NCBI GenBank assembly: GCA_963842885.1
Contig: CAWJIE010000005.1
Coordinates: 416,001 to 480,000 of the forward strand
Direction: 5' to 3'
Source of the DNA: an uncultured Nitrososphaerota archaeon
GTDB taxonomy: Archaea > Thermoproteota > Nitrososphaeria > Conexivisphaerales > DTJL01
Length of the DNA: 64,000 nt
The position numbers were made by a program, and so were the translations under genes. This document shows, piece after piece, positions 1 to 64,000 of the stretch. The notes under the pieces were generated by a model. The model had not been told where the DNA came from and ran no database searches. It saw nothing but the letters and a program-made list of their open reading frames with translations. Positions within the stretch are counted from its first letter, which is position 1, and every line of letters starts with the position of its first letter.

Positions 1-258
1 CGGGAGATTCGCCTTACTGGACAGATTCACAATAACAAGATGGAACGGATGAACGGGGAGATAAGAGACAGGGAGAAGGTGATGAGGGGTCTTAAGAACG
101 AAGACACGGCTATACTGACAGGGATGCGGATTTATCACAACTTCATACGGCCTCACATGGCCTTGCAGGGAGCGACGCCAGCGGAGAGGGCGGGAATCAA
201 GGTCGAGGGGGATAACAAATGGCTGACCCTAATCCAGAACGCAGCGAAGGAATCATGA
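1..258 (+). mobile_element. 3' end of a DDE-type integrase/transposase (truncated by window start)
   Basis: NNKMERMNGEIRDREK...YHNFIRPHMAL..TPAE matches the C-terminal part of the integrase core typical of thaumarchaeal IS transposases. Confidence 0.8.
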
Positions 259-293
259 ATCGAAGTAGAAAACACATAACTACACGATTCATG
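254..293. terminator. Hairpin overlapping the transposase stop codon
   Basis: CATGAATCG (254-262) and CGATTCATG (285-293) are perfect inverted repeats, with an inner GTAG/CTAC pair. Confidence 0.45.
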
Positions 294-340
294 TAAGACC
301 CTGTCTGGGCTACACTGGAGTGCCTTTCGACTCGTGGGAC

Positions 341-961
341 ATGACCGTAGTCGGCGTGTTTGCTGTTGCATTCGCAGTCGCAGGCTATGTCATGGTCTCC
401 GCTTGGCGAACGCAAAGACGATTGGAGAGAGAAAGAATGCCTCTCTTCGCTTCTGGAGAACTGGTATTTGTGAGTCATCGAAGCTGGTTCGTGCTCCTCG
501 CAGGCTTGCTGGTTCTCTATCCCGCACTCTGGATGGATAAGCAATCCTGGTTCCCACCGCCGAGCATTCCGACCATTTCGTTGGGAGAAGTACCCTTCCT
601 CGCCGTTCTTAATGTGATATTTGTCTTGCCAGCCGCCTATTTGTTCTACAGGTTCCTCAAGTCAAGGCGGATTGAGTTCTATGGCGGCTTTGTCAGGTTG
701 TTCGATTCATTGGGGCGGAATACGGTGGATGTTCCCTACTCTGATGTCAGGTTAGGAGTGCTGACAGGAGGAGGAGGCCTCAAAGCTCCACCAATCTATA
801 GGTTCAGACTATGCGTGGAATCGTCAGAGAAGGTGTCATTCTTCACAATAACTGACAGCCACGTCAAAGGGTCCCCTTACACAATCTGGCACTGGCTGGC
901 CGACAAGGCGATTCCTGAGGTTTGGATGTATGCCAACCACAGGTATGACAAGCTTTCTTAG
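341..961 (+). CDS. Hypothetical membrane protein (about 3 TM), possible IS passenger
   Basis: ORF 320..961 with hydrophobic segments; lower GC than core genes. Confidence 0.65.
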   Translation: MTVVGVFAVAFAVAGYVMVSAWRTQRRLERERMPLFASGELVFVSHRSWFVLLAGLLVLYPALWMDKQSWFPPPSIPTISLGEVPFLAVLNVIFVLPAAYLFYRFLKSRRIEFYGGFVRLFDSLGRNTVDVPYSDVRLGVLTGGGGLKAPPIYRFRLCVESSEKVSFFTITDSHVKGSPYTIWHWLADKAIPEVWMYANHRYDKLS

Positions 962-1043
962 CGCATGCCCATCAACCGAAACTTTACAGGGAGACGACTT
1001 TGGCCCGTCAACCGACAATCGACCAGAGCCTTCGAACATGACG

Positions 1044-1054
1044 TTTAAATATAA
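1044..1054 (+). promoter_or_regulatory. Candidate TATA box upstream of tfb
   Basis: TTTAAATATAA in the AT-rich spacer before tfb. Confidence 0.35.
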
Positions 1055-1099
1055 CCCATTTAAGGTATACGGTGCCAAAAAGCTTTTTGGTGACATGAT

Positions 1100-2053
1100 T
1101 TGTCTTCCAGAAGAGATCTGTTTCCCACCGACCAAAATGCCCAGTCGGAGCGCTGCCCCAGATGCGGCAGGCGACCGATGGTCATAGATTCTGCTACAGG
1201 TGAAATGGTGTGCAGCTTCTGCGGCTTTGTTGTCAAGGAACGTATCGAAGAGACGGGGCCTGAATGGAGGGCCTTTTCAAAGGAGGAGAAGGAGGACCGC
1301 AGCAGAGTTGGCATACCCACCTCTCTAGCCATGCACGACATGGGCCTGGCTACGGTCATAGGCCCCGAGGACAGGGACGCTTCAGGCAAGACGCTGGCCG
1401 GCAGCGTCCGGACCGCCATGGAGAGACTCCGGACCTGGGACGGGAGGAGCCAAGTCCATGAGCCGGTCGACAGGAACCTGAGGCAGGCTTTCAGCGAGCT
1501 GGACAGGCTCGCCGACAAGCTGAACATCTCTGACGTCGTGGTGGAGAGGGCCGCCTACACTTACAGGAAGGCGCTTGAGAAGGGCCTCGTGAGGGGAAGG
1601 AGCATCAGCGCCCTGATCGCGGCGTCGGTGTACGCCGCCTGCAGGGTTACCGAGACTCCGAGGACCCTGAAGGACGTGGCTGCTGCCAGCAGCGTGAAGA
1701 AGAAGGACATCGCCCGTTGCTACAGGCTGCTCCTTCGCGAGCTCGACCTCCGGATGCCCATCATGGACCCGGTGAAGTGTGTCTCGCGAATCGCCAGCAA
1801 GGCCGGCCTCACCGAGAGGACGAAGAGAAGGGCGGTGGACATCCTGAGGAGGGCCATCGAGTCCCGGACCAGCGCTGGGAAGGACCCTATGGGGTTGGCG
1901 GCCGCAGCGCTCTATGTCGCATGCGTCCTGGAAGGGGAGAACAAGACCCAGAAGGACATCGCCGAAGCGGCCGGGGTCACGGAAGTAACCATCAGGAACA
2001 GGTACAAGGGCCTCAAGACGGCGTTGAAGATTCAGGAACCCGCTGCGTCCTAG
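1100..2053 (+). CDS. tfb: Transcription initiation factor IIB
   Basis: N-terminal CPRC...CSFC Zn ribbon, GPEWRAF B-reader, two cyclin repeats (GKDPMGLAAAALY, VTEVTIRNRY). Confidence 0.97.
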   Translation: MSSRRDLFPTDQNAQSERCPRCGRRPMVIDSATGEMVCSFCGFVVKERIEETGPEWRAFSKEEKEDRSRVGIPTSLAMHDMGLATVIGPEDRDASGKTLAGSVRTAMERLRTWDGRSQVHEPVDRNLRQAFSELDRLADKLNISDVVVERAAYTYRKALEKGLVRGRSISALIAASVYAACRVTETPRTLKDVAAASSVKKKDIARCYRLLLRELDLRMPIMDPVKCVSRIASKAGLTERTKRRAVDILRRAIESRTSAGKDPMGLAAAALYVACVLEGENKTQKDIAEAAGVTEVTIRNRYKGLKTALKIQEPAAS

Positions 2054-2592
2054 AACGAAACCATCGCAGAAGTCATGACCCTGGCTTCGGCCAGCTGACG
2101 CAGTTTCTTTTGATCGTAGAGCTCAGGGAACTCCCTGCCGAGGAGATCCATGTAAAGGCTCACCTCCTCGTCCGTCATGTACTGGAACGAGTACTTCCCC
2201 TTGTAAGGAGCGGGAGCTCCCAGTCGGCTGTCCAGCTCGAAGTGCATGAACGGGTCGCTCTTCCTGATGGTGATGGGCCTGCGGGCGTTGTTCAGGTTGA
2301 CGGCCTCCAGCACCAGCCTGCCCACGTAGCCGCTGTGGACCTTGGCAGCGTTGAGGAAGGAGAGGCCCATCCTTCCGAACATGCTCTTGGCGGTCAGGTG
2401 CGCGACGTACGCGGGCGGCACGAAGACGACTTCGTTGGAGAGCAGGTTGTGGTGCTCGAGGTAGTTCATGGTGACGTCTTCCTTCACGGTAAGGACGTAG
2501 CCGTCCCCGTCCAACAGGGCTTCGTTGAAGGGATGGATTACCCTAAGCTTGGATTGTAGCTTGAGGAATTCGTCTTCTCCGATCACGCACAA
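2050..2592 (-). CDS. dCTP deaminase/dUTPase superfamily protein (divergent)
   Basis: AKSMFGRMG...VHSGYVGRLVLE...PYKGKY trimeric dUTPase/DCD-like motifs. Confidence 0.75.
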   Translation of the reverse strand: MCVIGEDEFLKLQSKLRVIHPFNEALLDGDGYVLTVKEDVTMNYLEHHNLLSNEVVFVPPAYVAHLTAKSMFGRMGLSFLNAAKVHSGYVGRLVLEAVNLNNARRPITIRKSDPFMHFELDSRLGAPAPYKGKYSFQYMTDEEVSLYMDLLGREFPELYDQKKLRQLAEARVMTSAMVSF

Positions 2593-2702
2593 ACGCGGTC
2601 ACTCACGGGCTTTGGTCGCATGGCCTCTTTATACTTGGTGCTGGCGCAGGGAACCGTCATTAGAAGAAGATGCACCGCGCGCCTCCGACTAATGGGGCCG
2701 AG

Positions 2703-3761
2703 TCACGCCGGCGACGGCGCGATGGGGATGGGTGCCGGCCGCGCATGTCGCCTGGCCATCACAGCCTTCATTATCATGTAGACCGCCAGGGCGAGGATGG
2801 CAAATGCGATGAGGTATACGAGGAGGTCCGCGTAGAACTGTCCGTACTGGAGGGAGGCGAGTGAGCTGAACTCGGAGGTCAGCGGAGGGAGCCCCCTGAC
2901 CTGGTCGAAGTAGAACAGGGAGTACTCGAAGTAGTCGAACCCCCAGTGCATCATCACCGCCACGGGGAGGCCGTGGGTGAAGTAGATGATGCCGAAGGCC
3001 AGCCCGATAACGAACGCATCGAAGAACTTCCCTATCTCCCAACCTCCCAGGACGTGCTGCACTCCGAACACGGCCGCGCTGAGCACTATTGCAGCATATA
3101 TCCCCTGCTGCCTCCACGCTTCGACCCTGAGCGCGCCGAGCGTCCTCGAAGGGTGCCAGAGCGCCCAGAGGCTCTTCCACTTCCCTCCGACCCTCAGGGC
3201 GATGAGCAGCGTCACCAGGCCGATGATTGTGACCCTGAAGCCGAACTCCTCCACGAGAGGGGCGTAGGTGAGGGACCAGAAGAGCAATCGAGCGTCGACG
3301 GTGGAGAGAGAGCCAATGGGGACCCCAGCCGAAGTGATTATGTTGTCCACAAATACCGCCAAAAGGAGGGTGAAGGGGAACGCGAACGACCACGTCAGCG
3401 CGCCGTTGGAGTAGACGGCCAGCGTGCCATCGGACCCGATGGACCTGAGGGCCTTGACCAGGTTGTACCATGGCCCCTTAAGGAGTAGGACGAACATCGC
3501 CACATACACAGCCCAAATGAAGAAGAAGGAGGCGCCTAGGCTGAGGATACCTGCGGGTATAGAGAAGAGGACCCGGATGCCCAGTACGAACACGGGGAGC
3601 TGCGTGAAGGTGGCCGCCGCGGAAGTGCCGTTCAACTGGTTGCTGAAGAACGCGTATGCCCCGAAGGGTAGCGAAAGGAATGCCAAGGCCAGCAGGGCCA
3701 GGCCCATAATCGCGACGAAGAGCAGGAGGCCCTTCTCGAAGGCATCATTCTTCTGGCTCAT
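2703..3761 (-). CDS. CPBP (CAAX/Abi) family intramembrane protease
   Basis: Multi-TM protein with EEFGFR, FGVQH and HWGFD motifs. Confidence 0.88.
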   Translation of the reverse strand: MSQKNDAFEKGLLLFVAIMGLALLALAFLSLPFGAYAFFSNQLNGTSAAATFTQLPVFVLGIRVLFSIPAGILSLGASFFFIWAVYVAMFVLLLKGPWYNLVKALRSIGSDGTLAVYSNGALTWSFAFPFTLLLAVFVDNIITSAGVPIGSLSTVDARLLFWSLTYAPLVEEFGFRVTIIGLVTLLIALRVGGKWKSLWALWHPSRTLGALRVEAWRQQGIYAAIVLSAAVFGVQHVLGGWEIGKFFDAFVIGLAFGIIYFTHGLPVAVMMHWGFDYFEYSLFYFDQVRGLPPLTSEFSSLASLQYGQFYADLLVYLIAFAILALAVYMIMKAVMARRHARPAPIPIAPSPA

Positions 3762-3957
3762 CTTCTATCCTCTCAAGGGCGACGCTGCCCACGTATCCGC
3801 ACTTGCTGCAGAAGTAGCCCTCAGGGGTGACCCTGCCGCTCAGCTGGTTTATGGGCTCGAGCTCGCTCAGGCAGTTGGGGCAGAGCTTCGTGGTGAAGAA
3901 CCGTCTCCTGATCCTAGGCTTGTCCGACGCGGCCTCTCGCCCCGGCTTCGATGCTAC
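3745..3957 (-). CDS. Small CPxC...CxxC zinc-ribbon protein (start uncertain)
   Basis: KLCPNCLSEL...YFCSKCGYVG; overlaps start of the CPBP gene. Confidence 0.6.
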   Translation of the reverse strand, partial: VASKPGREAASDKPRIRRRFFTTKLCPNCLSELEPINQLSGRVTPEGYFCSKCGYVGSVALERIEDEPEE

Positions 3958-4031
3958 CTTTCTCCCCCCTTTTAAGGCGAACGTATGATGGAGGGAGACG
4001 CACGACCGCCTTCTCGCACGGGCCCTGCTTC

Positions 4032-4340
4032 CTACTGCACTTCTATGCTCTCGGCGCCGAAACCCTGCGTCCCAAGGTAGTCCTTGACCTCGTCCCTGTG
4101 GTCTCCCTGAAGCAGGATGACCCCCTCCTTGGCGGTCCCTCCACACGCGAACTTCCTCTTCATGCTGCTGGCCAGCTGAGAGAGGTCGATGTGCTTAGGG
4201 TCCATCCCTTCGAGTATGGTTGTGGGTTTCCTGAAACGTCTCATTTCGAGTCGAACTACGATTCTCGACTGCTGCTTCTCGAGTTCTTCGCAGACGCAGA
4301 GGTCCTTCGGGAGGCCGCAGACCTGACAAACTTCGGCCAC
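4032..4340 (-). CDS. sui1: Translation initiation factor aIF-1 (SUI1)
   Basis: CQVCGLPKDLCVC N-terminus; KFACGGT..ILLQGDHR SUI1 signature. Confidence 0.95.
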   Translation of the reverse strand: MAEVCQVCGLPKDLCVCEELEKQQSRIVVRLEMRRFRKPTTILEGMDPKHIDLSQLASSMKRKFACGGTAKEGVILLQGDHRDEVKDYLGTQGFGAESIEVQ

Positions 4341-4465
4341 TGATAAATCCGACCCTACACAAATGCACGTGGATTATAAATCTATCTACATCGTACGTCG
4401 GCATCTTGGAAAAAGACTTGCCAGCGTTTTTATATCATCTAGTTCTACCACTCCAAAGGTTTAGG

Positions 4466-5095
4466 ATGGCAGCGCTATTTGACGTCGCCTCGGTGAGCTT
4501 CGTCGTGCAGCTGGCGACGGCCATCGCCGCCGGGGCAACGAGCGTGACGGCCTACAAGGGATTTAGGGCGACTGGAAGCGCCACATTCCTCAGGCTCTTC
4601 GCCAGCTTCGCCCTCCTGGCACTGGGGCTTCTCGCTGAAGGGCTGTCGGCGACCGTGGGCGGCGATGTCCTTTCGACGGCCGTGTTGATAGTCGGCTCCG
4701 CCTTGGAGGCTTGCGGCTACTTCCTGCTGGCTCTGTCTCACTTCTTCACGGTAAGGCGGGACATCTCCTCCCTGGGGACCCTTCTCCTCATACCCGCGAT
4801 CTCCGTCTCTGCGCTCATGTCAGTAAACCTCATCATGAGGGCCGTTTCGCTCTACCTCCTCCTCTACATCAGCGCGGAGACCTTCATCTTCTACTTCCAG
4901 AATCGCAGCAGTCCCACGCTGATCTCCATATCGGGGCTGCTCCTCATAACGCTGGGCGTCCTCCTTGACATGTTCAACATGCAGGCCGCCGACTTCGCCT
5001 TCATGTTCAACGTGTTGAAGCTCCTGGGCTTCGTCATACTATTCTCGCCGGTGGCCATCCTGTTCAGGCACAAGCCGGAGGTGACCTCGAAGTGA
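4466..5095 (+). CDS. Hypothetical multi-pass membrane protein (about 7 TM)
   Basis: Hydrophobic ORF, translationally coupled to the downstream wHTH gene. Confidence 0.75.
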   Translation: MAALFDVASVSFVVQLATAIAAGATSVTAYKGFRATGSATFLRLFASFALLALGLLAEGLSATVGGDVLSTAVLIVGSALEACGYFLLALSHFFTVRRDISSLGTLLLIPAISVSALMSVNLIMRAVSLYLLLYISAETFIFYFQNRSSPTLISISGLLLITLGVLLDMFNMQAADFAFMFNVLKLLGFVILFSPVAILFRHKPEVTSK

Positions 5096-5373
5096 CCACC
5101 TATCGCTCGCAGGTCCGCGTCATGGCCGACCTCCTGAGGGCCGTCAGGGATGACAGCGAAGAAGGAGCCAAGGTCACGGTGCTCCTCCGCAAGGCCAACA
5201 TGTCATATTCGAGGATGATAGACCTCACGGAGCAGCTGGTGGAGAATGGGCTCCTTGTGAAGATCCCCGTAGAGAGAGGCTCCGTCTACAAGCTGAGCGA
5301 CAAGGGGCGGGAGTTCCTTTCAAGCATGGAGACCTTCGAGGAGTACGCGGAGGCCTTCGGGCTCAAGATATGA
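5092..5373 (+). CDS. Winged helix-turn-helix transcriptional regulator (ArnR1-like/HTH_45 type)
   Basis: YRSQVRVMADLL...KANMSYSR...YKLSDKGREFL pattern. Confidence 0.85.
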   Translation: MTTYRSQVRVMADLLRAVRDDSEEGAKVTVLLRKANMSYSRMIDLTEQLVENGLLVKIPVERGSVYKLSDKGREFLSSMETFEEYAEAFGLKI

Positions 5374-5470
5374 CCCTCCGTCCTGGGTCGTATCCTGCCG
5401 GCTCCATCCAGATGTTCCAAAGGTTTCGCGGCCGTCACCCATTATATATCGAGGAGGCACTCGAACTGGT

Positions 5471-5947
5471 GTGACGAGGAGCGGCACTCTGAAGGCTTTC
5501 AAGTGGCTGCAGCTCGGGACGTTGTCAGTGGTTCTGCTCGTCATCGGGCTCGTCCTCCTCACCGGCTTGGGTACGATGCTCGCTACGAGTTTGTCGCAGC
5601 CTTCAATCACTGCGCAGGGGAAGGCCGTATCGCTCACGCTGAAATACCATTCTCTTAACCCCGGCCCCTTTTCGACCGACTCCGTCGTCATCTCCGTGTC
5701 CCTTCTCGACGCCAACGGCTCCGTCCTCCTATCCGCTTCGCCTCAGAGCTTCAAGGTGGACGCGTTCGCTACGGCTTCTGGGGACGTCACTTTCACCCTA
5801 AACTTCTCTCTGTTGTCGCAGGCCACTTTCGACGCCTTCCAAAACTCCACCGCACCACTCACCCTCAGGATCGGTGTCTCATCGGGGCTCGGCGGCCTTG
5901 TCCAGGTCGAGGTGACTTCCAACATGACAGTCTCGGGGGTGGAGTGA
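5471..5947 (+). CDS. Membrane-anchored beta-rich protein (LEA_2-like)
   Basis: N-terminal TM helix, then NPG motif and beta-strand pattern. Confidence 0.6.
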   Translation: MTRSGTLKAFKWLQLGTLSVVLLVIGLVLLTGLGTMLATSLSQPSITAQGKAVSLTLKYHSLNPGPFSTDSVVISVSLLDANGSVLLSASPQSFKVDAFATASGDVTFTLNFSLLSQATFDAFQNSTAPLTLRIGVSSGLGGLVQVEVTSNMTVSGVE

Positions 5948-5977
5948 GCCCTGGCTCGAAGCAAGCTTCTATGCAGG

Positions 5978-6457
5978 GTGACGGGGGCCGTGCTGGGCCT
6001 CGCGGTCGCCTACTGCGTCTTCTACCTTCTGCCGCAGTCGTTCGTCCTATTAGCGGCATTCATCGGGGTTTCTACGCCCGCAGGTGCGGTATCGGCGCTG
6101 GCCAGGCTCCAGGACCTGCTCATCCCTGCCGTCGCCATGGGGGTCGCCTATCCCCTCGCCCTGAAGACCAGATACGAGGGCGCCACGGCGACGGTCCTGG
6201 GGTTCGCCGTAGCCTTCTTCCTCCTATATACGTTCGAAGGGGGGTCGATGACCATCACAACGCTCCAGACGACCTCCACAGGGCTGCAGCTGAGCGTCGA
6301 CACGACCTTGAGATTCGCGCCTCTCCTATACCTTAGCTTGGTCCCGATTGCGGTCTTCATCGTGAAGAACTGCTACCTGAGCTACGTCGACATGAAGGAG
6401 GGGGTATCAGTTCCACTTGGTCCAGAAGAACCCGCAGCGCCGGTCAGCTCTGGATAG
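5978..6457 (+). CDS. Hypothetical membrane protein
   Basis: About 4 hydrophobic segments, typical codon usage. Confidence 0.65.
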   Translation: MTGAVLGLAVAYCVFYLLPQSFVLLAAFIGVSTPAGAVSALARLQDLLIPAVAMGVAYPLALKTRYEGATATVLGFAVAFFLLYTFEGGSMTITTLQTTSTGLQLSVDTTLRFAPLLYLSLVPIAVFIVKNCYLSYVDMKEGVSVPLGPEEPAAPVSSG

Positions 6458-6481
6458 GTCATCCTCCGGACGTCTTCTCCA

Positions 6482-6801
6482 GAGTCCTGCTTCTCATCTT
6501 ATGGCAGAACCGCAGGACCGCCGAAGGGAGACCGAGGAGCGATGGAGGAAGACTTGAAGGAGACGGACAGATGGGTGGAGGTCAAGAACCACGGGACGAT
6601 GAAGACGTATTCGATCTCATATCTCAACGCCAACGCCGGCAGAGCCAGGGAGCCGACCGTGGCGGCCGTTGTCGCTCTGGACGGAGCCTCAGAGGGAATG
6701 GTTTTCCACACTTCATCACGGGGGTCGCCCCGCAGAAGGTGAAGATCGGGTTCCATGTCAAGGTTCTCACCTATGGCGGGAAGTTGGAGCTCTCCCTCTG
6801 A
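6482..6801 (+). pseudogene. DUF35-type OB-fold protein, degenerate/frameshifted
   Basis: WVEV..GTMKTYSISY...VAAVVALDGA...H then, in another frame, VKIGFHVK; N-terminal Zn ribbon degenerate. Confidence 0.55.
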
Positions 6802-6821
6802 CCTCGTAAGGTCGAGAGCGC

Positions 6822-8210
6822 CTACTCTTCCATCTTGTGGTTCATGCTCTGGGCGGCCTTCTGACCCGTGCCCATGGCCTGAATGACGGTGGCCTCCCCG
6901 AGCACGACGTCGCCGGCCGCGTAGAGTCCCTTTATCGACGACTCGTAGGTGTCGTCCACCCTGATGAGGCCCTCTTCGCCGGCCGTAGCGAGGCCGGGGG
7001 TCGTCATCTGGATGAGCGGGTTCACCCTGTTCCCGATCGCTATCACCACTGTGTCCGCGTCCTTCATGAACTCCGAGCCTTCCACGGGCTTCGGCCTCCT
7101 TCTCCCTGACGCGTCAGGCTCGCCCAGCTCCATCGACTGAAGCTCAACTCCTTTCACGCTCCCCTTATCGTCGCCCAGGAACCTTGTCGGGGATGAAAGC
7201 ATCATGAACTGCGCTCCCTCCTCCTCTGCGTTGAAGACCTCCTCCTTCCTGGCCGGCATCTCGGCTCTGGTGCGCCTGTACATGATGTAGACTTCGTCAG
7301 CGCCCATTCGGAGGGCCGTCCTGGCGGAGTCCATGGATGTGTTCCCCGCCCCTATCACCACCACCTTCTGCCCGACCTTGACGGGCGTCCCGTACGTGGG
7401 AAAGGAATATGCCTTCAGCAGATTGATCCTGGTCAGGAACTCGTTGGAGCTGTAGATGTAGTTGAGGCTCTCGCCGGGCAGACCCATGAACTTCGGCGAG
7501 CCCGCTCCCGTTCCCACAAAGACCGAATCGAAGCCGTCGTCGAAGAGGTCCTTGACCTTGACCGTCCTGCCCACTATTACGCCGTGTTCGAACTCTACGC
7601 CCTGCCTCTTGAGGGCGTCCACCTCCTGCTCGACTATCTTTTTCGGGAGGCGGAACTCCGGTATGCCGTAGAGGACGACGCCTCCAGGCTTGTGCAGGGC
7701 TTCGAATACCTTGACTTCGTGTCCCTTAGCGATCATCTCCGCGGCCACCGTCAGGCCTGCGGGGCCGCTGCCCACCACCGCCACCTTCTTCCTGCCCTCT
7801 TCGCCGGGCCTTACCTCCTTGGACAGCCCGTTCTTGAGGGCGTAGTCGGCTATGTATCTCTCGACGGCGCCGATGGCGACCGGCTGACCGATGCGGGCGA
7901 GCGTGCACTCCTCCTCGCAGAGGCTCTCCTGGGGGCACACCCTCCCCGAAATCGCAGGGATTCTGTTCTTCTCCCTGACAAGGTCGTAGGCCTTGCCCAT
8001 GTCCTTCTCCTTCATGGCCTTCATGAAAAGCGGTATCTGGGCTCCGACGGGGCAGGCGCTTATGCAGGGCTGCTTAGGGCACTGCAGGCACCTACTGGCT
8101 TCGTAGGCGGCCTCTTCGTCGGTGAGCCCGAGGGCTACTTCGTTGAAGTCCCTGACCCTGTCCTCCGCCGCCCTCTTGGCCATCTGGGCCCGGGGTTGGA
8201 CTTTGCCCAT
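6822..8210 (-). CDS. nfnB: NfnB/SudA (GltD-like) subunit of NADH-dependent ferredoxin:NADP+ oxidoreductase
   Basis: RCLQC...CISACP, GRVCPQE..CE, GSGPAG and GAGNTSMD motifs; adjacent to the NfnA subunit. Confidence 0.9.
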   Translation of the reverse strand: MGKVQPRAQMAKRAAEDRVRDFNEVALGLTDEEAAYEASRCLQCPKQPCISACPVGAQIPLFMKAMKEKDMGKAYDLVREKNRIPAISGRVCPQESLCEEECTLARIGQPVAIGAVERYIADYALKNGLSKEVRPGEEGRKKVAVVGSGPAGLTVAAEMIAKGHEVKVFEALHKPGGVVLYGIPEFRLPKKIVEQEVDALKRQGVEFEHGVIVGRTVKVKDLFDDGFDSVFVGTGAGSPKFMGLPGESLNYIYSSNEFLTRINLLKAYSFPTYGTPVKVGQKVVVIGAGNTSMDSARTALRMGADEVYIMYRRTRAEMPARKEEVFNAEEEGAQFMMLSSPTRFLGDDKGSVKGVELQSMELGEPDASGRRRPKPVEGSEFMKDADTVVIAIGNRVNPLIQMTTPGLATAGEEGLIRVDDTYESSIKGLYAAGDVVLGEATVIQAMGTGQKAAQSMNHKMEE

Positions 8211-9062
8211 CTAGCTCGCCATCCTCTGCTGGAGTAGCTGCATTGCCAGCCCCTCCTCCGTTCTGTACTGCGAAAGCCTCGCCAGCAGCTCCCTGAAGTC
8301 GACCTGGTTGGCGTCGAAGTCCGGCCCGTCGACGCAGGCGAACTTGACTTCGCCGCCCACCCTGACCCTGCAGCCGCCGCACATCCCCATCCCGCATAGC
8401 ATTATGGGGTTGAGGCTGGCCACCGTCTTGACGCCGAAGGGCTGGGTCGTGTCGGCGACGACCTTCATCATTATTGTGGGGCCGACTGTGAAAACCCTGT
8501 CCACCTTCGTTCCTGACTGGAGTATCTCCCTCAAGACGTCGCTGACGAAACCCTTCCTCCCTTCGCTGCCGTCGTCGGTGGCTATCCTAAAGTCGTCGGA
8601 TACGGACTTGACCTCGTCCTTGAAGATCAGCTTCTCGGAAGACCTGGCGCCTATAATGGAGGTGACATGATTGCCGGCCTCCTTCATGGCCCTAGCCACC
8701 GGGTACGCCGTGGCGATCCCGACCCCACCGCCGACGATGACGACGTTCCCGGAGTTCTCGACTTCGGTGGGATTACCCAGCGGTCCCGCCAGATGATAGA
8801 GCTCCTCTCCTTCTGCGAGGAGGCCGAGCTTCCTGGTCGATGCTCCCACCTCGAGGAATACTATCGTGACGGTACCGCGCGACGTGTCCCAGTTCGCGGC
8901 CGTCAGGGGCACCCTCTCGCCTGTTTCCTCGCTCATCACCATCATGAACTGACCGGGCTTGACCCTTGAAGCAAGGATCGGGTTCTCCACCTCAATCAGG
9001 CGCGTCGAAGCCGCCAGGTCGCGCTTGAGGACGATTCTATTCAACGAGGAGGCACCACTCAA
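8211..9062 (-). CDS. nfnA: NfnA/SudB FAD/NAD-binding [2Fe-2S] subunit
   Basis: PGQF, ERVPLT, GPLG, GGGVG, CGMGMCGGC..CVDGP. Confidence 0.92.
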   Translation of the reverse strand: MSGASSLNRIVLKRDLAASTRLIEVENPILASRVKPGQFMMVMSEETGERVPLTAANWDTSRGTVTIVFLEVGASTRKLGLLAEGEELYHLAGPLGNPTEVENSGNVVIVGGGVGIATAYPVARAMKEAGNHVTSIIGARSSEKLIFKDEVKSVSDDFRIATDDGSEGRKGFVSDVLREILQSGTKVDRVFTVGPTIMMKVVADTTQPFGVKTVASLNPIMLCGMGMCGGCRVRVGGEVKFACVDGPDFDANQVDFRELLARLSQYRTEEGLAMQLLQQRMAS

Positions 9063-9334
9063 GCTTATGAGAAATCGAGCTAAAAAGGATGACGAATGTC
9101 GAAATTATTGACCTGTTGTTGGCATCTCGCAAGTTAGAGGCATAACGTGTTGCCAAAGCTCTCATAGCACGCCCGATATCAGCTGATGAGGTAATTATTT
9201 CGCATTTGTTTAATATAGTTTATGTATTTAGCGATTATGACAAAAGGGGCGGAAGGCCCCCAAGGCCCTCCTTCGCGCTGTCTTCATTGCAACAGCAACG
9301 CTAATAGCGCATTGCTCGCTACGGCAGCACGCAT

Positions 9335-10021
9335 ATGGTAATAGCCTGCAAGCTCTTCCGCCTGGGAATGCCCCTCACCCTTGACGGAGCCTATCAGAAG
9401 CTCGAAGGCTTCAGAGTCGAACGGGAAGACGAGGAGACGAAGCTCCAGCTCGTCACCGAGGTCCGCGACCTGAGGTACGAAGGAGGCGTCCTGAGGGGGA
9501 GGATCCTCAAGGATATGGTGATACGAATCAACCAGAGAGACGAATGGAGGCCCGCGCTGCGCACGATGGTGGCCCCGTTCCATTTCAAGGAGGTGGGCGG
9601 AGTCGTCCATCTCTTGATCTTCGAGAAGAAGCCGCGGGCCAACGAGCTGGCCAACGATTTCAGCCGCATACTCTTCCTCAGGCCGGCAGCGGTTGTCGAG
9701 GACAGGATCACCCCCGAGGTCATGGAGAAGTACTTTGAATCCAGCTTCGAGGACGCCCGCGTCGTCTACTTCGATCAGGTGGACATACCCAACATAACCA
9801 AGTTAGCTCTCTACGGCTCTGGACTCTCCGACACGAACACTTACCGGGACTATCTCACTCACGGTCGGCTGTGGTATGTGGTTGTGGCTTCGAAGAGCAG
9901 GAGGTTCATCGTGGGCCTGACAAGGAGTTGCGTGGTCACCGTTTTCACCCAGGTGGACTCCAGCGAGGTGGTCTCCTTCGTGTTCGACGAGGTGGCCCCT
10001 CTGGTCTCGGAATCCAGGTAG
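9335..10021 (+). CDS. Conserved hypothetical archaeal protein
   Basis: 228-aa ORF with genome-typical codon usage, operonic with the phosphoesterase. Confidence 0.75.
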   Translation: MVIACKLFRLGMPLTLDGAYQKLEGFRVEREDEETKLQLVTEVRDLRYEGGVLRGRILKDMVIRINQRDEWRPALRTMVAPFHFKEVGGVVHLLIFEKKPRANELANDFSRILFLRPAAVVEDRITPEVMEKYFESSFEDARVVYFDQVDIPNITKLALYGSGLSDTNTYRDYLTHGRLWYVVVASKSRRFIVGLTRSCVVTVFTQVDSSEVVSFVFDEVAPLVSESR

Positions 10022-10033
10022 GGGTTCGGGGCC

Positions 10034-10780
10034 TTGCCTCTGAGGCTCGTCCCGAACGAGCCAGCGCTTCTGATCGAGGACGACGGAGGCCTGCTCGTCA
10101 TCTCTGATCTGCATCTGGGCTACGAGCGGTCCTTGGAAGCCAGAGGGGTCCACATCCCCGAGCAGACCCGGCTCCTTGCCGAGAGGGTCAAGGCGATAGG
10201 TCGTGAATTCGGGGCGAGGAGGCTCGTAATCCTCGGAGACGTCAAACACGACATCAAGGGCTCCTCCTTCTTCACTTCCCTGGCCGTCACCAGCTTCTTC
10301 AGAGAGATGGAGGAGTTCAAGGAGCTCTACGTAGTTCCGGGCAACCACGACGGAGGTCTGGCCCCTCTCCTTCCGCCCAGGGTCAGGGTCGCCGGGGCGG
10401 GAGGCCTGGCGCTGGAGCTGGCTGAGGGGAGGGCTGGGTTCTTCCACGGGCACGCATATCCTTCGGCCGCAGTCTCTCGAGCCCGCGTGCTAGTCTGCGG
10501 CCACCAGCATCTGATACTCGCGAGGCAGGGGACGCACCAGGGGATCTGGGTGCGGCTGGCCTTCGGGCCCCCATCTCGCGAGCGCACGCTCATCGTGATG
10601 CCAGCCTTCAACACCCTGCTGTCAGGAGTCCCAGCCGCCGATTTCTCCCCCGAGAGGTGGAGGCCCGTCCTGAGTACCTTCCTTGAGGGCCGGCACAGGG
10701 CTGAGGTCTTCCTCCTGGACGGTTCGAAGCTCGGGAGCCTGGATGGCTTGGCTGGAAGGCTCGAGGTGGAAGCGGACTGA
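10034..10780 (+). CDS. Metallophosphoesterase (calcineurin-like)
   Basis: DLHLG, GDVKH, GNHD, HGH, GHQH motifs. Confidence 0.9.
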   Translation: MPLRLVPNEPALLIEDDGGLLVISDLHLGYERSLEARGVHIPEQTRLLAERVKAIGREFGARRLVILGDVKHDIKGSSFFTSLAVTSFFREMEEFKELYVVPGNHDGGLAPLLPPRVRVAGAGGLALELAEGRAGFFHGHAYPSAAVSRARVLVCGHQHLILARQGTHQGIWVRLAFGPPSRERTLIVMPAFNTLLSGVPAADFSPERWRPVLSTFLEGRHRAEVFLLDGSKLGSLDGLAGRLEVEAD

Positions 10781-10825
10781 TCCTCCCGCGCGGTTCTTAC
10801 ATGGCGCAGAACGGATATTAGATGA

Positions 10826-13157
10826 GTGCTGGAAGGTCTGGGAGAAGACAACATCCTCATGAAGCATTTGTCCCACTTCCCAGGTGGCAAAGTCGGGCGT
10901 TCCGCCAAGATCGCGAGCTGCGTCGTGCTAGTCCTGTTCCTACTCTTCGGTTCGCTGCAGCTCGGATCAGCGCGTCTGTCCCCGGCCGATCAGACCTACG
11001 TGATCGTGATGAGGGGAAGTGCCGGGCTCGCCACTCTCCAGCGTTCCATGGACCTCTTCAGTGGCCTCGCCGAGTCAGGGATTCAGGTCGATGTCCTGCG
11101 CTACTTCAACAGCCTCGGGGTCGGGGGCGTGTTCAACTCCTCTAGCGAGGTGGCCTCGAAGATCGGGAGCCTCCTCCGGCCGATGGTGCTGCTCCAGTCG
11201 GGTCCGGTCAGCCTGGGCACCGACGCGATTCTCTCCGGCGAAGCCGTGGACGGCTTTGATTATTCAATCGACAGCAACGTCACGGGGGCGGGCGTCAAGG
11301 TCGCCGTGATTGACACAGGAGTGGACTACACTCATCCAGCGCTGGGCGGAAGCATGGGAGTGAAGGTCGTGGGTGGATACAACTTCGTCAACAATAGCTA
11401 CGATTTGATGGACGAAGACGGCCACGGCACGGCCGTCAGCGGAATTATCGCCGGAAACTCCTCCACGTTCAAGGGGGTGGCACCCGGCGCGCAGCTTCTC
11501 GTATACAAGGTCTTTTCGAACGGGACGACCTCCACCCAGCTCATAGTGGAAGCGCTCGACCAGGCTGCGAAGGACGGCGCCAAGGTGGTCAACCTGAGCC
11601 TGGGAGGGGGTTTCACTTCAGCCTCCCTCAACTCGCTGGGTGAGCTTCTCTACTCTCAGGGCATCGAGCTGGTGGCGGCCATCGGCAACGACGGGCCAGA
11701 CTCGGCCAGCACCGAAGCCCCCGGGGACCTCCAGTACTATCTCGGCGTGGGCGCTTCGGTGAGCCTCGCCACGACGGACCCCCAGGCCGAGGCCATGATC
11801 GGCGGCAGCGTCCTTGAAACCGCTATCCCCATGAACGACACGCCCCTCTCAGCCGGTGTGCTCAGCGGGCCGACGACTTTCATTGGCAACGCGAAGCCCA
11901 GCCAGGTGGCGGGGCTGAACCTGACTGGCCGGATAGCCGTCGCCTTAAGGGATCACATTACTCTTTTCTCGACGATGGAGCAGGACGCCGCCAGCGCGGG
12001 CGCCATGGCGCTGATCGTCGTCAACGACTCCCCTCTCAGCTTCACTGAGAATGGGACGACGGGTGGGCCGGCCCTTGCCTCCAACAGCTCGTCGTACAGC
12101 CCTAGGATTCCCGTCGTGGCCATATCCGGTGCCGAGGGAAGCGCCATAGCCAAGTCCTCTGGCGACGGCACAAACGTCTCCCTGGCGGTCTTCAAGCCCT
12201 CCAGCACGCTCTATCCCGCTGAGTTCTCCTCCATCGGTCCGGCCGACGATTTCACCATCAAGCCCGAGGTCCTCGCCCCGGGCGACTCCGTCGTGGTTCC
12301 CCTCTTTGGTTCGTCCGGATACGTGGAGGGGTCCGGAAGCAGCTTCTCAACCCCGCAGGTGGCGGGGACGCTCGCCCTCCTGGCCCAGATCCACCCTAAC
12401 ATCACCGCGGAGGAGGCCTTCTCCATGGTCACCCTGAGTGCCACCGTGGGCCAGGGCTATTTCGGCACCTTCCCCCTCGAGGTCCAGGGGGCTGGCATCC
12501 TAAACGTCAGCAGGACGGTGAGCCTGCCGTTCTTCCTGGACCTCCATTACCTCATGTTGTTCCCGTCCACTGGGCATGCCTACTCCCAGGATCGTGGAAG
12601 TGACTGCCTTCCAGGGGGGCTCTTCGCTGTCCTTGTCCTACACGGGAAGCTATCCGCTGAACTTCTCCTTCACCCCCTCCGGAAACGGCTCCTCGACTTT
12701 CACGGTGACGGCGCCTCCCTCCTCCTCTCTCGACCAGAGCGAAGACCACGTGATGCTGAGCTGGGGGGGCTCCATCTACAACCTGCCCGTGCGCCTGGTC
12801 CCCGGCTCCTTCTGGCTGGGCTACGACGCCGCTTCAGGGGAGCTCTATTCGTCGTATCAGGGCTCGAGCGATGCCGTCCTGACCATAGTGAGGCCCGACG
12901 GCTCGATCCTGCAGGGGACCCTGTCTTCGACGCATAACTTCTCGCTGCTGCCCGACCTCACGGGCTTCTACAGGGTAACGCTGTCGCTATCGGGCTCAGG
13001 CGGCCTCCAGGTCGGTCATCTGATAGTCCTGTCCGGCGCGAGCTCACAGCCAGGCGGGGCCTTCGGGGCTGGAGGAGTTCCCGGACTTCGTCCCTCTGGG
13101 GGTAATCATCTTCTTCGGGCTGGTGGTCTTCGTCGCCCTCGCGGTCTACGCCCTTGA
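10826..13157 (+). CDS. Secreted S8 subtilisin-like protease with PA domain (frameshifts near 12585 and near the 3' end)
   Basis: Signal/TM segment; triad VAVIDTG / GHGT / GSSFSTPQVAG; PA insert; frame continues in ORF 12576..13157. Confidence 0.88.
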
Positions 13158-13168
13158 GGCGCGAGTCG

Positions 13169-14393
13169 TCAGAACTGCAGCGCCACCGTTGGCTCGTGGG
13201 CCTTGACGGAGCGCAACCTTCGCGCCAGGTTGGCCCTCAGCTCCTCTATAGTGGAGAACCTCTTCACCACCCTGCCCTCCCTGATCATGGGAGAAAGCAG
13301 CGAGACCTCCCCCTTCGGCACTCGACTCTCGCTCCTGACCAGGGTGTCCTTCATCGTCGAGGGGTCCCTGTGGACGTCCTTGGCCCCCGAGAGGTCGCCC
13401 CTCTTGGCCCTTGGGACGAGCTTCCCGTCCTTGTCCTCGATCTCCACCAGCTTCATGTTGAAGTCGATCGTGGGCGCGCAGGCGACGCTGGTCCCGACCC
13501 CGAAGCCGTCCACGACGTCACGCAGCTCTCTGACCTCCTTTTCATCGATGCCTCCGGACACGAATATCTTGACCTTCTTCGCGCCGCGGACGTTCAGCTC
13601 CCACCTCACCTCTTCGATGATCTTCCGCCATTCGCCACGTCGCGTCGACGGCGTGTCCAGCCTCACGGCGGCCAGCCTGTTCGCCGAGCGTCTCCCAAGC
13701 GAGGATGGCCTCCGTCTTCTCGTCGAAGAGCGTGTCGGCGAGGGCGATGCGCGGGATGCCCTTAGGGAGGGCCTCGTCGAAAGCCCTCCAGGCGTCGGCC
13801 TGAGAATCGAAGCAGAGGATGAACGAGTGGGGCATGGTTCCCGACGCGGCTATCCCCAGCAGCTCGGCGCCGATGGTGTTGGAGACGCCGTCGAAGCCCG
13901 CCATGTAGGCCGCCCTTTCGATGAGGGGCGCCAGAGCCGGGTGGGCCCGCCTCGTCCCGAAGCTCAGGAGGCTCTTGTCGCCCGCCAGCAGCTTGATCCG
14001 GGCCGCCTTCGTCGAGAACCCGCTGCTGCTGCAGAGGAAGCCGAGGATGGGCGTCTCGAACCTAGCGAAGTACCTGTACCTCCCCCTGATCCTCAGTACG
14101 GGCTCGTAGGCGGCTGTGTCCCTGGATGTCACGAAGACCTCGCCTTCCTCCATGGCGTCCACGTCCACGGGGAGGCCTTCAAGGAGCTTGGCCACTTCGT
14201 ATATGCCCGTGACGACGCCCCATTCGCTGTCGTAGGGCACGTGCCGCGTGTAGACCTCCATGGTGACCATGGGGTTCATCTCCCTCATCTTGAGGGCCTG
14301 CTCAGTGTTGAGGAAGTAGAAGTCGGTGACCGCGCCGCCCTTGATCTCCTCGTCCTTCGCCACCCAGAAGATCCTGTCAGAAAGGTCGTTCAA
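13169..14393 (-). CDS. pncB: Nicotinate phosphoribosyltransferase (frameshift near 13680)
   Basis: TDFYF, SFGTRR, GTMPHS, RLDTPS, SGG, GFGVGT motifs across two ORFs. Confidence 0.92.
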
Positions 14394-14513
14394 GGAGTAT
14401 CTCCAACCTGCCCCTTTATGCGAAGAGACGTTCCCTTCGGCGCATCTTTAAGTCTTCTCTCGACGTCTGCGGCGTGCAAACCTTTATGAAAACCGCCATT
14501 CGACGATTCGTCC

Positions 14514-15292
14514 ATGCTGCGGTCCCCCGTGCGTGACCTCGACCTCCTCGCGAAGTATGAAGAGGTCAAGGTGTTCATCCGAGGCGAGCTGAGAAGGTCC
14601 GGCGCGGAGGGCCTCGTCATAGGGCTGAGCGGTGGGCTGGACTCTTCCATGGCGCTGAAGGCGTGCGTCGACTCCGTCGGGGCAGGCCCGGTCCTGGGCC
14701 TCCTTCTCCCCGAGTCGGGCCTGACTCCCGAGGCGGACATGGCCGACGCGACTTCGCTGGCCTCGGCACTAGGGGTGGCAACCAAGAAGGTCGGCATCGG
14801 GCCCATCGTGGAGGCTTTCTCCAGGTTTCTACCCGAGCAGAGGCTGGCGAAGGGAAACCTCAAAGCCCGTGTCAGGATGTCCCTACTTTACTACTTTGCC
14901 AACCTGCAGTCGAAGCTCGTCGTCGGGACGGGCGACAGGAGCGAGATACTCCTTGGCTACTACACGAAGTAGGGGGACGGTGGCGCCGACCTCCTCCCTC
15001 TGGGTGGCCTCTACAAGACGGAGCTCAGGGTCCTGGGGCGCCGCCTGGGCCTGCCCGCCTCTATCGTCGAGAAGCCCAGCAGCCCAAGGCTCTGGGCGGG
15101 CCAGACGGCGGAGGGGGAGCTGGGCCTTTCTTATGAGAAGGCCGACAGGATCCTCGTACTTCTGACTGGAGGAGGGCCTTTCGCCGGCGGACGCCAAGGC
15201 GAGGCTTTCTGCTGGCCGTGAGGTGGATGCGGTCGCGGAGAAGGATCGCCAACACTTCGCACAAGAGGGAAATGCCACACATCTGCCGATAG
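14514..15292 (+). CDS. nadE: NH3-dependent NAD+ synthetase (in-frame TAG at 14970 plus 3' frameshifts)
   Basis: GLSGGLDS, GNLKARVRM, GYYTK*GDGG, KPSSPRLW.GQT.E.ELG, HKR motifs. Confidence 0.9.
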
Positions 15293-15388
15293 GGTTAGTA
15301 AATTGGTAAAACCGCTTCGGAAAGGTTAAAATAATGCTGTAGGTAACCTACTATGACGGGCCGAGGTTAGGGAGGCCCACAATCACAC

Positions 15389-16512
15389 ATGCCACTTCCA
15401 GAGGACGACCCAGCAGCAAAGATAGTCAGAGCCATAATTCAGGTCGGGCCGGGCAACTATTCTCTCATCTCAAGACTGACAGGTATACCGCCCGAGACCG
15501 TCCGATACAAGATCAAGAACCAATTATATCGCAGGGGGGTGGCGATTCACGCCCTCGTCGACGCGGAGAAATTCGACCTCCAGAGGTACATCGTCATGAT
15601 TAGCTTCTCCGACAGCTACCAGGCGATTGCGAAGTACATACTCCAGTCGCTTCACGAGTTGGCCTATCTGACGTATTACTCAGCGCAACTCATGTCGAAG
15701 GAGTACTATTGCGTCTTCCAGACGCCGAAACAATACAAGACGCAGATGATGGAGTTCCTCGACGAGATGGTGAACCTGAGCATCCTGACGGGCTACTCTC
15801 TGAAGCCCATCATCTGGGTGAACTACCTTTCGCTCAGGCCCGAGTTCTACGACTTCCAGGAGGGGCGCTGGGACATAGATTGGCAGGCCCTTTCCCTCTC
15901 CACCGAAGTCCCCAAGATAGTCACCGCGACGGACTACGGGAAGAACGAGTTCGACAGGATGGACATACTCCTCGTCAAGGAGCTGGCGATCAACTCTCTC
16001 AGTACGGTCGCCGAGATGTCCAAGAAGCTCAATATCAACGTGAAGACGCTTCAGTACCACTACAACAGCCACGTCCTCGAGCGGAAGATGATCACCAAGT
16101 ACATCGTCAGATGGATGGGTGACCTCGAGAGCATCAAGAAGCACAGAATCATATACGGAAGGGTCTTCGCCAAGGACTTGAGCCAGAGTCAGCTCCAGGA
16201 CATCACGGAAGGCCTTCTACACCATACCCTTCACCTGGTCGGAGGCCGCCGCCGGGAACAGGGACCTCTACCTCGTCGAGCTGGCCGTTCCCGTCGAGCA
16301 CTACCTTTACGTCCAGTACTTCCTTAACAACAGCCTCGGGTCGCTCGCGCGAGCGCCTCGACTTCAAGACCATCGACGTCGGCAACTCCCTCGCCTTCAC
16401 GATCCCGCACTCCCTTTACGATTCGGTGGCCGGAGCATGGTCCTTCCCGCTGGACGAGAACGTGAGGAAGCTCCAGAACCTCAGGGAAGCCCTCAAGCAG
16501 AACCCCGGCTAA
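15389..16512 (+). CDS. Lrp/AsnC-like tandem wHTH regulator (frameshifted near 3' end)
   Basis: Two HTH modules (ISRLTGIPPETVRY; EMSKKLNINVKTLQYH). Confidence 0.75.
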
Positions 16513-16564
16513 TCGAAGGCAGGAACGCCGTTTCTACACTAGTTGCGCAGCGACACGCCAAGCG

Positions 16565-17551
16565 TCAGAAATGAGGCCGGCGTACTGCACCACCGTGTAC
16601 AGTCACGGTGGCCGCGACGTAGAAGAGCAGTTGCAGGAGGAGGGACCTCTCGAGCCGCATCCCATATGTGCTGGAGACGTAGGTCGCCCCCAGCACCATG
16701 GAGAAGCCCTGGATGAGGACGGCCAGGATCAGGTAGAGCAACCCCAGGCCCCCGGCGCTCGTGGGGCCGAAGATGGAAGCAGCCAGGGGGAAGAGCAGGT
16801 AGGGAGCGTAGACCACCCCGGAAGCGAAGAGCCCGGGCGCGTTCGTACCCCTGCCTGAGATGAGGTAGGAGGAGGCAAGGCAGTAGAGGAGGTAGATTAG
16901 CATGCTGGTTGGGAAAAGCAAGACGTCCACCCAGTCGGGGAAGACGGAGACCCCGAAATGCATGAGGAGGAGGGCTTGGCCGCCGAAGTGGGAAAGGGCG
17001 CCTCCCACGGCAGCCACGGCCATCCAGACCACAACCGTCTTCATCATGGAGCCTTCCAGGAGGGCGAAGACCCACCCGGGGAAGATGCGGAGGGGACGGG
17101 AGGCCCTGGGATGCGGGAGGCCTTCCCTCTCGGCCAGAGACGAGTACAGCTTCATGCCTTCCTTGCTGAGTAGGTACCTCCTCGACCCGTCCTGAGTCAC
17201 TAGGCCCCTGAGGACGTCGAGGTGGTAGTAGAGGGTCCCCACGGGCAGCCCCGTCTCCGATCTCAGCTCCGAAAAGGCCATGGAGTCGTGGGTGCCCAGG
17301 AGCTCCACTATCCTCCGGCGGGAGGGGTGGTCGAGGGCCCTGTATTCGTCGCTCGGGAGCCGCTCGGAAGGCACGGAGACGGGTCGGCCGGTCGACGATA
17401 TAACTCGTTCTCCAGGGCTGGGATGGGCTCGCCGGCTCTCCGGGAGCGTCTCATCATGCCTGTTTGCTAAAACCCAAAGGCTTGTCGGACTGCCATCTGG
17501 GAGTCTGCTGGTTTTCTGAACCGTATATAATAAAGCCCAGCCAACGGCCAA
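16565..17551 (-). CDS. ArsR-type HTH fused to a multi-TM domain (start uncertain)
   Basis: ALDHPSRRRIVELL...GTLYYHL followed by about 5 TM helices. Confidence 0.75.
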   Translation of the reverse strand: MAVGWALLYTVQKTSRLPDGSPTSLWVLANRHDETLPESRRAHPSPGERVISSTGRPVSVPSERLPSDEYRALDHPSRRRIVELLGTHDSMAFSELRSETGLPVGTLYYHLDVLRGLVTQDGSRRYLLSKEGMKLYSSLAEREGLPHPRASRPLRIFPGWVFALLEGSMMKTVVVWMAVAAVGGALSHFGGQALLLMHFGVSVFPDWVDVLLFPTSMLIYLLYCLASSYLISGRGTNAPGLFASGVVYAPYLLFPLAASIFGPTSAGGLGLLYLILAVLIQGFSMVLGATYVSSTYGMRLERSLLLQLLFYVAATVTVHGGAVRRPHF

Positions 17552-17677
17552 CTAACGCCCGATGCGCTTTGGGAAAATGCTAAGGTCGGGGGGAAAGAGA
17601 TATCTTAACAACTATGAAACTATATAGTAGCCAGCAAAAGGTTATAAGCTGCCCAATAGTATGGGGGTATTGGTAAT

Positions 17678-18483
17678 ATGATGTCCGCTGACGCTGCCGG
17701 AAACTCAGTCTACTGGGTCCAGGAGCCCCAGAAGGGCGCTCAGATCTTCGAGATGTATATCACGCTGAGGAACACACCTGGAACGCTGAACCACATAACC
17801 ACCATACTGGCAGAGCACGGGGTCAACGTGCTGAAGGGCCAAATCTTCACGGAAGGCGACAAAGGCTACTTCGCCGTCTTCGTCGCCTGCACCTCTAGTG
17901 CCTTGATCGACGAGATAACCTCGAAGATCAAGGCCCTGGAGGACGTCTTCGACGTGAAGCATGAGAACAGCTACGTAGACGTCTTCATGTACCCTCTCTC
18001 CTCAGGGAGCCAGAGGGCCCTCATCTTCTCCGCCAACGCCGTCTACTCGTCTTACGCCACCCTGGAGAAGGTCCTCGGACTGGGACCCGCCAGGGTGATC
18101 GTGTACAACTCCGGCTACCAGCTCGGCTACGAGCTGGCAAGCTTCCTGAGGAAGACGACAGGGGTCAACTCGTGGAAGGAATCGGTTGACCTGTTCGTCA
18201 AGGCCTTCAAGGCTTCCGGGTTGGGAGTGATCTCCACCAATCACTTCAGGGAGGAACCCTTCGAAGCGGAGGTCAAGGTCAAGAACTTCCTCATCCTCGA
18301 CAATCCCAGCCTACCTTACAGCCCGGTCTTGTGCGACTCTGGCCAAGGGCATCGTGTCGGGTGCCTTTGCCTTCATCACTTCTCGCCCGGTGATGGCTGA
18401 AGAGGTAGCATGCCAGCTCAAGGGGAACGAGAGCTGACATCTACTGGATAAGGGAAGCAAATCAACATCCTCATCCTATATAA
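17678..18483 (+). CDS. ACT domain + V4R-domain ligand-binding protein (3' frameshifts)
   Basis: NTPGTL..I..ILAEHGVNV ACT; SGLG and C-terminal E..C..KG..C V4R pattern in shifted frame. Confidence 0.75.
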
Positions 18484-18946
18484 AAAAGTGAACAAAACAC
18501 ACAAAAGGATGATGAATTCGAGCAGGGCAGTCATGACCTTTACCAAAAAGGAAAAACTTATCTACAAGTGGGTCTGATACTGTTGACGGTGGAACGTTAA
18601 GTTGGAAAAGAATGAGAAGATGCTGGCCCTTGCTGTAGCAGGATCTGCCGTTGCCGCGGTCGCTGTCGCGGCTGCTCTGGGCGTACCGGTCCAGAAGATC
18701 CTCCAGGACGCCGTGGGCGGCGTTCTCAGCATCGGTTAGAATAGGACATCTCACTCAAAGGCACCCCTCTTTGATAGAGGGTGCTTTGCAAGTTTTCGCC
18801 GTTTCGGTTCCTATCATTATGAATTGTCGTTTTGAGTCAACGTCTCCAAGGGGGTTCCCTATTCCTCGGTCTCCTTGGTTCTTCGTATGCAGAGCTGATG
18901 CTGGTGTGACAAGGTGAAAAAGAAAGGAATGGATGGAGGTGCCCCT

Positions 18947-20090
18947 TCAGTACTGGAGCTTCGGCTCCACCATTCTCTTGCGTGCTGCCAGTGTCAGCGC
19001 GGCGACTCCAAGGATGACTACGGCGCTTGCCGCCATGAAGTATAGTCCTGGGAGTGCGTTGGCCACGGCGGTCGAGGATGCGGGTACCTGCAGGGACGGG
19101 ATGTTTGATAGGACTGGGCTGCCTGAGCCGACTCCGATGATCGGGTCGTCAGTGATGCTGCTTCCGTGTGGGTAGTTCATCTGGACCTCTTGGATGGCTC
19201 CGCTGTCCTTGCTCGTCTGGTTGGAGACCACCGACACCGTGCTGCCGTCGACCGTGGCGGTGCTGGCCCAGGTGAAGTATGCGAAAGCGTTCTTGTAGTT
19301 GATGGCCGTCGTCTGGTTGTCAGCCCTTGTGACTTGGGCGGATGACGAAACGCCACCGAAGGCAGAGAACAGTGCCAGCCTGCTGGTGGTGCTGTTCCAT
19401 GGGAAGTTGTTGATGATGAAGTCGACCTTGACCTCCGTCGGGGAGATGGGCACTCCGTTGCTCAGGACTACGCCGGTGTTGTAGACCTGTGCGACGATTT
19501 CGATGGTGCCACCCTCGTACGGAGCCGTGAGGGTGATGTTGTAGCCGGTGGAGCTGCCAGACGTGATGGACTCCGTTGCCGAGCGTCCAGGTCAGCTCGT
19601 TGAAGTTGACGATCTGCAGTGCGGTGTCGGTCCCGTTCGTGAAGAGGCCGTCACCGTTGTTGTCGTTGTATTCGACCAGCCCCTGGATGGACAGGAGTCC
19701 CGCCACCCAGTCGGTAGTCCTTGTCGTGTCGACCTTGGTGGAGTTGAGAGATGCGGTGAGGATTGAGGGGTATCCGTCAACGCGGAATCCGTTTTGGTTG
19801 ACTGAAAGGTAGAAGACCTGAGTGCTGTTCCCCGAGTTCACCGAGGTGAAAGTGGAGAATCCCAGGCCTGAGAATGGCGATAGACTGTAGATCGATTCGA
19901 AGTTCTTGAGCTTCTGCTGCCTCTGCTGCATCATTTGCTTCAGCTGTTGTCCGACGCCGTTGCTTCTGGCCACCGCCGACGTAGCCGTGGCCGCGAATGC
20001 TGATACTGATAGGAGAGCGACGATAGCGATCGTCGCCAGTGCGAATTTGCTGTTCGTGTGTCTTTTACCTCCTTGAGCAAGCAGTTGCAT
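18947..20090 (-). CDS. Secreted Ser/Thr-rich surface protein with C-terminal TM anchor (frameshift near 19580)
   Basis: Signal peptide, EYNDNNGDG Ca-binding-like motif, K.DF.I..FPW and DP.IG motifs, C-terminal TM plus basic tail. Confidence 0.7.
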
Positions 20091-20224
20091 GGAGGGTATT
20101 TAATGGGGGTCGCTCTAGAACGCCCCTAGAACCCTTTCCCGGGGCGTTCGAGTCCTCTGGAACTTGCATGAGACGGGCTAACTTCTTTCCGCCTTCCGCC
20201 ATGCTTTAATCCATCCCGGGGCAA

Positions 20225-20740
20225 ATGGAGGCGTCGACCGACATGCTCCTTTCAGACGTCGAGATAGAGAGGCGGGTGAAGGACGGAAGCCTGAAGGTGG
20301 CCCCTTTCGACCGGAAATGCGTCACCCCGAACGGACTCGACCTTCGCATCGGCGACGAGGCGGTCATCCTCCTTCCCGGGCCTGAGTATTCCTCCAAGAA
20401 GGTCGCCATCTCGGACCGCCTGGAGCTCCCCGCCGGCAGCGTCGTCCTCCTTCTCACCCTCGAGAAGCTGGAGCTCCCGATGGACCTCGTGGCCCACGTC
20501 AACCTCAGGAGCACCTACGCCCGCCAGGGGTTCCTGCTCCCCGGGACCGTGGTCGATGCCGGCTACAGGGGGAGGCTCACGCTGCAGGTCCATTCGCCGC
20601 CCTTCCCCACGGCGCTCACTAAAGGGGAGCGCTTCTGGCACCTCCTCTTCCATGAAGCCCACCCCGCCACATCCGGCTACCGCGGTCGTTACCAGGACAG
20701 CGAAGGGATAGTCGAAGGCCTGGGCGGTTCGAAGTCCTGA
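20225..20740 (+). CDS. dcd: dCTP deaminase/dUTPase family protein
   Basis: LSD.EI, PNGLDLRIG, LRSTYARQG, VDAGYRG, YRGRYQ. Confidence 0.88.
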   Translation: MEASTDMLLSDVEIERRVKDGSLKVAPFDRKCVTPNGLDLRIGDEAVILLPGPEYSSKKVAISDRLELPAGSVVLLLTLEKLELPMDLVAHVNLRSTYARQGFLLPGTVVDAGYRGRLTLQVHSPPFPTALTKGERFWHLLFHEAHPATSGYRGRYQDSEGIVEGLGGSKS

Positions 20741-20792
20741 CGGTGGCCGTCGATGGCAGCTGACCGCATGAAAAATGGCGGTGGCGGATCGG

Positions 20793-21074
20793 CTACTGAG
20801 CTTCCTTCAGCGTGAACACGAACCTGGCGCCTTGGAACTCTTCTTCGCCCACTCGCTTCCAGTCGATGGAATACTTCTTCGACTCCCTCGAGCCGATGAC
20901 TTCGACGGTCTTCGGGAGCTTCTCCCACAGCACCTCTACCTTGGTTGGGTCCCTCGTGGAAAGGAGCGAGCGCCTCCTCTTCATCAGGTACTTTATGGCG
21001 ACTTTCTGGTAATCATATCCTTCAACGTCGATCCTCTCGGAGCCCGTGTCTATCGTGAACGTTCTCTTTACCAT
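20793..21074 (-). CDS. Small conserved hypothetical protein
   Basis: 93-aa ORF with ATG start and typical codon usage. Confidence 0.7.
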   Translation of the reverse strand: MVKRTFTIDTGSERIDVEGYDYQKVAIKYLMKRRRSLLSTRDPTKVEVLWEKLPKTVEVIGSRESKKYSIDWKRVGEEEFQGARFVFTLKEAQ

Positions 21075-21226
21075 GTGATGAGCTCTCCTGTTGACAATCC
21101 GTATCCCTGCGTGGCGTTAAAAGACTTTTGCACTGTCAAGGGTTCAGGCCTCTGCGTCCGCCTCTGCTGGGCGTCGGATGCCGAATGGGGTTCCTGGTTC
21201 CAGGGAGACACGAGCATCGGCCTCTT

Positions 21227-21875
21227 TTACGTCGCCTTGCAGGCGGCAGACCGCCCTCGTCCGTTCGAGCGTCTCGGCGAGAGCTTCCCGGAGTGCGTGG
21301 CCAGGCCGCAGAAGGCCAGGTACTCAGGCTTCGTTATCATGGCGTCCTGCGTGAGCTCCCTGAAGGCCTCGTCGGGCGTCTCCTGGGCTCCCTTCTCAAG
21401 GATGAGGCGGATGGATTCGTAGAGCTCCCAGGGGTAGATTATCCAGGAGTCGGTCTCGACGACGAAGAAGTCCGGCCTGAGCTTCGACCAGGGCTTAAAG
21501 TGGACAGTGGCGGTCCTCACGTCGGCGGCGCCGTCCCGTCTGAGGAGGTCGATCAGCGCCAGGAGCGAGTCCCCCTGGTCGGAGACGTCGTCGACCACCA
21601 GGACCCGCTTTCCCTCGACGTCGCCCCTGCTGAGGCGCCGGATCCTGATCGTGTTCGTACGAAGCGATGCCGGTGTACCTTTCGACCGCCGGCACCACGT
21701 AGGGGATCTTGATCTCCCCCGCGGCGTAGAAGTCCTGGAGGCATCTCAGCACGAACAGCCCTCCCCTGCCGACGCCGACGTTGACGTCGGGGGACCAGCC
21801 GCTGGACCGGATGGAGTTGAAAAGCTGCAACGCGTCGGCCCTGATTTCGTCATAGGACGGCTTGATGAACTTCAA
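21227..21875 (-). CDS. Purine phosphoribosyltransferase (type I PRT), frameshifted
   Basis: GVGRGG, VLVVDDVSDQGDSL, PDF...WIIYPWE across two frames. Confidence 0.85.
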
Positions 21876-21931
21876 ACGGGCTTCCTTAGAAGGAGTGGTG
21901 CAGTACTAAAGGCTAGCCCCAAAGTGAAGGT

Positions 21932-22491
21932 GTGGCAGGGGGTAAGGTGGACATACTGGTCGAGCTCGTCAGGCCGGAGCTGCGACTTGTGGTCCTTGGC
22001 TCGGGGCCCGTTGCGATGAGCATAGTAGAGCTGGCGCATTTCCTTGAAATGGGCAGCGTCCTGGTGGACTCCATACCGCCGTCGGTGAGCCTGCCGAGCT
22101 CGAGCAACTACGTGAAGGCCTGCCATGAGGAGGGCCTCTGAAGGTCCAAGTCGATGGTATGACTGGCATCGTGATAGTCACCAGGCACAAGAACGACGTT
22201 CCGGCGCTGACGGCCGCACTCAAGACGAGAGCGGGATACATCGGCATGATCGGGAGCCGGCACAGGGTCCAGACGATATTCTCGAGGGTCGCGAAGGAGA
22301 CGGGGATTGGGACCGCCGCCTTGGCATCGAGGGTCCACGCTCCCATAGGGCTGGACATCGGTGCTTCGACTCCGCAGGAGATAGCGGTGAGCGTGCTGGC
22401 CGAAGTACTGGCGCACTTCAGGAACGGAACGAACCAGCCCATGGCGCTCTTTGCGTCGGGGCGCCACGTCGGTTTGCTTAGGGTCCGATAG
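21932..22491 (+). CDS. XdhC/CoxI family Moco-insertion accessory protein, C-terminal Rossmann part (frameshifted)
   Basis: LVVLGSGPVA, YIGMIGSR, APIGLDIGASTPQEIAVS. Confidence 0.85.
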
Positions 22492-22735
22492 AAGAGAACC
22501 GATACAGGGGTTCGCTGGTATTTTCTAGCTTCGTCGACTCGGCTGCCCCATCTTTGCCGCTCGGCCGTTCTAAAGGCCACCACAGGAACAGGGTGAAACC
22601 AGTGCACGCCACCACTTCGCGGACGCCGTTCTTCGAGCTGTACGAGCGCATCGGTTCGATGGGTCCGAAGAAGATCAGCCACCTGAGCAGGCGGACACCA
22701 ACTTAAAAGGCGCCGTCCGTTCTGGTCTGGCTGTC

Positions 22736-24029
22736 TTGCCGGCCACCGTCATCGTGGGCCTTCAGTGGGGCGACGAAGGGAAGGGGAAAGTCATCGACTA
22801 TCTCTCCGAAGGGTACGAAGCTGTGGCGCGATTCAACGGCGGCTCCAACGCCGGCCATACGGTCGTCGTCGGGAGGGACGAAGCTGGCGTTCCATCTCCT
22901 GCCTTCAGGCGTCCTTCGCAAGAAGAAGCTCCTCATAGGGAACGGCGCAGTCGTGGACCCCGAAGTCCTCCTGAAGGAGCTAGATGAGGTGGCCTCTCTC
23001 AACGTCACTCCCGACCTCCTCATCAGCGACAGGGCGCACCTGACCCTCGGCCCTCACAAGTACCGGGACAGACTGGAGGAGGGAAGGAGAGGGAACCTCC
23101 GCCTTGGGCACGACCATGCGCGGCATCTCTCCAACCTTCTCGGACAGGGCGTCAAGGGCCGGGGTCCGAGCGGGGGACCTCGTCGACGACGATTCGCTGA
23201 AGATGGCCTACGAAACCTTCGCAGGATGGAACCGCGCGCTTCTCAGTGGCATCTACGGGGAGGACGGCGATGCCATCGTCAAGGACTCCTTTGACCGCCT
23301 GAGGGAGGCGGCTCCCCGTCTGAGGCCCTACATCGGGGACGTCTCCAGGATGGCGAACGAGATTCTTGACAGGGGTGGGAGGATGCTCCTTGAGGGCGCT
23401 CAGGGCTTCTACCTGGACGTCGACTACGGGACATATCCCTACGTCACCGCCACCCACACGACGGCCTCTTACGCTCCCGCGGGCGTGGGGATTCCCAGCC
23501 AGAGCGTCGAGAAGGTGATAGGTGTGATCAAGGCGTACTGCACGAGGGTGGGCTCGGGACCCTTCGTGTCCGAGATCAGCGGTCCCCTCTGCGAGGCCAT
23601 CCGGAAGAAGGGCAACGAGTACGGCGCCACCACGGGGAGGCCAAGGCGGGTCGGGTGGCTCGACGCGGCTGCGGCGAGGTACGCCGCGAAGGCCAGCGGC
23701 GTCACGGAGCTGGTCATCACAAAGGTGGACGTGCTAGGCGGCCTCGATAAGGTTCTCGTCTGTGACGGATACAGGGACGGCGACAGGGTCGTGACCTCTC
23801 CGCCTTCGACGATAATCCAGCTGCGACGATGCAGGCCGCACTACGTCGAATTCGACGGCTGGCCGGACCTGGGAGCCGAAGGATGGAGGGAGGCTGCGAA
23901 GGGGGGCCTCGGCTCCCTGCCCGACAATCTCAGGTCCTACCTGAAGGCGGTGGAGGGCCTCGGTGGGGGTCCCCATAAGGTATGCTCTCGTATGGATATG
24001 ATCGTGACGACACGCTGGAGCTGACCTGA
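22736..24029 (+). CDS. purA: Adenylosuccinate synthetase (several frameshifts)
   Basis: [41 protein letters not shown]. Confidence 0.95.
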
Positions 24030-24030
24030 G

Positions 24031-25440
24031 ATGGCTCCTGACAGCTCGCTCTCCGAGGTCTCGCCCATCGACGGCCGCTACAGGAAGGACGTGGGTGAGC
24101 TCTACAGGTACTGCTCCGAGTTCGCCCTGTTTCGATACCGCGTGCTAGTCGAAGTCCGCTTCCTTGAATCCTTCGCGAGCTCAGCTGGGCGGCCGGGTCG
24201 AAATCGAGCGAGGGGACATCAGGTTCGTCCGAAAGATCGCGAGCTCCTTCGACGAGGAGGGAGCGCGCGAAGTCAAGGCATACGAGGAGAGGGTGGGTCA
24301 CGACGTCGTGGCCGTGGTCGAGTACCTGAAGTACAGGTGCAGGAGGGGCGGCCACGGCAAGCTCGCCCGCTACGTCCACTTCGGCCTCACCAGCGACGAC
24401 GTGAACAACCTCGCATACTCGTTGATGCTGAAGGACGCCACTCTCAAGCTCTACGTGCCCGCTCTCTTGGAGCTGTGCCAGGTCTTGTCGAGCTAGGGCT
24501 AGGGAGTTGAGGACGGCACCCATGCTCGGTCACACTCACGGCCAGCCCGCCTCCCCCACGACGCTGGGCAAGGAGCTCGCCAACTACCTTGTCAGGCTGG
24601 CCCGCTTGGCTCGTCGCCTTTCTACCGGCTGTCTACCCGGGGAAGGCCACGGGTGCGGTGGGGAACTTCAGCGCCCTGGCGCTCAGCTATCCGGATGTCG
24701 ATTGGATCAAGTTCAGCTCGTCATTCGTGAGCTCGCTGGGCCTGCGCCCCGAGATCTTCACGACACAGGTCCTGCCACACGACGACCTCACTTCGCTGCT
24801 TCAGACCATCGCCCTGGTGGATCGCGTCATCCAGAACATGGACGTGGACATATGGCTCTACTGCTCCTTGGGCTACCTGAAGGTCAAGGGAAAGCCCAAC
24901 CAGGTGGGCTCTTCGACCATGCCGCACAAGGTCAACCCCATCGACTTCGAGAACAGCGAAGGGAATGCCAAGATCGGGGCCTCCCTGCTGGACCTCCTCT
25001 CCTCCGAGCTCGAGATGTCGAGGATGCAGAGGGACCTCTCCGATTCGACCCTCAAGCGCAACTACGGCGTGGCCCTCGCCCATTCGCTTCTGGCCGTCAA
25101 GAAGGCGACGGCGGGCCTCAGGAAGATCGACGCGGACGAGGAGGAGATGAGACACGACCTGGACAGGCACGCGGAGGTGCTGGGAGAGGCTCTTCAGCAC
25201 TCTCTCAGGAAGATCGGGAGGGAAGGTGCCTTCGAAGACGTGATGGGCATCCTGAAGGGAAGGAGGCTCAACATCAAGGAGTTCAGGGAGGTCCTGAGGA
25301 AGTCTCCTCTGGGCGAGGAAGCCGACCCCCTCCTACTCCGGTCTGGCTCCCAGCGAATACATAGGGCTGGCCCCCAAGCTCGTCGACATGGCGGTCAAGG
25401 AGGCGTCGGAGGACATGGCCGCTGCCGAAGATGCTTGTAA
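24031..25440 (+). CDS. purB: Adenylosuccinate lyase (several frameshifts)
   Basis: SPIDGRY, HFGLTSDD, THGQPASPTT, GSSTMPHKVNPIDFENSEGN, SRMQRDLSDS. Confidence 0.93.
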
Positions 25441-25486
25441 GGAGCACGTCTCCTGCTGGTGAGGGAGCTGTCCCCGGCCGAGCGGC

Positions 25487-26264
25487 CTAGGGCGCTCCGC
25501 CTTCCATCGTCTCCTGGATCTCCTTGATGACCTTCGCGTCCTGGTAGAGGTCGGGCGTCTGGACGTAAACGACGTCGATGAAGTCGGATTTCAGGAGCTC
25601 CTCGATCCTGTCAGAGACCGCGGCGGCCCTTATGGTCATCCTCTCCATATACGATTCCAAGCTGCCTTCCATCTGGCTGCGCAGCAGCCTCAGGGCACCC
25701 ACGAGATCGTCGGAGCTGTATATGTAGGGGAGCTGATGCTTCACAGTCACGGCGGCCTTGGAGGGGAGGAAGAGCATGGAGTCCACGGCGTAGGTGAGCT
25801 TGCCGGCGGACGGATCCACCCGCTGCCATACCTCGTCGAAGTCGGTCCTGTGGGGTCTCTCCATGAAGTGTGTGTCCCGCAGCAGGAGCCCTTTGGCGAA
25901 CACGAAGTGCCAGAACATGTTTCTGGCGAAGAGCTTGTTCACCTTCTCGTAGCTCGTGACGTAGAGGCCCACGGAGCTGCCAGACACCTCTACGAAGCTG
26001 TCGAGCTGGTGGAGGAAGGCGCCAAGATCGGCGAACTCCTCGATCGTGAGGCTGAGCGGCTCCCGTTCTGACTCCTTCAGCGCGAAGGAGCTCATCGACG
26101 CCGCTTGTGGCGCCCTGGATTTCGCTGTGCCCGTCGCCCACGCAAAAGAAGGCGCCCTCACCTTTCAGCACCTCTCCGCAGACCGGGTCGTGCGCAGGCT
26201 TCACCGGCCCGTCCAGTTCGAACTCCTCGTTGGAGTTGTAGACAAAGGCACGCATCTCTCCCAT
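25487..26264 (-). CDS. Hypothetical protein (frameshift near 26085)
   Basis: Two overlapping ORFs with coding-like codon usage join into about 258 aa. Confidence 0.6.
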
Positions 26265-26351
26265 GCAGGCATCGAGGCCCTATTATCATTTAAAGTGGAA
26301 CAGACCTACCAATTCTTATAGAGAGGAATCCCTTCCCAATAACGTCGCATC

Positions 26352-27011
26352 TTGTCTGACCTCATCCCGCCCCTCTACAAGGGCCACCTCCAGGAGGTCC
26401 TGGCGACGCGGATGGAGCTGCCGGTCGAGCTGAAGGTGGCCACCTGCGAGGGCTGCGAAAGCTGCGACAGGGCCGTGGCGCTTGTCGAGGAGCTCCCAGG
26501 CTGAGCGACAAGATCAGCTGTCAGGATGACAGAAGGTGACCCGGAGCCGGGACACCGACGAGGGGACTCAAAGCCACAAGAGGCCTTCGATCGAGGTCAA
26601 GGGGAGGGGAGGCACTTCGCTCGTGTTCTTCGGTGCTCCGATCGGCTCCGAGCTCGACGTCCTGGTGGATGCCATCTTCGCCGCCTCTAGGCAGAAGAGC
26701 CGTCTGCCGTCCTCGCTGGTGAGGCGACTCCAGAGGATTACAAGGAGGTGAGGGTCGAGATCTTCGTGTCGCCAGCCTGCCGCCGGTGCCCGCCCGTGGC
26801 CCGCTTCCTTATGGAGGCGGGGATGGAGAGCGAGAGGCTCCGAGTTGAAGTGATTGAGGCGTTCGAGTTCCCTGACTTGGCGCGCAAGTACGGAGTCCGT
26901 TCCGTTCCGGCCGTCGTGCTGGGTTCGGGCGCAGTCAAGGTGTACGATGCTACTGTCCCGAAGGTCGCCGCCCTTCTTTTGGAACTGTCGTCCCGGCAGA
27001 GTCAGAAATAG
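26352..27011 (+). CDS. Protein disulfide oxidoreductase (tandem thioredoxin folds, AhpF-NTD-like), frameshifted
   Basis: CESC and CRRC motifs, FFGAP.G.E, EFPDLARKYGVRSVP. Confidence 0.75.
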
Positions 27012-27075
27012 CGCAGCCGAAAAGGGCATCTTCGACTCGCGCCTATTAGCTCGGTTTCATCTCGGATCGATCGAA

Positions 27076-27500
27076 TTGTCCGTCAAGAGGAACAAGCTCG
27101 TGATGGTCGCCAGCCGGGGCACAGCCGATGGGCTTTGCCCGGCGCTGATCCTGGCTACTATTGTCTGCTATGAAGGGGATGGAGACGTACATCTGCTTCC
27201 CCTTCGGCGGTACGAAGCTCCTTACGAAGGCGTCGGCAAATTCCTTCACCTCTTTCTTAGAACTTGAGCTGACCAAGGAGCACTTCAAACAGCTCCTGTC
27301 TACGGCCGGGATGCCGTCCCTGAGCGATATGTTGAAGCAGGCGAAGGAGAGCGGAGTGAAGACCCACGCGTGCTCGCCCACCGTGGGCCTGTTCGGAACC
27401 AAGAAGGAGGACCTGGTCGGCGTCGTTGACGACGTAATCGGAGCCTCAGGGTTCCTTCGAACTGGCGTCGGATCCCGACGCGCTTACTCTGTTCATTTGA
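27076..27500 (+). CDS. DsrE/DsrF/DrsH-like sulfur-relay protein (frameshifted)
   Basis: PALILA...F.FGG...AKESGVKTHACSPT...DDVIGASGFL. Confidence 0.8.
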
Positions 27501-27577
27501 CGGCCATTACGCGACGCCTGAACTCCGAATACTTGTCGCCCAGCGTCTTTATCCGCTCCATGTCCAACTCGCCGTCC

Positions 27578-28369
27578 TCAGCAGATGATATGTTGAACGT
27601 AACCGTATGGAGTGATGTCGAACCTGGGCTGATAGCCGACGCTGCCAGTGTCCACCTCTATCGTGACTTCTTCGTTGGAGGGGTGGACCTTGACGCTTTC
27701 GGCCAGGAAGAACACCTGCCTGCCTTCGACGTAGGCGATCTTCGCGACGGTGTTGCTCCCCAGCTTGTTGACCACAGAGCCATCCGAGAGGACCGCGTCG
27801 GCGCCGAGGAGCACGATGTCCACTTTCGGCATGATGCTGCCGACCGTCATATCCGGGACGAGGATGTTACGAATCCCCTCATCTGAAAGCTTCTTGGAAA
27901 GGGCCTCTCCCTCGTGGCCCGGGTCCGAGACCGTCACGAAGACCTGCGCTAGCCTCTCCTTGGCTCTGAGCAGCGCCCCGAGGACGGTCTGGCTTTCGCT
28001 GACCGTGAGCACGACGATGGGCTTGTTGACGTACTGCATGAAGGCGTTGGCTATGGAGACCTTCGAGAGGACCATCTTTCTCTGGAGCCTCTCCGCCTCG
28101 CTGGCGGCCAGCTTCCCCACCTCGCCCTCAGTCCCCTTGTCGATGACCCTGCAGCAGAGCTCTGAGGAGGCGTTTCCTACGCAGATCATGGTGGGCCTGG
28201 CCTTCAGGAGCTGACGGGATACCCCTTTGAGCATCTTCAGGTCGGCCCCCGCAAAACCGTCGAGAGGCTTGAAGGCATCCAACCCCTTGATTGCCAGCCC
28301 GATGGCCCCCGTCGTCCTGTCGGCCTTTACCTCCTTGATGGCCTTAAGAGTCTCCTTGGGGTACTTCAA
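27578..28369 (-). CDS. aIF-2B alpha/beta/delta family (sugar-phosphate isomerase-like) protein
   Basis: ARPTM, LGADAV..DGSVVNKLGS, FDITP. Confidence 0.85.
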   Translation of the reverse strand: MKYPKETLKAIKEVKADRTTGAIGLAIKGLDAFKPLDGFAGADLKMLKGVSRQLLKARPTMICVGNASSELCCRVIDKGTEGEVGKLAASEAERLQRKMVLSKVSIANAFMQYVNKPIVVLTVSESQTVLGALLRAKERLAQVFVTVSDPGHEGEALSKKLSDEGIRNILVPDMTVGSIMPKVDIVLLGADAVLSDGSVVNKLGSNTVAKIAYVEGRQVFFLAESVKVHPSNEEVTIEVDTGSVGYQPRFDITPYGYVQHIIC

Positions 28370-28412
28370 CCGCAGCCAAATATGGGGTTCATTCGTATTT
28401 ATCGCTTTGGCT

Positions 28413-29618
28413 CTATATGATGGAGAGAGCCCTGCCCACCTTCTCGAACTTCGAAAGGGCGAAGTCGAGGTCCCCGACGGTGTGGCCTGCGGTCACGATG
28501 GTCCGAACCCTTGCCTTGTCCTTCGAGACCATGGGATAGACGATGGGCGTGACGAAGACCCCCTCGTCGAAGAGCCCCTGCGCCAGCGCCTGGGCCTTTC
28601 CGCTCTCTCCGACGATAACGGGGGTTATCGGGGTCTGGCTGCGGCCGGTGTCGAAACCCAGCTGCCGGAGACCCTTCTTGAAGTAGTCGGTGTTCCCCCA
28701 CAACCTCTCGAAGAGCTCCGGATGCCTCTGCACGTAGCGGACAGCAGCGAGGTTGGCCGCGGCGACGGCGGGGGGGTGCGAGCCCGAAAGGAGGAACGGT
28801 CTTGCCTTGTTGAAGAGGTAGTCGCAAAGGAACCTGCTGCCGGCTACGTACCCGCCGACGCAGCCGAAGGCCTTGGAGAAGGTCCCCATCTCCACGTCGA
28901 CCTTCCCCTGAAGCTTGAAATGGTTCACCGCGCCTCGCCCCAGCTCGCCCAGGACGCCTTCGCCATGGGCGTCATCGACGTAGGTCATGGAGGAGCTAAT
29001 CTCAGCCAGCTTGACGATGTCGGGTAACGGCGCGATGTCGCCGTCCATGCTGAAGACAGCGTCCGTCACGATTAGCACCCGCCGAAAGGACCGCGTCCCT
29101 TCGAGGGCCTCCCGAAGTGAATCCATGTCGCAGTGTTTGTAGACCTTCCGCTCAGCCTTGCTCATCCGGATGCCGTCTATGATGCTGCCGTGGTTGAGTT
29201 CGTCGCTTACGGCGACGTCGCCTTCGCCGATGAGGGAAGGGATGACCCCGAGGTTAGTCGTGAAGCCGCTCTGGAACGTAATCGTCGCCGGGGCCTCCTT
29301 GAACTTCGCCAGCTCCTCTTCGAGCTGAACATGGAGGCTCATGGTCCCAGAAATGACCCTGACGGCACCGGAGCCGACGCCGAATTCAGCCACGGCCTTG
29401 ATGGCTTCCAGCTTCAGCTCTGGGTTATTGGCCAAGTTGAGGTAGTTGTTGCTGCAGAGCAAGAGCTCCTTCCTGCCATCGACGGTGACCCATGTATCGG
29501 ATGGGCTCTCCAGAACGCGCTTCCTCCACAGGAGGTCTCCAGCAGCCATCTGATCCAGTTCCGCCTTTGCGATTAGATCGACGTCGTCCTGACGAGGGCT
29601 AGACATTGGGAGAGTCAA
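28413..29618 (-). CDS. kbl: Glycine C-acetyltransferase (2-amino-3-ketobutyrate CoA ligase)
   Basis: SNNYL, LNHGSIIDG, DDAHGEG, GTFSKAFG; divergent from tdh. Confidence 0.9.
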   Translation of the reverse strand: MTLPMSSPRQDDVDLIAKAELDQMAAGDLLWRKRVLESPSDTWVTVDGRKELLLCSNNYLNLANNPELKLEAIKAVAEFGVGSGAVRVISGTMSLHVQLEEELAKFKEAPATITFQSGFTTNLGVIPSLIGEGDVAVSDELNHGSIIDGIRMSKAERKVYKHCDMDSLREALEGTRSFRRVLIVTDAVFSMDGDIAPLPDIVKLAEISSSMTYVDDAHGEGVLGELGRGAVNHFKLQGKVDVEMGTFSKAFGCVGGYVAGSRFLCDYLFNKARPFLLSGSHPPAVAAANLAAVRYVQRHPELFERLWGNTDYFKKGLRQLGFDTGRSQTPITPVIVGESGKAQALAQGLFDEGVFVTPIVYPMVSKDKARVRTIVTAGHTVGDLDFALSKFEKVGRALSII

Positions 29619-29712
29619 CCCAGGAGAGATATTTATCGTTAATCGGCGACGCTCGCAGGGCTGGCGTTCTTGTAAAAACTATAAATGTGAACCCCCGTTC
29701 CTCCAAATCGGC

Positions 29713-30745
29713 ATGAAGGCCGTAGTCAAGGCCAGGCCTGCGTACGGCGCCGATTTCTTGGATGCGCCCGAACCTTTCATCAACAAGCACGAAGTTCTGG
29801 TGAAGGTTCGCGCGACCAGCATCTGCGGGACCGATGTCCACATCTATGATTGGAACGAATGGGCTGCAGCGAGAGTCAAGCCTCCATTGGTCTTTGGACA
29901 CGAGTTCGCAGGTGAAGTCGTGGAGGTGGGGAAGGATGTGAAGGGGCTTGTCGTCGGGGACAGCGTTTCCGGCGAGACCCACATACCATGCCAGAGGTGC
30001 GAGCAGTGCAGGACCGGGAACTACCATATCTGCGAGAACGTCCTTCTGAGGGGAGTCGACGTTCAGGGATGCTTCGCTGAGTTCGTCGCCCTGGACGAGG
30101 CGACCGCCTGGCGCAACGACAAGAGCATCTCCTTTGAGGTGGCTTCGGCGCAGGAGCCGCTGGGCAACGCTGTCCATACGGTGTTCAGCGGGGGCGGGGT
30201 CGAAGGGAAGACAGTGGCCATCTTCGGCTGCGGACCCATCGGTATCGCTTCGGCGGCCCTCTGCAAGGAGTCCGGAGCTGAGAAAATATTCGCCGTGGAC
30301 ATTTCGGACTACAGGCTGAAGCTTGCCCTGGAGTTCGGAGCGACGCACTCCATCAACGCGAAGGCGTCCGACCCCGTCAAGGAGATAATGCGCCAGACCA
30401 ACGGGCGCGGCGTCGACGTGTTCCTCGAGATGGCCGGCACGGCGGACACCATCAAGCAGGGCCTGAAAGTCCTCCGCTCGGGTGGAAGGGCCTCGATGCT
30501 GGGGCTCCCATCAGAGGCCCGTAGAGATCGATTTCTCGAACGACATCGTCTTGAAGATGGTGAACATGCAGGGCATCTACGGGCGAAGGCTCTATTCGAC
30601 GTGGTACACCGTGGCGTCGTATCTAAGGTCGGGTAGGATAGACCTCTCCAAGCTCATCACCCACCGGTTCAAACTCGGTGAGTACCAGAAGGCATTCGAC
30701 CTGATGAAATCGGGACAGAGCGGGAAGATTGTCATGACGCCCTGA
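29713..30745 (+). CDS. tdh: L-threonine 3-dehydrogenase (frameshift near 30515)
   Basis: ICGTDVHIY.W, GHEFAG, structural Zn cysteines, QEPLGNAVHT, GIYGR. Confidence 0.93.
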
Positions 30746-30998
30746 ACGCAGGCTCGTCTCAATCATCATCCGTTCTCATTCCGAAATCGACGAGCTTCAG
30801 AGGTCAAATCGAGGCGACCCTTTTGCACTCGACCCTAGACCTCACCGCATAAGAACCGACGTCGGGCTTTCGTATCTGGGAACTCGGCCTGGCCGTCTTG
30901 AATTGCGCCCGCGATGCCTCTCGGCCGGACCGGGCTCGCCTATTATTCCTCCTGCTTCGGCTCACGGCGGATTCGTCGTGCCCGAGGTCAGGAGCACT

Positions 30999-31217
30999 CT
31001 ACCCTGGAAGGTCGTAGCCTTCGTAGAGCGCCGAGCTGTCGTCCACGAACACGTCCTTGAGACAATCGCGAGCCAGCGCCTTCATCTCCTCGTCGAAGAA
31101 CTTGGAATGCTTGACCAGCGTTTCGAAGGCGTGTAACTTCTCCTCCTCTGAAAGGCTGACGAAGTACTCCTTCACTTTCGGCTCATCCATCTCCAGAATC
31201 TCTCTTATGCCAACCAA
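30999..31217 (-). CDS. Small acidic hypothetical protein
   Basis: 72-aa ORF with coding-like codon usage. Confidence 0.5.
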   Translation of the reverse strand: MVGIREILEMDEPKVKEYFVSLSEEEKLHAFETLVKHSKFFDEEMKALARDCLKDVFVDDSSALYEGYDLPG

Positions 31218-31388
31218 TTCGGATGCCCTGGCCTTGCCCCCTCATGTCTCCTTACACATATAAAACGATACTGGGGGGCATCCAGACTCCGTCGGCGTCA
31301 GCGGACCAACGTCGCCGGGTGGGTATTCCAGTGCGCCCTGGTGCATAAACCTCAAATAACCTCGGCGACAACACTATTCTGAGTCAAT

Positions 31389-31797
31389 ATGTCCAAGATA
31401 ACTGACCTTCTCAACAAAGCCGCGGCTGGCGAACTGCAGGCCGTGATTCAGTACATGTGGCAGCATGTCATGGTCAGAGGCCTCACGAGCCCTCAGGTGG
31501 CGGATGTCTTGAGGAGCACGGCCATCGAAGAGATGAAACACTACGAGAAGATAGCTGAGAGGTTGGACTACTTGGGCGCAGTGCCCACCACCCAGCCTGA
31601 CCCTATAGTTCGCAGCAAGAGCACGAAGGCCATGCTCGAAGGACGATATCAAGGCTGAGGAGGACGCCATCATACTCTACAAGCGCATTCTTGAGGTCTC
31701 GATGAAAGAGAAGGATTACGCGACGTACGAGCTCTTCGAGGACATCGAGGCCGACGAAGAAGAGCACCACCACGCGTTCCTCACCCTGATGGAGTAG
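31389..31797 (+). CDS. Ferritin-like/bacterioferritin-type di-iron protein (frameshift near 31640)
   Basis: ELQAVIQY, EEMKH, and DEEEH in shifted frame. Confidence 0.85.
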
Positions 31798-32001
31798 GTC
31801 CGCCGCCCAAGAGCACCTCACCCCAGAGCGGACATCGCGCCAACCGGTGCCTGTCAGTACGACCTGAGCGTCGACCTCCTAGGCATCGGCCTCGATCGTG
31901 CTGCGATGAGCACGCTCATGGGGCCATATGAGGCGCCTCTCCCAGGGCTGTGCAAGGTTGAGGGGCATCCTTATGTGCGGGGGTTGTCCCCCAAGGACGA
32001 C

Positions 32002-32851
32002 ATGGTCACGCCCTACGCCGACGAATCGGCCTTGGCGTCGACGTCCTGGGTAGAAGAGCACCTCCGCGACGTCGATGTTAGGGTCGTGGAGGTCGACTAC
32101 GACCCTGTGTCCAACTACTTCCTTGGCCACGTGCCTGGCGCCGTGCTGTTGGACTGGCGCAGGAATTTCAACGATCCTCTGTTGAGAGATGTGGTAGGGA
32201 GGGCCGGTTTCGAGAAGGTTATGGGTGACGCGGGCGTGAACAACGAGAGGACTCTAGTCCTCTACGGCGACTTCAACAACTGGTTCGCCGCCTTCGCGTT
32301 CTGGGTCTGCAGCTACTACGGCCTCAAAAACGTTAAGCTGCATGAACGGGGGCAGGAAGAAGTGGCTCATGGAGGACAGGCCCTTGACGAAGGAAGTCCC
32401 CAGCTTCATTCCCGAGCCCTTCCATGCGGCTTCCCCAGACGAATCCTGCAGGGTCTACATGCCACAGGTCCGGGAATCGCTCCATGTCGTGGGGAAGGTG
32501 CTGGTCGACGTAAGAAGTACAAGGGAGTTCTCGGGCGAAGTGCTGGCCCCGCCCGAATACCCGACCGAACTCGCTCAGAGGGGAGGTCACATCCCAGGCG
32601 CTGTCAACGTCCCCTGGAACTCCGTAATCAAGGACGATGGGACGTTCAAGTCCGTGGAGGAGCTGAAGGCGCTCCTTGAACCGAACGGTGTGACTCCGGA
32701 TAAGGACGTCATCACGTATTGCAGGATCGGTGAAAGGTCATCGCATCTGTGGTTTGTCCTCAAGCACCTCCTCGGGTTCTCCAACGTCAGGAATTACGAC
32801 GGCTCCTGGGCGGAATGGGGAAACGTAGTCAAGAATCCGATCGAAAGATGA
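32002..32851 (+). CDS. Tandem-domain rhodanese (thiosulfate sulfurtransferase), frameshift near 32340
   Basis: GHVPGA, GGHIPGA, YCRIGERS, YDGSWAEW. Confidence 0.92.
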
Positions 32852-32950
32852 CCGTCCCGAGGATGATGGTGCGGAGGCACGGCTGCGGAGCCTCGACGGG
32901 GCCTCTGCTGGCAGCTGAAGACCAGCTCATGCGGACGGTCCGATTCCGAG

Positions 32951-33151
32951 TCAGAACCACTTTATGTAGCTCACGTCACGGGCCGCAATGATGGCGGATA
33001 TCGCGGTCATAACGAATAGCACGAGCAGGGAGACGATTATGCCGGGGTTCAGAGAAATGACTACGATCGCCGTCACGAAGTTCAGGGAAAAGAACATCAT
33101 CAGGAAGTACTTGACGAACCGGAGGGCTCTTCTCTTGTTCAATGGTTCCAC
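32951..33151 (-). CDS. Small 2-TM membrane protein
   Basis: 66-aa hydrophobic ORF. Confidence 0.5.
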   Translation of the reverse strand: MEPLNKRRALRFVKYFLMMFFSLNFVTAIVVISLNPGIIVSLLVLFVMTAISAIIAARDVSYIKWF

Positions 33152-33365
33152 ACGCAGCCTGTCGATGGCATCGCATGCCCTTCAAAGCTTTTAGACCTTT
33201 TCGCTCCGGTCCTCACGACGGCCGTGGGTTTGGCGAGGCGGTGCCCTCCAAGACGCGCCTCGACAGCCAGCTCTCCTCCATTTGTGCCATATCTCCCGGA
33301 GGGTCGTTATAACGACCCATGGATAGACCCCTGAGGTCCGATCCGCCCTCGAGCATCTTTCACGC

Positions 33366-33545
33366 ATGATGAGGGGGCTCTCTCCCTACCTCGGCGAATG
33401 GATGGCCATAGTGGACTTCAAGATCGTTTGACATGGCGAGAACCAGGAGGTGGTAATGAACGAAGCGAGGGCGGCCCATCCCGGGGTCGTGTCGCTCCTG
33501 ATGAGGTTTCCCACCGTGACGATCATCCTCTCCAGGGATCCGATG
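33366..33545 (+). pseudogene. DUF5678-like small protein remnant
   Basis: Y.GEWMAIVDFKIV*HGEN..V..EAR..HP pattern, with in-frame TGA at 33429 and a later frameshift. Confidence 0.5.
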
Positions 33546-33602
33546 AGCCCATTCAGGAGGACATAAGGACACCACCGGCGGGCATCGGCCTCTTCTGAGG
33601 AG

Positions 33603-33854
33603 CTATATGGGCTGGCGTTTATCGGTTGGCAGACCCTTAACGGCCCTCCAGTAGCAGTGCTTGTTTTTTCCCGTGCGGCCGTCCTTCCTGTGCCTGAACT
33701 CCCAGTAGAAATACGGGCCGCCTTCAGGGTTCTTCCCGGTACGTACAGTCAGATAGGGCCTCCACGACGCTCGCCCGCACTTCGGACACTTCACTAGGTC
33801 CCCCTTCTCCTCGAGTTCCATTCTGAAACCGTCCTTCTCCAACACCTGCAACAA
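33603..33854 (-). CDS. Small C2HC zinc-ribbon protein (paralog 1)
   Basis: CPKCGR...RTGKNPE..Y.Y..F.H..D.RTG.NK.CY; clear homolog at 48357..48587. Confidence 0.75.
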   Translation of the reverse strand: MLQVLEKDGFRMELEEKGDLVKCPKCGRASWRPYLTVRTGKNPEGGPYFYWEFRHRKDGRTGKNKHCYWRAVKGLPTDKRQPI

Positions 33855-34114
33855 CCGGCTCCACGCTCAACACCTTGCTTCTGTGCCCTAGCCCTTAGTG
33901 TTGCTGCACTAATCGGGTTGACAAGCGAGCCTAACAGGATTAACTGGAAACGGCTTGCATGCCAACGAGCGCGCTCAACACCCAAGGAGGGGGCGGGGGG
34001 ATGCCCAAGCAGGGCATCCACCACGTCGCGGTTGCAGCATCGCGCGCAACACTAGTGCAGCTTCCTTCCACCGAGGAAAGGGATTTTAACCGAAGGAGGG
34101 GACTCCATGACGAT

Positions 34115-35374
34115 TTGCCAGCCAACGTGGTCAGGATCCCTTTCGATGAGGCTGTCACAAGGCTGACTTCTGTTCTGAGGGTGCGGAAGCCCAAGGACAT
34201 CCCCGTGATTGATGCCCTCGGATGTTCCCTCTCCAGCAACATTGTCGCCGACTGGCACCTCCCCAGGTTCGATGTCAGTCACATGGACGGTTACGCGGTC
34301 AGGTCCGCGGATCTTGCAGGCGCTTCTAAGGAGTCTCCTGTCGTGCTCAGAGTCGAGGGGATGTCGCGCCCCGACGGCATGGGGCCATCTGCGCTTGAAG
34401 CCAAAACATGCGTGCGTGTGTTAACCGGAGGCCGCATTCCCTTTGGGTCCGACGCTGTGGTCGCCCAGGAGGCCGTCCAGAGAAACGGGGACAGGGTGTG
34501 TTTCAGTGAAAGGGTCGAGCCGAGGTCGTACATCCACGGCGCTGGCTCGGACGTCCGGGAAGGCACGCTGCTCTTTCGCCGAGGCCATGTTCTCAATGCC
34601 CGTGACGTCAGCTTCCTTCTGGCCTTCGGGCTGGCCTCCATTTCAGTTGGGCCCAGGTTCAGGGTCGGCGTGTTCGCCTCTGGCAGCGAGCTCATAGAAG
34701 GTGTCACCGGGCCCGTCGAGGGGAAGGTCGTCGAGACCAACAGGATGGTCCTGACCGAGGTTATCCATGCGTGCGGGTTCCTCGTCGAAGACCTAGGCTT
34801 ATCGAAGGACGACACCGAGGAGATAGCTTCGCATCTAAGGAAGGGACTTGGTCGCTGCGATGTCATCCTGACCACTGGCGGATCCTCAGTAAGCGAAGCT
34901 GATCTTGTTCCGGATGCGCTGAGGCTGCTGGGTGGGGTTGAAGTCTTCCATGGTCTTCTTCTAAGACCTTCTCGGACCCTCGGGGCATTCCTCCTTGGAG
35001 ACGTGCCGGTGTTCTTGCTTTCTGGCCTGATTCAGGGAGCTGTGAGCGCGTTTTTCAACATGGTTTACCCCGCCCTCAGGTATATGGATGGCCAGGGTTG
35101 GGAGCTCCTTCCTGGTGTCAAGGCTGTCCTCTCCAAGGGCCTGGACAAGCGCGAGGGAGACAAGTTCAGGCTTGTGACGTGGGTGCGCCTAACCGCAGAA
35201 CAGGGAAGGCTGATGGCCGAGCCCGTCATGTCGGCGAGCACGTCACGCTTTGTGCTCACCAAGATGAACGGCTTCCTGGTCGGGGACCCGGGGCAGTCGT
35301 TCAAGGAGGGAGACTTGGTCGATGTAAAGCTGCCCCGTGGGTTCGGGTTGGAGGACGCGCTGGGCGGCCGCTAA
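34115..35374 (+). CDS. moeA: Molybdopterin molybdotransferase
   Basis: P.FD.SHMDGYAV, TGG.IP, SGSEL, TTGGSS; TTG start downstream of a TTTTAA box. Confidence 0.92.
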   Translation: MPANVVRIPFDEAVTRLTSVLRVRKPKDIPVIDALGCSLSSNIVADWHLPRFDVSHMDGYAVRSADLAGASKESPVVLRVEGMSRPDGMGPSALEAKTCVRVLTGGRIPFGSDAVVAQEAVQRNGDRVCFSERVEPRSYIHGAGSDVREGTLLFRRGHVLNARDVSFLLAFGLASISVGPRFRVGVFASGSELIEGVTGPVEGKVVETNRMVLTEVIHACGFLVEDLGLSKDDTEEIASHLRKGLGRCDVILTTGGSSVSEADLVPDALRLLGGVEVFHGLLLRPSRTLGAFLLGDVPVFLLSGLIQGAVSAFFNMVYPALRYMDGQGWELLPGVKAVLSKGLDKREGDKFRLVTWVRLTAEQGRLMAEPVMSASTSRFVLTKMNGFLVGDPGQSFKEGDLVDVKLPRGFGLEDALGGR

Positions 35375-35565
35375 CGTCGCAGTCATCTTCAGAACCATAT
35401 CCAAGGACCCATTCGGGCCGCATAAGAGCATGATGTCTCGGGCAAATGACCTCTTCACAGGGTCGTCATCTGGGCATCAGCCAGCTGGAGGCCAGCCCGC
35501 ATGCATGATGGGCGTTCAGAAACGCTTTTATCGGGTGTCTAGGGCATAGACGCAAGAAACTATCA

Positions 35566-36168
35566 ATGCCATATTGTGTGAAGTGTGGAAGACAGATTGG
35601 TGACGAGGTGGTTTACTGTCCAAGCTGCGGGACGCCTGTGGCCGGGAAGGCCGCTCCTTTCGGCGCAGCTGCAGGGCAGCCGTTCGGGTCGAAGCCTGTC
35701 AGCGGCATCGACGCCCTTACCAAAGACCAAGCGGTCCAGGGCTATTGGGTGAGGAGGCTAATCGCATTCCTAATCGACGCGGTGGTGGTCAGCATCGCGT
35801 TCGGGATTCTCGCCGCCATCCTAGTGGTCCCTTCGGTCATAACTGGCCTAATGTCTGGCAATGTCTTCAACATTGGCGCTGTCTTCGGAGCGAGCGCATA
35901 CTCCTTCCTCAACAGCGTCATCCTCGTTCTCTACTTCAGCTTGGCCGAGAGTATCTACGGGACCACCCTGGGCAAGAGCGTCATGAGCCTGAAGGTGACG
36001 ACACTTGAAGGCAGGATGCCAACTCTGGAGCAGGCCCTCATCCGGAACGCCAGCAAGATCAACTGGATTCTCCTCCTCCTCGACGTCATCTTCGGGCTGG
36101 CCACACAGACTGAATACAGGCAGAAGTTAGGCGACAAATACGCAAGGACGATCGTCGTGAGCCGCTAG
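35566..36168 (+). CDS. RDD family membrane protein with N-terminal zinc ribbon
   Basis: YCVKCG...YCPSCG; RRLIAFLID, G.TLGK, Q.LGD. Confidence 0.9.
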   Translation: MPYCVKCGRQIGDEVVYCPSCGTPVAGKAAPFGAAAGQPFGSKPVSGIDALTKDQAVQGYWVRRLIAFLIDAVVVSIAFGILAAILVVPSVITGLMSGNVFNIGAVFGASAYSFLNSVILVLYFSLAESIYGTTLGKSVMSLKVTTLEGRMPTLEQALIRNASKINWILLLLDVIFGLATQTEYRQKLGDKYARTIVVSR

Positions 36169-36212
36169 GTCAGCTCAGTGAAACTGGGCAGCGCCGGGGG
36201 CGTCTCGTGCCC

Positions 36213-36659
36213 TCACCTTGGGTCATAGCATTCATATGGCTTCCCACCGTTGATGTGCTCGACCGCCTTCTCAACGATGGCGTCGGACACCTCGATCCAC
36301 TTGTGGTTCCAGTCCAGATCTGATACGGACATCACGGGTCTGCCCATTTCGTTGAGGGCGATGAACCAGAGTGGCCTGCCGAAGAAGGGCTTCACTATCC
36401 TGACCTCCCACTTATGGCACTTTAGGCGCGCGCCGTTCTCTTCAAAGAAACGGCAGGAGCGGCAGTACCTGGACAGCCATATGATGTCCCTCTGAGGTCT
36501 GTGGACCTTCGTCACCTCTTCGAGGATCCTTTCGTTCTCCTTCTTCGCGAGGTCCAACAGGCGTTGCTTGCCTTCATCGGTCTTCAGGTAGTAGTCGAGG
36601 TTCTTGGTTACCTCTTCGACCCATTCTGGCTTCTCTGGGGGCTCTTCAGAGGTTTCCAA
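36213..36659 (-). CDS. Hypothetical protein with Cys cluster
   Basis: 148-aa ORF, CRSC...C...C. Confidence 0.65.
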   Translation of the reverse strand: METSEEPPEKPEWVEEVTKNLDYYLKTDEGKQRLLDLAKKENERILEEVTKVHRPQRDIIWLSRYCRSCRFFEENGARLKCHKWEVRIVKPFFGRPLWFIALNEMGRPVMSVSDLDWNHKWIEVSDAIVEKAVEHINGGKPYECYDPR

Positions 36660-36808
36660 GTCCGATCGACTTCAACGGTCGCCACATAATTAAACGTATC
36701 ACGCTCTCATTTTCTTCTTTGGCCGACGCGGAACGAGGCGGAACCTCGCCCGCCTTGCAGGGTCTTCATTTAAACAGTTATTAAGGAAAACACGAAAGAT
36801 TACGCAAC

Positions 36809-37879
36809 GTGGAGAAGGGAGACCCTAAGCTCCCCACGAGGGTTCTCAGAGTCGACCCCTTGAACCCCGAGGTTGGGCCCATCCGCATAGCGGCTGAGTA
36901 TATACGCCGAGGCGAAATCGTCGCCTTCCCCACCGAGACGGTCTACGGTCTTGGCGCTGACGCCACCAGCGACTCCGCCGTGCGTAAGGTCTTTGAGGCG
37001 AAGGGGCGCCCGGGAGACAATCCGGTCATCGTGCACATAGCTTCGATGGAGCAGCTGAGGACGGTAGCCAGGGTGGTCGACAAGAGGGCTTATGCCCTGG
37101 CCGACGTTTACTGGCCGGGTCCGCTCACTATGATATTCTCGAAGTCCGATCAGGTGTCATGCGAGGCCACCGGGCATCGGGACACCGTGGCCGTTAGGAT
37201 GCCCGCCCATCCAGTCGCGCTCTCTCTCATCATGATGTCCAGGCGGCCGATCGCGGCACCGAGCGCCAACCTCTCGGGACGACCGAGTCCCACCTTGGCC
37301 GAGCACGTGCTTGGCGATCTCGGGGGGAAGATACCTCTAATCTTGGACGGCGGTGAAACGGCCTTCGGCGTCGAGTCCACCGTACTGAACCTGGCCTCCG
37401 ACCCACCTACGGTCCTCAGGCCGGGTCCTATCACATTGGACGAGCTGGCCGGTGTCATCGGAGAGGTGAAGGTCGTCACGGTGAAGCCAGAGGACGGCGA
37501 AGTCATCCCCGAGGCGCCGGGGATGAAGTATCCGCATTATGCACCCAAGGCGCCCTTGGTGCTCGTGCTGGGGACGCCTAACGGAATGGTGGACAGGATA
37601 TCCGCCCTGGGGCGCGAAGAGCAGGCGAAGGGGCTGAAGGTGGGAGTGCTGGCGACCGAGGAGACGAAGAGGATGTATCCCAAGGATTGGACGGTGATCT
37701 CGGTGGGGACGAGGTTTAACCCCTACTCCATCGCCCACAACCTGTACGTGACGCTCCGTGAGTTCGATCACTCCAAGGTGGACAAGATATACGCTGAAGG
37801 CTTTGAGGAGAAGGGAATCCTGCTTACGGTGATGAACCGGCTTCGCAAGGCTGCCGTGCAGGTCATCGACAGCAAGTGA
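36809..37879 (+). CDS. sua5: L-threonylcarbamoyladenylate synthase Sua5
   Basis: PTETVYGL, KGRP.DNP, PSANLSG, APGMKY.HYAP. Confidence 0.96.
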   Translation: MEKGDPKLPTRVLRVDPLNPEVGPIRIAAEYIRRGEIVAFPTETVYGLGADATSDSAVRKVFEAKGRPGDNPVIVHIASMEQLRTVARVVDKRAYALADVYWPGPLTMIFSKSDQVSCEATGHRDTVAVRMPAHPVALSLIMMSRRPIAAPSANLSGRPSPTLAEHVLGDLGGKIPLILDGGETAFGVESTVLNLASDPPTVLRPGPITLDELAGVIGEVKVVTVKPEDGEVIPEAPGMKYPHYAPKAPLVLVLGTPNGMVDRISALGREEQAKGLKVGVLATEETKRMYPKDWTVISVGTRFNPYSIAHNLYVTLREFDHSKVDKIYAEGFEEKGILLTVMNRLRKAAVQVIDSK

Positions 37880-38053
37880 GTTACTCATTTCCTGAGTTCC
37901 GCCTTCGTCGCCGAAAAGTCAGAAAACAGTTTAGCGGATCGACGCGTCGAGCACGTTGATTGCCTTGCCGCCGGCTGCCCTGATTGTTTTCGGGCAGTTT
38001 TTGGAGGCGGGTCTGGTCAATGCGGTGATTTTGGCCTACCTCCGTTTATCTAG

Positions 38054-38369
38054 CAGGGGAGGCTACGTGGGGGTCCTCTACTGGAGGGTTCGGGCCTGAA
38101 CGAACTGGACAACGCTCTCCTACTGCTCCTGGCCAAGTCCGACAATCCCGAGGGCTTCGAAACTTGCGGGTACAACGCTCTTCTGTACCTGGCCGGTAGG
38201 GCCGTCAAGGTGGGCGTCAGGATCATTCGCGGCACTCTCGAGGGGCTGGTGAACCTTGAACTGACGCCTCTTGCGAGAAAGGAGAACCTCTTCGCCATCG
38301 TCTGCAGGTATCGTGATGCTAGGTCCGAGATAAAGCCCACCAGGGAGTCCTATAGCACGCAGCCTTGAC
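38054..38369 (+). pseudogene. Start-less coding-like frame (hypothetical remnant)
   Basis: Open frame ...LNELDNALLLLLAKSD...STQP* with coding-like codons but no ATG/GTG/TTG near its 5' end. Confidence 0.3.
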
Positions 38370-38464
38370 TGGGCATCATCAATGCGGGCACGGACGAAGG
38401 AAACGAAGACCAGAGACCGGCCTCTCGGCATCGTTGCAACCTTGTAAACGTAAATAAGACCGAC

Positions 38465-38968
38465 TTGCCGCAGTTTTATAGCTTGGCGCGGACGAAGCTG
38501 CGTTTCACTTTGAACGGGAACAAGGTCGCCATCTCCGCCCCCCCAGCGAAGACGCTTCTGAGACTCTTGCGTGAGGACTTCGGCCTCACTGGCGCCAAGC
38601 CTGGCTGTGAGGCGGGCGAATGCGGCGCATGCACGGTCCTCTTGGACGGCCTCCCTGTGACGTCGTGCATGGTGCTCGCTTCCCAGGTGGAGGGACGGGT
38701 TGTGACCACGGTCGAAGGGCTGGAGAGGTCGGGCGAGCTCGACGCGATCAGGCGGTCGTTCGCGTCCGAAGGGGCGGTTCAGTGCGGCTATTGCATACCC
38801 GGCTTCGTCGTGACTTCATATGCCGTTATCAAGTCGAACGAGCTCGGTGGCTTTGCTTCGCTCAGAAAGGAGCTGGAAGGGAACATCTGCCGCTGCGGAG
38901 GGTATCCGAAGATCATGTCGGCCGTCCGGAAGGCGGCCAACGCCTCTGAAGAGAGGAGGAAATCTTGA
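38465..38968 (+). CDS. [2Fe-2S] small subunit of a xanthine dehydrogenase/CoxS family enzyme
   Basis: GCEAGECGACTV, QCGYCIPG, GNICRC. Confidence 0.93.
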   Translation: MPQFYSLARTKLRFTLNGNKVAISAPPAKTLLRLLREDFGLTGAKPGCEAGECGACTVLLDGLPVTSCMVLASQVEGRVVTTVEGLERSGELDAIRRSFASEGAVQCGYCIPGFVVTSYAVIKSNELGGFASLRKELEGNICRCGGYPKIMSAVRKAANASEERRKS

Positions 38969-39836
38969 GATACTCGCAAATAGGGGTCAGCTCCCCACGG
39001 AGCCTCGGCCAAGCGCTCGAGCTCCTTGCCTAGACGTGGCGAAGAATTGCGGGTCATATCGGGGGGCACGGACGTCACCGTCTACCTGAAGGATGGCATC
39101 CTCAAGGAATCTTGCCTTCTGAATTTGAGCAGGCTGAAGGAGTTGGATTACATTCGCGACGAGGGCGGATTCTGTCGCGATAGGCGCGCGTGTCACGTTC
39201 TCCGGGTTGGTGCGGAGCCGAATCGTCCGGCGCTGGGCGCCTCTTCTGTCAGAGGCCGCCGTCGAAGTGGGCTCCCTCCAGATACGAAACCTCGCGACGC
39301 TGGCGGGGAATATTTGCAACGCCTCTCCTGCGGCGGATTCTCTGCCGCCTCTGTACGTCCAAGGCGCGACCGTCGTCCTGACTAGCGCCGAAGGGAAGCG
39401 GGAGCTAACGATGGAGGAGTTCGTGTTGGGTCCCAGGAGGACGGCGCGGAGGCCTGGGGAGCTACTTACAGAGGTCAGGGTCCCCAAGATGGCGTCTGAC
39501 TCTCGCTACTTCTTCAAGAAGCTGGGATTGAGGAGTTCTCAGGCTATTTCGGTGGTTAGCGTTGCGGCCTCTTGGAAAAGGAGGAATGCGAAGATTGCGC
39601 TCGGTGCTGTCGCTCCAACTGTCGTGCGTGCGAGGCAAGCTGAAGCGTTTGTATCTAGATATGGTTTGAGTTTGAAGAGCATTGACGAAGTGTGCTTCCT
39701 AGTGTCGAAGGCCGCCTCCCCCATAGACGACCTCAGAGGGTCAAAGGGTTACAGGCTGGAGGCAATCAGGGCGCTTTCGTTTGAGGGCTTCTATGAACAG
39801 CTCGCAGGAGCGGGGATTGATGCGTGTAAAGCTTGA
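38965..39836 (+). CDS. FAD-binding medium subunit (CoxM/XdhB family), frameshifted near 39030 and 39175
   Basis: SGGTD, QIRNLATLAGN.CNASPAAD, GAVAPT, PIDDLRGS..YR. Confidence 0.9.
39690..39707 (+). repeat. GTGCTTCCTAGT motif copy 1 (intragenic)
   Basis: GTGTGCTTCCTAGTGTCG, identical over 18 bp to the copy at 63128-63145. Confidence 0.9.
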
Positions 39837-40044
39837 ACTGGGGGGTCCCCTCCGCGAGGAGAAGGGCCAGTGGCATTCGCTCAGGCTGTCAGTCGGTTCG
39901 ACTGTCAGCGATGCCCTTCGCAAGGTCGGAGTGACCGAGGAGCTCTACATCGTCGTGATGAGGAACGCGAAGAGGGTGGAGCTTTCCGAAGTCCTCGCCG
40001 AGGGGGACGTCTTAGTGGCTTTTCCACCGGTCGGAGGGGGTTGA
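39820..40044 (+). CDS. MoaD/ThiS/SAMP ubiquitin-like sulfur carrier
   Basis: Beta-grasp size; ends FPPVGGG. Confidence 0.88.
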   Translation: MRVKLELGGPLREEKGQWHSLRLSVGSTVSDALRKVGVTEELYIVVMRNAKRVELSEVLAEGDVLVAFPPVGGG

Positions 40045-42335
40045 GTCTGAAGACGGACAAGAAGTGGATATCACGTTCCCTTCCCCGCATAGACGGCGAG
40101 GGGAAGGTGGACGGGTCCGTCAATTTCTTCTCGGATCTCTATCCGCCCGGTTGCCTTTACGCCAAGACCGTGCGTTCTCCTTTGGCCAGGGCAAGATTGA
40201 CCGGTATCGACACCTCCAAGGCCGAGGCATCGCCGGGAGTGCGTTGCGTTGTGACGCATAGAGACATCCAGGGACTGAACGGCTACGGCGTCTTCTTTAC
40301 TGACGCGCCGGTCCTCTGCTTTTCCGGCGTCAACTACGTGGGAGATCCCGTAGCGCTCGTCGCGGCAGACTCCGAAGATGCGGCGGCCAGAGCCGCGGAG
40401 CTGGTCGAAGTGGGCTACGAGGAGCTCCCAGCAGTCCGTAGTATAGAAGAGGCCTTAGAGCCGGGGGCCCCGGCCTTGCATCCAGAAGGCAACGTCGCAC
40501 GTAGCAACGTAATCAGGAGGGGGAGGTTCGAAAAGGCCGTCAAGGAGGCTCGCCATGTGCTGCGGGGCTTTTATGAGACGCAGAAGCAGAAGCATATGTT
40601 CATAGAGCCTGAGGCGGGGCTCGGCTACGTGGACGGCGGTGGAGTCGTGAACCTCTTCGTCGGGGGCCAGAGCCCGTTCAGGGACGTTCTCCAGGTGGCG
40701 AGGAGCTTGGGGTTACCGAAGGAGAAGGTGAGGGTGGTGAGTTTTCCCATCGGAGGCGCTTTCGGTGGCAAGGACGAGGTCACGGTGCAGATACACCTCG
40801 CTCTCCTCGCCCTGAAGTCTCGGAGACCTGTGAAGCTCATGTGGAGCAGGGAGGAGTCGGGAGCAGCAGGCTTCATGCGGCATGCCTTCAAGCTGGAAAT
40901 GGAGACGGGCTTTGACAGGGATGGCAAGATAGTCGCGAACCGTGCGAAGATTCTTGCGGACACCGGACCCTACCGTTCCTTCGGGCCGGCCGTCCTCGAC
41001 GTGGCCATGGAGACCGTCAACGGACCCTATTTGGTGCCCAACTTCATCATCGATGCGAAGCTGGTCAGGACCAACAACGGCCTCTCAGGGGCTTTCAGGG
41101 GTTTCGGCGCCCCCCAGTCGAACTTCGCCATCGAAGGGCAGATGAGCGCGGCTGCCGAACAGTTCGGTTTCGACAAGGCCGAAGTGAGGAAGAGGAACCT
41201 GTGGAAGGAAGGAAAGGAGGGCAACTTCGGGAAAAAGCTCGTGGACTGCGACGGTCTCGCGGAGTGTCTGAGGCGTGCATCCTCTTCTCAGTTGTGGAAG
41301 TCCAGGGGGAGCCTGAGGTCTAGTAGGCCATGGCTCAAGAGAGGTGTAGGTCTATCCCTAGCCGTGAAGGGTATGGGGTTCGGAACCCTTCCAGACTACC
41401 CGTCAGCGGCCGTCGAAGTCGACCCCCGGGGTCAGGTCACAGTTGGGTTCTCCAACCCAGACTATGGGCAGGGGCTGGTGACGACGAACATGCAGATAGT
41501 TGCGGAAAGGTTGGCTGTCCCTTTGACCTCGGTGCACGTCATCGACGCCGACTCTGGGATGGTGCCCGATACCGGGAGCAGCAGCGCTTCACGAAGCACC
41601 TACACTTCGGGAAACGCCCTTCTGAAGGCCTGCGAGGTGGCCATCTCCGTGCTGAGGGTTGAGGCGGCATCAGAGCTCGGGCTCGGCGTGGATGAGCTTA
41701 CTTATAGCAACGGAAAGTTCATGGGCAAGGGCAGGGAGAAAGACATCTTCAGGCTCGCCAAGTCGATGAGGTTAAGAGGTCTCTCCACCAGATTCGTTGG
41801 GACCTTCGAAGTTCCGCGCCACATGTCCACAGTGAAAGGATCTTTGGAGATACCACACTTGATCTACAACTTCGCGGCACTCGTGGGCGAAGTTGAGGTA
41901 AACACTCTCACTGGCAAGGTGGCGGCTAAGAGATTCATGTTCTTCCCTGACATAGGGAGGGTCCTCAATCCCGTCCTGGCTTCCGCTCAGTGCGACGGAG
42001 GCATTACGCAGGGGCTAGGCTATGCATTAACCGAAGAGCATGTCTACGTCGAAGGAGTCCCAAAGACGACGAACTTCACCACCTACCTCGTGCCCTGTTC
42101 TACGGATTCCCCCGAAGAGATATACACCGAATTCATTACGTCCTGCCTGGACTCGGGTCCGTTCGGAGCCAAGGGCGTGGGTGAGATACCTATCATCCCT
42201 GTGGCGAGCTGCGTGGCTGATGCCGTTTCAGATGCTACCGGGACAAGAATATCTTCCATACCGCTCAAACCCGAAAAAGTCTTGGCCGCGCTGTCCAGGC
42301 AAGCCTCTGAACGCAAGTCGGAACGATGGCCTTGA
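40041..42335 (+). CDS. Molybdopterin-binding large subunit, xanthine dehydrogenase family
   Basis: GGAFGGK, GAFRGFGAPQ, YGQG, SSASRST, GGITQGLG, GAKGVGE. Confidence 0.94.
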   Translation: MSLKTDKKWISRSLPRIDGEGKVDGSVNFFSDLYPPGCLYAKTVRSPLARARLTGIDTSKAEASPGVRCVVTHRDIQGLNGYGVFFTDAPVLCFSGVNYVGDPVALVAADSEDAAARAAELVEVGYEELPAVRSIEEALEPGAPALHPEGNVARSNVIRRGRFEKAVKEARHVLRGFYETQKQKHMFIEPEAGLGYVDGGGVVNLFVGGQSPFRDVLQVARSLGLPKEKVRVVSFPIGGAFGGKDEVTVQIHLALLALKSRRPVKLMWSREESGAAGFMRHAFKLEMETGFDRDGKIVANRAKILADTGPYRSFGPAVLDVAMETVNGPYLVPNFIIDAKLVRTNNGLSGAFRGFGAPQSNFAIEGQMSAAAEQFGFDKAEVRKRNLWKEGKEGNFGKKLVDCDGLAECLRRASSSQLWKSRGSLRSSRPWLKRGVGLSLAVKGMGFGTLPDYPSAAVEVDPRGQVTVGFSNPDYGQGLVTTNMQIVAERLAVPLTSVHVIDADSGMVPDTGSSSASRSTYTSGNALLKACEVAISVLRVEAASELGLGVDELTYSNGKFMGKGREKDIFRLAKSMRLRGLSTRFVGTFEVPRHMSTVKGSLEIPHLIYNFAALVGEVEVNTLTGKVAAKRFMFFPDIGRVLNPVLASAQCDGGITQGLGYALTEEHVYVEGVPKTTNFTTYLVPCSTDSPEEIYTEFITSCLDSGPFGAKGVGEIPIIPVASCVADAVSDATGTRISSIPLKPEKVLAALSRQASERKSERWP

Positions 42336-42453
42336 CGGGTCTTGCATGCCAAGCGTGGGTTCGAATAGCGTAGCGATTTTGGTCGACTTGAGCCCGTCAG
42401 AGCAGTTCTAGGTCCGAAACCGTTGCTCGGTCTTCTACGGGCGACGGCCCCGT

Positions 42454-43068
42454 CTATTTGTAATCTTTTTCGAGTTCGAGTTCTTTGGCGGCTCTTGCGA
42501 AGTCTTCTTGATAGTCTATGTCCAAGAGCGCTCGCTGCGAGGCCGTCTCGACGTAGGTCGTGGTCTCCCTGTATTTCTGGACGACCTCTTTCATCCCGCG
42601 CCTCTCTTCGGATATCTCCATCAGATCGTCAAAGGTAGAGTCGTTGAAGAGGATGGGGTGGCCGCTCCTCCCCTTATATGCAGCCACTACGATATCATTT
42701 TTTGATCTCGCGAACTCGGCTAGGACGATGTCATAGAGACGCGGCTCAGTGAAAGCCATGTCACCGGGGGAGATCACGATCGCCCTCGCCCTGTCCTTCA
42801 GGTATCCCACTCCCGCGCGAATAGATGTGCTCATCCCCTGGAAGTACTCAAGATTGTGCACTTCTTCGAATCGCAAAGCGGAAAGCGCTTCAAGGACTCT
42901 CTCTCTTTCGTGGCCCGTCACGACGACGGTGTACTTGAGGCCCGCTTTCTGCCCGGCGAGGACAACGCGTGCGACGATTGGCACTCCGTCGATTAGTTCG
43001 ATGAGCTTGTTGCGCCCGAAACGGGTGCTAAGACCAGCCGCGAGGACCATCAAATAGATGGGCTTCAA
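42454..43068 (-). CDS. Molybdenum cofactor cytidylyltransferase-like nucleotidyltransferase (MocA/YgfJ)
   Basis: LAAGLSTRFG.NK, GMSTS, GDM, GHP.LF, DID. Confidence 0.88.
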   Translation of the reverse strand: MKPIYLMVLAAGLSTRFGRNKLIELIDGVPIVARVVLAGQKAGLKYTVVVTGHERERVLEALSALRFEEVHNLEYFQGMSTSIRAGVGYLKDRARAIVISPGDMAFTEPRLYDIVLAEFARSKNDIVVAAYKGRSGHPILFNDSTFDDLMEISEERRGMKEVVQKYRETTTYVETASQRALLDIDYQEDFARAAKELELEKDYK

Positions 43069-43103
43069 GCGTAGCCTCTGTTCAAGACTAGACGTATATT
43101 AAT

Positions 43104-43661
43104 ATGCGTGGCCTGCTCGGATCTCTGTGGTTCATCTCCCTCATTGACTTTCTCTCCTCCACCTACAGGAAAGGTTATGCATTGGTGGTGGGGAGGCCTT
43201 CGAACTTCTCATGGCTGGTACCGGAATCCGTGGCGGGAAGTGGATTCCCTAGCGGACATAGAGCCTTTCGCTGGCTTAATGGGAAGGGAATCAGCGTGGT
43301 CTTGAGCCTGACAGACGAGACGATCGACGACCGGTACGCTGGAAAGATAGGCATTAAGGTCTACAGGCTGCCGATGGTTAACATGGAAGCTGCCGACCCC
43401 GAAGCTCTCGATCACGCGGTTGACCTTATGGTGGAGTCGGGCGACAGGAAGGTTCTCGTTCACTGTCTTGCAGGCATGGGCAGGACTGGCATGGTCCTTG
43501 CTGCCTATCTGATCAAGGAAAAGGGGATGAGCACCGATGAAGCGATTAGTGAAGTCAAGAGACTGAGACCTGGGTCTCTCAGAAGGCGCGTCCAGCAGAA
43601 GGCGATGCGTGACTACGAAACCTACCTACTCAAAGTCCGAGGCAACAAGGCGTCCTCCTAG
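43104..43661 (+). CDS. Dual-specificity protein phosphatase
   Basis: VHCLAGMGRTG CX5R motif, RPGS. Confidence 0.9.
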   Translation: MRGLLGSLWFISLIDFLSSTYRKGYALVVGRPSNFSWLVPESVAGSGFPSGHRAFRWLNGKGISVVLSLTDETIDDRYAGKIGIKVYRLPMVNMEAADPEALDHAVDLMVESGDRKVLVHCLAGMGRTGMVLAAYLIKEKGMSTDEAISEVKRLRPGSLRRRVQQKAMRDYETYLLKVRGNKASS

Positions 43662-44417
43662 TTGCACCAGGCCCTGCCTTCGCATTTCCTCAAGAAGGAA
43701 AAGCGCGTCCCTGTGATGTATCGCGGTCTTGGCGGCGACCGCTTTAACCGCTTCATGGAGGTCCTTCCCTTTTACGGCGAGGCCAGCCTCTTCGATTGCC
43801 CGGTGGTCTCTATTCCGTCTGGCGACGGCCTCGTTGCGGGGCCACCTTGTCTCCTCCACCTCCCCATCCGTCGAGACGAATATCCTTCTGGCGGTTTCGC
43901 CGTCTCCGATGGAGCCGACGTAGCTGGCGTAGCTGTGCCTCCTGACGTCCCATATAGCGTCGAACTCATGGGAGGCGTAGGCTGCGGTCACTTGGCCAAC
44001 GATGATGTCGTGGTCGCCCGCCTCCAAAGATGAAACCAGCTTGCATTCCACCACCGCGTCGGCTTCCCGTATGATTCTCACGCCCGACGTCCTTCCTGCG
44101 CCGATGTGGAGGCCGCTCAGGTCCAGCTTGTTGCGCAGGTACCTCTTGGACACGTCCCCGATGAACGCCATCTGCTGGACATAGCGGAAAGGAAGCTTGT
44201 TGACGGCGAAGGACTTGCTCTTCCGGATTAAGGAGTATGAGTACCGCTCCGGCGAAATGGCGACGCCCACCCTGGGGGGGTTGAGAGAGACCGGCGTGAC
44301 CCACACGACCGAGAGGGCGTCTTCGTCCTTCCCCAAGGCCGCGGATATGACATAGACGGGAGCCGGGTAGAAGAGCCGGTAGACTTGGTCCTCGGGCACG
44401 TCCCTGTAGCGAGACAT
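43626..44417 (-). CDS. Flavin reductase family (DIM6/NTAB) protein
   Basis: S..PP...V, F.VN, EC......GDH...VG.V. Confidence 0.85.
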   Translation of the reverse strand: MSRYRDVPEDQVYRLFYPAPVYVISAALGKDEDALSVVWVTPVSLNPPRVGVAISPERYSYSLIRKSKSFAVNKLPFRYVQQMAFIGDVSKRYLRNKLDLSGLHIGAGRTSGVRIIREADAVVECKLVSSLEAGDHDIIVGQVTAAYASHEFDAIWDVRRHSYASYVGSIGDGETARRIFVSTDGEVEETRWPRNEAVARRNRDHRAIEEAGLAVKGKDLHEAVKAVAAKTAIHHRDALFLLEEMRRQGLVQLGGRLVASDFE

Positions 44418-44515
44418 AATATGTCAAAGGTGGCTCCACCCTCCAGCCGAGATAAGGGTTTCTTAACGCGGTACAATAGACAAGGTTAATTTGGCTATGC
44501 CGCTATTAGGATAAC

Positions 44516-44953
44516 GTGTTGAGGAACAGGCTTATCGAAGCCTCTAGAACTCGAGGCCGGGTGTCCGTGAACCTCATCGCTGTCGTTATGGGTGGAGGCA
44601 TCGTTATGACGTTGATCGGCGGCGATTTCCCTCATGTCGGCGCAGTGGCCCTTGCAGAACCTCGCCCCAGCGGGGTCGACAGGGGGAAGACGAGCAGCTC
44701 CGTGTCGGTACTGGTTCGACTGGGGCACAAGGAGGACGAGCTGGCAAAGAGGCTGGCCGGAGATGTTGCTGCTTCGTTGAACCTACCGGTCGTCCTCTCA
44801 GCGGGCATTCATATCGACCACGCCAGCGCCCAGGAAATCCATGATGCCGAGCTCCTGGCTGGCGCTCTGGTTGAGGATTCAGTTCCGAGGATCAGGAAGC
44901 TGCTGGAAGGCGTTCTTCTTAGAAGGAGGCGTCCGCCTCGGTCGCCTTCTTGA
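44516..44953 (+). CDS. Conserved protein, LpdD/PAC-like chaperone fold
   Basis: GG..PHVGAVALA, GHKEDELA, AGIHID motifs. Confidence 0.7.
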   Translation: MLRNRLIEASRTRGRVSVNLIAVVMGGGIVMTLIGGDFPHVGAVALAEPRPSGVDRGKTSSSVSVLVRLGHKEDELAKRLAGDVAASLNLPVVLSAGIHIDHASAQEIHDAELLAGALVEDSVPRIRKLLEGVLLRRRRPPRSPS

Positions 44954-45269
44954 AATCGAATGTGCCGTTCTTCATAGTGAGCTCGTACATGTCGTTCACT
45001 TCGAACCTGATGCCAAGGAGGTCGTATTCGTCTTCGGACAGGATTACCGTGAGCTTCGGAAGGATAAGGTCTCTCGCCTGTGGCATCATCACGCCGAGGC
45101 TCTGCATCTGGCTGAGGATTCCCTGAACCATCTGAGCTTCTTCACCGTATTGGGCACCGGACCTCTGTCCTTGCCGGCGTCGGACTTCGACGAGCTCTAC
45201 TTGTTTGCCTGGCTTGCCCGTCTCCATGTCGGTGTGGCTGCTTACTCTATTGACCTTGACTAGAACCAT
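44919..45269 (-). CDS. Arcadin-1
   Basis: GKQVELVE...EEAQMVQ.ILSQ.Q..G...PKLT..LSEDEY..LG..FEVN..Y matches arcadin-1 as recalled. Confidence 0.75.
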   Translation of the reverse strand: MVLVKVNRVSSHTDMETGKPGKQVELVEVRRRQGQRSGAQYGEEAQMVQGILSQMQSLGVMMPQARDLILPKLTVILSEDEYDLLGIRFEVNDMYELTMKNGTFDFKKATEADASF

Positions 45270-45308
45270 CGCGGGCGATTTCTCACCGGACGATGCCTTA
45301 AGTCTTTC

Positions 45309-46286
45309 TCACATACGCCTTGAAATAGTGCGGCGGAAGCTCTCGAGATCCTCGCGCTTGACAATCCTCGCATACGGGTCAAGACCGGCCCCTGAAATGC
45401 CAATCGCTATCGCTTCAGTGTTAGTGAAGACCCCCGGGGTGCCATTCCTATCGATCACTATAATACCCCCAGTGTTGTCCCCGAAGAGCCTCCCCATCTC
45501 CTGTACGGCCTTCTTTGCGGCCAAAGGCGCCGGGTTCTTCGACGCAATTAAGCCAACGGCCCTAAGACAGAGGCCACACTTAATGATCATTTCTCCGACG
45601 CCCGTGGCCGACGCCGCACCAACATTCCCCATGGCATAGTAACCCGCCCCGGCGATTGGAGAATCGCCCATCCGGCCCGGCAGCTTGAATTGCATACCGC
45701 CGGTGCTTGTGGCGGCAGCTAGGCCCCCGTCCTGGTCCAAGGCGACGGCTCCCACGGTGTCGGATGGTGCGGCGGCCCTCAGGTAGTTGCGATCCAGTCT
45801 CCCAATCCACCCCTGCTGCGACGAAGAGAGGTAGGACCTCCAACCCTGTTGGAAGGCCTCCGCCTTCTCTTTGGTGGGTAAGAACTTCTCCCTCAGGCCA
45901 TAGGCTTCGGCTAGCTTCTCGGCACCAGTAGAGACCAAGATGACGTGAGCGGTCTTCTCCATTACTATCCTAGCTAGTTCGACGGGGTGGGGGACGTCTC
46001 GGACGCACCCGACTCCGCCAGCGAGCAGCCTCTCACCGTCCATGATCCCCGCATCTAGCTCGATGTAACCTTCATAGTTAAGCGCGGCTCCCCTTCCAGC
46101 GTTAAGGACGCCCGAATCCTCCATCACCCTGACGGCGGCGACGACAGCATCGACAGCACTGCCCTTCCTGAGGGTCGAAGCCCCGGTCTCCGCCGCGTCT
46201 TCAAGAACCTTCCTGGCTTCTAGTGCAGCTCCTTCGTTCAAAGTCCAACGGCCGGCACCCCCTTGAACCACCATTTTGCCGTTCAA
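45309..46286 (-). CDS. Isoaspartyl peptidase/L-asparaginase (Ntn hydrolase)
   Basis: GGAG, NAGRGA, ELDA.IMDG, DTVGAVA, TSTGG, GR.GDSP. Confidence 0.92.
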   Translation of the reverse strand: MNGKMVVQGGAGRWTLNEGAALEARKVLEDAAETGASTLRKGSAVDAVVAAVRVMEDSGVLNAGRGAALNYEGYIELDAGIMDGERLLAGGVGCVRDVPHPVELARIVMEKTAHVILVSTGAEKLAEAYGLREKFLPTKEKAEAFQQGWRSYLSSSQQGWIGRLDRNYLRAAAPSDTVGAVALDQDGGLAAATSTGGMQFKLPGRMGDSPIAGAGYYAMGNVGAASATGVGEMIIKCGLCLRAVGLIASKNPAPLAAKKAVQEMGRLFGDNTGGIIVIDRNGTPGVFTNTEAIAIGISGAGLDPYARIVKREDLESFRRTISRRM

Positions 46287-46368
46287 GTTTCTGCAGAACT
46301 CCAGGCGGAGGCTCCAAGCTACCTCTTCTTAAAAGCATGGGGGAAGATGGAGGAGGACTCCGACCGGT

Positions 46369-46536
46369 CTACTTCCGCCTGAGTCCCTGCCGGATGATCT
46401 CCTCGATAAGTCGGCTTCTGTTAGCGGTGACCAGCTGGCCAGCCCTGACCTGGTCCGCCTGATGGCGACGAACGAGCTTGTCAAGATCCTGCAGAAGGTC
46501 TTCAGACAGGGTGATAGTCACCTTGGATTTCTTCAT
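46369..46536 (-). CDS. Ribbon-helix-helix (CopG-like) regulator
   Basis: KVTITLSEDLLQDLD...NRSRLIEEII. Confidence 0.8.
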   Translation of the reverse strand: MKKSKVTITLSEDLLQDLDKLVRRHQADQVRAGQLVTANRSRLIEEIIRQGLRRK

Positions 46537-46547
46537 AACATAAGATG

Positions 46548-46563
46548 GTATGATAGTATGATA
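46548..46563. promoter_or_regulatory. Tandem 8-bp repeat, candidate RHH operator
   Basis: GTATGATA x2, 12 bp upstream of the RHH start codon. Confidence 0.4.
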
Positions 46564-46741
46564 TAGCCTTTGTGCAAATAGACCATGATGTCCCGATACA
46601 ACAAGATGACGGTCATGGCCGCTCAGGCAGGCCGTCGTCGGCGAGTTGCCTAGCATGTCGATTGGGTCCGAGTTGCACGTCCAAGCTAATGCGCTGCAGA
46701 TATCGAACAAGATATCGTGTAAGATAGAGCCTAGGACCAAG

Positions 46742-47029
46742 CTATGCGTTTTCCTGTTCGATGCCGGCCGAGTCGCCATAGCCGCATCCGCAGGCCATCG
46801 TGTTCGTGAGCACGAAGTGCTTGTCTTCGCCCTCTATAACAAGGTCGATCTCCGCTTGTTCAAGGACCTCCGCGGTCCGCTTGTCTGTCGGGACAAAGAC
46901 ATCTCTTCCGTTGAAGATCAAGTCACCTCCGGGGACTTTGTCGACTAGGAACATGCAAAGTGCTAGGTTTACTTGGTCCGCCTGTTGCATGGAGAAACAG
47001 ATTGCCTCGTACTTGCTTTCAGATAGCAT
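46742..47029 (-). CDS. HesB/IscA-like (A-type Fe-S carrier) domain protein, degenerate
   Basis: D..F.G..VFV...T...LE...ID...F...N...CGCG. Confidence 0.6.
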   Translation of the reverse strand: MLSESKYEAICFSMQQADQVNLALCMFLVDKVPGGDLIFNGRDVFVPTDKRTAEVLEQAEIDLVIEGEDKHFVLTNTMACGCGYGDSAGIEQENA

Positions 47030-47143
47030 TCCCTTAAATTTGTCTGTTTTTGCTTTATTAAGTGTAATAAGTGTAATACTTACGAAGTTTGAGTTCGATT
47101 TGGTTTGATGTTAACTTTGTTTATTTTTTTGTTCTGTGATATT

Positions 47144-47158
47144 GTGTGCTTCCTAGTG
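47144..47158 (+). repeat. GTGCTTCCTAGT motif copy 2
   Basis: GTGTGCTTCCTAGTG after a T/G-rich tract. Confidence 0.9.
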
Positions 47159-47214
47159 CCCGAACCGAACGTCTCAAATAGCGCCAAAGCTCGCAATTCA
47201 CCGGCCGAGATGGC

Positions 47215-48045
47215 TTGAGGAGGAAAATCCGCGACTACGAAAGAGACCTTTGGGCACTGTTCTGGAGTTATTCCAATAGCGGCGAATTCAGCGAGATCCG
47301 GACTTACCTCCTCCAGCGCAGTGGACTCCCCGGGCCCAGGGGAAACCTCGAGCTAGCAACTGCCTTCGGGAACGTCATTCAAAGAGGTGTCGTCTCTGGT
47401 GCCCTCGATTCCAAGGAACTCCTCTCGCTCTGTCAGAGCCTGTGCCAGATACCTCCCGCACTGGCACCCACAAACGATCCCAAGGAGTTCTTGGTGCTCT
47501 GCGGAACATGCGGGCTGGGAGCCCTCGGGACCGTGGCAGCAGATTTCCAAGCCGTCGCTTCCAGTCTGAGCTCCTTAGCCGGCGACCTAAGATGGAGAAC
47601 TAGGGAGGGGGTTGCCATGGCCCTTCAGCGGATGATCGACGCAAAGCCAAAACAGACCCTAATGCTACTCGCCCAGTGGGTTGAAGTAAATGACCCCCTT
47701 CTCCTTCGAGCCGTCGTCGCGGGGGTGGCGGAGCCGAGGCTCCTCCGCAACGACGATGTAGCCCGGTCCGCCCTCGGGCTTCACCGGAGGATTTTCGAGA
47801 GGCTTTCGGAACTTGACCGCGAAGGCGACGACTTCAAGGCTCTAAGGAAGAGCCTCGGCTACTCTCTGAGCGTAGTCGTGGCTTCTTCGCCTAGGGAGGG
47901 CTTTGCTTTGATGAATGAGTTGGCTAGGAATGAGGATCATGATGTTATCTGGATAGTGAGAGAGAATTTGACGAAAAAGAGACTGGCGAAGTGCTTGGAT
48001 AATTTGGATACTGTGAAGAAGATACTTTCAAGTAAGCAGGTTTAG
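47215..48045 (+). CDS. HEAT-repeat-like helical protein
   Basis: SGLPGPRGNLELA, DLRWRTREGVAMALQR, AEPRLL, W.VRENL.KKRL. Confidence 0.75.
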   Translation: MRRKIRDYERDLWALFWSYSNSGEFSEIRTYLLQRSGLPGPRGNLELATAFGNVIQRGVVSGALDSKELLSLCQSLCQIPPALAPTNDPKEFLVLCGTCGLGALGTVAADFQAVASSLSSLAGDLRWRTREGVAMALQRMIDAKPKQTLMLLAQWVEVNDPLLLRAVVAGVAEPRLLRNDDVARSALGLHRRIFERLSELDREGDDFKALRKSLGYSLSVVVASSPREGFALMNELARNEDHDVIWIVRENLTKKRLAKCLDNLDTVKKILSSKQV

Positions 48046-48149
48046 CCGTTGCATTGTGAAGTGTCTTCTACGTGTCTGGTCTCTTGTATATTGATTCTTT
48101 TGTGTTAATTTATTGAATTGGGTTTTGTTTATAGAGAAGGGTTGGTTGT

Positions 48150-48163
48150 GTGTGCTTCCTAGT
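48150..48163 (+). repeat. GTGCTTCCTAGT motif copy 3
   Basis: GTGTGCTTCCTAGT after a T/G-rich tract. Confidence 0.9.
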
Positions 48164-48356
48164 AGGAGGCTGGGCAGGGTGGCTCTGAGCTGCCTTGGTG
48201 TTGTCCATTAGAAGCGTTCTCGACCCAGCAGTCTGGGCAATCAAGCTCGGGTATTTGTCAAGCATGCAATGGGGATGCTTTAGGTGTTGAGCGCGATTTA
48301 GCCTGTCATCAGGGGGACCCGGTAATCGGCGGCGTGCCTACGGGTCATCAGTCGGC

Positions 48357-48587
48357 GTGGACAACTTTATGTATCCAAGAAACGTGGTGTTGTCCGTGCC
48401 GCGACAGAATCTGATCAGGTGCCCTAAGTGCGATAGGCTGGCTTGGAACCCTGATATCGCTATCAGGACCGGTAAGAACCCCGAGAAGAAGTACAGCTAC
48501 TACAGATACAGGCACCCTCTCGACAGGCGGACCGGCCGCAACAAAACGTGCTACGTCCCGGTCGTCAAGCCCGACCCCAACCACTAG
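48357..48587 (+). CDS. Small C2HC zinc-ribbon protein (paralog 2)
   Basis: CPKCDR...RTGKNPE..Y.YY..RH..D.RTG.NKTCY; stop codon lies inside the ACTAGGAAGCAC motif. Confidence 0.75.
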   Translation: MDNFMYPRNVVLSVPRQNLIRCPKCDRLAWNPDIAIRTGKNPEKKYSYYRYRHPLDRRTGRNKTCYVPVVKPDPNH

Positions 48588-48594
48588 GAAGCAC
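48582..48594 (-). repeat. GTGCTTCCTAGT motif copy 4 (inverted)
   Basis: CACTAGGAAGCAC on + strand, followed by an A/C-rich tract. Confidence 0.9.
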
Positions 48595-48681
48595 CCCATC
48601 AAACCAACAACTGCTCTCAACACTCTTAACAATAAGAATTCGAATTTACATAAAAAGATTCTCCCTTATCAATATAACGTA

Positions 48682-49098
48682 TCATTTCCCTCGAAACGCA
48701 TCAGCCTTACGCAACAAAATCTTTATGTTTTCATAAATAGTTGCTCTCATAGCCTCTTCCAAGGTCATCCAAACGAAATCCCGGTGTTCATTCGAAATCT
48801 TCACGTTGACGCTGTCAGTATAACCCAGGTAATATCGTACAGATTTATGAACCTTAGCTCCCCCTGGCCGCAAGTAGAAGTAAGTAATTTTCTCCGCGAA
48901 CCCGTCGACGAGCTTTATGTCAGGGAGGCCCGTTTCCTCCCTTGCTTCTCGGACCGCCGCGTTCAGCTCCGACTCACCAATTTCGATGTTGCCCTTGGGA
49001 AAGTCATACTTCGACTTGTCGTTTCTCAGCAATAGGTACTTGGTGACTCCATCCTGGGTATGGAAGACTACTACCCCAGCCGAACGCTCTTCGAGCAA
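48682..49098 (-). CDS. NUDIX hydrolase (Ap4A hydrolase-like)
   Basis: PKG.IE.GE....AA.RE.REETG Nudix box, S.EH. Confidence 0.92.
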   Translation of the reverse strand: MLEERSAGVVVFHTQDGVTKYLLLRNDKSKYDFPKGNIEIGESELNAAVREAREETGLPDIKLVDGFAEKITYFYLRPGGAKVHKSVRYYLGYTDSVNVKISNEHRDFVWMTLEEAMRATIYENIKILLRKADAFRGK

Positions 49099-49214
49099 TG
49101 GTCGAACAGCCAGATAGTACCGGAATAGAACCTGACGCCGCTTTAAGCATAGTGTACAGGAAACGAAGCGTGGACTCCCCTACCGCCCGTCGTCAAACTC
49201 GCTGGATGCCATGC

Positions 49215-50845
49215 TCAGCGCCTCCGCTTCTTGTCCTTTTTCACCAGTGTTCGATCTTCGCCATCCAGGGGCTTGACGTCGATCCTCATGCCCAGAGACT
49301 CCTCGAGGCTCATTATGTTCTCCCCCTTCCTCCCGATGAGCCTAGGGATGGTCTCCCGGCCCACCCTGACGACGACCTTGTTGCCAGATAGCAGGTCGAC
49401 TTCTGCGTTGGGGTCGTACTCCTTCATCCTCGAAGCTATCTTGTCGAGGGCGAGCTTCTCCACGCCGGACGCCCTTTTCTTGGCGCCCTCGTCTTGGGTG
49501 ATGGGGACTATCACGTTCTCTTCGCCGAAGGTGTATATTTCATGCGTGAGCCTCCCCGTTTCAAAGTCCCTGACCTCGACCAGGGGCCTGGCCAGGTCCT
49601 CCTCCACCATGCCCGTCGGGGTCCTGACGACAAGGTTCAGATCCAGTACGGCTTGGATCTTCCCGGCCTTGACGAAGATGATCGTGTCGATGATGTGAGG
49701 TATCATCCCGAGCTCCACGCGTCCAATGAAGCGCTGGACTGCGTCGACGGGCCCGCTGGCGTGGACCACCCCCACCATGCCCACCCCCGCCAGCCTCATG
49801 TCGGCGAAAACGGTGAAGTCGGAGGTCTTCCTCACTTCGTCATATATCGTGAAGTCGGGCCGGACGAGCAAGAGGATCTCCGCGGACTTCTCAAACTCGC
49901 CCTCCAGGGCGCCATACTGGGTGATAGCCGGTGGCACCTGAAGGTCCCTCGGGGACTCGAACGTCTTGACGATCTTCCCCTGCCTCATGTAGTACTCCGC
50001 GATACTCGAAGCCAATGTGCTCTTGCCGGACCCAGGGGGCCCTGCGATGATGACGCCTTCGGCCTTGTGGGCGAGCCTCTCCATGAGCTTCTCGGAGAGA
50101 TTGTAGTCCTCCAGCGTAAGCTTCACTATGGGTCGGACGATCGTTATCTCCACACCGTCGCTGAAGGGGGGCCTCGCCACCGCAATCCTGAAGTTCCCCA
50201 GCTGAGTAGACGCTGGCCCCGCTCATCTTGAGTTCCTGGAAGGCGTCCCTGCTGACCCTGGAGGCCTCATGTATCTCGGTCTCAATCTCCTCCAGCTCCT
50301 CCCTGGTGAGGGGCTTCTCCCCTATCTTCACCAGCTCAAAGGCCCCTGGCCCGCCTCTCTTTGCCATGGGCACGACGTCCTCCTTCAGATGGACGCTGAG
50401 GGTCTTGGAGTCGAAATAGCTCTCGAACTTCAGGTCCTTGGTCTTTATTGCCGGGCCGGAGATGCTTCACCTTCACTCCCTCGGCCTCGGCCGTCAGATA
50501 GAGGACGTAGTCGGCGGTGTAAAGGGTCCCGTTCACTTCACGGGCGACGTCCCGGATCATCCCGTCAATCCTTCCCTTCTTCGCCAACCTGATGTCGTCG
50601 AAGGAGGGCTTGGGACCGTAGAAGTAGAGCCTGTAGCCCTTTGACTCGCAGAAAAGGCGGATCTTCTTGAGCTCTGCCAGACCTATGAAACCCACGTTCA
50701 CGTTTCTTGAAGCCTGTGCTTGAAGTTCGTCGAGGGCGGCGTAAGGGACGCAGACTTCGACGTCCTTTATCTCTCCGCTCTCAAGCGAGCGCCAGAAAAT
50801 ACCATCTATGATGGCGCTCGTATCCAGTACGGCAGTATCTGTCAT
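49215..50845 (-). CDS. PINA: PIN domain-ATPase-KH protein (frameshifts near 50200 and 50440)
   Basis: VLDTS PIN start, GPPGSGKST, RPDFTIYDE, IGRKGENI KH motif. Confidence 0.9.
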
Positions 50846-50942
50846 ATGTTTTCTTCAAGTCTGACGTGAAAGTTCTGTGTATAATACCTTTCTGTCCGCT
50901 TTAGGACTCTGGTCCTCTTTCAGCCCCGTTCACTCTTAGGTG

Positions 50943-50966
50943 TGGCCTGCGGAAGGAGGCAGGCCA
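50943..50966. terminator. GC-rich hairpin downstream of cyoE
   Basis: TGGCCTGC-N8-GCAGGCCA. Confidence 0.3.
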
Positions 50967-51069
50967 GTAAGGTCGTCAGGAGGTACGCCTTGGAATCCGA
51001 GAAAGTCATCGAAATGGAGGAATCTGAAATCAGATTGGCGCTCGAAGCGACATGCATCCTTGCTTGGAA

Positions 51070-51969
51070 CTAGAGGCCGATGATTACGTCCAAGGCTAGC
51101 ACGCTGAACAGGAGGGCGAGGTAGGGGCCGGTGAACTTGAACAGGTCCCAGGCCATCTTCTCGGTGGGCTCCTTGATGAGCCAAAGGCTCATAGCCAGAA
51201 GAACGATGCTGAGCACCGAACCCACGACGGCAGCGGATACACCGAACGGAGAACCCGGGAGGAATGGAAGGATGGCCGTGAACGCGGCAAGGAGGATTGA
51301 CGTGTACGCTATGCAGCGTATTCCGGTCTTGACACCGAGGGACACGGGGAGCATGGGTATGTCGGCCCTGCCGTAGTCGTCCTTGAACCTGACGGCGAGG
51401 CTCCAGATGTGCACTGGAGTCCACAGGACCACCAGGGCCGCCAGGACAATCGACGTCCAGTCGACGAACCCTTTGATGGCGACGTACCCCACGAAGGCTG
51501 GAATCCCGCCGCTTGGAGCCCCAAGGATGATGTTCCAGGCGGTCTTCCTCTTCGTTAGGAGGTTGTAGACAACGATGTTGTCGATGAGTCCCAATCCGAG
51601 GTAGACCGGGAGGAGCGCGCCCATGGGAAATGAGAGGACCAGTCCGGCGACGATGAGCCCACCGCCGTATACCAGAGCGTTTCTGGCCGGCATGGTGTTC
51701 CTCGGAAGCGGGCGCTGCTGGGTCCTGTGCATCAAGGCGTCGATATCCCTGTCAATGAAGTTCGTGACCGAACGGGCGCCGGCTGAGCAGAGTGCCGTCG
51801 CAAGGGTGATGGCCACGACCTGCAGGGGCTTGTTCATTCCACCCGCTACCAGGGCAGACGTCGCCGCAGTGAAGGCGAGCAGGTAGACGATGTTCGGATT
51901 TGTGAGCTGTACGTAGTCGCGAATCAAGCCTTGGCCTCCAGAAGGGTCGTCCCAAGAACTATGTGCCAT
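51070..51969 (-). CDS. cyoE: Protoheme IX farnesyltransferase (heme O synthase)
   Basis: DRDIDALM.RT..RPLP, KRKT.WNI..G, WTPVHIWSL, DY.RA.IPMLP. Confidence 0.93.
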   Translation of the reverse strand: MAHSSWDDPSGGQGLIRDYVQLTNPNIVYLLAFTAATSALVAGGMNKPLQVVAITLATALCSAGARSVTNFIDRDIDALMHRTQQRPLPRNTMPARNALVYGGGLIVAGLVLSFPMGALLPVYLGLGLIDNIVVYNLLTKRKTAWNIILGAPSGGIPAFVGYVAIKGFVDWTSIVLAALVVLWTPVHIWSLAVRFKDDYGRADIPMLPVSLGVKTGIRCIAYTSILLAAFTAILPFLPGSPFGVSAAVVGSVLSIVLLAMSLWLIKEPTEKMAWDLFKFTGPYLALLFSVLALDVIIGL

Positions 51970-52410
51970 TCTATATAACAATTGTGAACGACTATGCTCC
52001 TGTTCGTCGAGCTTCCGAATCCGAATGACTTCCGAGAGGGTATTCCGCGGTCTGGGGAACCATGGTGCATTGCACTTCAAATACGCCGACGCAGCGGGAG
52101 ATTCCTCCGACTTGGGAAGGGAAAAACTATATGGCGACCCCCACTTTCTGTCACTACGGCGATGAAGCGAGCTGGTATTTCTGACCCATGATGAATGACA
52201 TCAGTGCTGAGCCAATCAACGCCCTCGTTCCAAAGCATAAATGACACATAGGGAGGATATTTTCGTTTGCGGCTGTTTCAATCAGTGGCATTGGGCCTGA
52301 TGCTCGCCACATCATTCGGCCTCTTGTAGGTCCTTACTGCGATGATGGCAATCTCGACGGCTCTCCTCATCACCTATGGGGCACGGATCATCAACCTGTT
52401 CTTGGCCTGA

Positions 52411-53487
52411 TTGTGGGATTCACAGGGTTTTTCTAGGGCGCTGGTTCCCGGACAGGGCAGGAGCGGTGAGGCGAAGCTGAAGGTCGTTCGTCTTTGGTCG
52501 AGCCCCGAGCCCGAAAGGCTCATCGGACTGGCCATGCGTAGATGCTATACGACGAAGGTCTGGGAGGAGCTGCTGCAGGATGTCCAGACCGCCGGCTATC
52601 CAGAGTACCTCACCGAAAGTGCATTCAGACGGCTTGAGTTCGACGTATACGAGCATGTGAGAATGCTGTTCACCGTCCTCGCTGTCCCATCCGAGATGCT
52701 CTCCCTGCTCCAGACGCACCCTCAAGTCGTCTCCAGCAAGCTCTCCGAAGGTAGCTTCCTCGTCAGCATGAACCTCCGGACTCTTACCGAGATGAGCCGA
52801 AAGCTGAACTGCGTCGGTTGGGAGTGTGGGGAATTCTCGCGGCTCCTCGCCGAAGTCTCCCCCACGGTTTCCGCCTGCTTGAAGTTCGACGGTAAGGAGA
52901 GGCGATCCGAAGGCGAGAAGCCAGGCAGCACTGGCACTTCAGAGGCGGACTTCAGGGTAATCCTTGTTCAGCAGCTGACCCAGGCAGATGTGGGGGAGCT
53001 TGCAAGAGCGGACTTGCCACCCAAGGAGCTGGTCAAACACGCCTTTGCCACGGTCGAGGTGGAAGGGATCTCCAGGGCATGCTCCCATCAGCTGGTTCGC
53101 CACAGGCTCTTCAGCTACTCCCAGGAAAGCCAGCGCTTCTCCGACGCCGTGAACGAGACAGGGGTCCTCCCTCCCAGCCTTTCGGCAGACGACCGGGCTT
53201 TGGCCATCTTCAGCCAGCACATGGAGGCCAGTCGCAGGGCTTACTCAAAGTTGAGAGAACTGGGGATAAAGAAGGAGGACGCCAGGTTCGTCCTTCCGAC
53301 CGCGCTCAAGACGAAGATATTGATGACGGCCTCCCTTTACGAGATACTCCACGCGTCCTTCTACCGCAGCAGCTTCAGCGAGGTAGGTAACAAGGCCCAG
53401 TGGGAGATCAACCGGCTATTTACGAGCCTCTACGCCGAGCTGAGGAGACGGGACCCGGGGCTCCCTGAAAGGATTTCTGAGACGTAA
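52411..53487 (+). CDS. thyX: FAD-dependent thymidylate synthase, tandem-domain form
   Basis: ISRACSHQLVRHRLFSYSQESQR, EDARFVLP, AQWEI; N-terminal degenerate repeat (EH...MNLR). Confidence 0.9.
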   Translation: MWDSQGFSRALVPGQGRSGEAKLKVVRLWSSPEPERLIGLAMRRCYTTKVWEELLQDVQTAGYPEYLTESAFRRLEFDVYEHVRMLFTVLAVPSEMLSLLQTHPQVVSSKLSEGSFLVSMNLRTLTEMSRKLNCVGWECGEFSRLLAEVSPTVSACLKFDGKERRSEGEKPGSTGTSEADFRVILVQQLTQADVGELARADLPPKELVKHAFATVEVEGISRACSHQLVRHRLFSYSQESQRFSDAVNETGVLPPSLSADDRALAIFSQHMEASRRAYSKLRELGIKKEDARFVLPTALKTKILMTASLYEILHASFYRSSFSEVGNKAQWEINRLFTSLYAELRRRDPGLPERISET

Positions 53488-53529
53488 CCACGGAGCTAGT
53501 ATAGATCAATAGGTGCAAAGGTCAAGGAT

Positions 53530-53555
53530 TATCTTACTCGATATCGAGTAAGATA
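53530..53555. repeat. Perfect 26-bp palindrome between convergent genes
   Basis: TATCTTACTCGATATCGAGTAAGATA equals its own reverse complement. Confidence 0.9.
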
Positions 53556-53693
53556 CGGGTAGAAATTTGGACCGAGAGTGATTTCTCCCAGCTGGTGGAC
53601 GCAAGCGGGCTCATGATTGTCTTCGGCAAGGCGTGCCACATCCACAGGTTTTAGTCGCCAGTCAAGAGCCCTCCCGAAGAATGAGCACCAGGC

Positions 53694-54848
53694 TCAGCGA
53701 CCGCCCAAAGTAAAGGCCACGCCCTCCACCCACAGGTGGCTGTGAAGGGTCCGGGCCACGCCTTCCTGTCTTATCGCCTTTCGCCCAAGGAGACGCTTCA
53801 GCTCGTCGAAGTCCGAAGTCACCACGACCGCCCTTCCCCCCTCCTTGAGCACGTTCGGGAGGTTGTCGACGAACCTGGCATAGAGGAGCGCCATCCGGTT
53901 CAGCTTGGCACCCCTCACGCCGAAGGGAGGGTTGGTCACGATGACATCGGCCTTGTGCGGCAGGACGGTCTTCGTGCAGTCGCCGAGGACCACGCTCACA
54001 TCCCGGAGGCCGGCGGCCTCCAGGTTCCTCCTGCATCCCTTAAGGTGGACGGAGTTGATCTCAGAGCCCAGTATGGAGCTGAACCCCGGCATCACCGGCT
54101 TCGCAGGGGCGGCGGCCTCCTCGGCCATCGGGTCGAAGTCAACAAAACCTCTGTACCTATAGTCTCTCTTCCCATGGGTCGGCTGCGACTTGGACATCTG
54201 CGCCGCTTCGATGAGGATGGTTCCTCCTCCACAGAACGGGTCGTAGAGGATCCCTCCCCTGGGTTTGGCCATGAGAAGGAGCGAAGCGGCCAGCGTTGGT
54301 CGGATGCCTGAAGGGTGGTTGTACACCCTGTATTCCCTGAAGTTCAGAGACTCCCCCGTCGTGTCAGCATAGAGCGAAGCCGTCTCACCCTCGACGCACA
54401 GGTACAGGTGGGCGTCGGACCTCCCCCTTGCCAGCCTCGCGCCGCCCCGCGAACCGAACGCTCTGGGAAGGAAGGATGAAAGCTGGGTGATCCAGCGGGA
54501 ACGGACCCTGGTGACGAATTCGTCGGCATCCAACGTGACCCCGGAGACGTGCCCAAGCAGGCCGAAGTCGCATCCGGAAAGGAGCTCGCCGACGACGTCA
54601 GCCTCTCGCTGAGGCTGGAGCTGGCGATCTGGACCATGACGCGGTCGAAGGTCCTCCCAAATCGGTTCAGAGTGTAGATGAGCTCGAACGGGCCGTTGAG
54701 CGTGATGGAGCCGCTGCCCTTCCCCTCGACACGTTCCACCAAGGGAGACGAGCTCGTCGGCGCAGAACGCTTCGAATCCTTCGTGACAGGAGACTCTGAA
54801 CCGCAACCTCGGATTGAGCGTCGAATCCCTCGTCTTAAAAACTTGCAA
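53694..54848 (-). CDS. THUMP-domain tRNA guanine-N2 methyltransferase (Trm14-like), frameshifted in 5' part
   Basis: DTTGESL..R.YRVY.HP, DPFCGGGTI.IE, VTNPPFG. Confidence 0.85.
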   Translation of the reverse strand: MQVFKTRDSTLNPRLRFRVSCHEGFEAFCADELVSLGGTCRGEGQRLHHAQRPVRAHLHSEPIWEDLRPRHGPDRQLQPQREADVVGELLSGCDFGLLGHVSGVTLDADEFVTRVRSRWITQLSSFLPRAFGSRGGARLARGRSDAHLYLCVEGETASLYADTTGESLNFREYRVYNHPSGIRPTLAASLLLMAKPRGGILYDPFCGGGTILIEAAQMSKSQPTHGKRDYRYRGFVDFDPMAEEAAAPAKPVMPGFSSILGSEINSVHLKGCRRNLEAAGLRDVSVVLGDCTKTVLPHKADVIVTNPPFGVRGAKLNRMALLYARFVDNLPNVLKEGGRAVVVTSDFDELKRLLGRKAIRQEGVARTLHSHLWVEGVAFTLGGR

Positions 54849-54952
54849 AGGCCGACCACCGCTTCACAGTACTGCTCCAGCGGCCAAGCTCCTCGTTAAG
54901 GAGCATCAGCCTTAAATATGGAAATTACCACTTCCTGCGCAGGTATTTGCAA

Positions 54953-55384
54953 ATGGCTCGCGCAGTCGACTATAAGCCGAAGCCCATCGACCAAGACTTC
55001 CTCAAGAAACCGGAGGAATTCCCTGTGACCGGCGAGCATGCCGGCCACAAGATCAGGGCCGAAGGCAAGGAAAGGCTGGACAACGAAGGCAAGCCCAATC
55101 CGACGCGCCTGGGAATCCACGGCACCGCCGTTGGCGTAGATTGGGAGGCCTGCGTAGCCGATGGAGCCTGCATGGACGTTTGCCCAGTGAACGTGTTCGA
55201 GTGGCTTCTCGCCCCCGGCAAATCGGGAACGGGCAACGACAAGCTTGTGGAGCAGGGGAGCGACGAGTACAACAAGTACAGAACGGACAAGTGCGACCCC
55301 ATAAGAGAGGCCGACTGCATCTTCTGTCACGCGTGCGAGACTGCATGCCCCACTGCAGCCATCAAGATCACCGAAGCGTCGTAA
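54953..55384 (+). CDS. zfx: Zinc-containing dicluster ferredoxin
   Basis: GEH.GH...LGIHGT Zn ligands; CVADGAC...CPV and CIFCHAC...CP. Confidence 0.88.
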   Translation: MARAVDYKPKPIDQDFLKKPEEFPVTGEHAGHKIRAEGKERLDNEGKPNPTRLGIHGTAVGVDWEACVADGACMDVCPVNVFEWLLAPGKSGTGNDKLVEQGSDEYNKYRTDKCDPIREADCIFCHACETACPTAAIKITEAS

Positions 55385-55492
55385 GCTCGCCGAAATGTCC
55401 TCTTCCGTCGGTCGTAGCGTGAGCTTTTCCCTCTCCGACGTCGCGCCAAAGCTTATAGAACAGGATGCTCGCGCACGGTTCGAGTATAGAAT

Positions 55493-56003
55493 TTGGACGC
55501 CCTTGAAGCCGTTCTAAGCCGAATAGAGGTCAGGGACTTCGCACCCACTCCCGTGCCGCGCGATGTACAAATCAAGGTCCTCGAGGCGGCAAGGATGGCC
55601 CCCAGTGCCTACAACAAACAACTGTGGCACTTCATCCTCATCGACGACAGGAAACTCCTGACCGACTTGGGGAAGATTTCGACCACAGGGCCCTACATCA
55701 AGGACGCCGCGTTCGCCGTTGCTGTGCTCGTCGACAAGACGTATCCGCAGTCTAGCATGGACTCCGATAAGATGCATCCAGGGCATGATGATCGCCGCAT
55801 GGGGGTTAGGTCTGGGGTAATGCTATGTTGGGGGCATCGACAGAGAGAAAGCCAAGGAGATATTGAAGGCGCCAGCGAAGCTTTACGTCGCCTCCATCAT
55901 CCCGTTCGGATACCCGGCGAAGGCTCTAGAAGGGAAGAAGAGCAGAAAACCTCTGTCGGAGGTAGCGTCCCTCAACACCTACGGTAACAAGATCCTTCAC
56001 TAG
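55493..56003 (+). CDS. Nitroreductase family protein (frameshifted)
   Basis: R.EVRDF, APSAYNKQ.WHF, IPFGYP in shifted frame. Confidence 0.85.
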
Positions 56004-56364
56004 TCGTTTCAGAACATCCGATAAGCGTCGCCATGCGGCCAAACCGAGCCCATCTGAGCACTTTTCGGTACGGAATGCGTCCACCGAGGGACCGTTGGGA
56101 CTGGCGGTGAAGAACTATCCACTCTGGACGAGCCGGCAGGAATTATCCATTCTAGGAAACCAAGAAGAACCCCGTTCAATAATTTGACTGAGTCAATATC
56201 GCACGGATTGTGCTCAACACCCAAAGAGTCTCCATTACCTGCCAGGGGCTACTGCACGCATGGTTCCCCGCTAAGCCTGAACTCAGGGAAGTTGTCCACT
56301 GTGCAACAACACCGCCGGCATCGCCAACTGATGTTTTAATACTAGGCGAATCGTCTTTCGACTC

Positions 56365-56895
56365 ATGCCCATCGTCGAATTCCAGCATCGTAAGCCCATC
56401 CTGAGCAGAGACTGCTGGGTCGCTCATTCCGCGCTGCTGATTGGCGACGTGTCTCTCGCTTCAGGGAGCAGCGTCTGGTTCAACGCGGTCCTTCGCGGGG
56501 ACAACGCCTCGATAAAGGTCGGCAACGACAGCAACATCCAAGAAGGGGTGGTCGTCCATCCTGACCGGAGTGCGGCCTTCATAGGCCAGAGGGTCACTGT
56601 CGGCCATCACGCCTCCCTGGAGGGGGTCTACATCGACGACGAAGTCCTCATAGGGATTGGTGCCCTGGTCCTGGAGGACACAAGGGTGGGGAAAGGCAGC
56701 CTTGTCGCCGCCGGAAGCGTGGTTCCGTCAGGCCTCTCCATTCCGCCAGGTAGCCTCGTGATGGGCAACCCGGCGAGGATTGTCGGTGAGGTGGAGCCGA
56801 AACACCTCAAGCTCATCCAGGAAGGCTGGCATCATTACACCGAGCTTAAGGAGGAATACAGACAGATCCCCTCCTTCGACATCAAGAAGACATAG
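56365..56895 (+). CDS. Gamma-carbonic anhydrase-like hexapeptide repeat protein
   Basis: IGDV, WFNAVLRGD, NIQEG.V.H, VGH, GNPA. Confidence 0.9.
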   Translation: MPIVEFQHRKPILSRDCWVAHSALLIGDVSLASGSSVWFNAVLRGDNASIKVGNDSNIQEGVVVHPDRSAAFIGQRVTVGHHASLEGVYIDDEVLIGIGALVLEDTRVGKGSLVAAGSVVPSGLSIPPGSLVMGNPARIVGEVEPKHLKLIQEGWHHYTELKEEYRQIPSFDIKKT

Positions 56896-56966
56896 GCGGT
56901 GACGCAATGAGAGCGTCATGCCCCAATCGACTTATACCCGCTGACGGTTGCCCCCAGTAGGCTGAA

Positions 56967-59843
56967 TTGAGCACTAAGCGCGGCGTCGAAGGGGTATTCA
57001 GGAGCTTCACTCCGGCGATAGTGGAGCTGCTCATAGAGGGGAACATCCTGAAGCCCACGCCGCCTCAGGTGGAGGCCATCCCCCTGATCTCCTCTGGCAG
57101 GAACACTTTGGTCGTCTCCCCAACGGGATCCGGCAAGACGGAGGCCGCCATCCTCCCCATCCTGGATATAATGGTGAGGGGCTCGGTGCAGTCGAAACGG
57201 GGGGTCCTCCTCCTCTTCATCACCCCGCTGAGGGCTCTCAACCGTGACCTCCTCGACAGGATGACGCGCTGGTGCAAGACCCTCGACATTCGGCTGGCCG
57301 TAAGGCACGGAGACACGGAAACCGCGGAAAGGAGGACGCAGACCATGGCGCCCCCGCACGTCCTCATCACCACGCCGGAGACCCTGGAGGTCCTCCTCGT
57401 CGCTAAGGTATTCAGGGAGCACCTTAGGAGCCTGCGTTGGGTCGTGGTGGACGAAATACACGAGCTCGCCACCGACAAGCGGGGCACGCAGCTGGCCGTC
57501 GCCCTGGAGCGCCTAAGAAGGCTCACGGATGCGGACTTCCAGCGCATCGGATTGTCCGCCACCGTCGGCGATCCCGAGAAGGTCGCCAACTTCCTTGTGG
57601 GCCCAGGTAGGGAATGCTCCGTCGTCAAGACGCCGGTGGCCAAGCTTTTCAAGTTCGAGGTCCTCTACCCGGAGGCGAGCAAACAGGACTCGGCCATGGC
57701 TGACAAGATGATGAGCCACCCGGACGTGACCGCCAGGCTGAGGACCATGCTGCGCCTCATCGAAGAAGGGCCCCTCCTCATCTTCACCAACACCAGGACC
57801 GAAGCTGAAATCCTGACAAGCCGGCTCAGGCAGTGGAGTCCCCGCATAGCGATAGCCGTCCACCACGGGAGCCTCTCTCGGGCCTCCAGGTCAAAGGCTG
57901 AAGAGGACCTGAAGTCGGGCCGATTAAAGGCCGTTGTATGCACCAGCAGCCTCGAGCTGGGCATTGACGTGGGCCTGTTGAACCTCGTCATCCAATATAA
58001 CTCTCCGAGACAGGTCGTTCGGCTCATACAGCGTGCTGGGCGGAGCGGCCACACTCTGGAGAGGACCAGCAGGTGCGTAGTCATCTGCCAGGACGCCGAC
58101 GACGCCCTAGAGGCTGCGGTGGTAGGGAGGAGGGCGAAGGAGGAGCTTCTCGAAGAACCCGTCATCCCCATGCTGTGCAGCGACGTGCTGGTGCAGCAGC
58201 TCTCTGGCCTGCTCATCGAATCCGGCAGGCTGGAGACGAGCGATGCACTTTCCCTATTCAGGAGGAGCTTTCCATTCACCCAGCTGAACGAGCGCGACAT
58301 CAGGGAGGCCGTCGACTACATGGCGATGCTCAAGCCTCGTCTGGCAAGGGCTGCGGGGGATGACATCGCCCGACCTTCGGACAACCGCGGCCTTTTCACG
58401 TATTATTTCGACAACCTCACCATGATCCCTGAGCACCGGCAGTACCCCGTCATCACCGAAAAGAAGGAGGCGGTGGGGCTCCTCGACGAGGAGTTCGTGT
58501 CGGAGCACGGCGAGATAGGGAAGAAGTTCATCCTCAGGGGGAGCGTCTGGAGGATAAACCAGGTTTACAACTCCAAGGTCTTTGTCGAGGAAGACGACGA
58601 CCCGATGGGAGCCATCCCGAGCTGGGTGGGCGAAGAGATACCCGTGCCCACCGAGGTCGCAATGGAGGTCGGGAGCCTCAGGGGCCTGGCCCCGAGAGCC
58701 GAGTCGGAGGGGAAGCACCTCTCTGCGCTCTGCGAGGAGCTGGCCGCCCGGTACCCCATGAGGGAGGAGGGGTTCAAGAGATCCCTCTCCTCCGCCGTCC
58801 AGCAGCTGAAGATGGGTCTGGCTCTTCCGTCAGACTTCACGATCACGGTCGAACAGTGGAAGGAGCTCGTCATCATAGTGACCCACAGGGGGCTCAAGGC
58901 GAACAGGACGCTGGGTCGACTGCTTTCATACAGATGCTCTTCGGTCCTGGGGAAGCCCGTCAGCGTCAACCAGGACGCATACAGGATATTCCTGGAGGGC
59001 AAGACGCTCACCTGCGAATCCGTCAAGGACGCCCTCGGCTATCTGGCAGAGAGCGACCTCGTGTCCTATGTGACCGCCGCCTGCGAAGACACGGGCCTCT
59101 TCCGGAGGAGGTTTGTCCACGTCGCTCGTAAGATGGGCGTCCTCTCGAGAGACGCAGAGCTAACGAGCTCCCTGGTCAAGCAGCTCGTCGAGACCTACAA
59201 GGGCTCCCTCCCGTACAGAGAGGCCTGGAGGACCTTCCTCCAAGAGGACTTGGATTCGAGAGAGACCAGCGCCCTCCTCGCAGGGCTCGCCTCAGGCAGG
59301 ATCGCCGTCGAGCTGCTGGGCCGGCTGGCTGAGCCCAGCCCCATCGCCATGATAGGGCTCGAAGAGATGTCCCGCAAGGGCGAGGTGATGGATCCGGCAA
59401 AGATGAAGCGGCTCCTCCTCGAGTCGGCCAGGTCCAGGGTGCTCAACGGAAGGACCATCCTCGTCTGTCCCAACTGTTGGAACTACGTCGAAGAGAAGTA
59501 CGTCGTCGACCTTCCCGAAAGGATCTCCTGCCCCCTGTGCAAATCCGACAGGGTGGCATCGTCCTACCGCGAACTTGAAGAGATGCAGGACCTGGCCAGA
59601 AAGGTGCGGAGCCGCACGAGCCTCTCCAGAGGGACGCTGAGACACAAGAAGGAACTGGAGGGAAGCTCGCGCCTAAATTCGACCTTCGGATCCATGGGAG
59701 TAAAGGCCCAGGTCTTCAACGTCGCCCTCGCACGGCTGGCCGAGATGCTCGCCAGGGCCCCAGGGAACGAAGACGACCTCCTCCTCGCTCTGATGGAGGA
59801 GGAGAGGAAGACGTACTTGAAGCGCTTCGTGGGCTCTAGGTAG
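56967..59843 (+). CDS. Lhr-family SF2 helicase with C-terminal Zn finger
   Basis: PTGSGKT, DEIH, SAT, HHGSL, SSLELGID, QRAGRSGH, PSWVGE, CPNC/CPLC. Confidence 0.93.
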   Translation: MSTKRGVEGVFRSFTPAIVELLIEGNILKPTPPQVEAIPLISSGRNTLVVSPTGSGKTEAAILPILDIMVRGSVQSKRGVLLLFITPLRALNRDLLDRMTRWCKTLDIRLAVRHGDTETAERRTQTMAPPHVLITTPETLEVLLVAKVFREHLRSLRWVVVDEIHELATDKRGTQLAVALERLRRLTDADFQRIGLSATVGDPEKVANFLVGPGRECSVVKTPVAKLFKFEVLYPEASKQDSAMADKMMSHPDVTARLRTMLRLIEEGPLLIFTNTRTEAEILTSRLRQWSPRIAIAVHHGSLSRASRSKAEEDLKSGRLKAVVCTSSLELGIDVGLLNLVIQYNSPRQVVRLIQRAGRSGHTLERTSRCVVICQDADDALEAAVVGRRAKEELLEEPVIPMLCSDVLVQQLSGLLIESGRLETSDALSLFRRSFPFTQLNERDIREAVDYMAMLKPRLARAAGDDIARPSDNRGLFTYYFDNLTMIPEHRQYPVITEKKEAVGLLDEEFVSEHGEIGKKFILRGSVWRINQVYNSKVFVEEDDDPMGAIPSWVGEEIPVPTEVAMEVGSLRGLAPRAESEGKHLSALCEELAARYPMREEGFKRSLSSAVQQLKMGLALPSDFTITVEQWKELVIIVTHRGLKANRTLGRLLSYRCSSVLGKPVSVNQDAYRIFLEGKTLTCESVKDALGYLAESDLVSYVTAACEDTGLFRRRFVHVARKMGVLSRDAELTSSLVKQLVETYKGSLPYREAWRTFLQEDLDSRETSALLAGLASGRIAVELLGRLAEPSPIAMIGLEEMSRKGEVMDPAKMKRLLLESARSRVLNGRTILVCPNCWNYVEEKYVVDLPERISCPLCKSDRVASSYRELEEMQDLARKVRSRTSLSRGTLRHKKELEGSSRLNSTFGSMGVKAQVFNVALARLAEMLARAPGNEDDLLLALMEEERKTYLKRFVGSR

Positions 59844-60405
59844 AAGGTTGTGAGGCGTCTATGCGCTTCGAAAGTATGGAGGTGAGGAGCTCGTCCCTGT
59901 CTATCTCCACGCGGCTCCTCCACCCGACCCGGATGAAGTCGCCATCTTCCTCCAGGTAGCCCAGGCGCACGAGCTTGTTCATGATCTGCTGAACGCGCCA
60001 CGCTGGAAGCTTCTCCTTGATGGTGTCCTCAAGGAGGCGCTTGGGGGCCGAGCCCGCACGCACGAAGAGCTGGCTCAAGAGGATGGCCAGGCTCGCCGCC
60101 TCCTCCATCCTGAGCCATCCGCCAAGCTCCCTGTCCTTCAGGGGCGCCTTGGTCACCAGCACGTAGCGGGCCTTGTCCGGATCCTTCTCGTCTTCCTCGT
60201 CGGGCACCGCGACGAGCTTCAGGCCGAATTCCGAGGCCAAAGAGTCCGTCAGCTTGAGGACGTCAAGGTAGCTCCTCCCGAGGAGGCGCTTGAGCTCCCA
60301 ACCTTTGAGACCAGGCTGGAAGTGGCGCTGGTAGAGCAGTGTCGTAAGGCCCTTCAGGGCCTTCTCTTTGAGCTCTTGCGTGTCCTTGTTCTGTTCTTGT
60401 GTCAC
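59836..60405 (-). CDS. Tandem winged-helix protein, putative kite (ScpB/Nse-like) partner of the SMC-like ATPase
   Basis: Third gene of the SMC operon; C-terminal L.RLGYLEE....IRVGWR wing motif. Confidence 0.6.
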   Translation of the reverse strand: MTQEQNKDTQELKEKALKGLTTLLYQRHFQPGLKGWELKRLLGRSYLDVLKLTDSLASEFGLKLVAVPDEEDEKDPDKARYVLVTKAPLKDRELGGWLRMEEAASLAILLSQLFVRAGSAPKRLLEDTIKEKLPAWRVQQIMNKLVRLGYLEEDGDFIRVGWRSRVEIDRDELLTSILSKRIDASQPST

Positions 60406-60410
60406 CCATC

Positions 60411-61139
60411 TCACCCCAATGAAATCGCAACGGACCTGTCTACTTTGCCCTCCGCAGGCGTTATGAGATAGTCCGAAGTGGACGGGTCGTAGCGGAGGGC
60501 GAACGCTCCCCTCATGCACAGGTGGGCAAGAGAGTAGGTCTCCTTGAGCTTCTCCGCCCCCTGGAAGCCGCCCGCGAACTCCTTGAAGAGAAGAGGACCT
60601 TCGGCAAGCCTCCGGCTGACCCTGAGGAATGTGGACCGGAGGCACTTTTCAAGCTCCTCGGGGTCCATCCTTATGGATTCATAGGCGGTCCCTTCGTCCG
60701 CTGGTCCCAGCGGCCCCAGCCGGCCTAAAGAACCCCACCCGTAGAGCTGCACCCAGTAATCGGCGGCCTCGAGCAGCCTCGAGGTGGGCATCAGCTTCGC
60801 AGCGGCCGGGGGATGGTGCGCCTCCCCCAATGCCCCCGCTATGTCCGAGACGCTGAGAGACATCAGCTTGGAGATGAGAAGGCCCGGGTCCACCTGGAAG
60901 GTCGTCAATTGGAAGGTGAGCCATTCGTCCTGCAGGCCGACGACCTTGCTGACCGCGTTGATGGCCTGGGCGTCGGCGAGGAGGTCTTGCCTCTCCAGCT
61001 CCTTGAGGCCCTTCTTTAGCCTCCTCAGTATGGGCTTGACCTCCACCATGAAGGGATCTCCTCCCTGGTCCTTGAGGTCCTCAGGGAGCGAAGCCACCCT
61101 GAGCCTGTACTCCTTCGCGTCACTCGACTTTGCTGACAC
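60411..61139 (-). CDS. Putative kleisin (ScpA-like) partner of the SMC-like ATPase
   Basis: DPF.VEV N-terminal motif resembling ScpA DPW.IDI; C-terminal wHTH-like segment; overlaps the SMC stop. Confidence 0.55.
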   Translation of the reverse strand: MSAKSSDAKEYRLRVASLPEDLKDQGGDPFMVEVKPILRRLKKGLKELERQDLLADAQAINAVSKVVGLQDEWLTFQLTTFQVDPGLLISKLMSLSVSDIAGALGEAHHPPAAAKLMPTSRLLEAADYWVQLYGWGSLGRLGPLGPADEGTAYESIRMDPEELEKCLRSTFLRVSRRLAEGPLLFKEFAGGFQGAEKLKETYSLAHLCMRGAFALRYDPSTSDYLITPAEGKVDRSVAISLG

Positions 61140-63048
61140 CCTTGGCCACCTTGATCTGCGAAGCCGTAGCCACCTTCTGGACCATTATGTAGTGAGCAGA
61201 CTCGTCATAGAAAGCCGGCGAGCCGGGCGTTATGACCAGATACTGCACCGACCTGTCCGCCTTGAAATAGTCGTGGATGGCCCTGATGAAAGTCTCGCGG
61301 CTGGACGGGTCCATGTGGACGTCGAACTCGTCCACGGCCCTGAACGGCGAGATGATGTGCTCTTGGAGGGCGAACAGGAAAGCGGTAACGGCCGAGCTCC
61401 GCTCGCCTCCGCTCTGTGTGTACGCGTCCAGCGGGACCAAGTCCTGTCCCCTGAAGGCCACTTGGAGCTCGAGGCCCGCCCTGAGGGGGTCATCCTCCCC
61501 AACTACCCTCACCCTTCCGCTACCGCCGATCAGGGACAGCATCTTGCCGTAGCTTTCGTTGACCCCGGAGATGAGTTCGTCCAGCTGCTTGCGCCAGACC
61601 TTGAACCTCTCGTTGACCTCCTCCAGGGTGGCCTCCTTGTTCTCCTTCAACTCGTCCAGCTTCCCGGAGAGATCCTGTATCCTGATCTGGAAATCGCGAT
61701 AAATCTGCTCGGCCTCCTGGGGGATGTCGCCCAGCTGGACTAGCTGCGCTTCGTCCACCTTGATGGCAAGCTGGATGTCGCCCAGGCTCCTCGTAGAGGT
61801 CACTCTGAGGCCAAGGGCTTCCGCGGCCGACTTCGCCGCCACCAGCTCTTCTTGCGACGAAACCTGCAAACCTTCAAGGGTCTTCAGCTCCCTCTTCTTC
61901 TCCTTGAGGCGATAGTCCAAGACAGCGACCTTCTCTCTTGACACGGCGTATGCCTCTACCTTGGCGGGGAATCCCGAGCTCTCCGCACCCAGCCCTCTTT
62001 CGACGGAGGAGATCTCGTCCTCCAGCGTCTTGACTCTTCCCTGTCCAGAGCTCAACACCTTCTCTACCTCTTCGGCAAGGTCCTTCGAAGCGTCCTGCAG
62101 CGCTGCCTTCAAAGAGCCGTAGGACGAAGAATCATGCTGAATCGTTAGCAGGTCACCTCGCAGCCTGGACAGGCTCCTCTCTCCCTTGAGCAGCGATTCT
62201 AGGGCTTCGGTGATGGCCTTGGCTCGTTCCTGAACGTCTCCCTGCCCTTCCCCCAGCTTCGTCGTCATCTCAGCGATCGTCGATTCGGCCTCCCTGATGC
62301 GCTGGGCGATGGAGGTAAGCTTCTCCTCCTCTCTAGAGACCCTGCACCACACCTCTTCAAGCCTGAACCTGGTGAGCTCTTCGCGTAGACCCTGGATTTT
62401 CACACTCTTTTCATAGTTCTCCTGCCAGCGAGCCAACGTGGTCTTCGCAGTCTCCAGCTCCTTCTTCTTCTCCTCTTCCTCGGTCAGAATGGAATCGAGC
62501 CTGCCTTTGGCCTCCAGCAGGCTCGCCCTGTACGAGGCCAATCCGGCGGCATCCTCGACAAGGGCCAGCTTCTCTTCAGGCCTGACGACACTGAATGTGT
62601 CTCCAAGGCCTTGATGCATCATTATGAGCATGTTGTCCGGGTTGAGGCCGAGCTTGCCCAGCGTTTCGACGACCGCCTGCTTGTCAGCCTCCTTGAAATC
62701 GATCTCGAACCAGTATGTGCCATCCTTCCGGATGTACCTCGAGAGGTGAATCGTGTCGGCCCTGTAAGGGAGGGGCCTTTTGCCATTGACGGGAGAGTTA
62801 TCAAGGAGAAGCGTAACCCTGGAAATGTCCCTGCCTCTCTTGACCAGGTCGCTGAGCTTCCTCGACCTCTCGGTCGAGGCTTGGCCCAAAGCGACAGATA
62901 TGCCAATCAGAATGCTTGACTTCCCCGCGCCATTTGGGCCCATGACTACGTTGAGGCCAGGCTTGAGCATGACTCGGCCATAGTCGTAGCTAAGGAAGTT
63001 CTCGAGGATGACCTCCTTGATGAATGCCCGGCCCTCCCCTTTCTCCAA
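61120..63048 (-). CDS. Short SMC-like ATPase (642 aa; ClsN/Sph/arcadin-4-like)
   Basis: ENFLSY, GPNGAGKS Walker A, coiled coil, QSGGE signature, DEFDVHMD Walker B, ITP. Confidence 0.9.
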   Translation of the reverse strand: MEKGEGRAFIKEVILENFLSYDYGRVMLKPGLNVVMGPNGAGKSSILIGISVALGQASTERSRKLSDLVKRGRDISRVTLLLDNSPVNGKRPLPYRADTIHLSRYIRKDGTYWFEIDFKEADKQAVVETLGKLGLNPDNMLIMMHQGLGDTFSVVRPEEKLALVEDAAGLASYRASLLEAKGRLDSILTEEEEKKKELETAKTTLARWQENYEKSVKIQGLREELTRFRLEEVWCRVSREEEKLTSIAQRIREAESTIAEMTTKLGEGQGDVQERAKAITEALESLLKGERSLSRLRGDLLTIQHDSSSYGSLKAALQDASKDLAEEVEKVLSSGQGRVKTLEDEISSVERGLGAESSGFPAKVEAYAVSREKVAVLDYRLKEKKRELKTLEGLQVSSQEELVAAKSAAEALGLRVTSTRSLGDIQLAIKVDEAQLVQLGDIPQEAEQIYRDFQIRIQDLSGKLDELKENKEATLEEVNERFKVWRKQLDELISGVNESYGKMLSLIGGSGRVRVVGEDDPLRAGLELQVAFRGQDLVPLDAYTQSGGERSSAVTAFLFALQEHIISPFRAVDEFDVHMDPSSRETFIRAIHDYFKADRSVQYLVITPGSPAFYDESAHYIMVQKVATASQIKVAKGVSKVE

Positions 63049-63127
63049 CGCCGCCTATCCGCTAAGAAGACAGGTAATAAACCGTTTGCCATCCTACTTA
63101 GTTGACAACCGCCTAGATGTGGCTGAC

Positions 63128-63145
63128 CGACACTAGGAAGCACAC
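63128..63145 (-). repeat. GTGCTTCCTAGT motif copy 5 (inverted), upstream of the SMC operon
   Basis: CGACACTAGGAAGCACAC on + strand, followed by an A/C-rich tract. Confidence 0.9.
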
Positions 63146-63307
63146 ACCAAAACAACTCCAAAATTCAACAACAACTATGCGAATGGAACCCAGAGCAAGA
63201 GAAGCTAACAGAACTCATGAAGCGGTAGAAAGAAGCACAAATGCCGACCCTAACCATAAGGCCCCAGTGCCCAAGAAACAAGACGGCCGCCGCACCTGTC
63301 GGCTCTC

Positions 63308-64000
63308 TCAACTTGGAGAGTTTTCAATCTTTTTCGCGAACGACTCCAACTCATCTGCTGTGGGGCTTCCTCTCGTGTCTCTGTGTGTCGCCTTGAAGCT
63401 CCCCGCATAGTTGGCGAGCATCAGGGAGTCCTCCGGCGAGCGACCCAAGACGATCTGGACGGCGAAGCAGCCAATAAAGGCGTCGCCGCAGCCCACGGTG
63501 TTCACCGCTTTCATGCCCAGGGCGGAGAGGTCCACCCCAGCCACCTCCTCCTCGATGCCGGGTCCCAGCATGATTGCTCCGTTCCTCCCTCTCGTCACCA
63601 CTAGCTTCAACTCCTCCTGGAAATTGCTGAGCTCCCGGTATGCGGCCGCTAGCGTCGAAGCCCCGGCCAAGTTCATGACCTCGGCCTCGTTGAGTACAAG
63701 GTAGTCTACGTACTTCAGCAGCTTGGTCACGGCCGCAGCCCCCTTGAGGGTGCGCACGCCGGGCGCCCACAGCCGCGGGATAGGACGCCTCGACGCGGTC
63801 CAAAGGAGGGCATGAGTGAAGTCCAACGGCGTGTCCATCACTACCAAGAAGCGTATCGTGTTGAGGACCTGTTTGACGCCCGGACTCTCAAGGAGGGTTG
63901 GCTTCAGGGAGGCGTTCGCTCCGAAGTAGGTGTTGATGGCGTTCTGGCCCCCGTCATCTATGAGGATGTATGCTTGGCCGGACTCCACGTTCTTGAGCCT
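63308..64000 (-). CDS. PfkB-family carbohydrate kinase (5' end outside window)
   Basis: NEAE, VTRGRNGA, NTVGCGDAF. Confidence 0.92.
   Translation of the reverse strand, partial: RLKNVESGQAYILIDDGGQNAINTYFGANASLKPTLLESPGVKQVLNTIRFLVVMDTPLDFTHALLWTASRRPIPRLWAPGVRTLKGAAAVTKLLKYVDYLVLNEAEVMNLAGASTLAAAYRELSNFQEELKLVVTRGRNGAIMLGPGIEEEVAGVDLSALGMKAVNTVGCGDAFIGCFAVQIVLGRSPEDSLMLANYAGSFKATHRDTRGSPTADELESFAKKIENSPS

Follow-up and report, generated by a model that had tools for sequence, protein, structure and literature searches.

The 12-mer GTGCTTCCTAGT is a genus-restricted, orientation-dependent cis-element. It is confined to one gene neighborhood of one archaeal genus and points along the local gene direction. 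We tentatively read it as the recognition site of a locally encoded, predicted DNA-binding protein that would form a polar transcription boundary, an explanation that we favor with reserve.

Occurrence of the motif

A first-pass annotation of this DNA had reported five exact copies of the 12-mer in the window (the whole stretch analyzed, 64,000 nucleotides). The same five were recovered (Table 1), and a scan of the window allowing up to one mismatch yielded nothing beyond them. None of 100 dinucleotide shuffles of the window reached five matches (mean 0.19). Across the 2,034,618-base assembly the only exact copies were again these five, all within 24 kb, with no match to the reversed pattern and with six one-mismatch copies elsewhere in the genome, approximately the chance level. 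That the motif is polar and non-random was borne out. The uniform-composition expectation from which its rarity had been argued proved naive, as 33,375 canonical 12-mers have at least four copies in this genome. Only 12 of these, representing four repeat families, have all copies inside 30 kb; the rare property of the motif is the clustering of its copies.

Three of four congeners carry the motif at orthologous places, with 3 to 5 copies each at a syntenic locus, and none of 36 genomes of other genera has it. Exact sites total 17 over four genomes of the genus, in all of which gene order and orientation are identical, and near-copies with one mismatch occupy orthologous places in relatives. 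The 12-mer has no dyad symmetry, a point against a transcription boundary; archaeal operators mostly have dyad symmetry.

Table 1. Motif copies (c1 to c5), their C-poor flanks and neighboring features, in window coordinates
Feature	Position	Strand	Remarks
c1 coding flank	39590..39691	+	Third codon positions T-enriched; 4 C in last 50 nt
c1 motif	39692..39703	+	Within CoxM-like ORF 39207-39836; encodes V-C-F-L-V
55-aa ribbon-helix-helix (RHH) gene	46369..46536	-	Genus-restricted like the motif
c2 flank	47030..47145	+	C-poor, T/G-rich; divergent spacer between IscA-like gene (-) and 276-aa gene (+)
TATA-like GATGTTAAC	47107-47115		Within c2 flank; aligns with ACTATTAAG of relatives
c2 motif	47146..47157	+	Between TATA-like element and start of 276-aa gene
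276-aa HEAT-like gene	47215..48045	+	Bracketed by c2 and c3
c3 flank	48046..48151	+	C-poor, T/G-rich; extra DNA relative to relatives
c3 motif	48152..48163	+	Past stop codon of 276-aa gene
Conserved non-coding block GCAATGGGGAT..TTTAGGTGTTGAGCGCGA	48266..48296	+	Alignment of four genomes
72-aa C2HC zinc-ribbon ORF	48369..48587	+	Between two inward-facing copies; TAG stop inside c4
c4 motif	48583..48594	-	Sense strand of NUDIX unit; overlaps zinc-ribbon ORF stop codon
c4 flank	48595..48681	-	C-poor, T/G-rich; between NUDIX stop codon and motif
NUDIX gene	48682..49098	-	Runs into c4; last 34 codons rich in third-position T
c5 motif	63132..63143	-	Between PfkB-like gene and short SMC-like gene (61120-63048)
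c5 flank	63144..63307	-	Decayed, 5′-truncated copy of a 45-47-aa gene (MCCG...) lying on the opposite strand

Placement relative to genes

Relative to the adjacent transcription unit, every copy is on the sense strand, often shortly past a stop codon, and each of the seven independent sites points the same way as the co-directional genes that flank it. At the ends of three different genes (276-aa, NUDIX and KH-ATPase), copies were found at distances of -11 to 19 nt from the stop codon. For c3, the distance from stop codon to motif is 106 nt in this genome (G000), 18 nt in G002 (1 mismatch), 5 nt in G003 and -11 nt in G004, where the TAG within the motif serves as the stop codon. The c2 site is orthologous in G002 and G003, and in both it lies 28-29 nt past the conserved TATA-like ACTATTAAG and ahead of the start codon; G004 has no motif there but keeps the TATA-like element. 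The c1 copy is coding rather than intergenic, 167 nt ahead of the CoxL-like start. Its position carries 1, 1 and 2 mismatches in the orthologues, and its CTA codon, rare for Leu (5.4% of Leu codons), is kept in 4/4. The copy is also internal to an operon (coxM to coxL), and the cost of a roadblock there weighs against a transcription boundary.

Composition of the flanks

The one-sided, strand-specific loss of C that ends abruptly at the motif, as claimed in the first-pass annotation, was confirmed: on the motif strand, T stands in place of C, with G and A unchanged. All seven of the earlier hand counts were exact. C made up 4/50 positions on the 5′ side of c1 and 16/50 on its 3′ side, 7/103 and 19/52, respectively, for c2, and 1/59 for c3, while for the inverted copies G on the + strand made up 5/86 (c4) and 1/35 (c5). 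Over the 100 nt on the 5′ side, C content is 0.18, 0.06, 0.08, 0.06 and 0.18 for c1 to c5, respectively, compared with a genome mean of 0.291; the flanks of c2 to c4 fall at genome quantiles of 7e-6 to 6e-5, and that of c2 is the strongest (A 0.21, C 0.06, G 0.20, T 0.53). By 50-nt bin, C in this genome runs from 0.26 (-300) through 0.21, 0.17, 0.17 and 0.16 to 0.06 (-50), and is 0.26 directly 3′ of the motif. Among 1076 ORF-free gaps, the c5 spacer ranks first in G+T excess and the gap holding the c3 flank (48046-48347) second, and 0/1217 long ORFs have a 3′ flank as C-poor as the motif flanks.

At each of the 17 exact sites in the four genomes, the 50 nt on the 5′ side of the motif hold less C than expected (pooled, 109 C/850 = 0.128 vs 0.29), with the 3′ side near normal at 0.248. 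In G003 and G004 the footprint is weak, and it is missing from the youngest site, present only in G003, an observation unfavorable to a transcription boundary. Flank length varies among strains: X1-X3 have a 31-nt C-poor insertion at 48079 in the c3 flank, and X1 and X2 have 85 nt in place of 12 nt in the c5 flank. No homology was found among the skewed flanks, so the objection raised in advance, that they might be homologous remnants of a mobile element, fails.

Genes running into the motif show the skew at their synonymous sites as well. In the c1 flank, the frequency of T at third codon positions (T3) is 0.35 and 0.41 in the two upstream 17-codon bins (about 13/34 codons), compared with 0.19 in the rest of the CoxM-like gene and 0.12-0.24 in orthologues. 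The T3:C3 ratio of the 276-aa gene is 10:2 in the last 34 codons vs 41:92 in the remainder (Fisher p 5e-4; 2e-6 in G002). For the NUDIX gene, end vs rest, it is 11:4 vs 21:31 in G000, 12:6 vs 13:47 in G002 and 18:4 vs 9:44 in G003 (Fisher p 0.04, 9e-4 and 2e-7, respectively). Flank composition is compatible with the deamination suggested earlier as a possible cause. The ortholog comparison proposed in the first-pass annotation, made as a four-taxon parsimony analysis of low power, gave 8 C>T vs 5 T>C changes near the motif and 421 vs 167 far from it (Fisher p 0.53); this lack of a C>T excess counts against the boundary explanation.

Neighboring genes and candidate binders

The phyletic range of the motif is shared by two genes, the 276-aa gene and the RHH gene, each present in 4/9 genomes of the family; the former is found in genus g1 only. 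The motif is absent at 78/78 loci with homologues of the 276-aa gene, the two nearest records (titled Conexivisphaerales archaeon) excepted. We consider the 72-aa zinc-ribbon protein and the 55-aa RHH protein candidates for the motif binder. Searches of Pfam, NCBIfam, PHROGs and PDB assigned no family to the zinc-ribbon protein, which gave a weak match to zinc-ribbon recombinases (E 0.21), and the conserved block upstream of its gene is probably that gene's own promoter. The RHH gene has a conserved promoter of its own without the motif, a further observation against a boundary formed by a local binder. The cluster also holds PIN and KH-domain genes, which are not genus-specific, a short SMC-like operon and an Lhr helicase gene.

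A proposed polar transcription boundary

The predicted binder would be encoded within the same genus-specific gene block as its sites. These mark the edges of transcription units and are always on the sense strand of the unit running into them. The bound protein may act as a one-way boundary for RNA polymerase, as a repressor at the promoter of the 276-aa gene and as a roadblock or insulator downstream of the 276-aa, NUDIX, KH-ATPase and PfkB genes. The C-to-T-type flank could be a trace of, or an aid to, polymerase dwelling just upstream of the site, where the non-template strand would be repeatedly open; alternatively, a G-over-C-skewed tract may favor pausing or RNA-DNA hybrids. We favor this explanation because the motif is private to the genus, conserved and clustered, and because copies sit near a TATA-like element or just past stop codons, with every independent site co-oriented with its flanking genes. 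The skew likewise points to a boundary, as it has a sharp edge, lies only on the side from which transcription comes and enters synonymous sites, and as the c5 and c3 gaps head the ranking while no long ORF has a 3′ flank so poor in C. The shared phyletic range of the 276-aa and RHH genes and the lack of both a conserved RNA fold and compensatory change between inverted copies argue in the same direction. However, no co-directional gene lies upstream of the c2 flank, and queued polymerases therefore cannot readily explain this strongest of the flanks.

Reb1 and the TTF-I "Sal box" are polar RNA polymerase I terminators with an upstream T-rich release element, and their sites can also stall forks. 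The sites described here resemble them in being placed behind a gene and always facing one way, with T-rich coding-strand DNA just upstream, but Reb1 and TTF-I are eukaryotic and rDNA-specific, whereas here T runs are not above composition, the binder is a candidate and some sites fall within a 5′ UTR or coding region. Closely spaced human genes have GC-skewed, R-loop-prone terminator regions, and these share with our sites an excess of G relative to C on the non-template strand, at 3′ ends with close or convergent neighbors. Domain of life and scale are different, the skew here ends at a specific 12-mer, and R-loops are conjectural.

Alternative explanations

The motif could instead serve a local transcription factor as an ordinary operator or promoter-proximal site, without polarity of action, its T/G-rich flanks being adjoining spacer DNA selected for promoter, termination or other signals. 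We regard this as unlikely, although sites commonly cluster around their binder's gene and G003 has T5-T7 directly after three 3′-end sites. T runs in six flanks are neither longer nor commoner than composition predicts (shuffles reaching the observed value, P 0.44-1.0), C alone is exchanged for T, the 5′ and 3′ flanks of the 1217 ORFs are on average genome-like in composition, and the strict one-sidedness and sense orientation would be left unexplained. In the available part of its description, the aCcr1-box of the Sulfolobales RHH cell-cycle repressors is a 9-bp palindrome across many promoters (PMC9976878), and c2, between TATA and start codon, is placed like such repressor sites. An adjacent RHH gene with a weak aCcr1-family match (E 0.055) is a further likeness to that system as there described, from which the 12-mer differs in being asymmetric, of different sequence and, in most copies, outside promoters.

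It is doubtful that the element acts in RNA, as a linear motif GUGCUUCCUAGU in sense transcripts (5′ UTR, 3′ UTR or coding) bound by a protein or antisense RNA. The zinc-ribbon mRNA, for example, has the exact complement at its 3′ end, and the C-poor tract would keep upstream RNA unstructured. The sense-strand location of every site agrees with this, the exact 12-nt conservation over many sites fits a common pairing partner, and in 3/4 genomes the central gene has the complement at its 3′ end (1 mismatch in G003). PIN and KH-domain genes are at hand, but they are not specific to the genus. Moreover, Rfam returned no match, either at the gathering threshold or with E relaxed to 1, no conserved local fold was found around the 17 sites, and the inverted copies show no compensatory change. 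If the TATA-like element is the promoter, c2 would begin about 5 nt past the predicted transcription start, a further point against an RNA motif.

The first-pass annotation had preferred a polar barrier to replication forks, or another site linked to replication or segregation, which seems to us improbable. A protein would stall forks arriving from the 5′ side, and the exposed lagging-strand template (the motif strand) would lose C over about one Okazaki fragment. The skew is indeed on the predicted strand and side, even at c2 without incoming transcription, the footprint is 50-250 nt long, and the SMC-like operon and the Lhr gene are nearby. Tus-Ter and RTP-Ter, the bacterial replication fork traps, act according to the direction of approach; like them, the motif is a short asymmetric site in two opposed orientation groups around a center. 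Unlike them, it occurs as 3-5 sites within 24 kb in an archaeal host, and if the flank marks the stalled side, entry to the center is blocked rather than exit, the reverse of a fork trap. A literature search found no Tus-Ter-like fork trap in archaea. The orc1/cdc6 genes are on other contigs, and cumulative GC skew has only a weak maximum near the locus, giving no clear origin or terminus there. Site orientation is fully confounded with gene direction, so that a link to transcription explains the sites no less well than a link to replication. In the archaeal case described in the accessible part of PMC3020120, replication ends by stochastic fork collision.

SegB sites offer a segregation-linked comparison. 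The part of the SegB report available (bioRxiv 10.1101/2025.02.07.637068) gives a 13-bp palindromic motif, TCTAGA-S-TCTAGA, at mostly intragenic sites, one of them inside the gene of an SMC-like protein. As far as that description goes, both are discrete sites of a small DNA-binding protein (here a candidate) clustered within tens of kb of its gene, but no segA-like gene is near our locus and the sole ParA-like match is 77 kb off.

Least probable is a recombination or mobile-DNA site, with the motif as a site-specific recombination core or cassette boundary or spread by short local copying: direct copies bracket the horizontally acquired-looking 276-aa gene and inverted copies the zinc-ribbon gene with its weak recombinase-like match, but gene order is stable, the flanks lack homology to one another, no recombinase gene was found within the annotated 38.5-64 kb of the cluster, the nearest integrase matches are 440 kb off on the contig, and homologues of the 276-aa gene elsewhere are without the motif. 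Also in favor of such a site, c1 and c5 have 18 nt of extra flank in common, and a T run plus CATCCGG is found at both the G003-only site and one site of G002.

Distribution and conservation of the motif

The five exact copies of GTGCTTCCTAGT reported by the first-pass annotation (c1 to c5) were all confirmed, and they are the only exact copies in the whole assembly under study (G000; 2,034,618 bases in 11 contigs, 87% complete), in which the reversed pattern used as a control had none. Allowing one mismatch added no copy in the window, the six one-mismatch copies elsewhere in G000 are approximately the number expected by chance, and none of 100 dinucleotide shuffles of the window reached five matches. 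The multiplicity of the 12-mer is by itself unremarkable, as 33,375 canonical 12-mers have at least four copies in G000. Only 12 of the 12-mers with at least four copies have all of them inside 30 kb, however, and these belong to four repeat families, GTGCTTCCTAGT among them. The sequence has no dyad symmetry except an internal CTAG, and its copies form two opposed orientation groups (+ + + - -), an order found likewise in G003 and to which the extra copies conform.

When 41 related genomes were considered, the motif was found in G000 and three of its four congeners, with four copies in G002, five in G003 and three in G004, while G001 (59% complete) had none. All 36 genomes of other genera lacked it. 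Around the copies, the order of genes is kept among the four genomes that carry the motif, and the sites are orthologous, although some of the orthologous places hold one-mismatch copies. The genes for the 276-aa HEAT-like protein and for the RHH protein match the motif in phyletic range, each being found in four of nine genomes of the family. The two nearest named records are both titled Conexivisphaerales archaeon, and outside these the motif was absent from all 78 loci of homologues of the 276-aa protein. A metagenome scan with a 14-mer returned at least 120 stretches; among the matches listed, contig L131 comes from a relative, three unrelated contigs have two copies, and the remainder are single chance matches. 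Partly syntenic loci in other genera of the family have no repeated 12-mer, and their GC content (41-44% at L113 and L114, from G006 and G007, compared with 58% in the genus) is a large shift within one family. The element is real, conserved and unusual.

Motif copies and other features (positions without a contig prefix are those of the window, which spans C5:416001-480000; C2 to C5 are contigs of G000)
Feature	Position (strand)	Location or description
c1	39692 (+)	Inside CoxM-like gene, encoding VCFLV
c2	47146 (+)	Spacer between IscA-like gene and 276-aa HEAT-like gene; orthologous
c3	48152 (+)	Directly past 276-aa stop codon; orthologous
c4	48583 (-)	c4-type sites: at stop codon of zinc-ribbon ORF, directly past NUDIX stop codon, or both; orthologous
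c5	63132 (-)	Upstream of short SMC-like gene; orthologous
276-aa gene	47215-48045 (+)	HEAT-like
Zinc-ribbon ORF	48369-48587 (+)	72 aa
NUDIX gene	48682-49098 (-)	
RHH gene	46369-46536 (-)	55 aa
Conserved non-coding stretch	46537-46600 (-)	Upstream of RHH gene
Zinc-ribbon paralogue	33603-33854 (-)	83 aa
Strain insertion	48079	31 nt, C-poor
Strain replacement	63177-63190	12 nt replaced by 85 nt
Decayed 45-47-aa gene	63144-63307	Truncated by ~65 nt
Paralogue of 45-47-aa gene	C3:502776-502982	
AAGGGTAAACACTATAGCTTAAC direct repeats	~C3:503020-503085	Two, past the paralogue
Cdc6_C matches	C4:344684-344950; C3:234220-234501	
ParA-like match	C5:377992	77 kb from cluster
Integrase matches	C5:9966-11788; C3; C4	
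CCACCTAGGTCC repeat	C4:332445, 334086, 338722 (+), 341839 (-)	
CATTCGCAGGTCCAAGCCC repeat family	C2 and C3, e.g. C2:15564, 17406, 18073, 23929	~50 copies
AT-rich island	C2:4-12 kb	
SMC-like gene and two ORFs past it	59836-63048 (-)	642, 242 and 269 aa
Arcadin-1 homologue	44919-45269 (-)	PF18653, E 9e-20
ARAGORN tRNA-Gly(CCC)	45688-45790 (+)	103 nt; antisense inside asparaginase ORF (45309-46286)

A one-sided C-poor flank

On the motif strand, C makes up 6-8% of the 100 nt 5′ of c2, c3 and c4 compared with a genome mean of 29.1%, placing these flanks at genome quantiles of 7e-6 to 6e-5 for C content. Averaged over the five copies in G000, the C fraction is 0.26 at -300, drops to 0.06 over the final 50 nt ahead of the motif and is 0.26 again immediately 3′ of it; the gain in T equals the loss of C, and G and A are nearly constant. 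The one-sided skew with an edge at the motif that the first-pass annotation had described was thus borne out, and a recount agreed exactly with all seven of its hand counts. The 5′ deficit, which it had ascribed to every copy, is general to the exact sites of the four genomes, as all 17 have fewer C than expected in the 50 nt 5′ (range 0-13 compared with 14.5 expected; in total 109/850, or 0.128), with a near normal value in the 50 nt 3′ (0.248). The skew is strongest in G000 and G002 and is restricted to the last 50 nt in G003 and G004.

Such flanks are not typical of spacers in G000. The mean composition of the 100 nt past 1217 stop codons and of the 100 nt ahead of 1214 start codons equals that of the genome, none of the 1217 3′ flanks of ORFs is as C-poor as the motif flanks, and in a ranking of 1076 ORF-free gaps (at least 80 nt) by G+T excess the c5 gap is first and the c3 gap second. 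The skew also extends into coding DNA. When T and C at third codon positions (T3 and C3) in the last 34 codons were compared with the remainder of the gene, significant differences were obtained for the 276-aa gene in two genomes and for the NUDIX gene in three, while the 276-aa gene in G003 and G004, the NUDIX gene in G004 and the gene upstream of the G003-only site (0:13 vs 14:129) gave no significant result. Ranked genome-wide by T3 minus C3 among 1765 ORFs, the ends of the 276-aa and NUDIX genes stand at about the 98th-99th percentile.

T3:C3 in gene ends adjoining the motif, significant comparisons
Gene	Genome	Last 34 codons	Remainder of gene	Fisher p
276-aa	G000	10:2	41:92	5e-4
276-aa	G002	15:3	33:100	2e-6
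NUDIX	G000	11:4	21:31	0.04
NUDIX	G002	12:6	13:47	9e-4
NUDIX	G003	18:4	9:44	2e-7

T runs in six flanks were neither longer nor commoner than composition predicts, as judged against shuffles, which speaks against classical oligo-T terminators; in G003, T5-T7 occurs directly 3′ of three sites. Homology among the skewed flanks, which the first-pass annotation had named as a sign of mobile-element remnants, did not occur, since all 21 pairwise comparisons gave z below 2.4 against shuffles. Extra identity between copies is short only, the example being 18 nt common to c1 and c5. The sharp edge at the motif together with the strict one-sidedness argues that motif and skew are mechanistically linked.

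Origin of the flanks

Compared with the relatives, in which -11 to 19 nt separate the stop codon from the motif, G000 has extra DNA in its c3 and c4 flanks. Comparison with close strains, using DNA contigs of four sequencing runs, showed the c3 and c5 flanks to differ in length: strains in runs X1 to X3 have a further C-poor insertion in the former, and those in X1 and X2 have a replacement in the latter. The flanks thus vary in length while composition is retained.

When the five flanks were compared by BLAST, with C collapsed to T (three-letter alphabet), to the whole genome and to the loci of the relatives, the c5 flank gave matches of 125 and 123 bits compared with a shuffled maximum of 69.9, and those of c1 to c4 gave none above shuffled controls. 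The c5 flank is a decayed, 5′-truncated copy, on the opposite strand, of a 45-47-aa gene (MCCGNSAELYE…) that is intact in G002 to G004. A paralogue of this gene is found in G000; the motif beside it has decayed to GTGCTTCGTAAT, and two direct repeats of AAGGGTAAACACTATAGCTTAAC lie past the paralogue. Counted over sites of a given base at which the other sequences agree, the G000-specific changes in the c5 flank are C>T 9/24, G>A 5/32, T>C 3/30 and A>G 1/19, an AT-biased decay with modest strand bias. Four-taxon parsimony on 11 genes gave 8 C>T vs 5 T>C changes near the motif and 421 vs 167 far from it (p 0.53), a comparison of low power, given that several genomes share the T-rich state. The composition of the flanks therefore fits strand-specific replacement of C by T, as the first-pass annotation had proposed, but the substitutions themselves fall short of demonstrating it.

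Position of the sites relative to genes

Every independent site is on the sense strand of the adjoining co-directional genes, and only the zinc-ribbon ORF carries the complement of the motif. Consequently, any convergence of the sites on a centre is fully confounded with gene direction. A position in the 5′ UTR is seen for c2, c5 and the additional copy in G003, which is also 9 nt past the stop codon of a KH-ATPase gene; c3, the NUDIX-end copies and the same G003 site are directly past stop codons. The only coding position is that of c1, whose orthologues have 1, 1 and 2 mismatches and where a rare CTA Leu codon (5.4% of Leu codons) is retained in all four genomes.

A proposed polar boundary and alternative readings

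Our tentatively preferred reading, held at somewhat less than even confidence, is that the motif is recognised by a DNA-binding protein encoded at the locus. Bound to its site, this protein would act as a boundary for transcription in one direction, and the skewed tract may be a trace of, or an aid to, polymerase dwelling upstream; the zinc-ribbon protein encoded at the centre is one candidate for the binder and the RHH protein the other. Against this reading stand the lack of a co-directional gene upstream of the c2 flank, the location of c1 inside an operon, the asymmetry of the site, and polarised substitutions that show no excess near the motif in a count of little power. The zinc-ribbon protein matched no family in Pfam, NCBIfam, PHROGs, PDB sequences or Atlas, and for the 276-aa protein the same resources offered nothing beyond HEAT-like leads and distant ones to DNA-alkylation repair. 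If there is a true one-way protein-DNA boundary, it would be a defined polar barrier for archaea, testable for transcription insulation or fork pausing, and it would mean that such barriers can mark the DNA with a compositional scar, C replaced by T on a single strand up to the site, for which any genome could be searched without experiments.

Alternatively, the 12-mer may be a plain operator with selected spacers, which we regard as rather unlikely. This ordinary reading would describe a compact regulon of an uncultured lineage with an unusually strict 12-bp asymmetric site adjoined by two small candidate binders. A TATA-like ACTATTAAG is found 28-29 nt upstream of c2 in G002 and G003 and is retained in G004, where the motif is absent; a promoter-type position holds for c2 in G000, G002 and G003, but not for c3, c4, the NUDIX-stop copy or c1. 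A scan for sigma-70 promoters and hairpin terminators gave counts inside the shuffle range. The aCcr1-box, of the RHH type, is described in PMC9976878 as a 9-bp palindrome, whereas the 12-mer is asymmetric and of other sequence. SegB sites, a 13-bp palindrome (TCTAGA-S-TCTAGA) clustered near segAB according to bioRxiv 10.1101/2025.02.07.637068, likewise differ from the 12-mer in symmetry and sequence, and with no segA-like gene near the cluster and the sole ParA-like match 77 kb away, a SegAB system was rejected.

A linear motif acting at the RNA level is unlikely. Rfam 15 gave no match at the gathering threshold in the window and none at E up to 1 in 46900-48800, folding of the 17 sites on both strands gave no common structure, and single-base variants of the inverted copies were not compensated.

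A further reading, which we think improbable, makes the 12-mer the site of a sequence-specific polar barrier, a kind of which Archaea would then provide their first described case. It would be a Ter/RFB- or Reb1-like protein-DNA block stalling replisomes or RNA polymerases from one side only, and the C-to-T-replaced strand would be a natural, legible record of DNA left single-stranded where they stall. Among known systems, those nearest to the element in their logic are the Reb1/TTF-I terminators and the fork traps Tus-Ter and RTP-Ter. Tus-Ter and RTP-Ter sites lie in the zone of fork convergence (terminus), where forks may enter but not leave. A replication fork barrier as such, which we consider quite improbable, agrees with them in having an asymmetric site in two opposed orientation groups, but the orientation is confounded with gene direction, cumulative GC skew in the 11-contig assembly has only a weak maximum near the locus (450-460 kb of C5), and, should the skewed flank mark the side of stalling, forks would be kept from entering, whereas the bacterial traps let them in. 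The literature searched on archaeal polar fork barriers held only bacterial and eukaryotic systems besides one Sulfolobus paper, whose abstract has replication ending by stochastic fork collision (PMC3020120); no archaeal element of this polar-barrier kind was found in it, and the motif string itself appeared only in an unrelated primer. The proposal of the first-pass annotation, a polar site at which one strand is exposed or edited (by a fork pause, loading site, nick and resection or tethered deaminase), stands in its observation and is supported only in part in its interpretation.

A replication origin of the ORB and Orc1/Cdc6 type was rejected: neither Cdc6_C match is on C5, no exact 12-mer has three or more copies near the cdc6 genes, and the 419-bp stretch between the inverted pair c3 and c4 is of normal composition, holds a gene and has no A/T-rich element, the T-rich DNA being outside the pair. 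A recombination or copying site is very improbable, and a mobile-element repeat (MITE, terminal inverted repeat or att) was rejected, given non-homologous flanks, positions orthologous in four genomes and no integrase within 440 kb on the contig.

Other features of the region and genome

A second private clustered repeat, CCACCTAGGTCC (+ + + -), is found on C4 near that contig's cumulative GC-skew maximum, with an orc1/cdc6 gene 3-12 kb away. In contrast to GTGCTTCCTAGT, homology between the copies of this repeat continues into the flank for 30-60 nt (…GTCGGGAATCGCGT-CCACCTAGGTCC-TCTAAC…), which gives it the appearance of an att-type or small mobile repeat. The dispersed family around CATTCGCAGGTCCAAGCCC has companion families that include GCTGCTGGAAAAGAA, ATTAACCTATTG and AAAGATGATTAA, and an AT-rich island is present on C2.

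The non-coding stretch upstream of the RHH gene is strongly conserved in four genomes and has a TATA-like GGCTATATCATAC and no 12-mer; it is probably the promoter or operator of that gene. The paralogue of the central zinc-ribbon protein has the same CPKCGR…RTGKNPE…RTGKNK.CY pattern; G002 and G003 have it too, in conserved form, and two other genera give weaker matches. The tRNA-Gly predicted by ARAGORN is probably false. The best match of the SMC-like protein is to the N-terminal part of canonical SMC (TIGR02169, 196 bits, below cut-off), and the two ORFs past its gene (242 and 269 aa) have no family assignment, one of them giving a weak MAGE/KITE-like match (E 0.006); the three may possibly form a minimal SMC-kleisin-like operon. 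The genome, whose closest named records bear the title Conexivisphaerales, also encodes an arcadin-1 homologue in the window.

Follow-up and report, generated by a model that had tools for sequence, protein, structure and literature searches.

The locus described here raises the question of why GC3 falls locally in coxM, a gene that encodes the FAD-binding subunit of a molybdenum hydroxylase, and recovers sharply at position 39690, exactly where a short DNA motif begins. An earlier, sequence-only reading had attributed the T-ending codons upstream of the motif to in-place mutational pressure, caused by the motif and filtered by purifying selection. This interpretation is supported in part by the present analysis and is, in our view, the best reading available. 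In the form that we prefer, and to which we give a probability of about one half, the motif is a polar, probably protein-bound site with a strand-specific C-to-T pressure acting 5' of it.

The coxM locus

The window, i.e. the whole stretch of 64,000 nucleotides analysed here, corresponds to G000:C5:416001-480000 and belongs to a 2.03-Mb, 87%-complete genome whose nearest named records are MAGs of Conexivisphaerales and Nitrososphaerales archaea. A CoxS - CoxM - ThiS-like - CoxL operon is found at 38465-42335. The coxM product (P0001) contains a FAD_binding_5 domain (PF00941, E=3.9e-33) followed by a CO_deh_flav_C domain (PF03450, E=8.1e-15), both above the curated cut-off. The gene shares its operon with a 2Fe-2S small subunit (38465-38965, matches to Fer2_2 and Fer2) and a molybdopterin-binding large subunit (39870-42332, matches to Ald_Xan_dh_C, MoCoBD_1 and MoCoBD_2), and both the domain order and the neighbourhood are those of a CoxM protein. 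In the window coxM is not a single intact frame: it is split into three frames by extra single bases near 39029 and 39170. The orthologues have open frames of 285-319 amino acids. Contigs of the sequencing runs X1 and X2 have one base fewer at both positions, and those of X4 at the first only; since the X1 and X2 contigs are without the extra bases, the frame breaks may be assembly errors or strain-specific. A search with Rfam at gathering thresholds gave no matches in the window, and ARAGORN found there a single tRNA-Gly (45688-45790).

The basic description given by the sequence-only reading is accurate. The motif encodes V-C-F-L-V-S in the coxM frame (GTG TGC TTC CTA GTG TCG, 39690-39707), the T-ending and TTG codons listed upstream are present at 39639-39683 and the C-ending ones at 39711-39734, and the GAVAPT and PIDDLRGS motifs run through the site in a single continuous frame.

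Copies, orientation and conservation of the motif

The 15-mer, or a form of it with one mismatch, occurs five times in the window (Table 1), and no exact copies were found elsewhere in the genome. When up to one mismatch was allowed, the 14-mer gave one further genome match, on contig C3, and a reversed control pattern also gave one. The five copies are spread over 24 kb and fall into two orientation groups, three on the plus strand followed by two on the minus strand, i.e. they face inward towards a small zinc-ribbon gene. The core GTGCTTCCTAGT is non-palindromic, and the site is therefore polar.

Table 1. Positions of the motif copies, their compositional zones and two genes of the locus, in window numbering.
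Feature	Position	Strand	Remarks
coxM	38965-39836	+	FAD-binding subunit of a CoxSML-type molybdenum hydroxylase; three frames in this assembly
T3-rich, C3-poor patch, 65 codons of coxM	39495-39689	+	adjoins copy 1 upstream
Motif copy 1, GTGTGCTTCCTAGTG	39690-39704	+	within coxM (V-C-F-L-V); core GTGCTTCCTAGT at 39692-39703
T-rich, C-poor zone of copy 2	46995-47143	+	overlaps the N-terminal codons of the minus-strand IscA-like gene
Motif copy 2	47144-47158	+	56 nt 5' of the HEAT-like gene
T-rich, C-poor zone of copy 3	47863-48149	+	last 60 HEAT-like codons and spacer
Motif copy 3 (ending in AGTA)	48150-48164	+	105 nt past the HEAT-like stop codon
Small zinc-ribbon protein gene	48357-48587	+	between inward-facing copies 3 and 4
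Motif copy 4, GGGTGCTTCCTAGTG	48582-48596	-	its CTAG is the stop codon of the plus-strand zinc-ribbon gene
T-rich, C-poor zone of copy 4	48597-48864	-	spacer and last 60 NUDIX codons
Motif copy 5	63131-63145	-	between the PfkB-type kinase and SMC-like ATPase genes
T-rich zone of copy 5	63146-63281	-	region C5:479115-479281

The arrangement is conserved within the genus. All five motif places are syntenic in G003 and most of them in G002 and G004, and the two-group orientation recurs, mirrored, in G003. The intact core is common to fifteen copies; in copy 3 of G002 there is a mismatch within it. Among other genera of the family, one match with one mismatch was found in each of G005 and G006, and none in G007 and G008. 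Viral contigs contained 21 single exact matches to the 15-mer, a number that we take, by our own estimate of the collection size, as chance level. The copies lie at transcription-unit boundaries, where they follow the HEAT-like, NUDIX and PfkB genes and precede the HEAT-like, zinc-ribbon and SMC-like ones, and in G003 short T runs are found 3' of the motif.

The HEAT-like and NUDIX genes converge on the zinc-ribbon gene, which is kept between the inverted copies in G002, G003 and G004. Its family is present in five of the eight genomes of the same family and in none of the 32 other relatives searched. A paralogue (33627-33806, minus strand) has a weak match to Zn_ribbon_recom, below the curated cut-off, and in a protein atlas the zinc-ribbon protein resembles unnamed archaeal clusters. 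By its position, the zinc-ribbon protein is a candidate motif binder. The HEAT-like protein resembles unnamed HEAT-repeat clusters in the same atlas (0.97); its likeness to DNA-alkylation-repair families (0.88) is a lead only.

The motif within coxM

The sequence-only reading had presented the motif as a copy placed in the gene. The orthologues point the other way: they have GAG GTG TGC CTT CTA GTG (G004), GAG GTT TGC TTC CTA GTG (G002) and GAA GTG TGC CTC CTA GTG (G003) at the same place. Judged from these codons, the motif in coxM is ancestral coding sequence (E-V-C-F/L-L-V), common to the orthologues.

Three of the four motif codons whose amino acid is invariant are identical in all four species, as compared to 17 of 112 in the rest of coxM (Fisher p=0.016). 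CTA accounts for 6% of the Leu codons of the genome, and among the 16 invariant Leu columns of coxM it is the sole one with the same codon in all four species. Because of this excess of codon identity and the conserved rare CTA, the motif word in coxM is considered to be under constraint at the nucleotide level. The intact 12-nt core, on the other hand, is found in coxM of G000 only, the three orthologues having 1-2 mismatches there.

An inserted mobile element or MITE was rejected: the 33 residues from GAVAPT to PIDDLRGS are colinear with those of the orthologues, without an indel. There is also no homology among the flanks of the five copies, as for nine of the ten pairs at least 24 of 300 shuffles scored as high (1 of 300 for the remaining pair). 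Together with the normal amino-acid identity of the patch (see below), these results bear out the earlier claim that the T-rich flank is no inserted element.

The T-ending codon patch

Genome-wide, the third codon positions contain T 0.133, C 0.407, A 0.122 and G 0.339, with a GC3 of 0.746. Against this background the 20-codon windows between 39495 and 39689 have 6-8 T-ending codons of 20, where 2.2-2.7 are expected from the genome codon use for the same amino acids; in the windows just past the motif the count is 1 of 20, with 2.8-2.9 expected. The 65 codons that precede the motif have a T3 of 0.35 and a GC3 of 0.52, and in the last 29 of these T3 reaches 0.41 and GC3 drops to 0.38. The four-fold sites of the patch are T15 C5 A3 G9, compared to an expectation of T4.6 C13.7 A4.0 G9.8.

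By itself, the coxM patch is unusual without being singular. Of 952 long ORFs, 69 contain a 60-codon window as rich in T3 as this one (0.84% of all windows), or 25 if only genes with an otherwise normal composition are counted. For a given coding position, the probability of finding such a window directly upstream is 0.4-0.8%; here and below, the zones of 60-65 codons were picked after inspection of the data.

Relative to the majority of the orthologues, the 50 comparable codons of the patch have gained T 15 times and lost it once; of the T gains 9 are from C, 4 from G and 2 from A. Upstream of the patch the counts are balanced (12 to T and 14 away, 87 codons), and downstream there is 1 of each (35 codons). 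As the synonymous sites are saturated at this distance, the parsimony count of T gains is weak evidence either way. The sequence-only reading had proposed a comparison with orthologues that lack the motif. The outcome favours that reading, as the three coxM orthologues have a broken core and no patch: in the same 65 codons their T3 is 0.18, 0.11 and 0.12, and in the last 29 codons 0.21, 0.14 and 0.17. The amino-acid identity of the patch to these orthologues (0.74, 0.62 and 0.65) is similar to that of other species pairs (0.63-0.69), and since this identity is normal, no foreign donor is indicated. Of the proposed in-place mutational pressure, the part concerning place and direction is thus upheld, i.e. 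the patch arose in place, in this lineage, and by directional change (15 to T and 1 away).

Zones at the other copies

The flanks of the remaining copies show the same tendency. The four intergenic copies in G000 are preceded by 80 nt with T 0.42-0.51 and C 0.05-0.17. A T content of 0.42 or more over 80 nt is reached in 0.079% of the stranded windows, which form 165 regions genome-wide, and four of these regions adjoin the four intergenic copies. When 17 copies are averaged, T rises from 0.20 to 0.26, 0.29, 0.29 and 0.37 over positions -200 to -1, C goes down to 0.14, and A and G remain flat; the values reset directly past the motif and the composition downstream of the copies is normal. The extremes of the G000 flanks in this profile are T 0.47 and C 0.07.

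Two zones extend into the 3' ends of genes. In the HEAT-like gene, T3 is 0.35 and C3 0.08 over the final 60 codons, whereas the part before them has 0.14 and 0.42. Over the final 60 NUDIX codons T3 is 0.35 and C3 0.15, as compared to 0.15 and 0.33 in the part before. At four-fold sites the HEAT-like zone contains T10 C2 A2 G8 (expected T3.1 C9.4 A2.4 G7.1) and the NUDIX zone T10 C2 A5 G7 (expected T3.3 C10.0 A3.3 G7.4). A T3-rich 3' end with a normal remainder is found in 9 of the 952 long ORFs, and one that is also C3-poor in 3 of 952, the HEAT-like gene included. The coding end of PfkB in G000, which lies beyond the spacer of copy 5, is unaffected (T3 0.13 in its last 60 codons).

In the orthologues, strong zones are seen in the HEAT-like and NUDIX genes of G002 and in NUDIX of G003 (T3 0.53 in its last 30 codons), and mild ones in HEAT-like of G003 and NUDIX of G004; there is no T3 rise in HEAT-like of G004 (0.17 vs 0.16). 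The flank of copy 3 in G002 is T3-rich despite the mismatch in its core. Note that the four genomes (G000, G002, G003 and G004) are kin, so that these cases are non-independent.

Kind of change and strand

The kind of change was read from four-fold sites. In the G000 zones of copies 1, 3 and 4 these 78 sites are T35 C9 A10 G24, where T10.9 C33.1 A9.7 G24.3 are expected, i.e. the T:C odds are raised about twelve-fold (35:9 vs 10.9:33.1). Pooling of the four genomes gives T93 C51 A32 G82 against expectations of 37.2, 108.3, 30.1 and 82.5, the relatives shifting likewise, although the expectation tables are built from only 1423 codons for G002 and 834 for G004. A model in which only the C:T split changes fits well (p=0.99 for G000, 0.93 pooled). 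The data reject models in which T is favoured (p=1e-3 and 2e-5, respectively), C is disfavoured (p=2e-6 and 2e-10) or A+T is favoured (p=7e-6 and 1e-8). The flanks outside coding sequence are slightly depleted in G as well, and the C:T-only fit is poorer there (p=0.002), yet it is better than that of the other models.

A shift confined to the C:T split is expected if the C-to-T rate is raised on one strand, and is not expected under ordinary selection for T-rich or AT-rich tracts. A mutational cause is therefore favoured, as the four-fold sites change in nothing but the C:T split; selection with a specific preference for T over C could also be a source of such a shift. As to the earlier claim that the motif causes the mutations, motif and flank are linked by association.

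The strand can be judged at copy 2, whose zone contains a single gene, which is IscA-like and encoded opposite to the motif. In the 32 N-terminal codons of this gene A3 is 0.38 and G3 0.12, as compared to 0.23 and 0.24 in its remainder, and their four-fold sites are A8 T3 C1 G0 (expected A1.3 T1.7 C5.0 G4.0). As the only gene of this zone runs opposite to the motif, the skew appears to follow the motif strand and not the coding or non-template strand, which in turn speaks against a cause at the level of codons or mRNA and against simple coupling to transcription. The argument is a moderate one, because this is a single case and gene starts are AT-rich for other reasons too. The N-terminal skew is absent from the IscA-like genes of G003 and G004, which are normal there.

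Variation among close strains

A metagenome contig (L053) that is 98% identical to the window carries the same patch, and 7 of its 10 differences from the window lie within it. The patch is also present in contigs of two runs. In the X1 contigs, 6 of 9 differences are in the patch, which makes up 195 of the 913 nt (p=0.004), and when the variable sites of 39393-39900 are pooled, 9 of 13 are in the patch (p=0.024); the X3 and X4 contigs cover the stretch partially. Variants polarised by the orthologues, read on the coding strand over 38900-40100, include 5 C-to-T changes in the patch out of 7 (p=0.002). Since G/A differences are about as frequent as C/T ones, we read the strain data as raised variability with no strand bias.

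Proposed mechanism

In the reading that we prefer, GTGCTTCCTAGT within its 15-nt word is a conserved polar site and would most likely be the seat of a tightly bound protein. The motif strand would experience a strongly raised C-to-T rate over about 200-280 nt 5' of the site. The likeliest cause would be that this strand is repeatedly single-stranded there, so that its cytosines deaminate, and this may happen if a machine that arrives from the 5' side stalls at the site; a replication fork would be the best fit. Between genes the outcome would be a T-rich, C-poor tract, and within genes purifying selection would let the change pass only at free positions. Because only such positions are spared by selection, coxM and the HEAT-like and NUDIX genes would go from C- to T-ending codons, and the IscA-like gene from G to A.

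A more specific version, which we regard as a long shot, holds that the five copies are an archaeal counterpart of a Ter-type cluster of fork traps or pause sites, that the zinc-ribbon protein binds them, and that the footprint stems from exposure of the lagging-strand template. Forks from either side would pause at the copies, the lagging-strand template behind the fork would remain single-stranded for about one Okazaki-fragment length, and its deamination would rewrite synonymous codons. On C5 the orientation-corrected cumulative residual of third-position T-A peaks at 459,628 (0 of 2000 permutations reach its range) and that of G-C at 468,410 (80 of 2000 permutations); both peaks are inside the copy cluster (455.7-479.1 kb), and the sign of the zone skew is that of the regional skew on each side of the cluster. 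On the 172-kb contig C17 of G003 the skew switch is not significant (1279 and 813 of 2000), and both the relation of skew to gene orientation and the signs near the two orc1/cdc6 genes are inconsistent among contigs. The fork-pause version fits the inward arrangement and the C5 skew, and we treat it as a weak lead.

Should the preferred reading be true, a short word would shift the local mutation spectrum in a directional, one-strand manner, recoding three genes and altering some amino acids. Such zones would then provide a computational marker for DNA that is repeatedly single-stranded beside a bound protein. They would also call for caution in analyses of codon usage and selection: a rare-codon patch can be the mutational footprint of a neighbouring DNA element, and need not mean translation control or gene transfer. 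We know of no sequence-specific fork barriers in Archaea, which makes the lead of particular interest in this domain, and if the fork-trap version were true, the cluster would be the first example in Archaea of a system that pauses or terminates replication at specific sequences, and it could be read from sequence composition alone.

Alternative explanations

The main rival, a possible explanation to which we give clearly less credence than to the mutational one, is that the T-rich tract is itself a selected part of a composite cis-element, such as a tract that unwinds or bends next to a protein-binding site, an element for termination or at a boundary, or an upstream promoter tract, and that coxM was recoded by selection to provide it. 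The constraint on the motif itself, the location of the copies at transcription-unit boundaries and the short T runs past the motif in G003 would all agree with this. A termination role would also be in line with the operon-internal terminators that are common in one archaeon (157 of 410 operons; PMC10450193) and with aCPSF1, which is reported to act jointly with U-tracts (PMC8716108). Against a composite element, A and G are exactly at expectation at the four-fold sites and the T-favoured, C-disfavoured and A+T-favoured models are rejected. A U-rich signal at the RNA level fails at copy 2, where the T-rich strand is the template and the mRNA is A-rich. The coxM copy has no oligo-T terminator: this would call for some 5 or more consecutive T, and no T run in 39495-39689 is longer than 3. 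A terminator between coxM and coxL, within the operon of one enzyme, would also have no obvious use.

Transcription-associated deamination, which we consider improbable, would explain the zones by a roadblock at the motif behind which RNA polymerases queue or R-loops form, so that the non-template strand is exposed. C-to-T change on the non-transcribed strand is a known signature, and at copies 1, 3, 4 and 5 the upstream genes do run towards the motif, with the non-template strand being the T-rich one. At copy 2, however, the only gene of the zone runs the opposite way and the T-rich strand is its template.

Coincidence, i.e. an ordinary rare-codon patch in coxM and AT-rich spacers of the usual kind that are next to the motif by chance, is unlikely, somewhat more so than a transcriptional cause. 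Equal patches do exist in 69 (by the stricter count 25) of the 952 long ORFs, 165 T-rich regions are without a motif, and the finding was picked after the fact. Nevertheless, a window of this kind just upstream of a given coding position is expected in 0.4-0.8% of cases, the flanks of all four intergenic copies are of a type found in 0.079% of windows, the same C:T-only shift is seen in two more genes and in the orthologues of three species, and a 3' end of this type occurs in only 3 of 952 long ORFs.

The weakest alternative is a patch recombined into coxM from a lower-GC donor: the local drop of GC3 with its sharp recovery at 39690 might suggest it, but it is very unlikely given the normal amino-acid identity, a shift from C to T only and not towards A+T, the same patch in L053 and in the contigs of two runs, and the similar zones at the other four copies.

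Several other candidates were rejected. An archaeal origin is not indicated: the Cdc6_C matches are on other contigs (C4:344.7 kb and C3:234.2 kb), the copies extend over 24 kb with the AT-rich tracts outside the inverted pair and not between its members, and the plain GC skew on C5 follows gene orientation; the motif may bear some likeness to ORB. An Xer/dif site was set aside, as there is no tyrosine recombinase near the window. TATA-like words can be picked out by eye for an internal promoter of the ThiS-like gene, but the zone begins at least 130 nt before the ATG.

Comparison with known systems

The preferred reading, a polar and probably protein-bound site with a mutational zone on one side, has analogues in Ter sites, deamination skews, embedded binding sites, Chi and the targets of diversity-generating retroelements, and the motif zone belongs to none of these families. 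Among the papers surveyed on this order, strand asymmetry, archaeal termination and lagging-strand mutagenesis, none described a motif-anchored one-sided C-to-T zone, and we make no claim of its absence from print.

The closest likeness in layout is to Tus-Ter of E. coli and RTP-Ter of B. subtilis, polar replication fork barriers made of short non-palindromic sites, in several copies, that form two opposed groups facing a centre. The present sites are likewise non-palindromic and fall into two opposed orientation groups. In Ter systems the gene of a small DNA-binding protein lies beside the innermost sites, and here the zinc-ribbon gene is in that position and its protein is a candidate by position. 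The differences are that homology of sequence or protein is lacking, that the copies belong to an archaeon and span only 24 kb, and that fork arrest is hypothetical here. As far as we are aware, C-to-T footprints next to Ter sites have not been reported.

Diversity-generating retroelements likewise alter a 3' gene tract on one side of a boundary motif (IMH), but they do so at template-adenine positions and need a template repeat and a reverse transcriptase. This candidate was rejected, as there is no repeat among the flanks and no RVT_1 match in the 87%-complete genome.

Chi, as acted on by RecBCD, is polar, and the single strand that results is 5' of the word on its own strand, which is the geometry of the zone seen here. 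Chi is however frequent genome-wide, whereas here there are five copies at one locus, and RecBCD is not known from archaea.

Strand-asymmetric deamination skews share with the zones a strand-specific exchange between C and T, with A and G untouched here. Known skews are weak and replichore- or gene-wide, whereas the effect described here is anchored to a word of 12-15 nt, is one-sided and extends over about 200-280 nt. Finally, in binding sites embedded in coding sequence a word is likewise kept in frame, a rare codon included; in coxM, by contrast, the flank effect reaches 65 codons and behaves like a shift in a single mutation rate, not like sequence selection.

Integrity of the cox operon genes

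The coxM gene, which encodes the FAD-binding subunit, is split over three reading frames by single extra bases at positions 39029 and 39170, while its orthologues are intact and 285-319 amino acids long. Contigs from two sequencing runs (X1 and X2, about 99% identical to this stretch) are without the extra base at both places, and a contig from a third run (X4, likewise about 99% identical) is without it at the first place, 39029. Two readings account for the breaks: the assembly went wrong at two-base runs, or the gene is broken in this particular strain. At the 3' end of coxM, the stop codon is overlapped in the relatives by the ATG of the ThiS/MoaD-like gene; in the genome studied here (G000) coxM continues for 6 more codons.

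Features in the window
Feature	Position	Strand	Remark
Paralogue of the zinc-ribbon gene	33627-33806	-	conserved block also upstream
ThiS/MoaD-like gene	39820-40044		74 aa, Gly-Gly at the end; between coxM and coxL
tRNA-Gly(CCC) call	45688-45790		103 nt
IscA-like gene	46742-47110	-	extent judged by orthologues
Region with the conserved block CAATGGGGAT.CTTTAGGTGTTGAGCGCGAT	48165-48356		cross-species; upstream of the zinc-ribbon gene
TTTATTA word, putative TATA box	63075-63081	-	SMC-like gene starts (TTG) about 30 nt downstream

Gene starts close to the motif copies

Comparison with orthologues suggests that the IscA-like gene has about 30 further codons ahead of its first ATG (47029), which take it into the T-rich tract. 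This extension showed no ordinary start codon, and many of its residues are Lys, Asn, Thr or Ile, amino acids with A-rich codons.

The TTTATTA word is likely to be the TATA box of a near-leaderless transcript of the SMC-like gene, in which case motif copy 5 would sit about 50-65 nt upstream of the TATA box. The approximately 45 nt following copy 5 are kept in two relatives of the same genus (G002 and G003), including a second CTAG and TTGTCAA.

The tRNA-Gly(CCC) call exceeds the length of a plain tRNA and so probably contains an intron.

Skew and composition along the contigs

The cumulative gene-strand bias peaks at about 445-485 kb of contig C5 (approximately 29000-64000 in the window), as do the plain GC skew and the cumulative orientation-corrected T-A and G-C skews at third positions. 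The range of the T-A curve on C5 was matched by none of 2000 permutations; the peak was not reproduced in G003. It is possible that replication changes direction in this region.

Of the 165 T-rich 80-nt regions in the genome, many cluster on both strands in the first 13 kb (1-13,200) of another contig, C2. This AT-rich island could be of foreign origin or a contaminant introduced by binning.

Repeats upstream of the zinc-ribbon genes

Besides the conserved block, these upstream regions contain a short box, GGTGTTGTCC, that is repeated and also occurs as its complement. Genomes that are more distant have a different box: several copies of GTGTTGCCACC are found in G005 and several of ATGACACAAAC in G006. 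The boxes resemble operators or iteron-type repeats, and they seem to change along with the protein.

Follow-up and report, generated by a model that had tools for sequence, protein, structure and literature searches.

A short, oriented DNA sequence recurs around an orphan zinc-ribbon gene, here ZnR76, in a Conexivisphaerales-like archaeon, and the DNA on its 5' side is poor in C. Comparisons within and between genomes demonstrate the anatomy of this element, its placement at orthologous sites, the lock between its orientation and the skew, and its composition; the element is confined to one genus and, there, to one neighbourhood of ~24 kb. Our best reading, which we hold tentatively, is that it is a genus-specific, polar, two-part protein-binding element that flanks the zinc-ribbon gene and is not a C-to-T scar. 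A full-text literature search with the core sequence and the name of the order returned only unrelated primers and ecology papers, and we found no description of the element itself in the literature searched.

Copies of the core and their arrangement around ZnR76

The 15-base motif GTGTGCTTCCTAGTG is present in five copies in the 2.03-Mb genome, and every copy lies within the 64-kb stretch of DNA analysed here (the window). These copies were detected in the window at 0-1 mismatch (Table 1), and the scan of the 2.03-Mb genome detected no further copies outside the window. A sixth hit in the window, at 4493 and with 3 mismatches, was judged unrelated, and six or more motif matches were obtained in 0 of 100 shuffles. 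The exact 10-nt core also occurs once each on contigs C2 and C3, both times without the GTG prefix and with ordinary flanks (C 32 and 41 of 120). All five copies are oriented towards ZnR76, which is flanked by the two convergent copies 3 and 4; the CTAG of copy 4 provides the TAG stop codon of ZnR76. The gene for a molybdopterin subunit starts at 39870, after the gene that hosts copy 1.

Table 1. Features of the window. For each copy, C/G/T/A gives the base counts in the flank, i.e. the 120 nt 5' of the copy, read on the motif strand.
Feature	Position	Strand	Remarks
CO-dehydrogenase flavoprotein-like gene	39207-39836		holds copy 1
Copy 1 short arm	39630..39689	+	20 codons; C per 30 nt 2, 5
Motif copy 1	39690..39704	+	exact; inside CO-dehydrogenase flavoprotein-like gene, codons V-C-F-L-V; C/G/T/A 20/39/32/29
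IscA/HesB-like gene	46742..47029	-	antiparallel to copy 2
Copy 2 arm	47030..47143	+	114-nt divergent spacer; C10 G20 T60 A24
Motif copy 2	47144..47158	+	exact; 57 nt ahead of HEAT-like ORF start; C/G/T/A 11/21/62/26
HEAT-repeat-like gene	47215..48045	+	tail C-avoiding from ~47880
Copy 3 arm	48046..48149	+	C10 G27 T50 A17; possible decayed core near 48066-48080
Motif copy 3	48150..48164	+	1 mismatch; C/G/T/A 11/32/54/23
Motif B	48268..48294	+	precedes ZnR76 and includes GGTGTTGAGCG; conserved in all four species
ZnR76	48357..48587	+	orphan zinc-ribbon protein, 76 aa
Motif copy 4	48582..48596	-	1 mismatch; convergent with copy 3; C/G/T/A 9/34/46/31
Copy 4 arm	48597..48681	-	C5 G21 T36 A23 on minus strand
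NUDIX hydrolase gene	48682..49098	-	C-poor, T-ending tail in all four species
SMC-like ATPase gene	61120-63048		downstream of copy 5
Motif copy 5	63131..63145	-	exact; 82 nt ahead of SMC-like ATPase gene start; C/G/T/A 21/33/53/13
Copy 5 flank	63146..63307	-	C-free in first 30 nt only

Across 33 non-redundant sites from seven lineages, the core is TGCTTCCTAGT, usually in the form GTGTGCTTCCTAGTG; 10 of its 11 positions are identical in 33/33 sites and T10 is present in 31/33, in a scan whose pattern tolerated C at positions 6 and 10 (found at 1 and 2 sites, respectively). Moreover, the motif was detected at orthologous intergenic sites in three of the four other genomes of the genus; among 36 genomes from outside the genus, it was detected in one (G012), as a single 1-mismatch match that was taken for chance. 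Every copy faces ZnR76, in the order +++-- in the genome studied here (G000), +++--- in G003, ++-- in G002 and +- in G004, and all metagenome loci that reach the flanks of a ZnR76 homologue have inward-pointing cores on both sides.

Close homologues of ZnR76 were found in this genus only. Of nine ZnR76 homologues, seven weakly matched recombinase zinc ribbons and three matched InsA (best E 4.6e-4 and 0.029, respectively), all below the Pfam cut-offs; the AF2 model of ZnR76 has a mean pLDDT of 72 and gave no match in the PDB at E<=0.001. The ZnR-family genes of other genera as well as the paralogue ZnR2 carry different upstream iterons (of the 'motif B' types), which suggests that ZnR proteins bind motif B rather than the core. 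Similarly, the HEAT-like gene is present in this genus and in 0/4 genomes of other genera. Its product matched no Pfam or NCBIfam family at E<0.1; its nearest Atlas clusters are bacterial HEAT proteins, a lead only, and Atlas clusters of DNA-alkylation-repair proteins scored only 0.88, likewise a lead.

Composition and turnover of the arms

The 5' flanks of copies 2-4 are C-poor and T-rich (C 9-11 of 120), the C-poverty is weak at copies 1 and 5, and the downstream flanks of all five copies have an ordinary composition. Genome-wide, C<=10 was observed in 109 of 2,033,309 segments of 120 nt, and contig C5 has tracts with C<=13 or G<=13 at copies 2, 3 and 4 and nowhere else. C per 30 nt climbs with distance from copy 2 (2,1,2,6,7,6,6,9) and from copy 4 (1,2,2,4,3,4,5,6,5,7,9), where the depletion grades onward into the NUDIX tail, to ~48860. 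At copy 5, the remainder of the flank is the antisense of a decayed or truncated Glu/Lys-rich small ORF, which is intact, with 45-47 aa, in three relatives. The arms are not a repeat family (z<=2.6 for all 21 pairs), nor are they hypermutated duplicates of nearby DNA (z<=1.5 within 4 kb around, with C merged with T); a diversity-generating retroelement was likewise rejected, the arms having no homology to one another or to the 4 kb around.

The preliminary description had tied the footprint to the strand of the motif, and this tie holds across lineages. In the 30 nt 5' of the core, C is 0.11 and T is 0.38, T exceeds A at 26/33 sites, and G exceeds C at 32/33 sites compared with 19/33 downstream, irrespective of the orientation of the neighbouring gene. 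Thus, the skew is locked to the motif. An arm is present in all seven lineages, with C of 0.08-0.21 in positions -60 to 0 versus 0.20-0.33 downstream. It is weak in G003 and G004 despite perfect cores and, therefore, the arm is unnecessary for keeping the core. The orthologous divergent spacer between the HesB-like and HEAT-like genes is skewed in G002, L035 and L038, and weakly in G003. In the relatives, the core is 0-20 nt away from the stop codons of the HEAT and NUDIX genes and, therefore, the arm is the coding tail itself; the HEAT tail, like the NUDIX tail, is C-poor in all four species. Finally, relatives in which copy 1 is imperfect have no arm there.

In the neighbouring genes, the T-ending tails that had been described were recovered at two of three places. 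The last 50 codons of the HEAT-like gene have C in 6% and T in 34% of third positions versus 40% and 15% in mid-gene (T3-C3 rank 3/1726 ORFs); T/(C+T) in this tail is 0.85, a value reached in 1/1726 ORFs, and A/(A+G) drops to 0.20. The NUDIX tail has C 18% and T 34% versus 29% and 18% (rank 28/1726), while the PfkB tail proved ordinary (rank 829/1726, T/(C+T) 0.26, 4 T-endings in the last 17 codons). The A-ending codons listed for the start of the HesB-like gene, which IscA models match at E 2e-5, far below cut-off, are indeed present (9 of the first 30); the signal in them is marginal. An A3>=0.30 over the first 30 codons, the level of this gene, is reached in 7.9% of ORFs, its whole-gene A/(A+G) of 0.49 is reached in 5.4% of 95-codon blocks, and the A-endings are not concentrated towards the motif-proximal end. 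The coding evidence from the sole antiparallel gene, the crux of the earlier argument, is marginal.

The idea that the depletion is a plain C>T signature was not borne out. T-A versus G-C is 36/10, 33/17, 13/16 and 45/17 in four arms, i.e. T-A far exceeds G-C overall, and the arms grew through C-poor insertions. In the arm of copy 1, 14 G000-specific substitutions fall in 20 codons, of which 10 are amino-to-keto and 1 is keto-to-amino (binomial p=0.012), with C>T and A>G at 4 each; these substitutions alter a conserved enzyme at the amino-acid level. Near the cores, the pooled ratio of amino-to-keto to keto-to-amino changes is 60:33 compared with 97:96 elsewhere (Fisher p=0.031). C>T versus G>A changes in the G000 lineage are 10 versus 10 in the HEAT tail and 12 versus 11 in the NUDIX tail, a test of low power because these tails were C-poor beforehand; C was lost to G and A there, too. 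Equal A>G and C>T are a poor fit to spontaneous deamination. Moreover, the runs that carry the locus are labelled peat and freshwater, and heat-driven deamination is therefore unlikely.

Compared with a close strain, 19 of 37 differences lie within 46954-47135 and none in the core; they are one-sided at copy 2, with 19 in the 182 nt on the 5' side versus 2 in the 190 nt past the core. The copy 2 arm differs from the close-strain contigs at 12 sites, and the first 26 codons of the HesB-like gene contain 7 differences, 6 of them non-synonymous by our reading. The differences near copy 2 are balanced (9 with the keto base in the window versus 9 with the amino base), and the few that can be polarised run in both directions. 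In 3 runs of 2 studies, a 31-nt C-poor insertion is present behind 48079, and beyond 48611 other contigs have a non-homologous plus-strand sequence that is equally A-rich. Thus, the composition of the arms survives turnover of their sequence. In the contigs of four runs, we detected no joints of an excised or inverted form between the convergent copies.

Transcription, replication and the origin of the arms

In agreement with the preliminary description, ordinary terminators fail to explain the skew. The genome has no T-enrichment after stop codons (mean T of 0.21-0.22 after 1723 stops, which equals background), and the combination of C<=11 and T>=45 in the 100 nt past a stop was found in 1/1725 ORFs, the HEAT-like gene itself; an archaeal intrinsic oligo-T terminator was rejected, as a general T-rich signal after stops is missing genome-wide. 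The companion claim, that the footprint does not follow the direction of transcription, was not supported: it rested on the upstream neighbour only, and at 4/5 copies a co-oriented gene (coxL-like, HEAT-like, ZnR76 and SMC-like) starts 57-193 nt downstream. Moreover, AT-rich octamers lie 14-48 nt upstream at 21/33 sites versus 4/33 downstream (centres at -19 to -44). Because of these downstream genes and upstream octamers, the motif strand may be the strand of a transcript that starts there. The 33 aligned sites have no position-specific TATA signal, and several lineages have a ACTATTAAG-like conserved block ~30 nt before the HEAT-side core. Co-oriented genes precede copies 3, 4 and 5 but not copy 2, and copy 1 is intragenic; the extra copy in G003 follows a KH-ATPase gene and has an arm that is not T-rich (T 15 of 120). 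Rfam gave nothing at gathering score in the whole window and chance-level matches only (E ~5) at 46900-48800 and 55900-56450, and a tRNA scan gave nothing at the locus.

The cumulative keto skew of contig C5 in G000, a genome that is not closed, has its maximum at 468 kb, coinciding with the locus, and the third-position keto skew by gene strand flips there (p=0.002 and p=0.047 on the left and right sides, respectively). G002 has a skew peak at the locus on a short contig, and the chromosome-scale skew of G003 has no significant strand effect and does not reproduce the switch. A replication origin with ORB sites and an unwinding element was rejected, as both orc1/cdc6 (Cdc6_C) matches are on contigs C3 and C4 and not on C5; moreover, the AT-rich DNA is outside, and not between, the convergent copies.

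In the reading that we tentatively prefer, the near-invariant core TGCTTCCTAGT, which follows a C-poor, G/T-rich arm without conserved sequence on the same strand, is the predicted binding site of a lineage-specific DNA-binding protein, for which ZnR76 is the obvious candidate. The core would coincide with, or closely follow, the point where a co-oriented transcript starts, serving the coxL-like gene, the HEAT-like gene, ZnR76 in sense and antisense and the SMC-like operon, and the arm would be the DNA upstream of the promoter, with a composition that is maintained or driven even as the sequence itself changes. C-poor insertions have lengthened the arms in this species, as has a drift in which amino bases (A, C) give way to keto bases (G, T) and which extends 100-270 nt into the neighbouring genes; what we infer is that a protein binds, where transcription begins and why the drift arose. 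Several observations sit uneasily with this reading: 100-270 nt of skewed DNA and amino-acid changes in a conserved enzyme go beyond the needs of a promoter, a regulon limited to 24 kb with no sites elsewhere is unusual, and divergence is raised on the 5' side of copy 2 only. The weak arms in G003 and G004, the different iterons of ZnR genes in other genera and the missing TATA signal also count against it.

A live alternative, in which our confidence is likewise limited, generalises the idea of the preliminary description to mutagenesis anchored at the core: a core-bound protein would repeatedly stall a replication fork or RNA polymerase that approaches from 5' of the core, or nicking and resection would occur at the site, so that the 100-270 nt before the core on the motif strand would often be single-stranded or resynthesised with low fidelity, and deamination or G.T-wobble misincorporation would turn C to T and A to G on this strand in any gene. 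This would account for the increase of C with distance at copies 2 and 4, the one-strand synonymous shift in the HEAT tail, the 10:1 amino-to-keto excess at copy 1 and the pooled excess near cores, the clustering of strain differences with the core spared, and the lack of an arm at imperfect copies 1 in relatives, with a strength that depends on the lineage. However, strand-specific transitions from a symmetric start require T-A to equal G-C, which the values of 36/10, 33/17 and 45/17 contradict. Likewise, C>T and G>A changes are equally frequent in the two tails (at low power), where C also gave way to G and A, the strain differences near copy 2 are balanced, the arms were enlarged by insertion, equal A>G and C>T are unlike spontaneous deamination, and the peat and freshwater labels of the runs make heat-driven deamination unlikely. 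Unlikely, in our view, is a roadblock terminator or insulator, in which the core-bound protein would pause RNA polymerase coming from the 5' side and the T-rich arm would give a weak rU:dA hybrid and transcript release, copies behind genes ending them and copies before promoters shielding these from read-through. The T-rich arm lies directly 5' of the oriented site at all strong copies, copies 3, 4 and 5 and the extra G003 copy follow genes, and the anatomy matches a Reb1/TTF-I site preceded by a T-rich release sequence, as described in the accessible text of PMC3045592; however, no co-oriented gene lies upstream of copy 2, the arms are G/T-rich and do not consist of long T runs, a T-rich arm is missing from the extra G003 copy, release elements span tens of nt and not 100-270 nt into coding sequence, and the genome makes no general use of T-rich terminators.

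We consider it improbable that the locus is a mobile or horizontally acquired relic, with the cores as terminal inverted repeats of an IS- or MITE-like ZnR76 unit (copies 3/4) or of a HEAT plus ZnR76 insert (copies 2/4) and the AT-rich flanks as insertion site or foreign DNA. These copies are inverted repeats around genes that were not detected in other genera, the neighbours of the HEAT-like protein are bacterial (a lead only), and the InsA and recombinase zinc-ribbon matches are weak; however, the copies occupy orthologous positions in all species with none elsewhere in the genomes searched, no catalytic transposase or recombinase domain was found, the contigs of four runs contain no inverted or excised form, and the arms of solo copies and the new arm of copy 1 in a native gene are left unexplained. 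A very improbable reading is an archaeal fork-pausing system independent of Tus-Ter and RTP-Ter: the cores would be polar barriers bound by the zinc-ribbon protein, whose gene lies in the centre between the innermost sites, forks converging on the locus would pause at the outer faces of the cores, and the last 100-270 nt of the motif strand, repeatedly exposed or resynthesised, would acquire G.T-wobble errors and, with them, keto-rich shadows. Such shadows would ignore gene orientation and even rewrite the codons of a conserved enzyme, and they would fit the flip of the third-position keto skew at the locus in G000. That nothing special is present, i.e. AT-rich spacers, ordinary terminators and codon noise beside a conserved short sequence, is hardly credible: the coding claims for PfkB and HesB are chance-level or marginal and the flank of copy 5 has a mundane cause, but the genome-extreme composition and an orientation lock at 32/33 sites in seven lineages largely refute it.

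If the arms are functional, the locus would hold an undescribed directional cis-element of uncultured non-ammonia-oxidising Nitrososphaeria, in which a conserved core is joined to an arm defined by composition only, with an effect large enough to influence the codon usage of adjacent genes. Should they be a by-product, they would be a natural record of site-anchored, strand-specific mutagenesis from which the direction of the fork or polymerase could be read with nothing but the sequence. Either way, a C-poor tract beside a motif is easily misread as deamination; the parity and spectrum tests argue otherwise.

Comparison with known systems

Sequence-specific polar barriers are known in bacteria and in eukaryotic rDNA; to our knowledge, none has been described in archaea. 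In RTP-Ter of B. subtilis, polar sites lie in opposed groups around the gene for the terminator protein. The same holds for Tus-Ter of E. coli, where, according to the accessible text of PMC8707476, short non-palindromic polar sites in opposed groups surround the gene for a small DNA-binding protein, Tus autoregulates through TerB, a site in the promoter of its gene, and narrow fork traps with only two sites exist. At the locus described here, polar non-palindromic sites are also found in two opposed groups, at a place that coincides with the maximum of the cumulative keto skew of contig C5 (not reproduced in G003). The differences are that the host is an archaeon, the candidate binder is an unrelated zinc ribbon and all sites lie within 24 kb; moreover, Ter sites lack T-rich arms whereas the cores have them, and stalled forks marked by the arms would halt before reaching the centre, the opposite of a Tus or RTP trap.

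The zinc ribbons of IS1 InsA and of large serine recombinases resemble ZnR76 in that a small zinc-ribbon gene lies between inverted short sequences. They differ in that the matches of ZnR76 are below cut-off and that it has no catalytic partner, mobility or dispersed copies. Terminal inverted repeats of an IS or MITE were rejected, since the copies are in one neighbourhood at orthologous sites, with no catalytic domain and no joints. Clusters of mutations in single-stranded DNA, as in replication skew or resection, are strand-specific, clustered and distance-dependent, as are the changes here, which enrich the motif strand for keto bases. Unlike strand-coordinated clusters, however, the arms have A>G as often as C>T, T-A in excess of G-C, and insertions, with no deaminase or nuclease identified; the inequality of T-A and G-C and the 4 C>T and 4 A>G changes at copy 1 likewise led us to reject a C-to-T deamination footprint.

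RNA polymerase I terminator systems have a promoter-proximal site as well. As in the Reb1/TTF-I systems, the copies here would lie both after transcription units and before promoters. In Reb1/Nsi1 and TTF-I terminators, as far as the accessible text of PMC3045592 describes them, the oriented site is directly preceded by a T-rich element on the transcribed strand, and a T-rich element was found directly upstream of the oriented, predicted site here. These systems belong to another domain of life and use another polymerase and another protein, and the arm described here is G/T-rich, extends up to 270 nt and enters coding sequence.

Base composition around the motif

The five copies of the motif GTGTGCTTCCTAGTG (Table), a count that 0 of 100 shuffles reached, are the only ones in the whole 2.03-Mb genome (11 contigs, ~58% GC; the window is G000:C5:416001-480000). 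The genome has two further exact 10-nt cores, both without the GTG prefix and with flanks of ordinary composition. Read on the motif strand, the 120 nt preceding the core have 11, 11 and 9 C and 62, 54 and 46 T at copies 2, 3 and 4, and 20 and 21 C at copies 1 and 5; composition is normal in the downstream flanks. Genome-wide, C<=10 occurs in just 109 of 2,033,309 120-nt windows, and on contig C5 no tract other than those at copies 2, 3 and 4 has C<=13 or G<=13. C per 30 nt increases outward from the core at copy 2 (2,1,2,6,7,6,6,9), copy 3 (0,1,6,4,3,4,1,2,7,9) and copy 4 (1,2,2,4,3,4,5,6,5,7,9); at copies 1 and 5 the depletion is confined to the first 30-60 nt. The footprint is real at copies 2-4. 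Most of the flank of copy 5 is antisense to a small Glu/Lys-rich ORF (MCCG...SAELYE..., Table), which three relatives have in intact form, 45-47 aa long.

Features of the window
Feature	Position	Strand	Remark
Motif copy 1	39690	+	window scan, 0-1 mismatch
Motif copy 2	47144	+	as copy 1
Motif copy 3	48150	+	as copy 1
Motif copy 4	48582	-	as copy 1
Motif copy 5	63131	-	as copy 1
ZnR2	33603-33854	-	ZnR76 paralogue, 83 aa
GGTGTTGAGCG, two copies	33864-33874, 33972-33982		upstream of ZnR2
tRNA-Gly(CCC)	45688-45790	+	ARAGORN call, 103 nt, inside asparaginase ORF of opposite strand
PINA-like Holliday-junction ATPase	49215-50180, 50336-50845	-	split into PIN ORF and KH-ATPase ORF
Two ORFs without clear family	59836-60924	-	269 and 81 aa, after short SMC-like ATPase
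Small conserved ORF (MCCG...SAELYE...)	63176-63260	+	divergent from SMC-like gene; 5'-truncated, with a stop here

T amounts to 0.21-0.22 after 1723 stop codons, which is the background, i.e. there is no T-enrichment 3' of stops, and the preliminary description was right that ordinary terminators do not explain the pattern. A single ORF out of 1725, the HEAT-like gene, combines C<=11 with T>=45 in the 100 nt past its stop, and one gene, again HEAT-like, has C<=11 in -180..-60 ahead of its start. The skew at copies 2-4 is not this genome's general way of starting or ending genes. The neighbouring genes, mostly housekeeping, are those of CO-dehydrogenase subunits, arcadin-1, asparaginase, an IscA/HesB-like, a HEAT-like and a NUDIX protein, a PINA-like ATPase, ThyX, Lhr, a short SMC-like ATPase and PfkB. 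With ORFs called by a simple longest-ORF rule, a co-oriented gene starts 57-193 nt downstream of four of the five copies; copy 4 is directed at the 3' end of ZnR76, an orphan zinc-ribbon gene.

Among 41 related genomes including this one, the motif (<=1 mismatch) was found here and in three of the four other same-genus genomes, the fourth genus member being 59% complete, and G012 had a single match, with a mismatch. The relatives retain the synteny between PfkB and the CO-dehydrogenase genes, with copies at orthologous positions: ahead of the SMC-like gene, in the HesB/HEAT divergent spacer, downstream of the HEAT-like gene and of NUDIX, and inside the flavoprotein gene; in G003 an additional copy separates the KH-ATPase gene from NUDIX. 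Every copy is oriented toward ZnR76. Scanning metagenome contigs with an alignment of ZnR76 turned up 13 loci, and in the 10 examined, inward-pointing cores lay on both sides wherever the ZnR76 flanks were reached.

Pooling gave 37 distinct sites, reduced to 33 by collapsing flanks at least 85% identical; these are orthologous across kin, and hence non-independent. With a pattern that permitted C or T at two core positions, 10 of the 11 positions of the core TGCTTCCTAGT were invariant in all 33 sites, and T10 was present in 31. The 30 nt 5' of the core contain C 0.11, G 0.31, T 0.38 and A 0.20; farther upstream C is 0.18, 0.21, 0.21 and 0.23, and 3' of the core 0.27. G exceeds C in these 30 nt at 32 of 33 sites, which bears out the claim that the skew is tied to motif orientation. 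By lineage, C in -60..0 is 0.08 in this genome, 0.02 in a near strain (one site), 0.10, 0.12, 0.15 and 0.18 in others, and G003 and G004 each have 0.21. At 21 of 33 sites an AT-rich octamer precedes the core by 14-48 nt, vs 4 of 33 on the 3' side; a ACTATTAAG-like block ~30 nt 5' of the HEAT-side core is common to several lineages, and G002 has a tandem pair of cores 159 nt apart with T-rich DNA in between.

Codon choice and direction of change

T-ending codons had been described in the 3' ends of the co-oriented genes. This was confirmed for the HEAT-like and NUDIX tails, which rank 3 and 28 among 1726 ORFs by T3-C3. Third positions of the last 50 HEAT-like codons have C 6%, T 34% and G 48%, vs 40%, 15% and 27% mid-gene; the NUDIX tail has C 18% and T 34% vs 29% and 18% for comparison. 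The HEAT tail reaches T/(C+T) = 0.85, a value attained by one of 1726 ORFs, and its A/(A+G) is down to 0.20; therefore, the shift is toward G and T on one strand, not toward A+T. The PfkB tail, for which the same was claimed, is ordinary (rank 829, T/(C+T) 0.26, four T-endings among the last 17 codons). The HesB-like gene is the sole antiparallel gene and the crux of the original finding. Nine of its first 30 codons do end in A, but 7.9% of ORFs attain that level, and its whole-gene A/(A+G) of 0.49 is attained by 5.4% of 95-codon blocks. Its changes specific to this genome, amino-to-keto vs the reverse on the motif strand, were 11:9 near the core and 23:14 far from it, i.e. without a core-proximal effect. 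On its evidence, the preliminary description did not establish that transcription plays no part.

Had strand-specific transitions acted on DNA that was symmetric at first, T-A would have to equal G-C; in the arms, i.e. the C-poor DNA 5' of the cores, these values are 36 vs 10, 33 vs 17, 13 vs 16 and 45 vs 17. By parsimony polarisation with proteins only 60-75% identical, C>T vs G>A in this lineage was 10 vs 10 in the HEAT tail and 12 vs 11 in the NUDIX tail, a spectrum of low power because the ancestral tails were already C-poor. In the HEAT tail, C was also lost to G (6) and A (5). The 20 codons preceding copy 1 have 14 changes specific to this genome, with both relatives agreeing (C>T 4, A>G 4, C>G 1, A>T 1, T>C 1, G>T 3), 10 amino-to-keto vs 1 keto-to-amino (p=0.012); pooled, the ratio is 60:33 near cores and 97:96 elsewhere (p=0.031). 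Directional drift exists but is toward G+T, and A>G occurs in it as often as C>T.

Contigs of runs X1 and X2 of one study, in which rare variants are hidden, differ from the window at 37 listed positions in 46300-48079, of which 19 are in 46954-47135, none in the core and two in the next 190 nt. The 19 divide 9:9 in direction, plus one A/C change, and no consistent direction was found after polarising with two further lineages. Seven of the 19 are within HesB, six of them non-synonymous (codons read by eye). A 31-nt C-poor insertion behind 48079 in three runs of two studies makes the arm of copy 3 polymorphic in length, and beyond 48611 other relatives' contigs diverge into unrelated sequence of like composition. 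Homology was found neither among the arms nor to nearby DNA after C/T merging. Runs in which the stretch occurs are labelled peat and freshwater. Several of these tests speak against C-to-T mutation, or against it as the sole change; of the C>T footprint first described, the skew at copies 2-4 stands, and a C-to-T change was not established by the preliminary description.

ZnR76 and the wider locus

ZnR76 has 76 aa with CPKC, then YYRYRHP, then CY. A search of 5.8 billion proteins gave six homologues, one labelled Conexivisphaerales and none with a Pfam domain. The model (pLDDT 72) had no PDB fold match. Members of the ZnR76 family match zinc ribbons weakly (recombinase 7/9, InsA 3/9). Four genomes representing three other genera of the family, where synteny differs, gave no match to the HEAT-like protein; ZnR-family genes are present in two other genera as well. 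GGTGTTGAGCG occurs once upstream of ZnR76; at L047 (2253-2436) a ZnR-family gene is preceded by one 12-mer three times, and at L048 (2331-2535) by a different 12-mer four times. These repeats look like lineage-specific iterons changing along with the protein. Such differing iterons upstream make ZnR76 less likely as the protein that would bind the core. A third copy of the 25-nt block preceding ZnR76 lies at 56212-56236(-), in a 378-nt gap (55988-56364) between nitroreductase and hexapeptide-transferase genes that yielded neither a convincing ORF nor an Rfam hit; a promoter or a small RNA may be located there.

The PINA-like region is a single open frame (535-546 aa) in two other genera and has one TGA within the match in a third; in this genus its PIN part also matches in two frames. 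The 269-aa ORF has a faint MAGE-homology match (E 0.006), and the SMC-like ATPase and two ORFs could form a small SMC-kleisin/kite-like operon whose leader contains the motif. The tRNA-Gly(CCC) call is probably spurious, or else an intron-like oddity.

The cumulative keto (G+T) skew of contig C5 has its maximum at 468 kb, and the motif copies are at 455.7-479.1 kb. At 400-464.3 kb, plus-strand genes have the higher third-position keto skew (-0.020 vs -0.095, p=0.002), and at 464.3-526 kb the lower (-0.086 vs -0.035, p=0.047), i.e. the sign of the skew by gene strand flips at the locus. A 48-kb contig of G002 also peaks at the locus; a 172-kb contig of G003 has only a flat local maximum near it, with no significant strand effect, and did not reproduce the flip. 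Both orc1/cdc6 genes are on contigs other than C5. The pattern is suggestive of converging replication, no more. Low-C/low-G tract clusters, A-rich and not T-rich, at C4 ~288-355 kb, a region with one of the orc1/cdc6 genes (344.7 kb), and at C2 1-12 kb may be foreign islands.

Readings of the footprint and known systems

We tentatively rank first, as one possibility, that the footprint is the arm of a polar two-part cis-element, because the arm recurs in all lineages, its composition survives sequence turnover and insertion, and it is present even where encoded within gene tails. In relatives, the HEAT and NUDIX stop codons are 0-20 nt from the core, and the HEAT stop of G004 is the TAG of the core; there the arm is therefore coding tail. 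Both tails are C-poor in all four species, and this genome has 104 and 85 nt of extra non-coding DNA at these places. A mutagenic process anchored at the core is a close second, itself doubtful, because of the distance gradient of C, the drift at copy 1, which has a direction and alters amino acids, the excess of strain differences on the 5' side only, and the weak arms next to perfect cores in G003 and G004.

A roadblock terminator, third, seems improbable. The relic of a mobile element, fourth, is a distant prospect. Chance, fifth, is hardly credible.

The proteins here are unrelated to those of Tus-Ter and Reb1/TTF-I, and membership in either system cannot be claimed; the likeness would be one of layout and anatomy. 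Tus-Ter has opposed polar sites, one of them in the promoter of the protein's gene (PMC8707476), and the layout here is likewise of opposed polar sites with one at the putative promoter of a candidate protein's gene. The Reb1/TTF-I terminator is a site with a T-rich release element upstream (PMC3045592), an anatomy that the arm and site here resemble.
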